DNA of 63,828 nucleotides, counting the filler, from Atractiella rhizophila (lineage: Eukaryota): the NCBI GenBank assembly GCA_021432655.1. It is 12 parts of 8 records of this genome, joined end to end, with 100 filler letters (N's around TTAATTAATTAA, not from the genome) between each part and the next. Parts side by side here need not be neighbours in the genome. Positions count along the whole stretch, not along the records: positions 1 to 1,488 come from MU272066.1; positions 1,589 to 4,976 come from MU272066.1; positions 5,077 to 15,687 come from MU272067.1; positions 15,788 to 18,227 come from MU272068.1; positions 18,328 to 24,224 come from MU272068.1; positions 24,325 to 31,668 come from MU272069.1; positions 31,769 to 33,855 come from MU272069.1; 5 more parts are not named here. One strand, written 5' to 3'. The translations under genes were made by a program, and so were the position numbers. This document shows, piece by piece, positions 1-63,828 of this stretch. A model generated the notes under the pieces. That model worked only from the letters and a program-made list of their open reading frames with translations. It had not been told where the DNA came from and ran no database searches. Position 1 is the first letter of the stretch. The number at the start of each line of letters is the position of its first letter.

Positions 1-3000
1 GCGAAAGCTAATTGTTTTGGGCACAGAATTACGCGCTTCCACTGCGGACTTTTGCAAAGGACAAAAACTCGTTAATCATACCCCCTTTCGAGGCGAGGGT
101 CTTGTTTGGGAACGTGGAGGCGTTGTTGGGTCTCAATGAGCAGTTCCTCGGTGTTTTAGAGGGGATGAGGATCGGAGAGGAAGTGGAACGGGGAGCGGGA
201 GTGGAATGGGCCGGGATAATTAAGGATTGGGTAAGCTTCTCTTCCACCCTTGAAGAGAGTCAGGATCTAACACAAAATGTAAATGATGACAGATGTCGAG
301 GTTCTCAGTCCCCTACACGTCTTATCTCTCCTCCTATCCACAAGCGAAAGGCATAGAGAACTCCCTCATGGCAACGACGTCCCAGTGGAGGAGCGGATTC
401 AGTAGGTTTTGTGAGAAGACGAAGATGCAGACTTCCGGCAATGGAGCGGGAGGTATTGGGAATGTCGGATTGCGAGAACTGTTGATGGAGCCCATTCAGA
501 GGATTCCCAGATATAGATTGTTGATGGACGGTATGTCTCTTTCCATGTGATGCCGCTGAAGTAAGTGCCGATGTGCCTTTCGGTTGGGTGATTAGAGATG
601 CTTAAACACCTCGATCCGCATGATTCTAGAAGGAGAGAGCTGGAGGACGCGATTGAGATCGCTACCAAGATTGCGAACTGTGATTTGGACGAGGAAACTT
701 TCAGAGCGAATTGTATGACCATGTTACAAAGGAATATCGAGGATTGTCCGGTACGTCTTCCTCCTATCCCCTGTTGACCATTGAATGGTTCGAAGCGATT
801 CCTGACAATTGATGTCAATACAGGCGGACCTCATCTCAAATTCGCGCTCATTCATCGACTGCATAGACCTAGCCGACCTCCCATTGCCTTCCTCTTCAGT
901 CCCCTTCCCCTCGCCCTCCCTCTCTTCCACCATCGGCTCCTCATCCTCACACTCTCACTCACACGGTTCCTCCCTCTCTGCCTCTCACTCCGGAGGGAAC
1001 GTGGTGAACAACGTGTTGCATTGCACCCTCTTCCTCTTCACCGATAAACTTCTTATCGTTAAACGGAACACGACTTCGAATCTTACCGGTCGCGCTTTGG
1101 CCGGATTGGAGGATTTCAATTCTTCAGGTGGAGCGCCAGAGAGCCCGAGGAAGAGGGAAGGTGGAGGAAAGAAGAGCGCGGCGCTCAAGTTGAAGGGAGT
1201 GTTAGAGTTGACGGATGTGACAGCAGTAGATAAGGATGGGGATGGTGCGTTTCCCTCTATCATTCCTTCCGCTGCCATGGATGTGCTGATATGACATTGG
1301 GAGGATAGAGCTGGCTTTCTATTTCTCCCCTCCTCCGTACGACTCATCTGAGAGGTGGAACGGCCGTCCGCATCGTCAGTACGCCGTCATACCCACAACC
1401 AACCTCCTCTCTGCTACGACGAATACCCCAGAGACCTTAGCGTACGAGAAGCGTCGATTCCTGCACAACCTTTGGCGTGCACAAGCTCNNNNNNNNNNNN
1501 NNNNNNNNNNNNNNNNNNNNNNNNNNNNNNNNTTAATTAATTAANNNNNNNNNNNNNNNNNNNNNNNNNNNNNNNNNNNNNNNNNNNNCGCGGTTTCCAA
1601 CACGTCCTTAGCTGCGAAGAGCATGCGATTCCAAAGACCCCATAACCAGCATCGTCTCTCCTCCAACCAACACCCATACTGCCGCATGACTGCTACGCCT
1701 GCCGGCAAGGTGGAGAGCCTACTCAGCATTCCTCCTCCCCTCTTTATCTTTCGGTCGAGATAGGAGGGTTACAGTATAGTCGTGTAGGTACCGTCGCCTT
1801 CCTTACTATCTCCCTTTGCGTGGTAGGGGTAGGAATAGATGACGCCAGTGTAGGCAGTTGAGGTTGTGAGGGAAGTTGAACTCGCGGCGCGAGAAGAAAG
1901 GAGGTGGAAGGGAGAAGGAGCCCGAGAGGCCGCGAGGTGGACTTCTTAACTTTAGGAGGTTAGGTCGGTTTCGCGCTGGCCATTCTAAGCTTCAGCACAA
2001 GGCAAATTGCTACTCTTCAAATAGCCACTTCTCCTTCTCCCACGTTACTTCGTGCAACAAGTGGTGCAAGGGAGGCCTCACTCTCCGCCTCTCCCTCCTT
2101 GGCACACTCACTCTCACACTCCTACTCCTCGGCTACCACCTTCTCTCCCTCCCGCTCCCCTTCCCCTGACTTCTCCTTCCATTACCCTCCAGCCGATCCA
2201 GATACGTCAGCTACTTACTCGCGCTTAAACTCTACTCCAGGCGGACATAACTGTAGTTAACAGTCCTTAGCGAAGCTTGGTAAGTTACCAGTTGTCCCCT
2301 ATCCTCCTTCTGCATGGCCTGTTAGGAGCTATAAGGAAACATTGTACCAGTATGTTAAGCGAGACTTTCAAAGGAGCAGGTTTAGTGTCAAGCGTTAGAA
2401 CCATCGCTAGAGTTAGCGCAGGAGGTCGAGAGAGGAAGATCTTAGTACGCCTAGCTCCACAAATTCGTAGAGATTAGTGGGTTGGTTTCCCGTGTAGCCG
2501 TGAATGAAGTCGCCGTACTCTTCCTTTCTCTGTATGGCAGGTAGTTGTTAGATATAGATCCTTAGGAGACTTACCCGAGGTAGTTGTCAAGAGCGTTAGG
2601 GTGTAAGGGTTATGGAGGGCGAGGTAAGGGGCTTCAGACGTAGAAGCAGAAGAGTGTTTTGGATGACTTAGGCGAGGAGGTGACCCTGCAGCAACGGTAC
2701 TCCCTCAAGAGATACGGAAAGCGAACACCTATCCTCCTGTTCTATTCTGCACATCCCCTGACTCTTGGAGCTGTAGGCACAAGCTCTCCTTAAAACGAAA
2801 GACGCTCGTTCCGCCGGTCTCATGCTTGAAGTCGAAGATCGCTCTCACGGGCATGGAAAGTCGAGTGGGAGAGACAACGGGAAGGAAGGCAGCAGTTTAA
2901 GCTCTGAGCGGGTCACGACCGCTTTCTGGAACGTTTATGAGAAGAAACAATACTTGGGAGAGGCGAAGAAGGGGAAGATGGTCCTTCAAATCGATCCGAG

Positions 3001-4976
3001 GAACGAGGCGGATGAGATTGGTTTCGGCATGGAGGGTGGGATGGGACCGTTCGCGGTTGCGAGAGCGCACAGTGAGAGAAATGGAAAGTGGATGTACGTT
3101 CTCTGTCAACAAGATCATTTCAGTGCTGTCGTTAATGGGCGTTCGGCAGGCTCTCGATTAGATTAAGGGGGATGCAAGGACCTCCTGGCGAGGATCAGCT
3201 GGTGACTTCTGGTATCATCCCCATGATGATTCAAACTTGTGGGTTCTTCTGCCACATTTGTCTGCAATCCTGTTGAATTAGGTATCTGTAGTGCAACAAC
3301 TTGGCCTCCACGATGTCCCTCCACGCTTTCCAGCTCTACCGACCCATCCCCCGCCTGAGCAACCCATCACTCCCACCGTCCGCACCCGTTCCAACACCTT
3401 TGGTCTCGACAGCATTTCGCGCAACCTCCTCTCACGCGACGTGTTTGGAAGCATCACTAGCAGTCACAAACGAACGCAGTCTACGATTACAAAGACATCC
3501 GGCGTTGAGAGTCGGTCTATCTTATCGAATAGTGTTAGTGGTTCTACGACAGCCACGTCCCTGATGGAAGACGGATCGATGTTACGCCGCCATTTGCCAC
3601 CGACCAAAAGCCAGCTATCGCAGGTCTGGAGCAACCATATTGCCTCGAAGTCTACGCCTCAACTTGAGGGCTCCATCAACGAGGATCCCGACAAAACGAT
3701 TTCTGCTGCTGATTCTGATGAGGACACGATGATGGAGCTCGTAACTGAGCCTTCTAAGGGCAAGCGGCGTCGACCATCAAGCGTACCTCCACCGTGCACG
3801 GATCGTCGTCCCATGTCTCCAACCGACGAACTCGTGCCTCCCACATCCATCTATCTCTCGCGACCCGAGAGAAGGGGGCCCATTGGCCCTCGAGAGCCGT
3901 CTCCGTCACCTGTACCTCCTCCAGGGTCCGATGAAGAAGATGAGGGAGAGGATACCACTCCTGACGGTCAAGAGTCCACTTCATTCACTTCCGAGCCTGA
4001 CGAAATAACCGTCGAGGAACAACCTCTGCGTCCTTCCACTCCTCCCCCCTCCACTTCTCCACCGCGGATAGCGAAACGTCCACTTCCCGACCCAACTTCC
4101 CCTCGCTCTCTTCCACCCGCTGCTAAACGACCTGCATTAGACGATTTAGGAGCTGGTAATACAGAACCTAGCGCGCCGCAGAGGAAGGTGTCGCCTCTGA
4201 GACGATCCACCTTTCGGAAAGAGAGGACTGTGCCTTTATTGGAAGCGGAAGGGGAAAGGAGGAGCAGTGCTGATGAGCGCATGGATGTTGATCGTGCCGG
4301 TGCTCTGCAACGATCGAGAAGTCCTCCAGTATGTACCTCTTTATGACTAACCACGCACGATGCAGAGCAATGTCACAGGCCCTCCTTCCCTCCGCGATGC
4401 ATGTCGACTCTCAACCCGTAGATCGACTGCTCATTTCTCGCAGTCCGGTATGTCCAAATGTCGTCCAATTTTCTAGCTAACATGAGTGTAGCCTCCGATA
4501 CCCACTGGAAAAGGAAGGGTGGATGCCCTTCGTTCGAGTCTGATGAGGAAGATTGCAGAAGAACAAACATCTCCAAGGACAGCCAGTACAGGCTTGACAC
4601 GGTCACCATCAACGCTTAACATGATTGTAGGCATTTTGACTACGTTGCTGGTACATATCTGATGTTGCATTCAGAACAAATTCGAGCCCATTGAGCGAAT
4701 ACGAAGTCCGCCAGTCCTGTCGCGATTGCGGGAGGAGGATGGAGGCGAATGGCAGAGGCGGTATGAAAAAGCAGAAGAGAGGTGCTTGGAGCTTCAAAGG
4801 ACTGTAGAGTCCCTTCGTGCAGAGAAGGATGAGGTTTATATCTCCCATGTCCGCTGCTGAAGGAGTTGGGCTGACCATTTGGCTTCATTGCAGTATGCGA
4901 GGGAAGTTGAACGAGTGACAGAGCATTCGAAGCAGCTTACAGGGCAATTGGGAACGCTCAGCGGCATGTATCGACA
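1..4976 (+). CDS. RhoGEF (Dbl-homology) protein, Bud3/Gef2-like; multi-exon, partial, split over two contigs
   Basis: DH-domain motifs LFGNVEALLGLNEQFL and GLRELLMEPIQRIPRYRLL, PH-like LFLFTDKLLIVKR, long S/P-rich exon 3291-4330. Normal-orientation sequence resumes at 2777 with gcacaagctc, the same 10-mer that ends the first contig (1479-1488). Confidence 0.8.
1489..1588. other. Artificial contig linker (N-run, TTAATTAATTAA, N-run); also at 4977-5076, 15688-15787, 18228-18327, 24225-24324, 31669-31768, 33856-33955, 44486-44585, 55104-55203, 61075-61174, 62681-62780
   Basis: Same 100-nt spacer eleven times; the palindromic 12-mer puts stops in all six frames. Confidence 0.99.
1589..2776. repeat. 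Mirror (reversed, uncomplemented) copy of 292-1478
   Basis: Read backwards without complementing it matches 292-1478 with scattered substitutions, e.g. 2776 leftward gatgtcgaggttctcagtcccctacacg equals 292 rightward. Confidence 0.97.
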
Positions 4977-6845
4977 NNNNNNNNNNNNNNNNNNNNNNNN
5001 NNNNNNNNNNNNNNNNNNNNTTAATTAATTAANNNNNNNNNNNNNNNNNNNNNNNNNNNNNNNNNNNNNNNNNNNNGAGGAGGAGGCGAGCGAACTGGGG
5101 GCAGCTGAGTCCATGGTTGTAAATTTTTGGACTACTCCAGGGGCTTAACATCGATTCACGCCCCTTAGGCCCCCAACGCTGCCAGTGAGAGTGAGAGGAA
5201 CTTCAAGCTTGTCCTGCTGGTATATCCCATCCATATCCCATGAAAGGGGCTTCAAGGATGGTTGACAAAGGTTGTCCTAAGATATTTTGGGAAGACATGC
5301 CGCCCCAACCGTAACGGTGATACCTGTTGTCACTTTAATGTTACATCGCGTTCTCTTTTCGTCAGCAGGCGTATGTTTTATGTTTCTCCAATCATGAGTA
5401 GTTCCTTTTCAAATGTGAATCCAAAAATTGTCAAGGACGAGAATCTGTGCAGCTCTCTCAAACTCCGCGTTCATCCCCCTGTCTGAATGCCCGAATAATG
5501 ATAACGTTTCCTTGCCCCTGTTGCGGTCCCCTGAGGACCACGGGATGGAAGGTTGGTTATTTGCGTCAATCCCCACTGACTACTTAGAAGTGAAAATTTG
5601 AAATGAGCAGAAGATGCCTGGGCAATTATGGAGGCGAGAGGCCGACCTGAATTGATAATGTTCTAATTTTGATCATCATGCGCCGTTAGATCCTTTCACC
5701 GCGACCAGATTTCTGTCAACAGGGTCTCGGTTTAAACGCTGACATTTCTTACTGTCGACGAGAGACACCATGTTTCGCATCCTTCTGCACGGCATTTTAT
5801 CTGGTGTTTCACAGGTCGTAGAACCCCAGGGCTATACGGGAGATTCACATTGAAAAAAAGGGAACAAGTGACTGACGCCAGCACATTTTCTGTTCAGCAA
5901 GAAGATAACATTGAAGAGGAACCGCGAACTACTCTTGTGTTCGTTAAAGGAGAACCGGCCTTAACTTTAAGCTCAGCTCATACGCTTTGTAGACGGAAGG
6001 CAGCCGAGCTTAATAATCGACTTCCTTCCGTCCGTTTCGCCATTTTTCCATTAGCACAGGTGGCCCGCATGCCCTTGGAGTGAAGATGATTCNNNNNNNN
6101 NNNNNNNNNNNNNNNNNNNNNNNNNNNNNNNNNNNNNNNNNNNNNNNNNNNNNNNNNNNNNNNNNNNNNNNNNNNNNNNNNNNNNNNNNNNNNNNNNNNN
6201 NNNNNNNNNNNNNNNNNNNNNNNNNNNNNNNNNNNNNNNNNNNNNNNNNNNNNNNNNNNNNNNNNNNNNNNNNNNNNNNNNNNNNNNNNNNNNNNNNNNN
6301 NNNNNNNNNNNNNNNNNNNNNNNNNNNNNNNNNNNNNNNNNNNNNNNNNNNNNNNNNNNNNNNNNNNNNNNNNNNNNNNNNNNNNNNNNNNNNNNNNNNN
6401 NNNNNNNNNNNNNNNNNNNNNNNNNNNNNNNNNNNNNNNNNNNNNNNNNNNNNNNNNNNNNNNNNNNNNNNNNNNNNNNNNNNNNNNNNNNNNNNNNNNN
6501 NNNNNNNNNNNNNNNNNNNNNNNNNNNNNNNNNNNNNNNNNNNNNNNNNNNNNNNNNNNNNNNNNNNNNNNNNNNNNNNNNNNNNNNNNNNNNNNNNNNN
6601 NNNNNNNNNNNNNNNNNNNNNNNNNNNNNNNNNNNNNNNNNNNNNNNNNNNNNNNNNNNNNNNNNNNNNNNNNNNNNNNNNNNNNNNNNNNNNNNNNNNN
6701 NNNNNNNNNNNNNNNNNNNNNNNNNNNNNNNNNNNNNNNNNNNNNNNNNNNNNNNNNNNNNNNNNNNNNNNNNNNNNNNNNNNNNNNNNNNNNNNNNNNN
6801 NNNNNNNNNNNNNNNNNNNNNNNNNNNNNNNNNNNNNNNNNNNNN

Positions 6846-7872
6846 TTGCGTGTCCACTAACGCACTACTCGCTCCTTTCCGTTCCATCAGTTTCGCCACC
6901 AAAAAGGACTGGCGGTACAACGGGTGGGACAAGGCTACTAGGTAGTCAACGTCAAAGGCTCTCTGGTGTCCCTTGGATGTCATCTTCTTTTCTAGGGTCG
7001 GGTAAACGGATGCTCCCGTGGCCTGTAGGTTTCGTACGGGCACCTTAGTTTCTTCGACGAGGTAACTCGTCCTCGTGCAGGTATTGCTCGACCGCTGTGC
7101 TCTGTTACTCGACAAATTTAGAACAGCATCTCTCAAGTTTGCATGATCCCTACGGTTTTTCTTTAGGTAGCATTAGGAACTCTTGTGAACCTAGCCACTC
7201 CTGTCCCATTAGGCTGAAGCCTCCTCGCACGTAGTAGAGTTCCTGTAAAACCCCCTCCCCGATTGTTTCGTCACATTTATCCAAAGTCAGTTCCCGAGTT
7301 ACTCACCTTTCGGGTGAAAGTCCCTCGACTATCTATAGGTGTCACGGTGGTCGTCGAAAATGAGGAAACCGATGTGAAAGGCTTTCACAGAACTATACGG
7401 GTATATCTCTCATTTTTTGCTACCGCTAAAACCCACGCCGGTAAAGATATTTAGACATCAGCTCTACACTCCAATCCAACCGTCCTAGCTCAAGCAGCCA
7501 AAAACTGACTCCCCACCAACAGTGAGTTCAGAGAAAAATATACAAAATCGGGTAAAATGCTTCTTTCCTTTCCATTTATCCTCAAACCGAAATCTTGCTA
7601 CAGACATCCCCATCGGCTTTGCTGACCCCGAGAAATCACTCCTGGATGGGTCAGAAATCATAGGTGGGAGTGCATAGTGAGTTTCCGTTTCTTTAACATT
7701 CGGTCCTTCTTTTGCTGAAGTGGGACGCAATAGTGGTGCTGCAACCATCGCTGGCGGCGATGGATCACGGCAGCCAACCAAGAAGGAACTCGGGATTGCT
7801 GAGTATCAGGGCAAGTACTTCACGACCCAACTAGGATACTATGTCGCTGGAAAGGCTGCTGCTTCCAAATGA
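6846..7872 (+). CDS. NAD(P)H:quinone oxidoreductase, WrbA/PST2 flavodoxin-like; promoter and 5' exons lie in a mirrored block (6846-~7560), 3' exons (7604-7872) are normal
   Basis: Backward read from 7443 gives [42 protein letters not shown]...YDGFLFGIP.RYGRAPAQW...GGQHGGQE with GT-AG introns. Forward exons give IPIGF...[37 protein letters not shown]...stop at 7870-7872. Confidence 0.92.
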
Positions 7873-9104
7873 AGCTAGAATATTAGAGTTCTGAGAGTGT
7901 GTGTAGTCTGCAAAAAATGTCAGTGATTCAGTTAAGACAGTTCCATGGCAATCTTTAAGTTGAATTCAAGTTGTGTGAACTGTTTGCAAATCGTGCAAAG
8001 GTGAACTGAACCAAAGAAGTAACGTGGAAACGTCTGATTTAGATTGGGTTTACTGCGGCCACCGTACATTCGTCCTGAACGAATTTAACGAATCGACCAC
8101 TTCTACGATGGCAATACATATAGGTTGATTGGAGTGGGGTCTGTCATGCGCGTAAGATTCTAGACAATTCTGAATTCATTTTATCAAACAAGTCTCTTGT
8201 CCACGTCAAATGTGGATGTTTTTTGTCGAAAGTAGCCAAACCCAATTTTCCTTTTTTTTATGGGGGATGGCAACTAATTTGAAACCTTCTCAAATTTGCA
8301 TGCGTACAAAATTTTCTTTCATAAATTTATAAAACATCAAGAGACACCCGTTAGGGTCTGAACAGGAAGCTCAAATATGGAGGGCCGTGGTGAATGGTTT
8401 CTGTTCGACATGTTGTTGAGGATCCTTTACACAAAGTCTTGAACTTGAGTTTCTCTTATATTTGATTGGTTCAGGTCGATTTTTCTAACACGGAAGGTCC
8501 TTTCCATCGTTGTGCTATCGCAGTCTTCATTTTACTTGAATAGCTCCTTTGCGGTGAAGTGTTTGAGATAGCCCAACATCCTTGTGGGATTTCTGTGCCG
8601 TTTGGAGCCTGATCGTGAGACCGTGAAGAATAACAGATAGTCGAAGTGGGAAATACAAGGTTGGATTCCATCCTGTCATTGACTTCTTCTCCCATTCGGC
8701 CTTCGCGCGGAAGAGAAGAAAGGATTTGCGAAAACTCAAAGAGTGGAGCCCATTCCTGGCTCCGCGATTGTATGGCTGTACCCTGCACATTGTAGATTTA
8801 ATTGAGCAGAGGAGAAAGGCAGAGTTGTATTTGTACGCTTTTAGCCTTTTTTGGCTGACACGGCCATTATTGTGGCCTTCCATGGAGTTCCACTCTCCTT
8901 TTAAGTGGGAGGAAGATGCTACGCATCGCGCGAGGATTACATATCTTACATCTTGACGGTCTTTCCGTCTTCCAGCCGTTTCTGAGCAATGCTTTTTAAA
9001 ATGTACCTAATGTATAAAGTAGGCTTGAATCGCTCCCTCTCAGAGAAAACCAACAAGCTCAAAATGAGATGTTGTTTGACAAGATTGAGAATTGATACCT
9101 AAGA

Positions 9105-9950
9105 ATGCCTGCTCCCAAAATCGCCATCGTCTTTTATTCGTTATACGGACACGTTAAAACCTTGTGGGAGAGTGTAGCTAAGGGAGTGACACGGTGGATA
9201 TCTATCAGCTTCCTGAAAGTGCGACAGCTCCCATTTTGCTTTCTCTCATCGTCAGCAACTCATTTATCTCCATTGTGCAGCGCTCCCTCAAAATGTTCTA
9301 GAGATGATGCACACTCCTCCAAAGTCGGATTATCCTGTCCTCACCAACCCGAGTGTTCTCAAAGATTACGATGGATTTCTTTTTGGCATCCCTAGTACGT
9401 TCGAACTCTCCACAACAATATCATGAAAGCTCATTGTCTCGCTTCGCCAGCTCGTTATGGACGCTCTTGCTCAATGGAGCAGCTTCTTCGATTCCACGGG
9501 CATGCTTTGTATGTCCGGTGCACTTGTAGGCAAGTGGGCAGGCATATTTTCTTCTACCGTGAGTTTCCTGTGTGTAGTCTTTCTGAACCTGCAAACTGAT
9601 TGACCCCTGCGATAGGGTGGACAACATGGCGGTCAGGAAACCACGGCTTTACCACATTGCCTTTCCTCGCCCATCATAAGATGAGGTTCTCGTTCGTCCT
9701 TCCACTTATAATTAAATGGTCCTGTAGATATCCCTATTGGATTTGCGGACCCACAGAAATCACTCTTGGATGGCTCAGAAATCATTGGAGGCAGTGCATA
9801 GTGAGCTTTTCATTTCTTTTACCACTCGGCCTTTTTTGCTGAAGCGTGACGCTACAATGGAGCGGCAACCATCGCTGGCGGCGATGGATCGAGACAGGCA
9901 AGCAAAAGAGAACTCGGAGTTGCTGGATATCAAGGTAAGTATTTCGCGAC
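9105..9950 (+). pseudogene. Second WrbA/PST2-like copy, frameshifted
   Basis: [20 protein letters not shown], same exon layout as the upstream paralog. A 13-nt deletion near 9189 and a 2-nt deletion near 9463 relative to that paralog give an early stop in exon 2. Confidence 0.8.
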
Positions 9951-10246
9951 TATGCAAAGTAAAGGTATTGGACAAATGAGACGATTTCAAGAAATTTGGG
10001 GACATAGTTATAATGGCACTGTTACAACGCTTTTGGCTCCAGACTCTATAAGATCTCATATCCGTACATCATTGGATACAGCGTGCGGTATCCTAGTAAG
10101 ACTAAGGCGATGATAAACAGAAATCTGGGGCCACAAAAAGAAAGAGATCTAGACTGGACAGATTACGTTTACTGCGGGACACAAAACGTCATTTCATTTT
10201 GAGGAAGTCTCTTCCGTTTTCCAAACAGACCTCACTTGACTCTCAC

Positions 10247-11514
10247 ATGGCAACTACTCATCCTGTTTTGAGTTCATCTTCGCCGTCTGGTGCGATCATC
10301 ACAGGTGCATATCCCTTCTGTCTATCCAGTACATCCGTGTCTGCACAATTTAACTAGTCTATGGCTCTTTGGCAGGGGGAGGATATGGAGGCATAGGATT
10401 TTCCATTGCGGTGACTCTACTTACGAAACACAACTTCAAAGTGATCATAGCGGACGTCAATGAAGGCAGCATCACGAAGTCCATCTCAGCCCTCGGCGAT
10501 GAGTATGGAATGCCCTCTGAGAAAGTGAAAGGTGTGGTTACGGATGTCACAAAGCTGGAGAGCTATGAGAACTTGAAGAAGGAAGCGAAAGCATTTTTGG
10601 AGAGCTCCCATTAACCTTCCTCGCCTTGGTCAGCCTCCTCTTAATTTTTCCTTCCCTACTGAGACGCTTCATGATCTGCAGAATGCAGGCGTTGGATTCC
10701 GCTCGACTGCCTGGTCGGGAATCGAAGAGTTTAGGAAGACGATGGATGTCAACTTCTACGGCGTCTTGAATGGATTGCAGGTCTTTACGGAGGACATTAT
10801 CAAGCACGGGAAACCAGCTGCGATCATTATTACCGGATCAAAACAGTGCGTCTATGATGCTGCTGGGAAATCGATGAATGTTGCTGACGTACATGCAGGG
10901 GAATCACCATGCCACCAGGGAATACAGGATACAATGTGTCCAAGGCGGCAGTCAAATCTTTAGGTATGCACAAGTTCAGATCTTCATCCTTGATCTGAAG
11001 TACGACGACTAGCGGAACAGCTGTCGCACTCCTTGACAGCCACAGCACCTCAAGTGACGGCTCATCTGCTAGTGCCAGTTCGTTCTCTCGCTCAGTTGGT
11101 TCCCAAATATGCACTCTCATGTGCGTTCTTCTAACTAGGGCTGGACTTTCACTAAACTGGCGAGCGACCCATCCAAGCACAAAGACGGCTATCCAGACAT
11201 CTCTCAAAAGCCAGCAGGAGCATGGACGTCCGATCAGGTGGCTGATGAGTTGTTCGACAAGATGAACCTGTCCGTCAGACACTCTCTTCGTTCTCGCCTC
11301 GTCTTCCTTTATTATATGGTTGGTGCTGATTTCCTGCATTGGTAGCGGTCAGTTTTATATCATATGTCCCGATAACGACGTAGATCGCCAAACGGACTTG
11401 GGACGTATGGCTTGGACCGCTGGCGATCTTTTGGAAGGTCGTCCCCCACTTTCTAGGTGGCATTCAGACTTTAAGCACAAGTTCGAGGAGCACATGAGCA
11501 AATTCAAAGCCTGA
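10247..11514 (+). CDS. Short-chain dehydrogenase/reductase
   Basis: ITGGGYGGIG Rossmann motif, NAG, DVNFYG, TGSKQG, catalytic YNVSK. One apparent frameshift in the T5 run at 10594-10598. Confidence 0.9.
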
Positions 11515-11694
11515 AGGTTTCACGTCCAAACCAAAATCAACGTGTTGTATGTAAAGAAATAGGATCACATTTTCAATGGCAATTTATAGTACTCATAAAT
11601 CAAACCACCAGTCAAAAGAATACAAGATGAGTGAATAGTCGAGAGAATCAGAGGGAAATCAAGAGGTTACCAATCTGTCCTTAGCAAGGAAGCA

Positions 11695-13608
11695 TCAATC
11701 CTTTCTCCCTCTCTTCCTCACTCCTTCTCCCACCGCACCAGCTTTTCTCTTCACGCCCCTCACTTCCTCCCCTTCTTCAGCGAGAGACAAGCTAGCGCGG
11801 CTCCTAGTCATCCTCTTCCCATCTTCTGCTTCCTCAACAACGGGAGCTAAAGAAGCGCGAGAACGAGTGACGCGCATATTCTGAAGGCGTTCGGAAGTCG
11901 GGACACCATCTGCAGTCTTCTGTGAGATGACGATTACAGCTTTCGGCACCTGACTCCCAGCGCGCGTAGCTCGTCTAGGGGTGTCCGAAGGTATCGAAGC
12001 AGAGGGAAGAGACGCTCGTTTCCTCCGTACAACAGCGGCCGTGACTGCCTTCCCGTTGTTCATGTCGACGGCGCTCGTGCTTTTCCTTCCTCTCGCCTTC
12101 CTGGGACTTCCATGAATTCTCCTCGTTCCCACGTCCTCTTCATCCTCCCCATCCAAGCTCAAACTCGCGCTCCTCTCCCTCCTCCTCCGATCCACACCAG
12201 CAAGGTCACTCATGCTCTTCGCCTTCCTGAGATCGCCCATTCCCCTCTGTCTAGCTAAGGCGTCCTGAGTCTGATTTGAGTCTAAAGGCGAAGGCGGAAG
12301 TTCCCCTTTTATCAGCCTCGGGTTGAGCTTCACTTTCAGCCACTGTGGATACTTGGTCGCGTCCATCTTCTTTGGATCCAGCTCAGAGGGGATAGGAAGC
12401 CTCTGTCTATGCGAAGGGCTCGCAGAATCGTAGCGGGGGAGATGGAGGGAAGACTGAGCACTCGAGGAGGTTGAGACGGAAGAGGCGGAGTTGAGCTCGA
12501 AAGGAGGAGCGAGAGAAGGTCGTTTCTGTAGTTGTGGACGTGCAGCGGAGGAGAGAGCCTGCATGGAAGCGGAGCGGGAGAGATTGCCTGGTCGTTGCGC
12601 AGGGAGAGTTGGGGCGTTCGCTCGCCGTCTCATCGAATGTGACGACGTTCCTGCTTGTGGCTTCAATCTCGCGTCGTGTTGCAACGGTGCGGCTGAGGCG
12701 GAGGAGAGCTCCATCATTGTCAAAGCGGGAATGAGGAGTCCAGGCTTGGTCGGATGCCTGAGATACGTCTTGCCATCGATGACCACGATATCTTCGTCGT
12801 CTTCCTCGGCTTGATCATTCTCCGCTGCCTGCGCGTGAACCTGGGCGGGCTGAGACTTGGACACTTTCCGAGCCTCCCTTTCTCTCCTGAGCTGAACATC
12901 CCGCTTGGAAGGCACGATGATGGAGCGTTCGACCTCAAAGTCCGAAGCCTGGAGACCTCCCTTGTGCGGAGAACCGTAGTCCGACGTTGGGAGGGTGAGA
13001 TCGCCATTGGGGAGGGCGATATGATGACCCCACATTGGGCTGGACTTTTGGACGGATGACGAAATGAGATTCTCTTCGCTCAGATGACCGGTGTGAAGTG
13101 GGAAAGTCATGGCCGGCGGCACTTTACAGACAACAAAACAGACAAATTGAACCCCAGCTTTGAGGTAACGAAGAAACGACGCACCATCCTCTTCACCTTC
13201 CGCGTCCTCATCGTCATTCCCGAAAGGTAGCGGAGAGTCATCCTGGGCGAAAAAATCTTCATCTACTTGAACATTCTGTATCAGTTCTAGATCGCTCTCT
13301 TCATCTTCTTCCTTCCCGCCCTCCTCTCCCCTCGCCTCCTGTCGATCCTCTTCCGTGTACCCACCAGTAAAGTACAAGGTATCCGGATGTCTATCTTCCC
13401 TCATCCCGTCCTCAATCTCTGCGATGGCCTCATCGCGCTTCTCTTTCGTATGTTCGACCAAGGCGCCCAAGGTCGGAAACCCGAGCAATAGGCCAGCATA
13501 AGTGACGCCTCTCTCGAAGAGGTGTTGGTCACGGTGATTAAGTGATTGGTAGAGGTGCTTGAGTTGTCGAATCTCCTTGTTGGCCGACTTTTCGCGTGGG
13601 AGGGACAT
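11695..13608 (-). CDS. Hypothetical low-complexity protein (acidic N-part, S/R/K-rich C-part, possible C-terminal NLS)
   Basis: Single 658-codon ORF; first ATG at 13608; ends VRKRGRKD; no family recognised. Confidence 0.75.
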   Translation of the reverse strand: MSLPREKSANKEIRQLKHLYQSLNHRDQHLFERGVTYAGLLLGFPTLGALVEHTKEKRDEAIAEIEDGMREDRHPDTLYFTGGYTEEDRQEARGEEGGKEEDEESDLELIQNVQVDEDFFAQDDSPLPFGNDDEDAEGEEDGASFLRYLKAGVQFVCFVVCKVPPAMTFPLHTGHLSEENLISSSVQKSSPMWGHHIALPNGDLTLPTSDYGSPHKGGLQASDFEVERSIIVPSKRDVQLRREREARKVSKSQPAQVHAQAAENDQAEEDDEDIVVIDGKTYLRHPTKPGLLIPALTMMELSSASAAPLQHDARLKPQAGTSSHSMRRRANAPTLPAQRPGNLSRSASMQALSSAARPQLQKRPSLAPPFELNSASSVSTSSSAQSSLHLPRYDSASPSHRQRLPIPSELDPKKMDATKYPQWLKVKLNPRLIKGELPPSPLDSNQTQDALARQRGMGDLRKAKSMSDLAGVDRRRRERSASLSLDGEDEEDVGTRRIHGSPRKARGRKSTSAVDMNNGKAVTAAVVRRKRASLPSASIPSDTPRRATRAGSQVPKAVIVISQKTADGVPTSERLQNMRVTRSRASLAPVVEEAEDGKRMTRSRASLSLAEEGEEVRGVKRKAGAVGEGVRKRGRKD

Positions 13609-14061
13609 GGCTGAGTAGTCCCCTGAGAAAAAATGGGGAACTCTGAAGTGGCTGCAGCTGAGACGGAGCAATAATAAGTGACTGTTGTTGTGCAGTGCTG
13701 CGGACGTTTCGAGAAGTAGGGTTAGGGCTGCTTTGTGTTTGTCGAAAACTCACGTGGTTTAATGCACTAAGAGCCCGCGACGCGAGAATCGTAAATCAAC
13801 GAGTCAAATAAATACTTGATACAAATACTTGATACAAAAGAGAAGGCAAGCAGAAATGCTGTCTGTCCGTCCTTGAGCTCACGGCCCAATCTAGGTGCGT
13901 AAAAACTTCGTGTTGCTTTTACTGCACTATCCTAACTGATAAGCCTGCACAGACTCCAACTACTGACAGATCGCATCGAGTCCAGCTCAATTTACACAGT
14001 CCTGTACCAATATTTTTCCAGAAAGTCAGAGATTCAGCCACATTGGCAACTTATTGCCAGC

Positions 14062-15687
14062 ATGAGTTCGGAGACGTCCAAGGAAAACGAGGACAACAGT
14101 GCGAGCAGCCATCTGTATACGCCTGGTAGTCGACTGCCGCCAATTCAGGGTTTTGTACCATACCAGACGTAGGTTTATCCTTCAATGAATGCGAACGCAC
14201 AGTTTTAAACGACCCTGTCCTTCATAGAGCAAGTGAAGATCCAGATACAACGATCCGTTCTTCCTCCTCTGGCGCAACATCCTCAAATCCTTACAAGACT
14301 CCTCCCTCTACTCCTCCTGGGTCAAAAACGGGATTTCCAGCTACTATACGTGGTCATGATTCTCTCAATCTAGATGAATCGCCGTCTACAGTCACCGAAT
14401 GGACTGCTGGACACAAGAAGTGAGCCTTTAATCATATTCTCCTTGCTCCGTTGATGACGCCTGCAATCGCTGAAGGTCTAAACAACCGCAGGAGCTCTTG
14501 GAAAAGGCAAAGCAGACCCTTTCTGTCCGCGGTACTGTGAAAGAAAAAGAGGATGCCATCGACACAGAGCTGCTCAAGAAGAGAAAATGGTCGACGGATG
14601 AATGTGTGTCAGTCTTCGAGTACGTGGTATGTGTTACCTTGCTTCCTACACCGGTAGTATTCAGGGATGACCTTGAAAAAGATCCAGCAACGCCGTTTGG
14701 ATGTGAAACTACTTGACTATAAGAAAGGAAAGAAGTCAAGGTTCAATGTACTCAGGAAAGCCTTTGAAGTCGCTGGCTTGCTTGATGACAATCCTCCATA
14801 CAGACCGTGCGTACATCTTAATTCCCATCACATGGCTTATCGTGATGCAACAGTGCTCCCATCGCAAGATCTCTCCCCGATCAATCAGAACCACCACCAT
14901 CAAGTTCATCAAGAGTAAAGGGGAAAGGAAGAGCTTTGCAGACGCTCAGCCCTACCCATGAACCATCTCTCGATTATTCGTCCACTCAGGAAAGGGAATT
15001 GTACGTCCTCTGCTTCACATCTCAAGTTGAATTTCTCACCGTCTTCCAAGCGATTCATCCCGGAGAATCAGCCATCTGGCTGTGGAGCCTCCGGTTGGTC
15101 AAGCAGGAACGTCGTCATCCATGAGCAAAAAAGTTGGAGAAGGCAAAACAACACCCACCCCGAATCCCGCCGCAGAATCGTCTTTGGAGTACTTCTCTGC
15201 CCAAGAAGGTGATGCGTATGTTCTTGCCGTCGTAGCCGGAAACAAACTTGCTCACTTCGATGTTGCAGGGAGAAAGGTCAGCCATCATCTCAGGAGACAG
15301 TTAAAGCGTCTTCGAAACCGAACGCGAACCCCGCCACCAACATGTCTGTATCTCTTATGCTTCACGCAGTGTGTGACGCTCTGTAAGTCTAACTGACAAT
15401 CACAGCAGACCTGGCGTTGGAACGGCTAAAACAGCTGATGCTCGAACTCAGAATCGTGAAGCACGAATCTTAGACGGTGCTGCAATACCTGGACGGTCAT
15501 CTGACGTCTTCGACCCAACCGACTCCAGCCTCATGCCCTCATTTCGCGTAGCCACGCCCTTTGACTCCTCTCCACAACAGAGAAGTCGAGATTCCGGACT
15601 AGCCAACCGAATCCAATCTCCTTGCCTCCCACATATTTCCAAGGAGGAAACCCCAGATAAGGACTCAGAACAGCTCGAGAGAGAACC
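14062..15687 (+). CDS. Hypothetical multi-exon protein, 3' partial
   Basis: Chain of + strand ORF segments bounded by GT..AG introns; no family recognised. Confidence 0.5.
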
Positions 15688-15787
15688 NNNNNNNNNNNNN
15701 NNNNNNNNNNNNNNNNNNNNNNNNNNNNNNNTTAATTAATTAANNNNNNNNNNNNNNNNNNNNNNNNNNNNNNNNNNNNNNNNNNNN

Positions 15788-18227
15788 TGAGCGTGCCTGT
15801 GCCCAGCTTTGTGACCTTCTTATCAAACCAAGCCGCGCTCGTGCACATTCCAAAAGCTACAATCTCAACGTTCCATCCCTTCTTGAGTGCCGCGCGTATG
15901 GGTGTCATGAATCCCTCGTCGCTGAAGTCGGATGCTGCACCATCGCCCGAGACGAGAACGATGGTCACTTTAGCGTTTGGAGAACGTTCAACGGCTAAAG
16001 ATTCCAGTAACTTCATTCGCAGGATTTCGTCAACACCCTAGGATCCCACCCTGGTTAACGAAGGAAAAGAAAGAGGAGGGCAGAAGAGCACCTGTTCAGT
16101 ATAACGGACTCCACCTGAAGTTTGGCGAGTTCGAAGACGCTTCACTCCACGACGTCGGCGGCTTGGATCGAGAATATCGTCATCCGGAAGGTTCACCGCC
16201 TGTCGCACGCGCTGTAAAAGAGAAACTTCGTAACCCTAAACGACGTTGAGTTCAAGACTGTAAGTCACTGTAGGACTGACCCATTCGACCGCAACCTCGA
16301 GGGATTGTGGGAGCGGAGAACTGCCAACAATACACTTTGCCCTTGCTTTGCGTCCTCTTTCGAGGATGCTAAACAACATGGCGTAATCCAGCTTCGGCCG
16401 CCGTCCCATGAACTCCCCCTGTGCCCTGGCCTGATCCGAGAATACTGACCTTCCGGCTGCACGCTCTGCAAACTTGATATACTTTAGGAAGGAGAGGTAG
16501 ATGTTAGAGTTGTCGATGAAGATTTCGATATGATCTTGTTCTTCCATCGTTGATACCTCCCGCACTTCATCGCTGTCCAACTTATGCCCTGCCCTCAACA
16601 ACTCCCTAACCTTCTTCTCCTGCTCTATGTTCAAAAACCCCTTCGTTCGACTCGTCCACAATCCCTTTACAGCGTGTTCGTTTGGCGGCCCCGTTGGCAT
16701 TTCTTTCGGTCCAGTGAGACGAATCAAGCCTTGATGAAACTGCTTAGACCGCTCTCTTTCCTTCCTCGCAACATGTTTCGGAACGTCGAACATCACCATG
16801 TAATTCTTCATCCTTCTAAAGTCTTGCGGGAACTGTTGCTTCACTCGCTGAAGGATGAATTTGATCTTCTCAGAAGGAGGGAGAGGAAACTTGTCCCGAA
16901 GCTCGTCCGCGTCGTCGTTTCTTCGAACTGTTATCACAGTCTCTTTCGCCTTCTCCTTCTCCTTACTCGGTTCGCTCTCGAGTCACCCTCGCCCTTCGCT
17001 GTTCTTCTCAGGACCACCCTGCTAACCCCCTCTCTCACGCTCATCAAGCAGCTCCTTCAGTTGAAGCTGATGATGCTGCTCCGTGTTCTTCTTCTTAGCC
17101 TCCTCATCTTCGGTCCTACTGATACAGCCACGCTCGTGTCTGTGACTAAAAGAAGGTGGCTGTGCTTGGTAAGAGTTCTCGGTTAGTGCGGGCAGCGAAG
17201 CAGCTGTTCAAGAGTCGTGAGGACCTGTTGGATAGGCCCCCTCGCCTTGCGGTCTGTCAGGCAAGCTAGAGCAGTGAGGGGGAGGCTTCCGTGCCTCCGC
17301 TAGCTCTAACTCGTTCCTCGACCCGTCACACGTCCTCTTTGCCCACCTAACCGAGTCACCTCTGAAAAGCTACCGACTTCCTCTCCTACTTGTAGCAAGC
17401 TCGGACCTTTCCTCAACCCGAGGAGAGGGAGGAAGGAACGGGTTCTGCAGCGGTCGCTTTGGAGGTCGCGGAAGCGGAAACTCTCCAGGGAATTAGCTGA
17501 ACTGCCCTCTGAGGCTACGCCTGCAGAGGTACCTTCGGCTACTAAGAAAGAGATCCTCCTTCCTTGGTCTCTTCCCTTGTCTCCTACTATTACGCCTCGT
17601 TCTGTACCTGTAAAGCGAACTACTAGCTCGTCGCTACCTGCGGAGGTGGAGTAAGCTGCTTGCATCTGGAAAGAGAAGTTGGTGGAAAAGGAGGCTAGGT
17701 TGGGTGAGGGCGGGTAAAAGGTGTTGTTGGCAAGGCTGGGGGAAAGAGGAGAGTGTTGAAGTCATAGTCGAAGGTCTGAGGTGAGTGTTGCGGTCTACAA
17801 AGACCTGCGCTTGGGTAGTGCTGGCGCCTAAGTATACGGCGAAAAGGACGAGGTCAGTTCGTAGGACCTTAACATGCTTTCTTCCTTGGCCTCTTCTACA
17901 GTCTTCATCTTCGGGTACGCTACATGAATGAGCTGTACCCTTACCTTCAGAACTTGCATCGCTTCCTTAACTACTTCGAACCTTAGTTCCTGAACTTATC
18001 CCGACCGCAGCTGAATCGCCGAAACCTACTTTTCCATGCCCTCTCATTCTCCGTTTTCAGAGACCACCTACACTTAAGATCGCTCTTCTCATGCTCGTTC
18101 TTTCCTCCCGCACGACGACTATGGTAACAGTAAGGGCTAAGGGGTGGACGGCTTGTCCGGTCGAACTTCTAAGTTGCCTAACCTATGGTCCTTTGACGCA
18201 ATCCTTAGTGGCGTGTCGGAGTCGGAC
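15788..18227 (-). CDS. NYN/PIN (LabA/DUF88-like) domain protein, partial; N-terminal region lies in mirrored block 16943-18227
   Basis: IFIDNSNI, VGSSPL, EQ|GVDEIL, VLVSGDG, GWNVEIVAF acidic PIN motifs. The complement-only read of 16943-18227 joins in frame as ...AQPQP-E-TVITVRR. Confidence 0.85.
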
Positions 18228-18327
18228 NNNNNNNNNNNNNNNNNNNNNNNNNNNNNNNNNNNNNNNNNNNNTTAATTAATTAANNNNNNNNNNNNNNNNN
18301 NNNNNNNNNNNNNNNNNNNNNNNNNNN

Positions 18328-18898
18328 CCGTCTACACAAGCGCGACATCATCATCGATACTCCCGGTGGGAACCCCTCCGCTTGCTGGTCAGGATACGCT
18401 TGTGAGCCGTACTACGACGGTGGGTGTTACATCCTACTCCTTGTTGTGGGACCGATTGAGCTGAGCTGAATATGGCACAAAGCGGGAATCTTCCCCGGTC
18501 ACTACGCTAGCTGTTTGCCAGCGACAACAGAAACTACTTCAACCTCTACAAGTCCAGATGGGTCCACCGTTTACGTTGTCATTTCACAAAGCCAAGATGT
18601 TTGCGGCCAATGCGTGTGTCACTACGGTTCGTCTCTCCTCATCTCAAGCTTGTTTTCCCTCCATGTCTGACCTGACTGATGTTTTTACGTCGCTTCAGAG
18701 GGAGAAGCACACTCTGGCAGCGCCGCTGTGACCGTCATCCCTCTCGTAACAGTAACAGTGACGGATTGGTCAAGTTTCACAGGTGGGAATGGAGGAAGTG
18801 GCAGCGCGGCCTGGAAGCGAACAATCGGTGGAACGGCCGCAAAACTCTTTTGGCTGGGATGGGCTCTCGCGATTGGAACGGTTGGGGCTGCTCTGTAG
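18328..18898 (+). CDS. Cys-containing secreted, probably GPI-anchored protein, 5' partial
   Basis: HKR|DIII Kex2-like site, several Cys, T/S-rich linker, GGNGGSGSAA followed by hydrophobic tail LFWLGWALAIGTVGAAL-stop. Confidence 0.65.
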
Positions 18899-19836
18899 AG
18901 GGATTTGAATCGTTCTTGTATACCATGTTTATTGATTTTTTCCTTCATCTTCAAGTTGGTGGTGATGGACGCGATCGGTTTCACTTCATTTTTGCATGAT
19001 TTTCTTGATCAAGACGCATGAATTTGTACCATCAACATACCTATGCATTGGTTATGAAGCTAAATTGAACACAATGCCTGACACGATCCAGTTCAGAGGA
19101 AAAATAGTTAACAGAATGCTCATCCAAGGAAGAACGCAGCAATTTTAGGAGATATCATTGTCGTTGAATTAAGGAGAGAGACTGAGCAGCCGACCTTAGA
19201 ATATGCCGTTTTAACTTTAATGATTGCACGAATAGTTCATGACCAATAACCCATATAACACGGCTAGCAACGCTCAAACGTTTTGTACAACGACTCCAAA
19301 CTCGTGAGCTCAACAAGGAGATCAAGCTCGCGTAATGTTTTTGGAGCCACAAAGTACAAAAAAACGATCGGAACGGTTGGGGCTGCTCTGTAGAGGGATT
19401 TGAGTCGTTCTTGTATACAATGTTTATTAATTTTCTTCATCTTCAAGTTGGTGGTGATGGACGCGGTTCGGTTTCACTTCATTTTTGCATGATTTTCTTG
19501 ATCAAGACGCATGAATTTGTACCATCAACATACCTATGCATTGGTTATGAAGCTAACACAATGCCTGACACGATACAGCTGGGAGGAAATAATTAACAAA
19601 CCCTCACCCAAGGTTGAACGCCGCAATCTTAGGAGATATCATTGTAGTGGAACTAGGGAGAAGGACAGAGCGATCGACTTTAGAATAAGCCATTTTTAAA
19701 ATTGCACAAATAGTTCATGACGAATAATCCACATAGCACGGCTAGCAACGCTCAAATGTTTTGTACAACGACTCCAAACTCGTGAGCTCAACAAGGAGAT
19801 CAAGCTCGCGCAAGGTTTTTGGAGCCACAAAGTACA
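18871..19836. repeat. Diverged ~0.48 kb tandem duplication (~18871-19357 and ~19366-19836)
   Basis: Both units run from gga acggttggggctgctctgtagagggatttga to tttttggagccacaaagtaca, with many substitutions and small indels. Confidence 0.93.
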
Positions 19837-22569
19837 TCTTGAGGGCTTTGAAAAGCAGATGTTCGATTTCCCACGGAGGGTCTTCTTCCTTTTGCGATGT
19901 GGATGTGTCGCTTCGAGAAGAGAATAGAGGAGTTGGAGAGTAGAGAAAGGAAAGTTCGCGGAGGAAACCGGTAAAACAGAGCTCTTCGTCGTACCATTCC
20001 ACCTGTACATGTTTCTCGTTCGCGACTAGATCTAATTGTGAAGGGGATACGCACCTCTGCAGCTATTCGAAGGAGAACTACGGATCTCTGGTAAGCCAGA
20101 AAAAAGGTATACAAAATCAAAATGCTCACAGAGAGGAAGCTTATCAAGATTGGGAGTATAGCCCGGCAGGAGAATAGGAAGGCTTAAAATATTGCCTTCG
20201 TTATCAATCTCGAGAGAAAAATACTCGTGTAACATCCCTCTCCTCTGTTCTGAACCAAGGATCTGAGTTGTTTCCTGCAAAATGTCAATCAGTACTAGCT
20301 ACAGCTTCATAAATTGTTGGACCAAAACTGACTCTCAGTACTTGCTCTGTTGTTAACCCTGCCTTCTCAATGGGCCCTTTCTGTGCTCGTATTGCTAGTT
20401 CAAGTAATGAGGCGACGGAGGGAGCTGGTTGTAGTTTAAGGCGACCGAATGTACCGAATTGTCTCAGCCCCAGTTGATAGAAGAGTTCTTCCCTAAAAAT
20501 ACAAGTAGTGGTTACCATTATGCAGAGTGGTGAGGATTACACCTACGCAAAACGGAAGTATCGAAGGAGATACAGCTTCTTCCCATGCTGCAGCAGCGCT
20601 GTTCCGTCAGTCAAATCAACAATCCCAACAAAGGTGTGGTTCCTTATTATCGTAGTCAACTCTATACGATGTATTAACGAACGACAAGCTTGGATATAAT
20701 CGAATAAAGAAGGTGGCGCACCTGGCTCCTCTCCCTCGCTCACAGCATCACGAAGAACCTTGACGCTCGTGAGGTTACACTTGGATTCCGAAATTTTCAA
20801 GCTCATGATCTCATATCGAGCCGCTCCCTCTCCCTCCTCTTCTCTGATATCCATGTCGCTATCTCTCGTCTCCATATTTTCATCAGCCAGAGAGAGCCTT
20901 CGACGCTTGGTAGGTCTCGGCGTCGAAGAGGTAGAGGGGGCACCAAATATTTGCGCGGCTGCAGAGGGAGAATTGGCATTTGTGCGTGCAAGTGGACGAT
21001 AGATTCCGTCAAGCGTTTGGGTAGTAGGGGAGGTGCGGACTTGCTTGTTCGGAGCTGCTTTGCCTGTTTGCGTGTTATTTTGCATGCTGTAATTCAAAAT
21101 GGAACGGAAGACGTACCAAAGGTGGATGTAGACGCTTTTGGGGTCCATGGTTCAGCTGGCCGTTCTTTGGGTTGCAGCAATGTCTACCAGGCTACTAGTC
21201 AGAAGGATGCATATGGAAGTGAGGGGTCCCCTACCTGGACTTTGAACCCTCTACTGCTCTTACTCTTCTCGAAAGCTTCCTCCACGGCCTTCAAAACCAC
21301 CTCTACGATCTCCTCCTCATCCAAGAACCGTACCTCTTTCTTCGTTGGGTGGACGTTCACATCCACCTTTAATAATACAGTCTCAGACAGAATGCACAGG
21401 ATTTAGATAGCAAAGCGAGCGAACCTTCTCAGGATCGATTTGAAGGGAAAGATAGACAAAGGGATGGCTTCCTTTTGGGAGGATAGAGGAGTAGAAAGCA
21501 GCGAATGCACGCTGAAATATGGTCGACGAGACGAGGCGATCTATCACGAGACGAAGTCAACCACACTCTGACTTTGGGGGAGATGGGCATCTAGTTTACC
21601 ATTTACAAACCACAACCAGGTTGCCTTCTTCGCCGCAAAATTGGCACTACTGATCCAACCGTTGGCACTCTTCAAGCCCAGCCCGTCATCTTGAGCTTCA
21701 ATACTAAGCAACTCTTTCCCAAGATTAGCACCATAAATGTTCCCTATAGCCTGCTGCTTTGTCCAACTGACAGACGTGGCCAGATCCGGTGACGCGTTGG
21801 CCTTCTTGACGCTGATGGCGAGGTTCGTTTTGTGTACGGCATATTTCGTAACCATAGACAGTATCTGACTGTATTCTTCAGAGGCGGATTTGAGTGTTTT
21901 TAACCTCGATGGAATGTTGTAAAATAGATCCTCGATTACCATTAACGTTCCATCGTTGCCAGCAGCTGGATTGAGAGATTTCATCTTCCCATCTGTGTAG
22001 GTCGCACTGCAGCGAAGCAGACATCACTTCAGAACACTCGAGTGTGGCCATAATTCCAAAAATAAGAGTGAAAACCTACGTCCATGCACATTCCGAGTCT
22101 TTCGTCTTTGTGGTAACACTGAAGTTAGCGACATGAGAAATGCTTGCTAGGGCTTCCCCTCGAAACCCAAAAGTCGAAAGAGAGGAGAGATCCTCGAAAT
22201 CTCTAATCTTTGAAGTAGTAAATCTTTCACACAGGATGGGAAGGTCTTCCTTCTGCATTTCACTATGAGTAAATTAGGCAAATGGAGTAGAAATACAAAC
22301 GTTTATTCCACATCCATTATCCTGTATCACGAGACCTTTAATCCCCCCTTCTTTCACAGTGACCTTAATCTGCGTCGCACCAGCGTCAAAGGAGTTCTCC
22401 AGAAGCTCCTTGAGCGCGTTCGCTGGCCTGAGGATGATCTGGTACGCAAGTTGTTCCAGCTTTGACTATTCACACGCAAAAGAAAGTTGCAGACCTCACC
22501 GGCTGCAATACGATTTATTATGGTCTCTTCTAACTTCCGTATCCTCGTAGGTAGAGCTGGAGTACTCAT
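19742..22569 (-). CDS. MLH1: DNA mismatch repair protein MutL homolog Mlh1
   Basis: [49 protein letters not shown], invariant C-terminal FERC. Confidence 0.97.
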
Positions 22570-22677
22570 TTTGTTCGACAACTTCAAACGGTAACGCGTC
22601 GAGGAACGGTTGGTTGTATTTGGCACTCGACGAGCTCTTCTCGCCACACTGTTTTGTTTCGGGTCCGGGATAACGAA

Positions 22678-24224
22678 ATGGAAGAGCCATCCACGAAACG
22701 ACAGCGCTTAGACGAAGAAGGAGGATATGCTGCCATCTCAGAAGAAGGTGCGAACGATGAAATTCCGTCCGACGTGGAGGAGGAAATTTCTCTTGAAGCT
22801 GATTTGACGACGCGTCCTACCGATTTGTACCTCGATACCATACATCGACATTTGCTCGACTTTGACTTTGAGAAGCTCTGTTCAGTCACGCTGAGGAACG
22901 TGAATGTTTATGCTTGCTTGGTTTGTGGGAAATATTTTCAGGGACGGGGGAAGAAGAGCGAGGCATATAATCACAGCTTGGATAAAGACCACCATGTTTT
23001 TGTGAATTTGGAGACGAAGAAGGTGCGCTTTTCCTTTACTTTTTATATCAAGGAATTATAGATAGTGATGAGTTTGTTGTACCATAGTTCTACATCCTTC
23101 CAGACTCGTATGAAGTGTCAGACCCCTCTCTGGACGACATATCCTACCTCCTCTCGCCACTCTTCACTCCGCAATTATTACACAACATTGACACACTTTC
23201 CCATCCTACAAGCTACGACCTGTCATCCACACCATACGTTCCCGGGTTCAATGGACTGAACAACGTCGGTTCTTCGCACCTAAATGTCATCCTGCACCTG
23301 TTGCTGCACATCCCACCGCTCCGCGATTACTTCATATTCGGTGGTATTCCCTCATCTGTCCCCCATCCTCCAAACGGATTTTCTTCATCTCACCACGCCT
23401 CCGAGCTCGTCCACCGCCTCTCTATCTTCGCTCGTCGGTATTGGAATCCACGTGCGTTCAAGTCCCAGCTTTCACCACACGAGTTCCTCCAAGAAGTATC
23501 AGCAGCGAGTGGGAAGAAGTTTCGAATTGGTGGAGGAGGCAGCTTGGCGAAGAAGAAGTTAAAGGAGGAGGAGGGAATTAAGGGAACCATCGTTAATGAA
23601 AAAGAGAAAGAGGAGAATAAAGGAAAAGACCCTCTCGAGTTTCTTGCTTGGTTATTGGGAAGCTTACATCGCGACCTGGGAGGGAAAAAGGCAAGGGATA
23701 GTAGCGTTATTTTTGCACTGTTCCAGGGAACAGTTAGGATTGAAGAACAGGATGTAGTACACACGGCTGGGATACAAGGGCAGGCTGCGAGGTTTATGAT
23801 CGAGCGAGGTACGTGAAGACCGCTCTCTTCAATCTGATTCTGTCACTCTCAAAGAGCACCTGGACTGGTATTGATATACCAAACTTTAGAAACGAGGACG
23901 ACCCTTACCCCTTTCCTGTTCCTCACTCTCGATCTCCCTCCACCTCCGCTATTCCAAGATGCAGTGCAAAAGAACATCATTCCTCAAGTGCAACTCACGT
24001 CCCTTCTAGCAAAATATGACGGACGAACCACGCAGGCTCGTCCTTTTCGTTCTTCTTCGAATAAAGGACCTGATAGACGTTCATTAACAGGAATCGAAAG
24101 GAAAGATAAGAAGATACAAGATGGCCACACTCCCACCTTTTCTGATCCTACACGTCAAACGCTTCACTTCAAACAACTTTCTAGAAGAAAAGAATCCAAC
24201 AGTCGTGAACTTTCCCACGCGAGG
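22678..24224 (+). CDS. SAD1: U4/U6.U5 tri-snRNP protein Sad1/USP39, 3' partial
   Basis: DLYLDTI...LDFDFEKLCSVTL..NVYACLVCGKYFQGRG zf-UBP; LDLPPPPLFQD; USP box lacks the catalytic Cys, as expected for this family. Confidence 0.96.
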
Positions 24225-24324
24225 NNNNNNNNNNNNNNNNNNNNNNNNNNNNNNNNNNNNNNNNNNNNTTAATTAATTAANNNNNNNNNNNNNNNNNNNN
24301 NNNNNNNNNNNNNNNNNNNNNNNN

Positions 24325-25343
24325 GGTGGCAGAACCAATATTGGTCTTGGAGAAACGTCGTCGTTGTCTCCAGTAAATGGAACGTCTTTCTCTTCGACTA
24401 AAAACGGAGTTCCAGGTGTGCTGTCTCTGTCAATCACGATATAAGTTTCTCCATCCTCGTCGACCCGCACAATTCCGGAGTGTTGGAGATGTGTAAAATG
24501 TTAGTAATACTTTGTTCATGAACATTCTGGAACTTTCTATTTGCCACAAGCTCTCATGTATATAAACACCTGTTCTTGTGTTTCTGCTGCTCATGCATTT
24601 GCAAGAGCTCAGCCAAACGTAATACATTTGTTTGAGGTTAACAAAGCAGCAGAGAAAAACAACACGGAGACAGGGGGATAAAGCTCAAGTGCTTCTGCTA
24701 GCAACCTTTTCGAATCGAGGACGACTTCGTCAAAGCTGACGTTGCTTGGAAGAGGGGCAAAGAAACGATGTAAACTGATGTGCACGGGTACACTGATCAA
24801 GTCGAGCGCGTGGAGTCTGATCTTGGAGGGGGCGAGAGGTAGATTGAACTTCGATGTTGGGAACACATTAAACTGTTGAATTTGAGCAATTCCCTGTCGC
24901 GGCATGATCTTCCAGTTGCAGTTACCTATCACACCATGAATTTGATCAACATTTCAAAGCGTCAAAATACAGTCATCGCACCTGCTTCAATTGTTGGTGT
25001 AAGGCGCTCTCGAGATCTAGGATGCACACTTGGCGGAATTCCACAGCTGTCACTTTTACACAAGTCAACGCTTTCAAGTTATCGAAGTCTCGAGTCACTC
25101 CACCGAGCTCATTATGTCGTGGATCCTATGCTCCTCTGGAAGCTTATGACTCGGAGCTCAGGGTCCCAACAGGTCTGCATTTTGTATGAGCAGTGTGCTC
25201 AAAGATACCAGAAATGGCGTAGGTCAAGTGGTCTGTTTGCATTATTGAACTCCTCTGTCATTCTCAGGCTTTTCCGGGATTTGCTGCTGTAATGACTCGG
25301 ATCAGGGACATCGCATTCAAATTGTGGACTCCAAGCGGCACGG
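24325..25343 (-). CDS. Internal fragment of an unidentified multi-exon gene
   Basis: Protein-like minus-strand ORF segments (24325-24470, 24670-24900, 25200-25343). Confidence 0.4.
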
Positions 25344-25368
25344 NNNNNNNNNNNNNNNNNNNNNNNNN

Positions 25369-26159
25369 CACCTCGAACTTCAGAAGACCCTTGATCTTCC
25401 CTCTTCGATGTTGTAGATGATAGAATCGTTGACCTTGATAGCAGGATCAGGGTACCTGATCGTGCGTCCATCGTGCGTGACGATGAAAGGAACCCCACGA
25501 GAGCCGAGTTGCACTTTTCGGACCTTAAGAAGCTTGTAGGTGGCTTCTTCTGCTGAGATGCGGTGGAGGGTGAAGCGACCCTTGGTGTCGTAGAGAATGC
25601 GGAAGTGTTCAGAGGACTTGGGGAGAGAGACAACGTCTGAAACACATTGTGTCGGTTTTAGCACAGCGGCTGTCAATAGCATGGAAGGCCTGACGCACCC
25701 ATGAATCCGAGAGGATAGGTGTTGTCAGTCCTGACCTTTCCGTCGACTTGTACGAGCCTCTGAGCAACGATCAGAGTAACCTCTCTTCCGGTTAGGGCAT
25801 ATTTAAGCCTGTTCTTCAACATGACCTGTAGCATTGACGGGTGCGAAATCAATCCACTGATTTGCCTCCACACCACATCAAAACATGAGAAAAGAGACTT
25901 ACGGAGAGAGGCAGTGACTCCCTAAGCTTGTGGGGACCTGGTGAGGGCCTTAACGGGAAAGGGTTTAGTTTCTCAGCCATCCATTATCGAAAGAATCCCG
26001 AACCTGCTCGCGTAGACGGCTCCTCCTACACCTCCGCCCAGCTTTGAGAGCATCCATGACGAAGGTGCTGCTAATCTTTTGAGGTGCTTCTTTGGTCCTC
26101 GTCCCTAGAACTCCACATCAGAACAGTTCCAGCAAAGGGATAGCTGGAAAGCGTACCAT
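25369..26159 (-). CDS. RPS4: 40S ribosomal protein eS4, 3' partial
   Basis: ATG|intron|[14 protein letters not shown]...[11 protein letters not shown]...NRLKYAL...VDGKVRTD...[12 protein letters not shown]. Confidence 0.97.
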
Positions 26160-26309
26160 TTTTCAAAGATCGTGAAAGAGAAACTTTTGCACTTGTCCAA
26201 ACCAGGCGAGCAAAAATCAAAAGCCACAACCCTAGAACCCTAAAAGAGCTCCGGTCGGAGTGACAACCACACTTTTGACTGAGTCACTAAGTTACAACAC
26301 AACACAACG

Positions 26310-26548
26310 ATGACCTCAAAGGACGACTCCATCAGCTTCCCAGAGGCGAAGCCCTATCACAAGTCAAGTGAAGGCCCAGATCCATTCGCGGATACTGAGG
26401 CGTCGGGGTCGACTTCGAGAGCTCTTGATGAGCCACCTCCAGCTTACGGGAAACTAGACGAAGAGCTGCCTCCAGGGTGGAAGAAGGAATATAGTGCTGA
26501 GCATGGCAGGGCCTACTATGTCGATACACTTGCGGACCCCCCTAGATG
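26310..26548 (+). CDS. WW-domain/PY-motif protein, first exon; remainder not found
   Basis: EPPPAY then LPPGWKKEYSAEHGRAYYVDT, followed by a gtgagt donor. Confidence 0.7.
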
Positions 26549-27057
26549 TGAGTGGTAATCTGAAGGAGAACGGCATTGATCTGAATGCGATCCTGTTCTG
26601 ATTTCTGATGCTCGGTGAGTTTCCCTTTGTTGCCAGGCTGTGACGGGACTCTTGCTTTGCCATCGCCCAACATAATGGTGTGACACTTTTAAAATAGGCA
26701 CATATGATATTGTAAAACAGATCTTGGTTTGCTTTGTGGCGTTAGTTTCTTCCGATGTTGGCATGATGTCATCATTCGAATTGAGACCTGGCATGCAAGA
26801 TTGTCTCTGCATTTATGCAGCTTGGGATTGCTTTGGAGCCTACGCCCGTTAGCATATCCTACGGATTTATTTCGCAGTTCCCCAAGTTTAGTGGTGTAGG
26901 TACTAGAACTAGTAGACCAGTTGCAGTCATCAGAATCGGACAAGCAAACGCTTGAACCCTTCAGTCAACACAAGTCAGAAACACAAGGATGACGAACTAC
27001 CCAAAACTTCTTCACACTGCCGCCTGACTTTGACAGCATCTTAGGCTTCTACTGACA

Positions 27058-28266
27058 ATGGCTACTTCGATGCGGTCTTTCCCTAACGAAATATTTCAGC
27101 ACATCTTCGACACCTTCAAGCAACGGTGCTTGCAACAGATCGGACCTGACGGAGGCGTCTTTTTCCCAGCCAGTTTGACCGTCTTGACCTGCAGCCTTGT
27201 CTGCCGAGACTTTCTGCACTTTTCGAGAACAGTATACTTTGAGCGCGACATCTTCTTCGAGCAGTTTAACGCGGAGGATGAACAATCTCTGATAAAGTTG
27301 AAAATTTTGCTTAAATCGCCTTACCAGACTTTACACCCATATCTCAAGCAAGTCCTTCTCATGGATTTTGCACTGACCAGGATTCCTGGTGGTGATTACG
27401 ACATTTTTGCTCTCACGAACGAAGTCAACATCACGAAACTAACGTTGAAGAACATATCCGCAAATTTTGATCAGACTCTGATACAAGGGTTCGGAAAGCT
27501 CACTTTCTTTAAAACCGAACAGATGCAGTGGTTGTTTGATGATCTCGCCGATTTTGCAGCACATCATCCAGGTATCGAAAAGCTCCACATAAAAGACTGC
27601 GATTTTTATCGACCGCGCGAAGGCACAGTCGAGGAAAAAATATCCATAAACACCCGTCGATTCTCAAGCGAGCTCCGGTACCTATTTTTTGGTGGGACAT
27701 CTGCAGATATTGTTCTGAATGGATTGCTTCCGCTTTGCAAGCTTGCAAAGCTGACGCACGTCAAGCTTTGGGACCCTTTTAGGCGGCCACACCACCACGA
27801 ACGAAATATCAAGGCACTACAGACTTTTTTCGAAAGACAAGGCGACGTCATATCGACCATCGAAGCTCGAAATTCATATACGCCTGTTGACATTCAAGCT
27901 GCAGCATGGACGTCAATCCTCCATTCTTATCTGCCCAGAACATCAGCCCAAGAAGTCACTTTCGAGTTTGACCACAGGACTGATCCTTTGTTCTGGGGCG
28001 AGGCCATCAGCAGTTGGGAAATGCACAACCTCGAACACCTCAGACTGGAGTGTCACAGGTGGGGAACCAGGTTATTTCAGGCCTTGAGGAAGAATCTCAC
28101 TAAGAAGAGGTTCCCTATGTTGCGATTGATAATCTTGAAGGAGAATGCACGGCCAGGGTGGAGAACGGAGACTGAGATGGCGAGGGATATGTTGAAGCGT
28201 CACTTTGAGGGATTAGGCATACGACTTGCTCTTGTAACCTATTGGCTAGATGGGAAACTCTATTGA
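27058..28266 (+). CDS. F-box-like protein with LRR-like body, intronless
   Basis: 402-aa ORF; FPNEIFQHIF...LTCSLVCRDF F-box pattern; LxxLxL repeats. Confidence 0.75.
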   Translation: MATSMRSFPNEIFQHIFDTFKQRCLQQIGPDGGVFFPASLTVLTCSLVCRDFLHFSRTVYFERDIFFEQFNAEDEQSLIKLKILLKSPYQTLHPYLKQVLLMDFALTRIPGGDYDIFALTNEVNITKLTLKNISANFDQTLIQGFGKLTFFKTEQMQWLFDDLADFAAHHPGIEKLHIKDCDFYRPREGTVEEKISINTRRFSSELRYLFFGGTSADIVLNGLLPLCKLAKLTHVKLWDPFRRPHHHERNIKALQTFFERQGDVISTIEARNSYTPVDIQAAAWTSILHSYLPRTSAQEVTFEFDHRTDPLFWGEAISSWEMHNLEHLRLECHRWGTRLFQALRKNLTKKRFPMLRLIILKENARPGWRTETEMARDMLKRHFEGLGIRLALVTYWLDGKLY

Positions 28267-29611
28267 GCCAACTTTGTTGGCATGGATATCGATACTCGAA
28301 ATTGTAATATATGTCGGATTGGACCCAGCGACCTCTGTACACCACTGAATGAGGAACAAATTGCATCGATATTCACCAACTGAATCCCTTTTGAAGCTGT
28401 TCTTACAAATAAAGATAGGTATCTATCGGCCCAAGGGTATCAACTGCCTTCACCGCACACGATGTGAGGTGATGTGAGGTAGTACGATCAATCTCCTATC
28501 AATCATCGTCTGTCACGACTTCCGCATACGCTGGAGGCCTTGCCCCAGCAGCGTTGATTTCGCCTGCACAAATAAGGCAAATGTCAATTTTTTGGTGGGA
28601 CATCTGCAGATATTGTTCTGAATGGATTGCTTCCGCTTTGCAAGCTTGCAAAGCTGACGCACGTCAAGCTTTGGGACCCTTTTAGGCGGCCACACCACCA
28701 CGAACGAAATATCAAGGCACTACAGACTTTTTTCGAAAGACAAGGCGACGTCATATCGACCATCGAAGCTCGAAATTCATATACGCCTGTTGACATTCAA
28801 GCTGCAGCATGGACGTCAATCCTCCATTCTTATCTGCCCAGAACATCAGCCCAAGAAGTCACTTTCGAGTTTGACCACAGGACTGATCCTTTGTTCTGGG
28901 GCGAGGCCATCAGCAGTTGGGAAATGCACAACCTCGAACACCTCAGACTGGAGTGTCACAGGTGGGGAACCAGGTTATTTCAGGCCTTGAGGAAGAATCT
29001 CACTAAGAAGAGGTTCCCTATGTTGCGATTGATAATCTTGAAGGAGAATGCACGGCCAGGGTGGAGAACGGAGACTGAGATGGCGAGGGATATGTTGAAG
29101 CGTCACTTTGAGGGATTAGGCATACGACTTGCTCTTGTAACCTATTGGCTAGATGGGAAACTCTATTGAGCCAACTTTGTTGGCATGGATATCGATACAC
29201 TGATGCTTTTGTGTTGCTACTCTAAATTGTAATTGTCGGATTGGACCCTGTACGATGGGAAACTCTATTGAGCTGACTTTTTGGCATGGATATCGATACA
29301 CTGATGCTTTTGTGTTGCTACTCGAATTGTAATATATGTCGGATGGGACCCAGCGACCTTTGTACACCACTGAATGAGGAACAAATTGCATCGATATTCA
29401 CCAACTGAATCCCTTTTGAAGCTGTTCTTACAAATAAAGATAGGTATCTATCGGCCCAAGGGTATCAACTGCCTTCACCGCACAAGATGTGAGGTGATGT
29501 GAGGTGGTACAATCAATCTCCAATCAATCATCATCTGTCACGACTTCCGCATACGCTGGAGGCCTTGCCCCAGCAGCGTTGATTTCGCCTGCACAAACCA
29601 GGCAAATGTCA
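27684..29611. repeat. Tandem duplication (27684-28586 and 28587-29611); second unit holds a 5'-truncated F-box copy and an internal ~100-nt duplication
   Basis: Both units start attttttggtgggacatctgcag and end gcaaatgtca; the ORF track shows identical C-terminal 180 aa. Confidence 0.97.
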
Positions 29612-32008
29612 GCTGGACGCTCAACGCTCAAGAGAGACAAGATCAGTAGAGTGTACGAACCTGAAACGAGCCTGGCGAACTGTAATGAGTGGTTCAAGGC
29701 TCGTTCAGCGGACCTCAAGTCCACAGGGGCTGTTGGGGTTGTCGGTGATTGAGGAATTGTATGGGCAAAGGCCGAGCCAGAATGTTGAGGACGCTCAAGG
29801 TCTGACAGCTCGTGATGGTGAAAGCCATGGTCGACGAGAATGGGCTGAACAGCTCCGCATTGATGGGACGCTTGGAGGTCTATTGTCCCGTCTGCGAAAT
29901 AAGTCGGCAAGTGATTCTGTGAACATCGACACTATAAAAAAAAAAACAAAAAAAACAAAACGGTGGCAAGAACCGGAAAGGAGGAACCAACCGAGAGGAT
30001 ATGTAGTGGAGACTCGATAATAACATCCCAAAGCTTTCTCTGTCCTTTCGAATCAAGATGATCATCATCTCCACGTTCAACTCGAATAACAATTCTTAAA
30101 AGATGCGAGATCGCCAATAGAGCCTTCTCATGCACCAAGGAGAAGTGAAGGTTGGACTGGCAATCCGGAAGCTGGAGTTCTCCTTCAAGGATCCAAGGTC
30201 CCAAAGGATCCGCCAACGAGGGGACCTGGGTCTCATCGCCCTCTCCAGCGACGAACAATTTCTTCAACGGGCTCGTCTCGAACGCATCTTCTTCATCGCT
30301 CGTGATCGGCAGAATCGCCGTCCGCTGCTCCCCAGGGATCTCAGCTTTGAGAAGTTGGAAGCGCTTCGGTCCTTCGTGCCTGCTGATCTTTTTTGAATGC
30401 GCAAAATAGTCCACCTTCTCTTCCAAGACGACCAAAATTCGATACACCTTCACTTTGGCGAGTGGGTCGAGGCGGATCGAGACCGGGATCTTCGAACCGA
30501 CGCAGAAGGACTAAGCACGGCTGTTGAGAAGAATTGTTGGAGAGTGACAGTGAACGACTTACCTTTCCTGACAATGCAACCATATATCGCATCTGCGTCT
30601 CCCAAAACCTCTCAATAACAATGCTCTCCACAGCTTCCGTGCTTTCATCAGAAGGGCACGACACGAGATGAACCTCCATTTCGCTCTGGAGGTTCGGAGT
30701 CAAGACTCCAGCGCGCTGGACGTATGCTTTCAATCGATAGACGACTGCTCCGAAGTTACAATGCAGCGTTGGCGGCAACGACGACGAGACGGGGATTTGG
30801 ACTGGATAGGTATACGTCCCGGGACGGAACTCTGTCCAAGCGTTCTCATCTTCTTTCTCTTCCTCCTCTTCTCTTCCCTCATGTCCCGCTTTTCGACCAT
30901 CTCCCATCCCTGAACCTGTTGACGGTTCCTTGCTGAGTAATGCCTCCTTGATCGCTCTCAACGTCTTCGTCCTTCCCCTCGAAGACTGGTCATTCTTCCC
31001 CGTCAGGCTAGTCGTCGTATCCCTACTTTCGCGTTCCGGACTACTCGGTCTCCTCCCACCGCTTCCGCCTTCCAACATGCTCTTCAACTTCTCTTTATCG
31101 TTCCCAAAGATCTTGCTCAAACTAAACCTACTCTTCTTCTTCCCCCCACCACTCGCTTTCTCCTCACTAAACCTCACCGTCGCCCCATTCCCACTCTCGC
31201 TAGGTCTCCTTCCCGACCCCGCAAACGAGAGCGAAGTGCCGGTGGTGGTGGAAGTGGCGGATTGGAACAAGTGTCCGTTTCCGATCGATCGTCCGCGTTC
31301 GCGCTCGAATCGCGCGTCTTCCCTTTCTTCTCCCGCTCGACCTAGTTAGGAAAGCAGAGAAGAGGGAGGTGTGGCGTCCTTCGCTGTCAGCTTCCTCAAG
31401 CCTGCGTGCATATGGCCCCATGTAACTTCGCAGCTGGAGTCTAAGTGGGCGGAGGGAGAAGGGAGGTGACAGTGCTTTGCGCTGGAGGAGGAGCTGGCCG
31501 TGAGGCGGCGGTAGCAGGTCCAACCGCTACTGTTTACCCTTGCCTCCTGTAGCACCCTCGCTGTAAAGCGTCTCGTCACCCAGGCCTTCGTGCTAAAGCT
31601 GATGGGCTCTTCTGAGCCCGTCTACCTGCCTGTAGTCAGCGAGGACACGGACCTAGGTGGCAGAGAGGNNNNNNNNNNNNNNNNNNNNNNNNNNNNNNNN
31701 NNNNNNNNNNNNTTAATTAATTAANNNNNNNNNNNNNNNNNNNNNNNNNNNNNNNNNNNNNNNNNNNNGAGGCGTCGCGCATTCTGCCTGTTCCGTCGAT
31801 AGTTCTGCCGATCGGAGCGGAGGAAGACGACGGGTTCAGTGAGGCGGAGCGAGAGCGTCGTCGGCGGCATGTGCGCGCGTGCTGGTGCTGTCGAGTAGGT
31901 AGTTGCAGGAGAAGAAGCTGAGGAAGCTGGTGAAACTGGGGAAGCTGGAGAAGAGATGAGGTCGTCGTTTTGTTGCGGCCGAAAGACCGTGAGGCGCGTG
32001 GGTGTCAT
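29524..32008 (-). CDS. Alpha-arrestin (ART/Aly-like ubiquitin-ligase adaptor), split by a linker; 31341-31668 mirrored
   Basis: LSLRLTEPVVFL N-terminus, WTEFRPGTYTYP, LPPTL, YRLKA, ISHLLRIVIRVERGD, C-terminal PPAY. Confidence 0.9.
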
Positions 32009-32159
32009 ATGACTCAGAATACGCTAATGCATGCTTTCCACTTTCGGCCTTCTTCTCTCCGTCTTGTGTTCATCGTTGCGCATCATCGCACCGCATCGTC
32101 ACCATCATCCTTTGTTTTTATTTCAAAGCCACACTCGTCTTCTTTCTCTATTCGTCAGT

Positions 32160-32950
32160 ATGGTGCGTTGTTGCGGGTGCATCGGGAGAAGTGCTGATGG
32201 AGCGGATGTGTAGGGATCTAACAAGCCTAGGGGACTTTTGGCAGCCAGAAAACTCGTCAACGACCGACGGGACAACCGATGGGTGCGTCTTTCATTTATC
32301 ATACGACAGGTCAGAGTGGTAATCGGAGTATTGGGATGTGTAGGCGGATAAGAACTACAAGAAGCGAGCGCTCGGCACCGCTTTCAAGTCATCGCCAACT
32401 GGAGGCGCATCGCACGCCAAGGGGATCGTTCTTGAGAAGGTGTGCCATTCGTTGCTTTTCAGTACCAGAATGCCTCATTGGATGGCAGGTTGGAGTGGAA
32501 GCCAAACAACCTAACTCGGCCATTCGCAAGTGTGTCCGTGTACAGCTCATCAAGAACGGAAAGAAGGTCACGGCTTTCGTTCCCAACGACGGTTGCTTGA
32601 ACTTTGTCGATGAGAACGATGAGGTTCGTCTACCATTTCCCTTTCGCCATACACTTCTTCCTTTCTTCGGCTTTCTATCTGCGTCGTAGGTATCAATGAT
32701 GTTGACGGATGGGTGGTGCACAGGTTCTCATCTCCGGTTTCGGTAGGAAGGGCAAAGCTAAGGGAGATATTCCCGGTGTGAGGTTCAAGGTGGTAAAGGT
32801 TTCAGGAGTCGGATTATTGGCTCTGTGGAAGGAGAAGAAGGTCAGTCTTTCCCATTCGCCATCTCCTTGCTTGCCAGCACCAACGAACCCTGGCTGCATG
32901 GAATGCTAATTGCTGCTCCGCTGCGTGAATAGGAGAAGCCAAGGTCATAA
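32160..32950 (+). CDS. RPS23: 40S ribosomal protein uS12 (S23)
   Basis: Six exons splice to MGSNKPRGL...[33 protein letters not shown]...[13 protein letters not shown]...KEKPRS-stop. Confidence 0.98.
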
Positions 32951-33426
32951 ACGCCTGATGTGCCGATCGGGAGGAAGTTGGATGGAGGAGGAGAGAAGCA
33001 GAGGAGGGCCACATGCTACCTACCTACTATGAGGGCTGGAGTCCGTATGCCGCAATATGCAATGATCTTTTTCGTTCACCAATCTCACGGTTTCCAAGCC
33101 TTCGATATTGTATCGTCCCATCCTGTTCAAGATCTCAAGAATAAGTAAAGGTTGGCAGAGATTCAAATTGCATCGGCACTCTTTCCAAGACTGCAAAGGA
33201 GGCATTATTGCATCCAGTGCACATTATTCTTTTTCCAACTTAGCAGAATACAACAATAATCTCCTTCATTTACATGTAGCACTGAGCGGTCGGAGAACCG
33301 GGAAGAATAAAGTTGATGAACAAAGTTCCTTCATCCACCACTGCCAAATAATCCCTGATCCACAGCTCCTCCTTCTCTCTTTTAATCGCTGCTCCACTGG
33401 AATACCACCCTTAAGCTGAGGGAAGC

Positions 33427-33855
33427 ATGAACATCCGAGCTCCTCGCTTCCTCACGGGGGCACGCAAAGGTGCGTCACGCCACTTCCACGACACCCTCCA
33501 GCCCGGCGCACAGAAATGTGCATTGTGTATCTGCCTGGATGGAGGCGCTGATTGATTGTGTGGTCGTGCGACCGTGTCGGTGTAGGGGAGAATCATGAGT
33601 TGAGAGCGGACTTGAATAGCGAGTATAGGGACAGAGTGAAGGATGCGATCCAGAGGACCATTGCTAACATGGTGCGTTTTCACTCTCTCCGTCTCACTTT
33701 GTCGCTAATTTGGTGGCTTCAGACGGTGGGGAAGGTACGTTCAATATCCCTTTGTCTATGTTGTGTCGTAGAAAGCAAGAGATTGAGATGCCTGCTGCAT
33801 AGGACGTTTCTGGTCTCTTCCCCGACGTCCTCAAGAACATGCAAACCGACGACCT
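33427..33855 (+). CDS. APL2: AP-1 adaptor beta subunit, N-terminus only
   Basis: RK|GENHELRADLNSEYRDRVKDAIQRTIANM|TVGK|DVSGLFPDVLKNMQT. Confidence 0.85.
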
Positions 33856-34361
33856 NNNNNNNNNNNNNNNNNNNNNNNNNNNNNNNNNNNNNNNNNNNNT
33901 TAATTAATTAANNNNNNNNNNNNNNNNNNNNNNNNNNNNNNNNNNNNNNNNNNNNCATGCTCCGCTTCCCGCACAAGTTCCTGGCTAGCGCCAACCCTCC
34001 TCTGTACTCCTATCGCTATGAGAGAATTTGAAAGGGCTTGCTTGGCATAAGACGATACCTGAATAACATCGCGCTAGCAACCCGGTAGATGATAAATATA
34101 ATGCTTGAGTGGGAACGTCGGTTCACGCGTCGGGTCCGCAGATGCTACCATGTCCTGCGTGTGCACCTCCGTTCGCAAGAACCGGTGGAGACGGAGGAAC
34201 CGACACTCTCTACATATGCCTCGAGTCACTTGGCCGTCGTATAATAACATGGATGCTTTCTTCGATTCCTCCTGCACGATCAACTCAAAGTTAACTGGCA
34301 TAACTATCGATTCGCAAAGCGCGTTGGAACGGAAGGTTGAACTTGTTATCTCTCCATACCG

Positions 34362-40326
<5,965 letters not shown>

Positions 40327-40352
40327 CCTGATTCTTAAGTTTGCAACTACTC

Positions 40353-40496
40353 GGACAAGCTAGGTCACTCTCATTGTTTTAAAGTTTGATCTAGACTGCC
40401 TTCCTGTTTATTTCATTAGCCTACCTACTACAGGGACTTTCGTTTGGACAAGCTAGGTCTTTCTCATTGTTATAGTTTGATCTAGACTGCCTTCCT
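40353..40496. repeat. ~52-nt imperfect direct repeat in the ABC 3' region
   Basis: ggacaagctaggtc...ctcattgtt...agtttgatctagactgccttcct at 40353 and 40446. Confidence 0.85.
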
Positions 40497-40873
40497 TGAT
40501 TGCTTCTATACCCAGACTTGCACCACTATCACATTGTCTTCAGGACCTCCACCCCTTTACCCTTTACTAGTACTATCGTGTCAAGCATGTGTAATGAAGT
40601 CTCATGAAGATTCGAGACCTTCTGACTTCCATCATGAGGGACGGTGTGACAAGTGGATTCCATTTGAGTTGGATGAATGGAATTGGTACTTCCGAATCAA
40701 AGTGTAGCTTCGACTTCCTCCTGTCCAGCATTGTACTTAGGAGCCGCACGAGCACCGTGTCAGTGTGAGTATAAAAGGGATGATTTCTCAGGTATTATTC
40801 TTTTGATCCGTCATATGTCAAGCTGGACCTCTGCGTCCCCATCTACCACACTGCTTCTTTGACTCCGCCTGTC

Positions 40874-43800
40874 ATGACAGTTCCCGCTTTCGGGGATTCA
40901 ATACCTGTACGTTTCCTTTCCCTTCTGAGACTTCACTAACACCAATAACAGGTATTCTCGCTCCCCTTGGTAGTCCTAGCGATTAGCACCCTTAGTGCCC
41001 ACCTTCCACGACCCAAATTTCTCTCTCCCTTCGTCTCTGACGAAGCAATACCTCCTCACCTCCAGCCAGGCTTCCCAACATTCACTCTTTCCCGTGCATC
41101 TGTATGGAAAGTGCTCCTGCTCCTTCTCACACTGCTAGTCAACATAACCATTCACACCCATGCGATCTTGGTTCGTTTGAAGGGTAAGGGTGAAGGAAGA
41201 TTTGGGGAGGATGAAGTCGCCATTGCCGTATATCTCCTAGAGGTCGTTTACATTTTGGCTTCCCTACCGTTGCCGAAACTCCCTTTTCCACTCTTTCTAG
41301 GATTGATAGTTCAATGCTTCATCGAGGTTCAAGAGGGACTTCCAGGACTGATCATTTCGCTCGTCTTACTTGCTTCCTTGCCACTGCAGGAATTCATTCC
41401 TCCTCCTCCCTGTTCTGGCCATGCAGGAGGAGAGGAAATACCTAGTCCCAAGCATTGTGCAGGGGAAGACTATCGTACAGTATGGGGATACTTCTTTGTC
41501 ACTTGGTCTGCCCTTCTATCTCTCCTCGTAACGCTGTTTGTTTGTATACTCATTGACTGCTCGACGACGGAGTTCAGGTTCTCGCCGCTCGTCTCCTACG
41601 CTTCCGCAGCCGGTTCCCTCTCACCGTCGGATATCCCTCCCCTCCCCGGTTCGCTACGACACACCGCTCTGTTTGGGGCCTGGTCCACAGCTCCATCAAC
41701 GTCAAATGTGGATCGAAAATTGATCTACCGCATCCTGGCGCTTAACCGTTTCACCATCATCTCCGGCGTCTTCCTCCGTCTGCTATCGACTCTCGTTTCC
41801 TTCGCTTCTCCTTATTTCATGCAGAAGATATTGGAGGAGTTGTCGCGAGAGGAACCCGAACGTGTGCTGGCTTTCAGATACGCAGCGCTTTCTTTGGGCT
41901 GTGGGATGGCCAAGGCAGTGGTCAACAATAGGTTCATGGAAGTCATTCGGATCTTGATGGTTCAGGGCCACAGTGTTATGCGAGGTGGTCCGTTAAGCTT
42001 CCGTTCTATCTGACACTGCAACTAATCTTCTTGAATTCGTCATCCAGAAATATATCGTAAAGCCCTGAAACGGAAAGACTTCTCGTGTGCAGCGGACGAG
42101 AAGAGAAAGGCGTCACAGGGTAGGTCCTTCCTTCGCTTTAATGACATGAAGAGTTCGATGCATTGTTTGATGCAGGGAAGACCATCAACCTGATGGCCAT
42201 CGACTCTGACAGAGCAGCAGGTATTGCTTTCTTCGCAATTAATAGGATCGAGGCACCAGCATTCCTGGTGATAGGCATCGTCTACCTTTATAAGTAAGCA
42301 ACAGATTCTCCAGTGAAAATACGCCTGTACATGTCGCGGTTAGCTTGTTAGGCTATAGTGCCCTCATTGGAGCAACGTTTGCATTCGCCTCTGCCGGAGC
42401 AAGCAAGTTAGTAATGAACCAGTACCAAAACGTCTGTATTTCCCCCCCCCCTGGCTCGTGCCTTGTGCATTTACTCAGTGAAATTGAATAGTTAGTGCAA
42501 ATATCTAACAAAGTGAAAGATCAGTGTGTTGTTGTCATCACAGGAGAGGAGTACATATACTGATTAATTGGTTGGCTTAGGCGAATGACAAAAATGAACG
42601 AGCTCATTCACTCTATCCGGCATCTTAAATGGTTTGCATGGGAGGACGAACAAGCGAAAGAGGTGATGAAGGTTTGTAATTCACTCTTCTCTACTTCGTA
42701 ATTTCGGCGATTTCATGTTTCGATTGGTAGGTAAGGGAGAAGGAGCTCAGAGTCGCCTTTGCCATGAGGATCTGGAACGGAACTATGGGTGCGATTTGGT
42801 ATGCTGGACATTTCCAGTTACAAATTATCGGGCGTCTGTACTCATGCAGTTTATGGTGGTAGGGGTTTAACGATGCCTGGAGTTCTGTTCATTTCTTTCC
42901 TGGGTTTTGTGAAATTGCAGGGTCAAGAGCTAACGTCCGTCTCTCCTCCTATGCTTCCATTTACAAAGTAATCCTGTCCTTTAGGGTGCCTGTCTCTTTC
43001 ACCGCCTTCGTTATCTTCAACATGCTCGAAGCTCCGGTCTACCTGCTCTCCCAAGGTCTCATGCAGATGATCATGGTATACGCTTCCGTGCCACGTATTG
43101 ATGCTTTCTTGAGAGAAAATGAGGTCGATTCGGACCTCGAGAAGACGATGCAGGGCACGGTTGGGTTCAAAAACGCCTCTTTCGATTATGAACAAGATGG
43201 TAGATTCAAGCTCATGGATCTCGACGTAGAGTTCAAAGAAGGCTTGAACCTGGTCGTTGGGCTGTCTGGCAGCGGGAAAACAAGCTTGCTTCTCGCACTC
43301 CTTGGCGGTCCGTGGCTCCATTTTCCTTTATCATTCTTTGTTGAGATATGGTGTGCAGAGCTTCGACAGATAGAAGGAGAGCGATTCCTCCCTCGATATA
43401 ACGAACCCCTCAATCCAGAAACCGGATTATACAACGGAACGGCTTACGCTTCTCAGACTCCTTGGCTGCAACATGCAACTATCAGAGACAACATTCTGTT
43501 CGGAAACGAGTATGAAGAAAAGCGATACAAAGAGGTCTTGAAAGCCTGTGCATTGGAGAAAGATTTGGAGATTCTGCCCAGCGGTGACTTAACAGGTTTG
43601 CCTTCCTCGTTCATGGTGATGGGGTGTTAATCTTGTTCGGAACCAGAAATCGGAGAGAAGGGCATATCACTCAGTGGTGGTCAAAAGGCTAGGGTATCTC
43701 TCGCGCGTGCTTTCTACTCGAGGAGTCGAATCCTTCTTTGCGACGATCCCATCTCCGCCCTCGATACACATGTTGCTTCTACTATCGTCAAGTCGTTCGA

Positions 43801-44485
43801 TTCTCAGCTGATGAACGGCCGTACTATTGTTCGTTCTTATTTTCTCCTTTTGTACGGTACTGAGCAGCAAACACAGATCCTGATCACCCATGCCGTAGAC
43901 CTGTGTCTCCCGCTCGCTGCGTTCTTAGTTACCATGTCTGAAGGACGCATCATCCTTCAAGAAAACGTGGAGAACATGAAGAAAGGCGGGGATGCACAAG
44001 GAAAATTGCAAGAAGTCTTGAAGACAGAAGAATCCATCAACATGGCCATTCATGAAGGTTTCACCAATGGTTGGGTGCCGACACCTCCTGATGTTGTAGC
44101 GAAGAAGGCGGGATTATTGGTAGCGCAAGAAAAGAAAGCTCAAGGCTCCGTAGCTTGGCCTATCTATCATGCGTACGTGAAAGTAAGTGGCCGTATTGCA
44201 ACTGACGCCGTACTGACGTGATATACAGTCAGCTGGATACTGGCTGTGGCTTATTGTTCTCATCTGCTTGTTAGCGAGGGTTTGGTCAGGTAATGTGACA
44301 CCGTCTTCTGCTATGCTATTTCGCTTACACGAACCCAGAAACGGCTGTTCAATATTTTCTGAAGATTTGGGGCGAAGCGTACGGTCCAATCGACAAAAGT
44401 ACAACTTGGAGCCACATTAGCCCATTGAAGAGCAAAACTGCTGAGAAAAACAGTGTTCCTTGGGGTTTACCCGACCCGCGAGAGA
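40874..44485 (+). CDS. ABCC/MRP-family transporter, tandem paralog copy 2, 3' partial
   Basis: Same exon layout as copy 1; [17 protein letters not shown]. Confidence 0.93.
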
Positions 44486-44585
44486 NNNNNNNNNNNNNNN
44501 NNNNNNNNNNNNNNNNNNNNNNNNNNNNNTTAATTAATTAANNNNNNNNNNNNNNNNNNNNNNNNNNNNNNNNNNNNNNNNNNNN

Positions 44586-45083
44586 GTAGCGAGACCGAGG
44601 AGGGTAGCCAAAGGTACGATAGCTGCAAAGCTTGTGAAGAAGACGACTGTAGCCGATTGATGCGAAAGGGCGAGGGCCCATGAGACCGGGATGAAAACGA
44701 GAAGGACGTTCAGGTACGAATAACGGATCGTATTCTTCAATGATGTTTTCCACCCCGGAGAAGGCCCAATCTTATGCGCGGGTGAAAAGAAAGTCGATAT
44801 CGCGGTTTTGCCATCTTGTACAGTTTGAGCTTGGATGGGGGCAGGAACGCTTGTAGTTGACTTTGTGATAGTCAGAACGTCTTCATCGGGTGAGATGTTT
44901 TGTTTGACTTCGTGCGCAAGAAGATTGGGACTACTGAGGGGAGTCGTGGGTGGTAGTCTTGTGATATTCAGAGCATCATCATTTATAGACGAAATATCAG
45001 GAGCTGTGAGTATTCAATAAGTATCAACCCCTTCGCCACATGTATATGTGAAGGCGAGGGCAGTGTCACGTACGGTGATTCAT
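44586..45083 (-). CDS. VCX1: Vacuolar Ca2+/H+ antiporter, N-terminus
   Basis: SYLNVLLVFIPVSWAL...FFTSFAAIVPLATLLGLA; probable 10-nt first exon ATGAATCACC|gtacgt. Confidence 0.85.
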
Positions 45084-46556
45084 AAATGTAGGGGAGATTG
45101 AGCGTAGAAACGTCAAGTGAAGAATAACTTGATAAAGCCTGACAATGTCGAGCGTTGGGACGCGTGCGTCTCAAGGGAAAGAGACACGGCTCAGTACTCT
45201 TTTATGCCTTGCCGGGACAAGTGACAAGGACCTTGGCTGGGATTTCAAATTTCAATTATCGCTGCCACTCCAGCAACCTGCGTCATGGGCCCAGACTTCG
45301 TTCGGCATGGATGTCGGACAGTTTGACTACTGCTTTGACAAGTCAAATTGTGACAAATCATCCGACCTGGCTCGCGGTCTGGGGATTTCATTTCCAGTGC
45401 AGGTCTCTCGTGCTCTCGTGGTTCCCACACCAGGACAATCATCTCATAACTTAGAAAGACAAGGGCTCAGTCCTTTAGGCTATCCCTGCTTGTTCTTAGT
45501 CAATAGGCTTCTTACAGTGGTCGTAACAACTTTCGAAGCAATTAGGCAATTAGGATTAAAGCAGAAATTCCAAGCTCTGGTTGAAGCTAGCTGGACTAAA
45601 TGTTCACTTCAGGCTGTCATGAAAACTACTATTGAATGTCAACTTCAAAGTCAACAGTAGCATATGAAGTAGCATTTTCGCTCGAAACTAAAAAAAAGGT
45701 GAGGTTCTCCTTTTCATTCAATCAAATGTGATTTTGTGACCAGTCTTGTTGGATGTTTTAGGAAAAACAGGCACCTGAGCCTAGGACATGATCTGTCACT
45801 GAGACAAGCATCAATGCAGCGTGGAGAAGCGAGCAAGTGCAAAGTGTCAAGATATCTTATTGTCTCTCGCTTCTAATACTGTAGGTTTACGGCTCGTAGC
45901 TCTCCTCTTGGAGTCTCAACCCAAATAATAAACGAGTTGTGGTCCACTCACTAACGTCCCTGACCTCTTTTTCTGTTAACATTAACACACCACTGTATTA
46001 CGCTATTAAGCATGCTACGACTCCGCCTCTTTCGCTCCCTCTGGTTCCGGATCATCATATCCCGTTAGATTAGGATCTCTAGGCCTGTCAGGTACTGTAG
46101 AAGCGTCGATTAGATCCACATTGTTTGTGAGCGACGAAGGACTGACAAGGATACGTTTTTGGGACTGGAGGAGGTGGGAAATAGCCCAAATTCCTCCGCA
46201 CCGGGGGAACGACGGCGAGCATGACAGGACCTGTCAGTTTTGGATTTAACAAAGACAACAGCGCGAGGAGAAACACAAACCTGCGCAACCTATCACAATT
46301 GACCAGTAGGCGGTCGGGCTCTCCATCGCATACCGGTGCTTTCCATCCAAATCAGCATGGATAACATAATAATATGGAGACTGGTAAGCTTACCAGGCGA
46401 GCATAAGTCTTTTGAAAGGGCCGGAAAATGAACGAAGCCATGGTGGTGTTGTTTGCTGTTTTGCCGGAACCGAGGGTGAGACTTCCGCATTGAAACAGGT
46501 GAAACGACGAGGAGCCTCAACAATTTCGCAGGGATTTCATTGGCTTCATTTGCAAG

Positions 46557-47706
46557 ATGGCTGCCTCTCAGATTGAAGGCGTCGACTCGAAAGTAAAACT
46601 GGACTTGCGCGGAAGGAGGTTCACGTTGGAGCGGGACAGTCTGATGGAACTTCCTGAGAGCGTCCTCCTATGTCTCTTTCCAAACGGGGTCGTACTCAGT
46701 TCGCAACGCGCTCAAGGAGGTGAGATGGATGGAGCGGAAGAGGAGGAAGAGGAGGTTTATTATGTCGATGTGTGTGATTCCTCTCCTTTCCGCCATGTGG
46801 GTTTGTGGAGATGACACGGTTCGAAGTTCGATGGTCCTTGTCTCGATTTCATCCTCAACTTCTTCCTTCAAGCAAAGGAAGACTTCTATGGCCCACCGTC
46901 TGCACCCACACGCCCAAATCGTGATTTCTCCGACCCAGCAGCCGCATCCAATCCCTTGTTCCACAAGCAAGCGATTATTGTCCTTCGAGAGGAGCTGGAG
47001 TACTTCGCCATTCCTCCTAAGAAACCGACGGACGGCACTGCAATCACGGAGGACTTTCCGAGCACCGATGACGAAGGACTGCCCAACAAAGGACTGCCAA
47101 ATTTGAAGAAGGAATGCGGACAGCAGCTTCTGGAGCGCAAGTCCATCTTTACCGCACTCCAGAGGAATGTGAATAGGGAAAACAACTTGGCGGAGCAGCA
47201 TCTCATCGATATGCTTTGCATGAGGTTCGTTGACCTTCCCTCTAACCTGTCGTGTCGCATGCTGAAGTAAGACCGCGGACTGCGTTGTAGTGGCTTTGAT
47301 CGCGCAGACGAATGGGGATACCGATCTCTCGAGCCCAACAGATGCTGCATTGCTTCCATAGCTCTCGTCCTTCTCAAGACTGGCATCGGCCAACCACCTG
47401 AAGGATCCGATCCGAACACGGAAGAAGGACAACCCCCTGTGAACGCTCAGCAGCTTGCCACCGCTCAGAAACTTCTTCTTTTCTGGAGAAAACCCGCCGT
47501 TCGTATTTTGTTCTCCATGTACACGCAGGGCTGAAGTGTTTTGTTGATGTAGAGGAAATGTTGGTGGGATGCGACTGAGATTGAGTTGCCGTCGATGGGG
47601 AAAGTGATCAAAGTTTGGGCCAGACGTGTCTGGACGTTGGAGTTATCTCTCGTTCGTCATCCCTTTGTTCTCGTCCTAGTATTGACTCCGGGGGTCGCAG
47701 ATATAA
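46557..47706 (+). CDS. WHI2: Whi2-like BTB/POZ growth regulator
   Basis: LDLRGRRFTLERDSLMELPESVLLCLFPNG, IIVLREELEYF, EQHLIDMLC, LLLFWRKPA|RKCWWD, WARRVWTLELS. Confidence 0.9.
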
Positions 47707-48152
47707 TCAGGGTAAAGAACGACGGGCTGGCCACGAATGTCTCTGTCTTTGATGACTAATATTTATTCTGCATCCATCGCGACATTCACTCTTATCTTCT
47801 ACCTACTTCTTTCGTCCATATACCCCCAATAAACAACCCACCACCTAGCAGTGATTCGAGCTTTCTCATCTTTCCTCTTCTGCTCTCTCTCGGCTCAGAT
47901 AGCACATTTCTCCTTTCCATATCCTCCCTCCTTCAGATTTCATCCAATTTCTCCATTTGATTGGTCTGTCATATCAATTCCAAGGTTCAGATATTGTGAC
48001 TCTGTGCAATCCATTGGTGTCGGGCAAACTTAGGAGGTCACTTCCCTTCGCACGAAACTGGACTGATGCGGCCTTTGAGAAACAAACGAAATCTTTACAC
48101 CCAACGACAATTTACCCACATCTATTCAGCTTAACTATCCTGTGATTTCCTT

Positions 48153-49765
48153 TTACGACTCATAACCCTCAGGATGACCCTTTTGCCAATTCCAAAGATC
48201 CCTAGCAAGAGCGCGAGGTAAGAATCTCACAGACCTGAATTAGCAAGAAAAGCGCACCGGCACATTGTTTCCAAGTCCTTCTTAGCCTTAAAACCTAGTT
48301 CCTTCTCCGCCAAACTCGGGTCAGCGATAAGGGAGGGAACGTCTCCCGCTCTCCGTGGTCCGACTTCATAGGTGAAGTTGACGCCAGTTGCCTTCTTCAT
48401 GGCCTCGATGATGCCGATAGCGCTCACCCCGTTCCCAGTTCCGAGATTGTACGCCTTGTACTTCCCTTTGCCAATGCCGAAACCGAGATCGCGAGATGGA
48501 GTGGAGAAGATGGAATGCCTCTCGTTCGAGGGATCGAGCGCTTGAAGAGCCAGAGTGTGCCCATCCGCTAACTCCATTACATGCAAGTAGTCTCGAACAG
48601 CGGATCCGTCTCTGCCCAGATGCCGTGAACCTTCATAAGGAAACAAAGAGGAGAAACAAACGGAGTGGGATAATCGGTTCCAAACACTTTGAGAGGTGAT
48701 TCGGTGTACTTGCCCTGTGCTCTTGAAGCAAGGAGAGGGAGGAGGTTGAGAGGCTTTCCACGAGGAGCTTCTCCCACCAGTCCAGATTCATGCGCACCTG
48801 ACATTACGATCAGCTAGCATCCAGAGACATTGAAGATTGGGACGGACCAGCAGGATTGAAGTAGCGCAGACCGATGCCGTGCCAGAGATCAGGGTGAGCA
48901 TCGCACACGTCCTTGATCATCACCTCGCCCATAAACTTCGTCCTTGCATATACAGATTGCGGGATCAATGGCATGTCCTCCGTGATGGGCATCTTCTCTG
49001 GTTCCCCATATACGGTAGCTGAAGAGGAGTAGACGATATTGTAGCACTTATAAGCGCTCATGGCCTAGACATACCCTCCAATAACCCCCCCAAAACAAAA
49101 GAAAGAAACGCACCTCGAGAATGTTGACGAGACCAGTCATGTTGTTCCTGAAATATTGCACAGGCTTCTCCATGCTCTCTCCCACAGCCTTGTGTGCCGC
49201 AATGTGGACGACTCCCCAAATGCCTCCCTTGCCTTCATAAGATTTGAAAACACCCTCGACTTCTGCTCTTTCAGCTAAATCCACGGAATGCACGTCGATC
49301 TTGGGTTCAGGGGAGTTGGGAAGAAGTTTAGCGGCAAGGGAGCTGATGGAGGCAGTAGCTTTTGAGGACGAGTTGTAGTAGCTGATTGTAGATCAAAAAG
49401 CATCAGCAGGTTCAGAAAAAGGTGCAAGAGGAAGTGTACTTGTCAATGATTACGACATCATATTTTTGCGTGAGGAGAAGCGAGAGGACGACGTGCGATG
49501 CTGCGAGCAGCCCATGAGATTTATTCTAGCTTTCAACGAGCTCTATACCAATGTATCCCGTTCCTATATTGTCAAAATCAACATAAAAAACTACAAGAAG
49601 CAATAGGCGGCGCACCACCGGTCTATGAAGCAATTGAGGGAGGGAGAGCCTTGATCAGGAACAGAAATCTGCCGGGTCAGATCAACTTACAACTGTGCCA
49701 GAGCATCAAACAACATCACGGTTGAATCTGGTGAAGCACAGACCTAATACTCTCTGTTTAGCCAT
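48153..49765 (-). CDS. GAL10: UDP-glucose 4-epimerase
   Basis: VTGGTGYIASH (built from microexons), [49 protein letters not shown]. Confidence 0.97.
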
Positions 49766-49887
49766 TTCAGAGCGTTATCTATGCGTTCTAGACCTGTTCC
49801 TGATGCTTTTCAATGTTCTCGATGAGATCGCTGATGGTTGTTTTTGAGTTTCAACTTCTACAACTCCACAAAAATTTATCAACGACC

Positions 49888-51456
49888 ATGTCTTCTCCAG
49901 AGGTTGCTCAGATAGTCTCAAAAGCCCAAGATCTCATCACAGCATGCGAATACGATTTAGCGCACAAATTTTTACTTCGAGCAAAGGAAACGCTTGAAAA
50001 AGCTGGAGGAGCAAGTGCGGAGGAGCAGAGGAAAGAACTGATCGCTGTGCTGGAATTGCTTGGGGAGGCGGAGCTGGAGTTAGGATTACCAGATGAAGCT
50101 AAAGAGGTCCGTTCTTAGCTTTGCGAGGGTTTGCGAATGGATCTGTGTTCTCAAAATTTTGTACCTTTCGAGCACCATGCCGATTGTGCACTGTTGAGTG
50201 CCTGATATTCTCTGAAATATGTGCGTTTGCTCACAAAATGCGGTTCGTCTTTGAAGTTTTACAGCGAAGAGATTCGAGTCTGAACATAAACTCATTTCCT
50301 TGAACCTTGGCGCTGAAATGCCAGAAGCCTGTCTGTCGATTTCCAGCCATTGCACTTGGCAAGTAGCACGTAAATCTCATCGAGGGGCAAATTTTTTTTT
50401 ACTGTCTGTCGCATTTGTGTGAATATGTTTCTGATTCTGCCTACAGCGTTTCCAGCAATCGATTTCTCTTTCCTCTTCTCTACCACTTTCCGAACAGTCA
50501 TCATCAAGTCATCTCAACCTTGCCCAACTTTCTGATAAAGCTCAAGAGGCAATGGAACACTATCGCCATGCATTATCCATCCTTAAATCGACATTCAAGC
50601 CTTATCCTACACCGGCTCCGGAAGAGATGCAAGATCTGGAGGAACAAGAGTTAACAGAAGAAGAAGAAGCTGAACTGGAAGCGCGTCAGATGGCGGCGAA
50701 ATGTCTCGTAGGCATGACAGAGCTCTACCTTACTGATCTATGCTTCGAACCAGAAGCGGAAGAAAAGTGCGAGCAGTTCCTCCTAGAGGCAGTATCTATA
50801 TACGATGCCGACCCAGAAGTGTATCAGACTCTTGCATCTGTCCGTCTATCACAGCAGCGCCCAGACGAGGCACAACAGGCTATCGTGAAGTCCTGGTCAC
50901 TATGGCGAGACGATGACCCGACGGAGAACCCTCCTCCTCCTTTCCCGTCGCGGATAGCCATGACAAGGATGTTGATCGAACTTGAGCTCTATCAGAGCGC
51001 ACTAGAGATATTAGATGGACTCGAAGCGGAAGATGACGAGGATGCGGAGGTGGCGTACCTAAAAGGATGGTGCTGGTTCCTTCGCGGAGAGACATGGGAT
51101 GAGAAGGAACATGATCAAGAACTGAGTGATGCATCAAAAGAGGAGGATGAGGAGTCGGAAAAGAAAGACGGAGAGGAAGAACGTGAACCTGACAACAAGG
51201 AGGAGTGCTATGAAGCAGCCCTCGAAGCGCTGAAAGCAGCAAAAAAGGTCTGTCTTGCTACCGTTTACTACCTCTCTGTGCGATGAAACTGATGATAAAT
51301 AAATGTTTGATACAGCTGAACGACAAAAATCCTCTTGAACCTGACATCTTTGAACACGTCGTGGAGTTAACGCAGACTCTCGAGCGCATGGGCATCAAAC
51401 CTCCAAAAGACGCCGAGCCAGAAGAGCAGCAGAATCAGGATGTAGAGATGAGCTGA
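49888..51456 (+). CDS. ACL4: TPR protein, Acl4-like (Rpl4 assembly chaperone)
   Basis: LAHKFLLRA, HLNLAQLS, MTELYLTDLCFEPEAEEKCE, QTLASVRLSQQR, YLKGWCW, acidic tail. Confidence 0.85.
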
Positions 51457-51960
51457 TAGTTTCTGATGTTCAATGGCATTGCACACCAGATTGCAAGGTT
51501 ACTAAACTGGGTAAACGGCTTGCTATTATGATGGCTTGTCTGCGACAGTGCTCCTTCCCAGTGCAGCCTTCTCGACAATTCTTTTCTGTCGGAACAACTC
51601 CTTTATCACCTTTTTCAGCCACATCGCTCCTCTTGCTGGCAAACGCGTAGTTGTAATTGGCGATGCACTCAGGAGAGCATGCGGCTGAAAATAATGGATG
51701 AACATTTTGGCAATTCTCAAAAACTTGATGTGCGAAACAATGAAAGAGGTTATGTTACCTCTGCTCACCCCTTTTACGCCAGCATCTTTTGATCTCAGAG
51801 GTTGAGATCCATGTTCGTTCTTGATCGATTACAAGTAGTACACGTCCGACGAAACATTCATTGGTACATCCAGATGGGTTTTGAATTTGGTAGACTACAT
51901 TTTGTTGGCTTTTCTATCCTTTTCTTCACTTTTCTCCATCCAATGGCACGTTCACATTAC

Positions 51961-53912
<1,952 letters not shown>

Positions 53913-54138
53913 AGCTTGTTCGGTAGAATGGATCTGTTGATGGGGAGGTAAAGATCGGTAGGTATAAATATGTTTCTGCCTCAAGCAAGGAGAAAGGGCT
54001 TCGGTTGAAAGCTACTTCGCTCGCTCACCGGTGAGGTCATTCAATCAATGAACGTGATAAGACGCGATTTGAGATTCAAGCAGACAAAAGCGCGTTGCAA
54101 GCACCCAAGCATCCATAAGAGTTCATACATATAATACA

Positions 54139-55103
54139 TCACTCTTCCATCTCTTCATCCTCCTCATTAACGACTTCAAACTCCTTTACAATAGTGTCAT
54201 TCGTTTTTTTGTATCCATTGTTTTTGAACACTTTGGAATTCAAGAATGGTCTCACATCGAAGATATCTAGCTCTTTCACCTATGCTCTTTGTCAGCCATA
54301 GCTTCCCAACGATCAAGCAAAGGACGCACTCTGTCTTCGAGTTCCGTAATCTTAACAACTACAGAGGTTGGATCCTGCCTGTTCTTGATCTGATGATACC
54401 TGTACTTCTCCTTGACCAGTTGCCTACGGGACGTAACATCAATTAGCACCTGTACCCCTAGCAACCACGATGAAACAGCGTACCCAAGGATAAATGCCAG
54501 CAGCTCCTCTTGATCCTGACTTCTCTGAATGTACTTCCTAAAACCTCTCTCCAAGCTCTTCCTGATACTCGTCTTCTGAGCGTTCACAAAACTGCCCACC
54601 TCTACCTGGATTGCAAGGTTGACATCGTCGCTCCTGACATATTCTCGAAGGGCCATCTTCGCGGATGCTTCTGCAAGACGCATCGTACTTTCCAGATGTC
54701 GAACGGTGATAGGATAGGAGCCGGTCTGGAGCGATTCCCGCCTCAGTTCAGCGTAGAGTTTCGACAACTTTTCACGATCAATCTGCCCAAGCTTCGGCTG
54801 CACTCGCTCGCGCGCATACTGGATGTATTTCTTGAGTAGATCATGAGGAATAATCTAGTACTACGTCAGTGACCTGCTCTATCATCCAAAGGATGACCAA
54901 CGAACTTCAGCATCCTCCATGGTAGCTACACCAGCCTCATCTTCGGCCTCAAACTCGGGGTGACTTCTTGTATGAGAACCGACAACAAACTGGGCTAATC
55001 TCTCATCAGCGGCTGGGTCGACTGTGTCTCTGACGACGCAAAGAACATCAAAACGCGAAAGGATAGGTTCTGTAAGCTCGACGTTCTGCGAGAATGGTAT
55101 AGC
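54139..55103 (-). CDS. MCM2: DNA replication licensing factor Mcm2, C-terminal part
   Basis: [36 protein letters not shown]. Confidence 0.95.
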
Positions 55104-55203
55104 NNNNNNNNNNNNNNNNNNNNNNNNNNNNNNNNNNNNNNNNNNNNTTAATTAATTAANNNNNNNNNNNNNNNNNNNNNNNNNNNNNNNNNNNNNNNNN
55201 NNN

Positions 55204-56750
55204 CATATTCGAGCATCTCAACGCTGCACATCTGCGTCTCTCCTTCCCACTCTCCGTTCTTCAGCTCATATACGATGTCGTGCCATCCCTCTTGCAAACC
55301 TTCTCCCTCGATCTCATACCACCATCTATCCTTCCCTATGTCCGGTACGACCTCAAAATCCACTTCCTTCCCATCTAGTCGCACGCTAACCCAATCTCTT
55401 ACTGGAAAAGCAGAGATGCTGAACCTGAGCAAGCTCGAATCAAAGGTTCCAGTGCTGTAAAATCGGGTGCTCCATGCCTGGGTCGTGTTCAGGATGGTCC
55501 AAGCGTAGTCCTGCAAGGGCATGTTGGACCGTTCCACTCGGTCTGTGGATTCCGCAGTGTACCAATGCTTCCATGGAGTCGTAATCGAGGTGTTGTGGTG
55601 TGCGTTGACACCAAAGTAGGCCCATCCCCCGTCGTATTCCTCACCAACGGGGATGACGGAGTGGCCAAGCTCATGTCGCAGAATGAGCTTACCGTTGAAT
55701 GGTGAAGCCGTGATCGTTCTGTTGTCCCTTTTAGCTCAGCTAAACTCAAGAATTCAGAATACGAACGTGAATTCCCCTCCCAAACCTTCGAAGCTGTTCT
55801 GTCAGTGAACAACTTGGCAAAACACCACCTACCTCCATAAAGTGGGTCATTGCCTGCCATCCAACGTTCAGCGAACAGTGCGAATGGAAATATCAGCGAC
55901 GAACCAAGAAGAATAGGCTGATCGCACGCATCCCCTAACAGCGCACAAGCCTTTCGAGGCCTTTCTGGATGAGCGTACGTAACACCTCTAAGCTCTGTTC
56001 CTGGCCTGTACAGACCTGCCCATGTGTCCTTCGGCTTCCCATCAACCCCAATACCTCGCTAGGAGAATGCTCCTCATGTTAGAAATGACAATGATGAAGT
56101 AGAACGTCTACTGACCTCGTTTGAAGCAACAAAGGCGGCCCAGAAGTTGCTCAAAGGTGCGACTGCAGCGAAGGTCTGGTTGACGGCTATTTCGAGGGTA
56201 AGGTTCCTTGCATCAGCAATAAATTTATCCTTGTCTTCTTTCGTATCTATGCTCTCTTTCACTTTACGACAAGGAAAGAAAATAAAGACATACAGCCGTC
56301 GGCAAAGTAAACAAAGTCGAAGCGGTTACCAGGAGGACCCGATACGAGGAGCGGGATCAGCTCGACTTTTTCCTCTTCTTCTTCATCCAGATTGAGGAGT
56401 CCTGTCGTTTCTTGCTGTATCACTAGCTTCGAGGCCTCCTTTTCTTTATGAAGTGCAGGATGGACGATCATCCCCTCCTTCACCTGGAGATCAACAAAAG
56501 CTTCTCCGCACTCCCTCCTCGCTACATTCCACAGCACTTCTTCCTCCCGAGCATATATCACGATCCTCTCGCCGCCGGATAGAGAGAGAGAAGGGTCATC
56601 TTTATCATGATACACGGAGGAATGTTCAATGACGTATTGTTCGTTTCGGAGTGATTTGTGACCTTGAGCTGGGGTAAGAGAGGTTGGCTCGCAAGAATGG
56701 AGCACCAGCTTCAGCGCTGAAGGGAGGATGAGAAGCGGCGTCAAATGCAT
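55204..56750 (-). CDS. M64 (IgA peptidase-like) metallopeptidase, 3' partial
   Basis: SGPPGNRFDFVYFADG, NFWAAF, HELGH zinc motif at ~55662-55676, N-terminal hydrophobic signal. Confidence 0.85.
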
Positions 56751-56996
56751 CGTTCTCTTGCTATCCGTCCGCTACGGCTGCCTGTGGAGCAGCGAGAGAT
56801 AGCTTTTGTACGACGCGTGGTGATCAAATAATTTCAAAGCATTTTGCAATCATGTTCGTGCCCGGCCGACGGATACGCCTGCACACGAAACCTGCCACCT
56901 GAAATCCCTGATAATGATAAAATACAATTTGAAGAATACGCGGACGAAGAAGAGAGAAACAAAAACACCAGCGAGAAATCAACTGCCAGAAAAAAG

Positions 56997-57067
56997 TGAA
57001 TACTGCGGGAGTCGAACCCACGACTACACCTTGGAAGGGTGTTATGATACCGTTCCACCAAGTATCC
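56997..57067 (-). tRNA. tRNA-Gly(TCC), intronless
   Basis: Cloverleaf: GGATACT/AGTATTC acceptor, ACACC-CTTCCAA-GGTGT anticodon arm, GTGGG-TTCGACT-CCCGC T arm, downstream T6 terminator. Confidence 0.95.
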
Positions 57068-57975
57068 ATTGCTTGAATATTTTCTGCAACAGATATTACT
57101 GATCCTTATTTACCTTTCATTTCCTTTCTGTTTCGAGCTTGGACATCGAGATCATATTGCAGGCCCATCATTGGCCTCGTCCTTGGGTCGCATACAGTTG
57201 TACACAGAGTTGTGGGAACTTGGAGAAGCGTCAGCATGGTGTGATGTTTGATGTTTTCACCCTCTACGAAGAAGGTCTTACATAAAGCCTGGCTTTCGAT
57301 CTTCATTTGTGTGGATGCTTGGTGTTAGGAGCAATTCCTTCTCTCCTGAGCTGCTCAGGTAGACGCTCCAGAGTTCTCTAACGAGTTTGAGCTCCCTTTA
57401 CGCACCAACCCTTGAGAGTTTGACCTCGAAGGCATCTCTGAGTGAATTTTGCAGATGTAGCAATGCGGTGAGCTGGTTTATGCTCCTATTTCATAGGTTT
57501 ACGAATAATAGTGACCTTGATGAAGAGGTACACTTTGATGTGTGACTTTAACCTGCGCAACTGGGATATCATTTATCACATGGCTAAATCTGTTGTTGAT
57601 CTGTCATATGGATATTATAATAACAGCCACGGCCAAGCTGTCTGCTATATCTTTCGTTTGGTTTATTGCAGACGGGATTGATATTACATTTGGATGGCAG
57701 TGGCATGCACATCACAATATTTTTTGTAACTCTCGCTCAACTTTGACAAAAGGAGTAAGAAGATGACACAATTAACATTTCTATCCTTGCATCTCCGAGA
57801 CAGCGACTTTTCCCCCTGCAGATACTGGCAGAACTGGAGTAGAGCTGAGTTAATGAACCAATGACCACTGACTTCTTCTTCTTGATCTACCTACACTCTT
57901 GACTTCGTCACTCTGTCACGTGACAATAACGTTCGATTTCGTTTCCCGTCGTTGTGTCTTCATCGTCAGGGATGT

Positions 57976-58148
57976 TTCTAGAAGAGTCTAGGACCTCTTT
58001 TCAATGGCGCGGAAGATGAAAATTCGCGGAATCCTACTATGTTGGAAAAAGTCTAGAAAGTTCCACATTATTCATGGCGCGTTTGACGTCTCGACACGCA
58101 ATATGAGGTCTAGAATTTACTAGAACTGAGCTCTCTAAGGTATATAAA
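57976..58148 (+). promoter_or_regulatory. Heat-shock elements and TATA box of HSP20
   Basis: TTCtaGAA (57976), gTCtaGAAagTTC (~58051), gTCtaGAAttTACtaGAA (~58108), TATATAAA (58141). Confidence 0.8.
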
Positions 58149-58233
58149 TGCGCGTTCAGTGCTGCTGCCCATCATTCTACAATCGAGCAAACAGCCCAAC
58201 CACAACCGACTGCAAGCAACAAGTCAACCAACG

Positions 58234-58713
58234 ATGTCGCTCATCCAAAACCTCTTCCCTGAGCTCCGACGCTCTCCTTTTTACAACCGATCATTCGACT
58301 TGCCCGAGTTCTCGCAGCTGTCTCAACTATCCAGACCCGCGATTGACGTTCATGAGGAAGGAGACAAATACGTCGTTCAAGCCGAAGTCGCTGGAGCTCG
58401 GAAGGAAGACCTGAAACTCGAGTTCGGTGGTGATGGTGGAGAGGTCCTGACGCTTAGCGGGAAGATCGTGAAGACGAAGGAATTCAAGCCTGAAGAGGTA
58501 AAGGAAGGAGCGGGGAATGAGAAGGCGGTGGAGAAGCCAAATACGAATATCTGGCATTCCGAACGCTTCGAGGGATCTTTTGCCAGATCAGTGAGGTTCC
58601 CAACGCCTGTCGATACGGATAAAGTGTCTGCGAAGTATGAGAACGGCATTTTGGAGGTGGAGGTGCCAAAGAGGATGAAGAAGGAAGGTTCAAGGAGTAT
58701 CCAGATTGCTTAA
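58234..58713 (+). CDS. Small heat-shock protein (HSP20/alpha-crystallin)
   Basis: PAIDVHE, ERFEGSFARSVRFP, AKYENGILEVEVPK, C-terminal IQI motif; intronless. Confidence 0.96.
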   Translation: MSLIQNLFPELRRSPFYNRSFDLPEFSQLSQLSRPAIDVHEEGDKYVVQAEVAGARKEDLKLEFGGDGGEVLTLSGKIVKTKEFKPEEVKEGAGNEKAVEKPNTNIWHSERFEGSFARSVRFPTPVDTDKVSAKYENGILEVEVPKRMKKEGSRSIQIA

Positions 58714-59040
58714 GTGCGTTCAACTTCTCGTGCTGTTGAAGTTGTACTAATTCCTTTCTCAGGTTTGGATTCCAAATAGTCAAACAAACTCGGAATTTCT
58801 CTATTTCTTCCAGTTCAGATGTCCATGTTCAGTATAACATGTAACCAGTAACCAGTCGAACACACGCAGCCTCTGAATGATAATGGTATATGTAACTTGT
58901 ATCGACAGCTACCATATGTAACTTGTATCGATAGCTCGCTCAAAGTGTCAATGATGGATGACGTGCGGTCATGACATTTTGATCTATGTACATACAAAGC
59001 GCGCGTGAGAAACGATAGCCAGGTTCGTGTAAGGAAGAGG

Positions 59041-60326
59041 TTAAATGCAGAATGAGCCATCTGGAGACACTACTCTCCCGCCGTAGCAACTTTGCACAAG
59101 GCAATGGCCCTGTGAACACAAAACTGCATCCACAAATGGAATTTCAGTACTGTGGAGTCATGTTAATTGGTCTGCGAGAACGAAGGATGGACGCACCAAT
59201 CAACAACCGTCGTCGAACCCGGACATCCCCCACAACTCTCAACATTGCGCATTATATCGACACACTGTCTTTTGAGTTAGGAGAGTGTTTATTCAAAGAG
59301 GGATAGACTAACCTCGTAAGAGAGGGTAGGGGTCCAAGCCCCTGTCTTACTCTTCTTCTTCACATTCTCTCTGGCTGAAGCTCCCAATCCGAACCTTGGG
59401 CAGGAAACGAGACCAGTTGAGCATCGATTGGCGCTATAAGCTTTCGCAGGATGAGCATAAAGATAGCTCTGCAATCCGAAGTCCCGAGCTCTTCGTCTTG
59501 CAAGCTGAGATGGACCTGCAGGCGGAGCTTCATCCGCACAGAGGTAATCGTTTGAGCAGAAACCTGAATAATGGAGTGAGATTCACCGCGATTTCTGAGG
59601 GAACTATCTGACCAGATGTGCAAACGCCGTCACTGGCGCAAGGAGTCCCGTTTGGCATTCCACTTGTTGGCACAGAGGCACAAGTACCGTCCGAGTTCAG
59701 CTTTTCTAATCCCGAAATCCGTCTATACGTGGGTGAAGGTCGAGTAAGGACGTACGGGAAGTGCAGCTGTCTTCCTCATACACCGCCAAGGCTCCGGGTC
59801 CACCACAAGTTGAATCAGTGCCTGGGAAAATGCCTCAGTTGAAATGAGATGACAGAATGCATCGAGATACCACACTGAAGATAGGCTACAGTTCTCATTA
59901 GTTAAGAACAGCGAGACAGAAGTGGCGCACCTAAGCAGCCATATTCATCCGTACAAGTTTCTCCATAATAACCGCGACAGATACCGTCTTGACAGGAGCC
60001 TGGACGTTGTCTGAGTGAAAGAAGAACACGACGAACGACCCAACAAACCGAAGTCACAGTCAGAAGCCTGCCCACATTGTGCTCCGACATAACCACAATA
60101 ACCTGTTTCGATATTCAGAGCATGAATGAGAGTGAAGAGGGATAAGCAGACCATATGTAGGATCAACAGGATCTTTGACGCACTGCGAATTCGCGGATAT
60201 TATCGCTCCATCCTGGCCAGCCCACTCAACACAGTCGGCGTCCAGACTGCAAGGATAGTCTCCTTGTGCCGTAGAAAGAAGAGGGAAAGATGCAGCGATG
60301 AAGATGTGGAAAAGCGAGAGAAGCAT
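59041..60326 (-). CDS. Secreted Cys-rich PriA-like protein
   Basis: Signal peptide, many Cys, C-terminal YE|CVDIMRNVESCGGC...C...C domain typical of basidiomycete PriA proteins. Confidence 0.8.
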
Positions 60327-61174
60327 CGATAATCGTGATTGGCGTAAATGGGTGTCAAACCCGTAGAATCGTAAAATAGAACAAAGGAGATGCTGCGAGC
60401 TTTGTTATGAGCGATACTCAAGAACGCAAGAACAATCCAGGAAGAAGGCTGTTGTCTAGTCTTTCACGAGGTGTGAGGACAGAAGTTGGAGCAAGCAGCT
60501 GCTGAAGGGGAGGAGGTCAGGTAAGCGATTTTAAAAGAGCAAGAAATGACATGTCCCATGTTCTAGGGATCTGTAGAAAATCCATGCAAATATGATATGA
60601 CGCGCTAGACCGATGGCGTGGGCGCCCTGCGCGAGGGAGGAGAGGAGAGCGATCTAGAAGTAAATGGCGTTTTTCCGATTTGTCGCTTTTCGGCGATGAA
60701 ATGGGGGACGCTAGGTGATCACGATATCGCAGGGAAGCAAGTACAGAAGGGGTCAACGTTCAACAGTGGAGAGGTCCCATAGCTTTTGATTATCACATTC
60801 CTATCTACGGATAAACATACATCAGCTTCCCAACAAATTAAATTGCAACCAAAGAAATAAACTCAGTCAACACGAGAGTCCTTGTGATCACCAAAGTACA
60901 TTTTGATCTCTATTCATTACAACTTTACTCGTCGATCTATCCAACACATTCAGCCACAGACTCATGCCAAAAAGAACGAGTCAACTCACTTTCATTCTTC
61001 ATTCTCTTCCTCCTTCGACTCCATCTCCTCCTTCCTCTCCTCCGCCTCCAACTCTTCCCTCAACATGCTAATAANNNNNNNNNNNNNNNNNNNNNNNNNN
61101 NNNNNNNNNNNNNNNNNNTTAATTAATTAANNNNNNNNNNNNNNNNNNNNNNNNNNNNNNNNNNNNNNNNNNNN

Positions 61175-62680
61175 GACTCCAGTAAGGCTCAAGAGTATCT
61201 CGTGGGAGAACTCCCGACCGCTGTCAGTGACCTAGCCTACACGTCCCTTGACGAGGATCATGGCATTTTGTCTTTCGCTGCTGCTGTTGGGAAGGACGGT
61301 GATATCTATGGCGTGAAGGAACTGAAAGCGGAAAAAGCAAAAGAAAAGGTTGGAGACGGACTTGGTTCGTCTTTGCTTTTGCTTTTCCTATCGCTGTGAG
61401 CTTGTGCTCAACCATAGACTTCATAGTGTACGATTCGCTCTTTGTGAGGCATTGGGACGAGTGGATCGATGTCAACACGAAGAAAAAGCCATTCGTGGTG
61501 AAGCTCCACAAAAGCGTCTATGCGCGACAAGACGCGTCCTTCTCGGGACGGTATGAGATGGAAACCTTTTCTGATCGAAGCCTTAGACCTTCGAAACCGA
61601 TCATCAACACGCCTCTGAAGGATGTTGACCTGGTACATCTAATCTTTATTATGGCACACGTTCACTAACTGAAAGAGATGCTCAGGAATGCCCCGTTGGA
61701 CCGTTCGGCGGAGCAGAAGATTTCTCGCTTTCAGAAAACTGGATCGTCTTCCACGCTAAAGACCCTCTCGTCAATCCAGCATGGCACACCAGGACTAATG
61801 TTTACCTCCTCCCGCTTCATCCTCGCTCTGCCAACGATGCCAGACCTCGTCTCCTCTCTTCAGGCAGTCAGGGAGCCTCTTCCAGCCCGGCGTTCAATCG
61901 AAGTGATGCTGAGCCTGGTGTGGGTGGGAAGAAGGGGAAGGGAAAGGTCGCGTATCTTGAGATGAGGTTTGAGTCCTCTCCCAGTATGCTCCGCCGTACT
62001 CACATGGCGGAATAGGGAGGATGGATACGAAGCTGATAGGAACAGAGTGATGATTTATGACTTTGAGACGGAGAAGCGTTATGGTGTGACGGAAAATTGG
62101 GATCGATCTCCTTCCAAGGTCATTTGGGATGATAAAGGAGAAAATCTCTTCTTGATAGCTTCGGTAAGCCTTCTTATCTCACCCTCGGCTGGCATTCATC
62201 GTGAGCAGGAACATGGACATGTCAAATTGTGGTATTTGTCGCTCGAATCGCCTTCCGAACCAGTTGCCTTGACAGACAAGCACACAGTCGCCTCAGCTGT
62301 CGCACTATCTCATAACCGCCTACTGCTCACGATCAACTCTTTCACCTCCGCCAACGAAACTTTCCTCCTCACCATCCCAACTCCTCTCCGTTCCCTCTCT
62401 CTCTCCAAACAACCCAAGATAGAACTGGAAGAACTCTTCAGCCTGTCTAAGACCGCTCTGGGAGGGAAAGGACTGGATGAAGGCCAGGCGTTCTACTTTG
62501 ACGGAACGGCCGATCAGAAGGTTCATGGTTGGATTCTCAGACCCCCAGGTTTCAAGAAGGTCCGACATGGTTATCCTCTGGCGTTCATCATTCACGGCGC
62601 GTTATCCCATGATCCTTCTTCTCCCTTACTGATCGGGGATGTGTAGGTGGCCCACAAGGAGCATTCGAGGACGATTGGTC
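61175..62680 (+). CDS. Dipeptidyl-peptidase V-like S9 peptidase, internal fragment
   Basis: YDSLFVRHWDEW, CPVGPFGGAEDF, GYEADRNR, VHGWILRPPGF, PLAFIIHG|GPQGA. Confidence 0.92.
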
Positions 62681-62780
62681 NNNNNNNNNNNNNNNNNNNN
62701 NNNNNNNNNNNNNNNNNNNNNNNNTTAATTAATTAANNNNNNNNNNNNNNNNNNNNNNNNNNNNNNNNNNNNNNNNNNNN

Positions 62781-63143
62781 CCCATGAACTCTTCGGCGTT
62801 CTCAAACATTGGGGCCATGGCTGGCGCTCTGCCTTCGTCAGGGACGCTCAATGGCACTTCATACCCTTCGTCCGCATATTCGACATCTTCGTACAATTCG
62901 TATACCCCTCAACCGACATATTCGAACTCTTCCTATCAGTTGGGAACTTCAAATCCTTACCAATCAACTCTATCGTCATCGAATCCATATCAACCCTCGC
63001 CTTCACCTTCTAACCCTTTCCTCTCGACCCAAAGTAAAAGCAATAATCCCTTCTTGAATAATTCAACTTCAACGACAGACTTCAGCAGCTTTGCGGCAGG
63101 TTACATGCCTCAAGCGAGGCAGCAGAATGGGTTCGGATATTGA
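62781..63143 (+). CDS. C-terminal fragment with NPF/NPY repeats (endocytic-adaptor-like tail)
   Basis: S/N/Y-rich ORF with SNPY x2 and NPF x2 ending at a stop. Confidence 0.55.
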   Translation, partial: PMNSSAFSNIGAMAGALPSSGTLNGTSYPSSAYSTSSYNSYTPQPTYSNSSYQLGTSNPYQSTLSSSNPYQPSPSPSNPFLSTQSKSNNPFLNNSTSTTDFSSFAAGYMPQARQQNGFGY

Positions 63144-63828
63144 TGAAAATTTTGCTTGTAGTTTGTGTGACAAGTTGTGGTGCATGCTGAGTATTGAAGT
63201 AATGTGTGACTCCATATGTTGACGGATTGTGACAGATGAGTTTAATCAGAGAGCAAGAGGACGTGATTATTTCATTCAACCTGACCGCATCAGTCATCAT
63301 GTCATCTCCATCCATGCAATGACCCAAGTGCCGTTCTCCGCGATCCTTCTGCTGACACTGCACCGTCCTCTTTCGCACGACAGCCCGTAGTCCCTTTTAT
63401 AATCTTCCAGCCTATTGCCCACCGGAAACAAAGCGTGAGCACATCAAACGAGACAATCAGAGTCACAGGATCCTAAAGGGAAGTGAGGCGAGCACAACCT
63501 TAGAAACAGCAACGGACGGTAGCGAGAACATCATGGGGGATTACCAGGTTCCTCCTCGAAGCAGGTGGCCTATGGCAGGGCTCTCAGGGCGTTGGGGAAA
63601 GTCTTTATTGCCACTTTTGATGCTAGCACGGTCAAGTAGTCAAAGATTGAGAAATATAACTCTCTCAATTTATCATTATAGACACCGCGAGTTCGAAGGA
63701 CAATTCTGGGAGAGGATATAGGAGTAATCTTATCGACTTTCATTCTGGTAGACCTCTTCAAGCTCCTGCATCATATTCTTTTTCTGCTTAGCTTCGTCCA
63801 AGGTGGTCATAATGAGGTGGTCCCTCGG

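Follow-up and report, generated by a model that had tools for sequence, protein, structure and literature searches.

Reversed, uncomplemented contig end with exons of a BUD3-like RhoGEF gene of Atractiella rhizophila, very probably derived from a second allele

Symmetry of DNA under plain reversal is known from natural mirror repeats of the H-DNA type, which are short homopurine or homopyrimidine tracts, and there is to our knowledge no process of replication or recombination by which a strand becomes reversed but not complemented. False duplications and uncollapsed haplotype overlaps occur beside assembly gaps, and inversions and inverted repeats have the order of a segment reversed relative to a reference copy. 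The stretch of 1188 nt described here, located directly after a gap in the sequence of A. rhizophila, has something in common with each of these. It shares the symmetry under plain reversal with the H-DNA-type repeats, but these are homopurine or homopyrimidine tracts of tens of bases, whereas the present stretch is ordinary complex sequence of 1188 nt with 48% purines, 52% GC and longest purine or pyrimidine runs of 15–17 nt. As in an inversion or an inverted repeat the order of the segment is reversed, but its reverse complement is identical to the reference copy in only 45% of the columns, against 97.9% under plain reversal. The closest likeness in layout is to a false duplication or an uncollapsed haplotype, with an apparently allelic copy of the end of the neighbouring contig found across a gap, at 98% identity and with differences of the type seen in natural polymorphism; here, however, the copy is in addition reversed without being complemented, and is therefore invisible to ordinary overlap or duplicate detection. 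Judged by titles and the beginnings of abstracts, none of the papers listed for reversed but uncomplemented sequence is on assembly artefacts, and judged by title there is no genome report among the listed publications on A. rhizophila, the one found for its assembled genome being a taxonomic description.

The window, i.e. the whole stretch of 63,828 nt that was analysed, is a chain of 14 sequence pieces with eleven 100-nt linkers and two plain N runs (6093–6845 and 25344–25368) between them. Contig 1 ends at position 1488 and contig 2 covers 1589–4976, with the mirror piece located at the first linker (Table 1). In a preliminary description positions 1589–2776 were said to mirror 292–1478 with scattered changes and to continue at 2777 with the bases that follow 1478, and both statements are exact. 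A global alignment of the plain reverse of 1589–2776 (1188 nt) to 292–1478 (1187 nt) has 1163 identical columns out of 1188, with 24 substitutions and one indel of a single base, and positions 2777–2786 (GCACAAGCTC) are the same as 1479–1488, the last ten bases of contig 1, with the sequence from 2777 onward continuing that from 1479 onward. The other possible relations, computed with the same aligner, are at noise level, with 643 identical columns of 1281 in the direct orientation (50%), 574 of 1267 for the reverse complement (45%) and 587 of 1264 for the complement only (46%). When the reversed window was compared to the window itself by BLASTN (E<=1e-10), two mirror pairs were found in the 63.8 kb, the first being the piece at 1589–2776 with 292–1478 (97.9% over 1190 positions, E 0.0) and the second 6864–7444 with 9104–9676 (78%). 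No direct or inverted copy of 292–1478 was found by an ordinary self-BLASTN of the window. The geometry is that of a flip in place, since stored position 1589 pairs with 1478 and stored position 2776 with 292, and the piece begins at the first base after the linker and is joined at its other end to correctly oriented sequence.

Table 1. Positions of the features discussed, in coordinates of the window.
Feature	Position	Strand	Remarks
Forward copy (probable allele a)	292..1488	+	End of contig 1; four RhoGEF exons, three introns
RhoGEF exons, forward copy	293-530, 596-750, 824-1244, 1309-1488	+	From X3 spliced RNA contig; P0004 tiling exact
RhoGEF introns, forward copy	531-595, 751-823, 1245-1308	+	GT..AG
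False intron implied by P0004	1477..2783	+	GT..AG; contains contig 1 tail, linker, all of the mirror piece and the next 7 nt of contig 2
Linker/gap between contig 1 and contig 2	1489..1588	.	100 nt, N44-TTAATTAATTAA-N44; one of 11 such in the window
Mirror piece	1589..2776	.	Initial 1188 nt of contig 2, reversed but not complemented as stored; true reading 2776->1589, probable allele b of 292-1478
Mirrored introns in mirror piece	stored 2472-2536, 2244-2316, 1759-1822	.	Reversed storage
Rest of contig 2, RhoGEF gene continuation	2777..4976	+	Correctly oriented; P0004 exon blocks
P0004 exon blocks in contig 2	2786-3094, 3151-3237, 3294-4328, 4379-4447, 4492-4626, 4675-4833, 4894-4965	+	P0004 tiling
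Second flipped contig end	6846..7560	.	About 715 nt, directly after 753-N gap; k-mer score -7.15 per 100 nt
Third flipped contig end	16970..18227	.	1258 nt, directly before linker; k-mer score -8.89 per 100 nt
Candidate fourth flipped contig end	31445..31668	.	k-mer score only, -7.53 per 100 nt

The content of the two copies is like that of the BUD3-like fungal RhoGEF genes, which encode a DH domain (PF00621). The exon at 293–529 matches the Pfam RhoGEF family PF00621 with an E value of 6.2e-9 and 36.7 bits, above the cut-off of 27.6, and the exon at 824–1243 has a weak similarity to PH_BUD3_C with 21.7 bits, below the Pfam cut-off of 27. One contig of 2582 nt from the public run X3 skips from 229 to 292, 529 to 595, 749 to 823 and 1243 to 1308, each time with GT..AG borders, indicating that this run contains spliced RNA, and it independently confirms the exon model of 292–1488. 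When the mirror piece is un-reversed, the introns have the same borders as in the forward copy (GTATGT..TTAG, GTACGT..ACAG and GTGCGT..ATAG), and the translation gives the identical 328 residues if one extra base is ignored. Compared to other BUD3-like RhoGEF genes the gene itself is ordinary, and the fault is confined to the way in which the assembly represents it. The mirror piece is a data error and no biological structure; it is very probably an artefact of the assembly or of a post-assembly step, in which the genuine letters of a second allele (b) were written reversed without complement. The earlier characterization as real sequence in an impossible orientation was borne out, both by these exons, introns and protein and by the recurrence in public runs of 17 of the 24 substitutions.

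The public runs with the locus are X1 and X2, which are from one DNA sample, and X3; the sampled word fractions were 0.76, 0.74 and 0.31, and the data were kept as contigs. These contigs were compared over 1–1488, which includes the forward copy, and 30 variable places were listed within 292–1478, with 18 further rows beyond the list. Among the listed variable places, the 17 b-type substitutions that recur in X1, X2 or X3, with the same letter and in forward orientation, are at 466, 508, 545, 547, 549, 886, 979, 1016, 1018, 1054, 1102, 1138, 1204, 1337, 1349, 1421 and 1433, whereas 30 variable places in 1187 positions would by chance alone give less than one such match. The seven b-type substitutions outside these matches among the listed places are at 328, 439, 578, 581, 1222, 1478 and 436, the last being a site where the runs have C>A and the mirror copy C>G. 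At another 12 of the 30 listed places the runs have variants that are absent from both copies (454, 529, 537, 538, 750, 775–817, 1060 and 1192), and these extra variants, together with the words missing in X1–X3, indicate that the runs seem to come from other strains. The X1 contig over 818–1246 shows 11 differences, of which at least eight are b-type. Over 478–611 there are two contigs in each of X1 and X2, one that is identical to copy a and one that is b-like with 10 differences, with depths of 110.7 and 145.2 in X1 and 134.2 and 184.1 in X2, and two contigs at about 1:1 depth indicate that the X1/X2 sample carries two haplotypes at about 1:1. The RNA contig of X3 is a mosaic, with b-type letters at 466, 1204, 1337, 1349, 1421 and 1433 and a-type letters at 508, 886, 979, 1016, 1018, 1054, 1102 and 1138.

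The mosaic suits recombining alleles better than fixed paralogues, and bears on the possibility that the source of the flipped piece is a second locus with a recently duplicated paralogue, instead of an allele, which would leave the orientation artefact unchanged. Such an origin is improbable, although two 98% copies at about 1:1 depth would look identical in the contig data, and true tandem paralogues exist elsewhere in the window. Against it stand the mosaic of a and b letters in the RNA contig, as expected for alleles that recombine, the seamless join of the piece to a single downstream continuation of the same gene, and the collapse of identical stretches into a single contig at roughly summed depth. 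Copies a and b are probably alleles of one individual, and the assembled strain is presumably heterozygous at this locus; the source may be a dikaryon, a diploid or a mixed culture.

The public gene model P0004, a partial protein of 1251 aa under the same species name, is located on a contig of 10,622 nt and tiles the window exactly over residues 233–1251, with its twelve blocks distributed to either side of the linker. The match is exact for 1017 of the 1019 residues, the other two being split codons at exon joins. The model jumps from 1476 to 2784, and its junction reads HNLW-P-LLKTKD where the DNA has HNLW-RAQA-LLKTKD, so that RAQA is replaced by P and three residues are lost. The X3 RNA contig spans 1308–1488 without a gap, indicating that the real mRNA keeps the RAQA codons. 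All eleven linkers have stop codons in all six frames, and P0004 is 3'-partial, stopping 11 nt short of the point at 4976 where contig 2 ends. At least the first linker falls within the span of this one gene model, and the linkers may therefore represent scaffold gaps and not record boundaries. The resemblance of the N44-TTAATTAATTAA-N44 linkers to a later joining device could raise the suspicion that the reversal arose during preparation of the window and that the public assembly lacks it. This is very unlikely, since P0004 matches the exons of the window exactly and yet skips 1477–2783, with the loss of three residues that are retained in the RNA contig, whereas a correctly oriented copy b would have offered a straight-through model. 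The skip suggests instead that the defect was already present in the annotated public scaffold.

The substitutions between copies a and b are not distributed as errors would be. There are 19 in the exons and five in 203 nt of intron, and all of the 19 exonic ones are synonymous, with 17 codons changed in the third position only and one codon changed from TTG to CTT; the one at 328 adjoins the extra base, where the alignment is ambiguous, so that the exonic set can also be counted as 18 clean synonymous substitutions and one complex frame-breaking event. Given the 230 synonymous and 754 non-synonymous sites, 19 synonymous changes out of 19 have a chance expectation of about 1e-12. The preliminary description had pointed to some synonymous changes, such as tcc ggc versus tcg ggg, and this pair is found as TCC GGC and TCG GGG at 434–439, with both changes synonymous; the count of 19 to 0 in the exons agrees with its expectation that the changes respect codon position. 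The ratio of transitions to transversions is 13:11. The intron divergence (5 in 203 nt) is lower than the divergence at synonymous sites (19 in 230 sites), which together with the 19 synonymous against no non-synonymous changes is somewhat cleaner than in typical alleles. The mirror piece documents an allelic divergence of about 2%, and about 8% at synonymous sites, for the RhoGEF locus.

The extra base is located at stored position 2739–2742 approximately (equivalent to 326–328) in the first exon, where it breaks the frame; the true tip of the piece is 35 nt away. The contigs of X1–X3 that are listed over 326–328, with 26 further pieces beyond the list, show no gaps, and a consensus error close to the contig's true tip is the probable source of the base. 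Together with the location of the piece at a contig end, this base could be taken to mean that there is no second haplotype at all and that all 24 differences arose by sequencing or consensus error where an end extension was thinly covered. There is hardly any probability left for this reading, because errors would fall without regard to codon position and would not be shared by independent runs; it is already contradicted for most of the sites, and may still hold for the extra base. The second haplotype of the preliminary description is thus supported, but indirectly, by the synonymous-only changes in the exons and the X3 mosaic, and by the two contigs at about 1:1 over 478–611, which are from another sample.

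The reversed allele at 1589–2776 is not the only segment of its kind in the window. A strand-symmetrised 5-mer score was used, in which the frequency of each word is set against that of the plainly reversed word as a log ratio, and a held-out version was trained on 33956–63828 only. Four stretches are flagged by the score, all of them touching a gap or a linker; the 14 pieces have 28 ends, of which 4 are negative. With the held-out score 34 background tiles have a mean of +8.65 per 100 nt, with a standard deviation of 3.72 and a minimum of +1.83, while the mirror piece has -9.73 per 100 nt, and the verified flipped pieces are separated from 34 of 34 background tiles.

The second flipped end, 6846–7560, belongs to a tandem paralogue pair, 6846–7826 and 9104–9950, with about 78–81% identity, in which the first copy has the flipped start. 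When it is un-reversed in place, two disjoint matches to the paralogue at 9104–9950 become one colinear alignment with 78% identity, and the local score increases to 771 from 234 as stored, with the best boundary at 7559–7560. No Pfam family was found for the open frames of the paralogue at 9099–9395 and 9728–9979. The third flipped end, 16970–18227, encodes on the minus strand, after un-reversal, residues 1–111 of the public protein P0001, which is named in NCBI as a hypothetical protein of A. rhizophila with 485 aa. Residues 1–471 of P0001 can be aligned continuously only after the un-reversal in place (score 2312, against 1776 as stored), and the junction is then exact, AQPQP|ASKEKEK, whereas the stored sequence matches only from about residue 112. 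The reversed reading of 16970–18227 contains an open frame of 1062 nt. The gene copy in the window (15789–18227) differs from P0001 in three residues, D20N, I59V and Y323C, indicating that P0001 is from another haplotype or strain. This copy is located on a 2.4-kb contig, and P0001 on a 54.8-kb contig where it is assembled correctly; the small contigs of the window may be alternative-haplotype fragments. The mirror piece at 1589–2776 had been proposed as the internal control for the whole phenomenon, and with the ends at 6846–7560 and 16970–18227 verified independently it can serve as such.

The stretch at 31445–31668 is a candidate by its k-mer score. By tblastn with 15 homologues, from the best 23 of 150 listed proteins, the stored orientation of this region is right up to about 31312, and for 31346–31668 the 15 homologues gave no match in either orientation when compared to the stored contig and to eight in-place flips of it. 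Six-frame translation of 30900–31668, stored versus reversed, gave no clear winner. A wider flip starting from 31000 was rejected, since the homologues support the stored orientation to about 31312.

With the phenomenon confined to contig ends, with 1.2 kb of mixed sequence in which exons and introns are read backwards, and with no strand-reversing process of this kind that we know of, a genuine genomic mirror repeat, for which nothing speaks beyond the stored sequence, has a negligible probability.

If the piece is an artefact carrying a second allele, the first 1188 bases of contig 2 would have been written in reversed order and uncomplemented, and this might have happened by two routes. The reverse complement of a terminal segment could have been done by half, or an end extension could have been built outward from the contig and attached unturned. 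By either route the end at which the operation was directed would come out reversed in place, and this would suit all three verified flips. Contig 1 and the core of contig 2 overlap by just ten bases, and the 1188-nt piece looks like an extension of contig 2 into a gap that was really an overlap, taken from the other haplotype. The real overlap of contigs 1 and 2 is therefore about 1.2 kb long, with 98% identity, and no true gap lies between them; the mirrored state presumably hid this overlap from recognition, and the gap would have stayed open for that reason.

Whether a systematic pipeline fault has left reversed but uncomplemented ends on many contigs of this assembly, and possibly on others made likewise, is evenly balanced on the present data. 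If it has, gaps that could be closed stay open because of such ends, and deposited gene models are truncated or distorted unnoticed; with three verified cases in 64 kb the genome-wide count could reach hundreds. Segments that are only reversed evade BLAST, dot plots and the purging of duplicates, leave false gaps and damage the annotation, as seen from the change of RAQA to P in P0004 and from the first 111 codons of the window's copy of the P0001 gene, which are readable only backwards. Whole assemblies could be screened for such segments with the k-mer score, which compares how often each k-mer and its plain reverse occur. The biological significance is nil, as the genome is without a mirror repeat here, and the value of the observation is in data quality.

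The window also contains other repeats in direct orientation. A direct repeat of 612 nt, 27684–28295 and 28587–29198, is 100% identical with starts that are 903 nt apart, and is flanked by repeats with 90–91% identity (28249–28586/29254–29611 and 29152–29248/29254–29351); a tandem-repeat gene and an erroneous duplication are both conceivable. A second one, 36093–37927 and 42579–44403, is 1.85 kb long with 79% identity and located on one contig, and the pair is probably paralogous genes. The segments 18870–19358 and 19365–19836 are an adjacent tandem duplication of about 480 nt with 88% identity.

Follow-up and report, generated by a model that had tools for sequence, protein, structure and literature searches.

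The window analysed here, a 63,828-nt stretch of DNA from Atractiella rhizophila, comprises 14 fungal contigs with synthetic N44-TTAATTAATTAA-N44 linkers in between. It carries a RhoGEF/PH-like region, a benzoquinone reductase (flavodoxin-like) gene and its paralogue, the gene of a 485-amino-acid protein (P0001) and an arrestin-like gene. At four contig ends we identified a block written in reverse order without complementation, at 1589-2776, 6846 to about 7563, 16970-18227 and 31310-31668 (mirrored blocks 1 to 4). Together the blocks amount to 3.5 kb of unreadable sequence out of 62 kb. The linkers adjoin blocks 1, 3 and 4, and a 753-N scaffold gap adjoins block 2. The features are as follows.

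289..1488, plus strand: counterpart of block 1 in normal orientation; it forms the 3' end of contig 1, the neighbouring contig, and stops 10 nt beyond the junction point
1489..1588, no strand: synthetic N44-TTAATTAATTAA-N44 contig linker, one of 11; non-biological sequence
1589..2776, no strand: mirrored block 1, 1188 nt, RhoGEF/PH-like exons; reverse-only copy of the true upstream sequence of 2777 (LLR -131)
2777..4976, plus strand: remainder of contig 2, correctly written; 2777-2786 equals 1479-1488 (LLR positive from 2701 on)
6846..7563, no strand: mirrored block 2, about 718 nt; junction in an intron, at 7559-7570
7564..7869, plus strand: reductase, rest of the intron and C-terminal exons, correctly written; 90% identity to P0156 (benzoquinone reductase, partial)
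9104..9950, plus strand: reductase paralogue in normal orientation, with which block 2 was compared as an internal reference; alignment of P0157 in two frames
15789..16969, minus strand: body of the P0001 gene (residues 112-471), correctly written; 100% identity over 94% of the query
16970..18227, no strand: mirrored block 3, 1258 nt (LLR -125); exact junction at 16969/16970
29932..31309, minus strand: body of the arrestin-like gene (Arrestin_N PF00339, Arrestin_C PF02752), correctly written; P0006, 96% identity; covered in all three public runs
31310..31668, no strand: mirrored block 4, 359 nt, upstream part of the arrestin-like gene, placed by run contigs (LLR -24.8)

Block 1 has its normal counterpart within the window. 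When the reversed window was compared with the window by BLAST, reversed 2779..1590 matched 289..1477 with 97.9% identity over 1190 nt (E = 0), so that the span of 1589-2776 given in the first-pass annotation proved exact. The flipped block differs from 292-1488 by 24 substitutions and one indel, and the base at its tip also differs from contig 1. It runs seamlessly into 2777, and the first 10 letters from there on are identical to the last 10 of contig 1. The counterpart encodes a RhoGEF domain (PF00621) at 293-550 and has a weak match to PH_BUD3_C at 809-1294. Given these differences from contig 1, block 1 was built from separate read data and is not a copy of that contig. The reads may have come, for example, from the other haplotype; half-depth variant contigs in run X2 near block 4 fit a heterozygous genome. 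The share of words from 1589-4976 present in the public runs X1, X2 and X3 was 0.45, 0.45 and 0.38, respectively, which would fit the presence of only the un-mirrored 65% of that stretch; these values come from a word search only and are not counted as evidence.

Block 2 holds the start codon and N-terminal exons of the reductase gene, which read as a mirror from 7444 down to 6864. Reversed 7444..6864 matches the paralogue at 9104..9676 (78% over 592 nt). The rest of the paralogue (9726-9950) matches 7602-7826 as deposited, with 81% identity and colinear with the mirrored N-terminal match. All 12 quinone-reductase homologues fetched gained their N-terminal match (residues ~2-140) only after the flip, and residues from at least 140 onward match 7564..7869 as deposited, colinear after the flipped N-terminal part. 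The junction fits best at 7563, and the top 12 candidates all lie within 7559-7570, close to the end at about 7560 proposed previously.

For block 3, the evidence comes from a protein annotated in another assembly. P0001 requires this block in its normal form: 17897-18227, read as a mirror, encodes residues 1-111, and the remainder of the block is upstream sequence. By tblastn, residues 1-471 form a single HSP after the flip, as opposed to only residues 112-471 in the deposited sequence. Among 100 candidate junctions (16900-16999), the exact P0001 junction peptide was obtained at 16969 only. The block claimed at 16943-18227 is thus real, with a start that belongs 27 bases further on, at 16970.

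The read check by public runs covered 29700-31668 only, that is, block 4. Contigs of X1, X2 and X3, from two samples, all end their match to the window at 31309 and continue past it for 553, 204 and 399 letters, respectively. The last 27 letters of the 30-letter consensus past 31309 stand reversed at 31640-31666, and this consensus has no forward or reverse-complement occurrence in the window. The first three true letters past 31309 correspond to two different letters at 31667-31668, so that the flipped block falls short of a perfect match at the tip. All three runs support the un-mirrored continuation and none covers the mirrored form, which bears out the reading of this junction in independent data. 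The block was correctly recognized at 31341-31668 in the first-pass annotation, with a start 31 bases off; the run contigs place it at 31310. Cover was zero in the five bins across 31350-31668, which is not evidence by itself, as the Logan contigs of the runs demonstrate presence and not absence; the argument rests on the loose ends. The arrestin-like gene has a 52-nt intron at 30511-30562, which is skipped at a joint of an X3 contig. A homologue search among representative proteins gave 258 matches; the near-identical one, P0006 (96%), is a gene model whose start lies downstream of block 4. A search of longer proteins gave distant matches only, from three proteins. A junction at 31339/31340 was also considered and was dropped because the run contigs place the junction at 31309, which voids a tblastn comparison with 153 proteins (four extensions at 31340, none at 31339).

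The blocks can also be recognized without any reference. We scored the window in 300-nt windows by leave-one-out log-odds of 5-mer words versus their reversed words. The score was negative in all 29 windows inside the blocks (mean -30.6), as compared with 3.9% of the 557 windows outside them (mean +25.7, s.d. 14.6). Over the last 200 nt it was negative at exactly four of the 28 contig ends, which are the four blocks. The ratio of GATC to CTAG also differs, being 260:105 outside the blocks as opposed to 6:12 within them (Fisher P = 0.0013). Low-scoring windows at 40301 (-22.5), 45401 and 45801 were considered as further blocks and rejected, as they are isolated and contig-internal, and the first lies beside a short tandem repeat.

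Taken together, the claim of four gap-touching blocks that are reverse-only copies of real sequence holds in every case. Each adjoins a gap, the location expected of an artefact, and the backwards reading of each matches real sequence or protein. The proteins used in the mirror-reading tests had all been retrieved with the window sequence in its unaltered form. Independent data support the junctions of block 4 (all three runs, two samples) and block 3 (the protein from the other assembly). None of the 10 ORFs found in the blocks as deposited matches Pfam at E <= 0.01, in agreement with their description as nonsense in six frames. Chance ORFs of up to 210 amino acids do occur in them. All four blocks also lie, as stated earlier, at the gene-upstream end of their contig, and flipping them in place restores colinearity at 2777, with the reductase exons, at 16969/16970 and at 31309 (the first three letters excepted). 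We conclude that the blocks are almost certainly errors in the deposited sequence and not a property of the organism's DNA.

Several other origins were weighed. Reversal during post-assembly data handling, either in a script that merged or formatted the data for submission or in the preparation of the concatenated window, is improbable, even though some post-processing did occur, as the 11 synthetic linkers in the window show. Block 2 adjoins the 753-N scaffold gap and no linker, which indicates that the mirror error is older than the linker concatenation. Block 1, with its 24 substitutions and one indel, is no copy of contig 1, and its junction lies 10 nt from the end of that contig, as expected for a primary break that was extended later. 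An error in decoding colour space (SOLiD-type) data is very unlikely. In colour space, the reverse of a sequence has the same appearance as its reverse complement, and a single wrong colour leaves all bases downstream complemented; a reverse-only sequence is a complement-only sequence on the other strand, which is a typical colour-space failure. However, such an error complements in place and leaves neighbours adjacent, whereas here the order is flipped and an additional inversion would be needed; for none of the four blocks does an in-place complement without a flip rejoin the flank.

That the mirrored DNA is physically present, whether as a mirror repeat of kilobase size or through non-templated or parallel-strand synthesis, seems exceedingly improbable. 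Its sole support is that Logan contigs cannot prove the absence of a rare mirrored molecule. Against it, the normal form is found in the contigs of three runs, in a second, annotated assembly and in the neighbouring contig, and the blocks are confined to contig ends beside gaps. We know of no polymerase that makes mirror copies. The earlier judgement that a software bug reversing without complementing is far likelier than new biology is therefore supported by the neighbouring contig, the protein from another assembly, the 12 of 12 homologues and the contigs of three runs. Least probable of all are ordinary inversions, that is, reverse complements that were misassembled or represent real structural variants. 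A blastn search of the window against itself on both strands revealed no counterpart, forward or reverse-complemented, to block 1 or block 2, and in six-frame tblastn searches residues 1-111 of P0001 and the reductase N-terminus appeared only after the reverse-only flip. Inversion was thus rejected, as these searches of the deposited sequence, in six frames or on both strands, gave no match to real sequence for the reverse complement of a block.

Entries in which a whole record is reversed or complemented occur in marker-gene databases. Such orientation errors in public records involve the same operation, reversal without complementing, and likewise leave no homology in six frames. The blocks differ in that each makes up just a portion of its contig, invariably the gap-side end, and is fused to correct sequence. 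The literature available to us in excerpt yielded no description of partial mirrored contig ends in genome assemblies and no report of problematic assemblies for this species. In formal terms, block 1 and 289-1477 are the two arms of a mirror repeat within a single strand of the concatenated sequence, as in natural mirror repeats (H-DNA or triplex). Natural mirror repeats are short polypurine-polypyrimidine tracts (PMC9171763), whereas the blocks consist of 359-1258 nt of complex coding sequence. Moreover, the two arms in the case of block 1 belong to separate contigs, and for blocks 3 and 4 the window contains no second arm. We rejected the H-DNA motif because the blocks are not short low-complexity tracts with adjacent arms. 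The overlap between flipped contig 2 and contig 1 (about 1.2 kb, about 2% divergence) resembles that of allelic ends, as in haplotig overlaps of heterozygous drafts. Ordinary haplotig overlaps consist of two readable copies, but here one copy is mirrored, which makes overlap-based merging of contigs 1 and 2 impossible.

Having set these alternatives aside, we return to an error in the deposited sequence. In every affected contig, the sequence that belongs beside the core is written in reverse order without complementing, so that the base truly adjoining the core sits at the outer end of the contig. This could arise if a contig-extension or gap-closing step walked outward, kept the bases in the order in which they were found and attached the string unreversed. 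From this geometry alone, an outward extension stored in walking order is the most economical and the likeliest cause. If a contig was subsequently reverse-complemented during ordering or scaffolding, its block would move from the left end to the right. One observation counts against this scheme: all four blocks lie on the 5' side of the flanking gene, and a bug blind to strand would place all blocks on the same side (all 5' or all 3') by chance in one of eight cases. We consider it an even chance that the error is systematic, the pipeline having mirrored many contig ends throughout this assembly and possibly in other public assemblies made with it.

The mirrored blocks are not a real feature of this genome and imply nothing new biologically; the value of their recognition is practical, for the curation of the assembly and its annotation. 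The error renders the 5' exons and promoters of the flanking genes unreadable and leaves gene models truncated or lost. Three genes in the window are deprived of their first exons; the losses comprise residues 1-111 of P0001, about 140 of the approximately 210 residues of the benzoquinone reductase and the upstream part of the arrestin-like gene, and two contigs with a true 1.2-kb overlap could not be merged. Reversed k-mer asymmetry finds the blocks reference-free and could potentially be applied database-wide, and the repair is a flip in place. Should the rate of four in 28 contig ends apply assembly-wide, it would bias gene counts, N-terminal domains, promoter analyses and contiguity alike. 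If the error is systematic, hundreds of gene starts may be silently absent from annotations.

We confirmed that four contig ends in the window are written in reversed order without complementation, as the first-pass annotation had claimed, and corrected the boundaries of two of them (blocks 3 and 4). The window comprises 14 sequence pieces, most of them separated by 11 identical synthetic linkers (N44-TTAATTAATTAA-N44), and has two further gaps of 753 N (6093-6845) and 25 N (25344-25368). The sequence is eukaryotic, with genes split by introns, and the best protein matches (P0001, P0156 and P0157) carry the source name Atractiella rhizophila.

Mirrored blocks in the window and the comparison that identified each
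1589-2776: block 1, mirrored; reversed window blasted against the window
6846-~7563: block 2, mirrored; mirror blast and tblastn of 12 homologues
16970-18227: block 3, mirrored; tblastn of P0001 and junction test
31310-31668: block 4, mirrored; Logan contigs of the public runs X1, X2 and X3

The window, reversed without complementation and blasted against itself, gave two pairs of matches only, for blocks 1 and 2. In the first, 2779..1590 matches 289..1477 of contig 1 (positions 1-1488) at 97.9% over 1190 nt (E = 0). Flipped in place, block 1 ends at 1589 and is followed by 2777-2786, ten letters identical to 1479-1488, which follow the matching point on contig 1. Thus, contig 2 (1589-4976) has the structure reverse(U) + D, in which U is a segment overlapping the final 1.2 kb of contig 1. 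Between the two copies there are 24 substitutions, of which 13 are transitions, and a single-letter indel, indicating that block 1 was derived from a separate set of data, plausibly the other haplotype, rather than copied from contig 1. Contig 1 encodes a RhoGEF domain and also matches a BUD3-type PH domain weakly; these RhoGEF/PH exons have a second copy, concealed in the mirrored block. At 29908-30028, run X2 contains two alternative contigs that differ at several sites and have depths of 87.4 and 89.6, roughly half of 177 each, suggesting that the genome is heterozygous or dikaryotic. If so, the ~2% divergence of block 1 from contig 1 would be accounted for as well.

The second mirror match, 7444..6864 to 9104..9676 (78% over 592 nt, E = 8e-135), is accompanied by a match in normal orientation of 7602-7826 to 9726-9950 (81%); flipped block 2 and then its flank thus align colinearly with the paralogue at 9104-9950. 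Homologues were obtained using the unaltered C-terminal exon (7681-7869) as query; all 12 proteins retrieved are quinone reductases, of the flavodoxin-like type according to a Pfam run on the quinone reductase P0157. Against the contig as deposited, all 12 match in tblastn by their C-terminal part only (residues >= 140; 55-125 of P0156, a partial benzoquinone reductase). With block 2 flipped, the N-terminal part of every one also matches, in the correct order. The junction lies inside an intron and its position therefore cannot be fixed by protein comparison; alignment to the paralogue places it at 7563 (12 best candidates within 7559-7570), bearing out the end near 7560 proposed originally. 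The paralogue aligns with P0157 in two different frames and shows gaps of 13 nt and 2 nt relative to the mirrored copy; it is possibly a pseudogene or a low-quality stretch. By eye, two reductase stretches that are contiguous in P0156 fall in different frames at ~6880-6915 in the mirror reading of block 2. A homopolymer-length error would explain this change, which suggests that sequence quality is lower in the extended ends than in the contig cores.

On the minus strand, the flank of block 3 (16239-16940) shows 100% identity to P0001, an annotated hypothetical protein of 485 aa from another assembly, over 94% of the query. Residues 112-471 of P0001 are found by tblastn in the contig as deposited, and residues 1-471 in a single HSP once the block is flipped. 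By eye, 17897-18227 in mirror reading encodes residues 1-110 with two differences. Among the 100 junctions scanned (16900-16999), 16969 alone yields the exact 23-residue P0001 junction peptide, so that block 3 begins at 16970, 27 nt rightward of the 16943 first assigned; a flip at 16943 loses nine residues without shifting the frame. Read as a mirror, 16970-17997 also contains a Ser/Pro/Arg-rich open frame of 354 aa upstream of the P0001 start, which may be part of another hidden gene or a chance product of low-complexity sequence.

Block 4 is flanked by a minus-strand arrestin-like gene with Arrestin_N and Arrestin_C domains. Protein comparison gave no support for this block, as the near-identical gene model P0006 begins downstream of it. 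We compared 29700-31668 with contigs of X1, X2 and X3, which represent two samples (X1 and X2 share one). Positions 29700-31309 are covered in all three runs (25 of 30 bins), and the five bins of 31350-31668 as deposited are covered in none. In each run, one contig ends its match at 31309 and continues for 553, 204 or 399 letters, with the same 30-letter consensus in all three. This consensus does not occur in forward or reverse-complement form within the window; its last 27 letters stand reversed at 31640-31666. Thus, beyond 31309 the true sequence continues as the block read in mirror order, starting at the outer tip of the contig and running inward. Block 4 is mirrored as proposed, but starts at 31310 rather than 31341, 31 nt further left. 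The tip is not letter-perfect, with two different letters (31667-31668) in place of the first three true ones; strain difference or contig-end error could be the cause. The X3 contig skips exactly 52 letters, 30511-30562, the intron between the two arrestin ORFs, whose ends read CT..AC on the plus strand and GT..AG on the minus strand, which is the strand of the gene. X3 therefore resembles spliced RNA, and since its contig extends beyond 31309, transcription appears to include the un-mirrored upstream sequence.

Real DNA has strand symmetry, in that a word and its reverse complement occur at similar frequencies, but no mirror symmetry. Using 5-mer counts from both strands of the window, excluding the four blocks as first delimited, we scored 300-nt windows by the summed log ratio of word to reversed word, leaving out their own counts. 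Outside the blocks, 557 windows have a mean of +25.7 (sd 14.6, minimum -22.5) and 3.9% are negative; inside, all 29 are negative (mean -30.6). When 200 nt at either end of every piece were scored, 4 of 28 ends were negative (-13.4, -20.1, -16.4 and -20.2), precisely the four blocks, and the other 24 ranged from +0.1 to +34.8. The palindrome pairs suggested in the first-pass annotation invert likewise: GATC:CTAG goes from 260:105 outside the blocks to 6:12 inside them (Fisher p = 0.0013), and TCGA:AGCT from 342:291 to 13:25 (p = 0.019). None of the ten ORFs from the blocks as deposited has a Pfam match (E <= 0.01). Isolated negative scores in 40301-40600, which adjoins a short tandem repeat (40353-40496), and 45386-46185 (-22.5, -17.3 and -10.3) lie in contig interiors and were not counted as mirrored blocks.

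The window also contains repeats in normal orientation: a dispersed pair on one contig (36093-37927 and 42579-44403, 79% over 1853 nt) and a tandem pair (18870-19358 and 19365-19836, 88% over 490 nt). In a tandem duplication at 27684-29611, 28587-29198 is 100% identical to 27684-28295 over 612 nt and 29254-29611 matches 28249-28586 at 90.5%; ORFs 27034-28266 (410 aa) and 28576-29169 (197 aa) share an identical C-terminus. The duplication may be genuine and recent, or it may be a further artefact of the assembly.

An ordinary inversion is excluded, as searching the deposited form on both strands and in all six frames yields no match in the blocks. A colour-space decoding error would complement bases in place and leave their order unflipped, whereas here the order is flipped. 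Natural mirror repeats (H-DNA motifs) are short purine/pyrimidine tracts, unlike these kilobase-scale stretches of coding sequence. We found no description of mirrored contig ends in the titles and abstracts searched. At the positions mirrored in the deposit, the normal form is carried by four independent kinds of reference, namely the neighbouring contig, the paralogue with 12 homologues, the annotated protein of another assembly and the contigs of three public runs, and the blocks sit only at contig ends adjoining gaps. The mirrored blocks are therefore almost certainly an error in the deposited sequence, in support of the software artefact originally favoured over biology.

In all blocks the order is flipped, no base is complemented and the core's true neighbour base stands at the far tip. 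An outward walk from the contig end would produce such an end if its bases were stored in the order walked and then joined on without reversal. This step was probably extension or gap-closing that preceded linker concatenation, since block 2 borders a scaffold gap and not a linker, contig 1 stops 10 nt beyond the block 1 junction, and block 1 was built from other data than contig 1. Left and right contig ends are affected twice each, which would fit if some contigs were reverse-complemented later. In all four cases the block is on the 5' side of its flanking gene, a uniform pattern that a strand-blind bug would give by chance 1 time in 8. The mirrored blocks are not a real feature of the genome and their biological interest is low; their practical value lies in the curation of this assembly, and possibly of others from the same pipeline.
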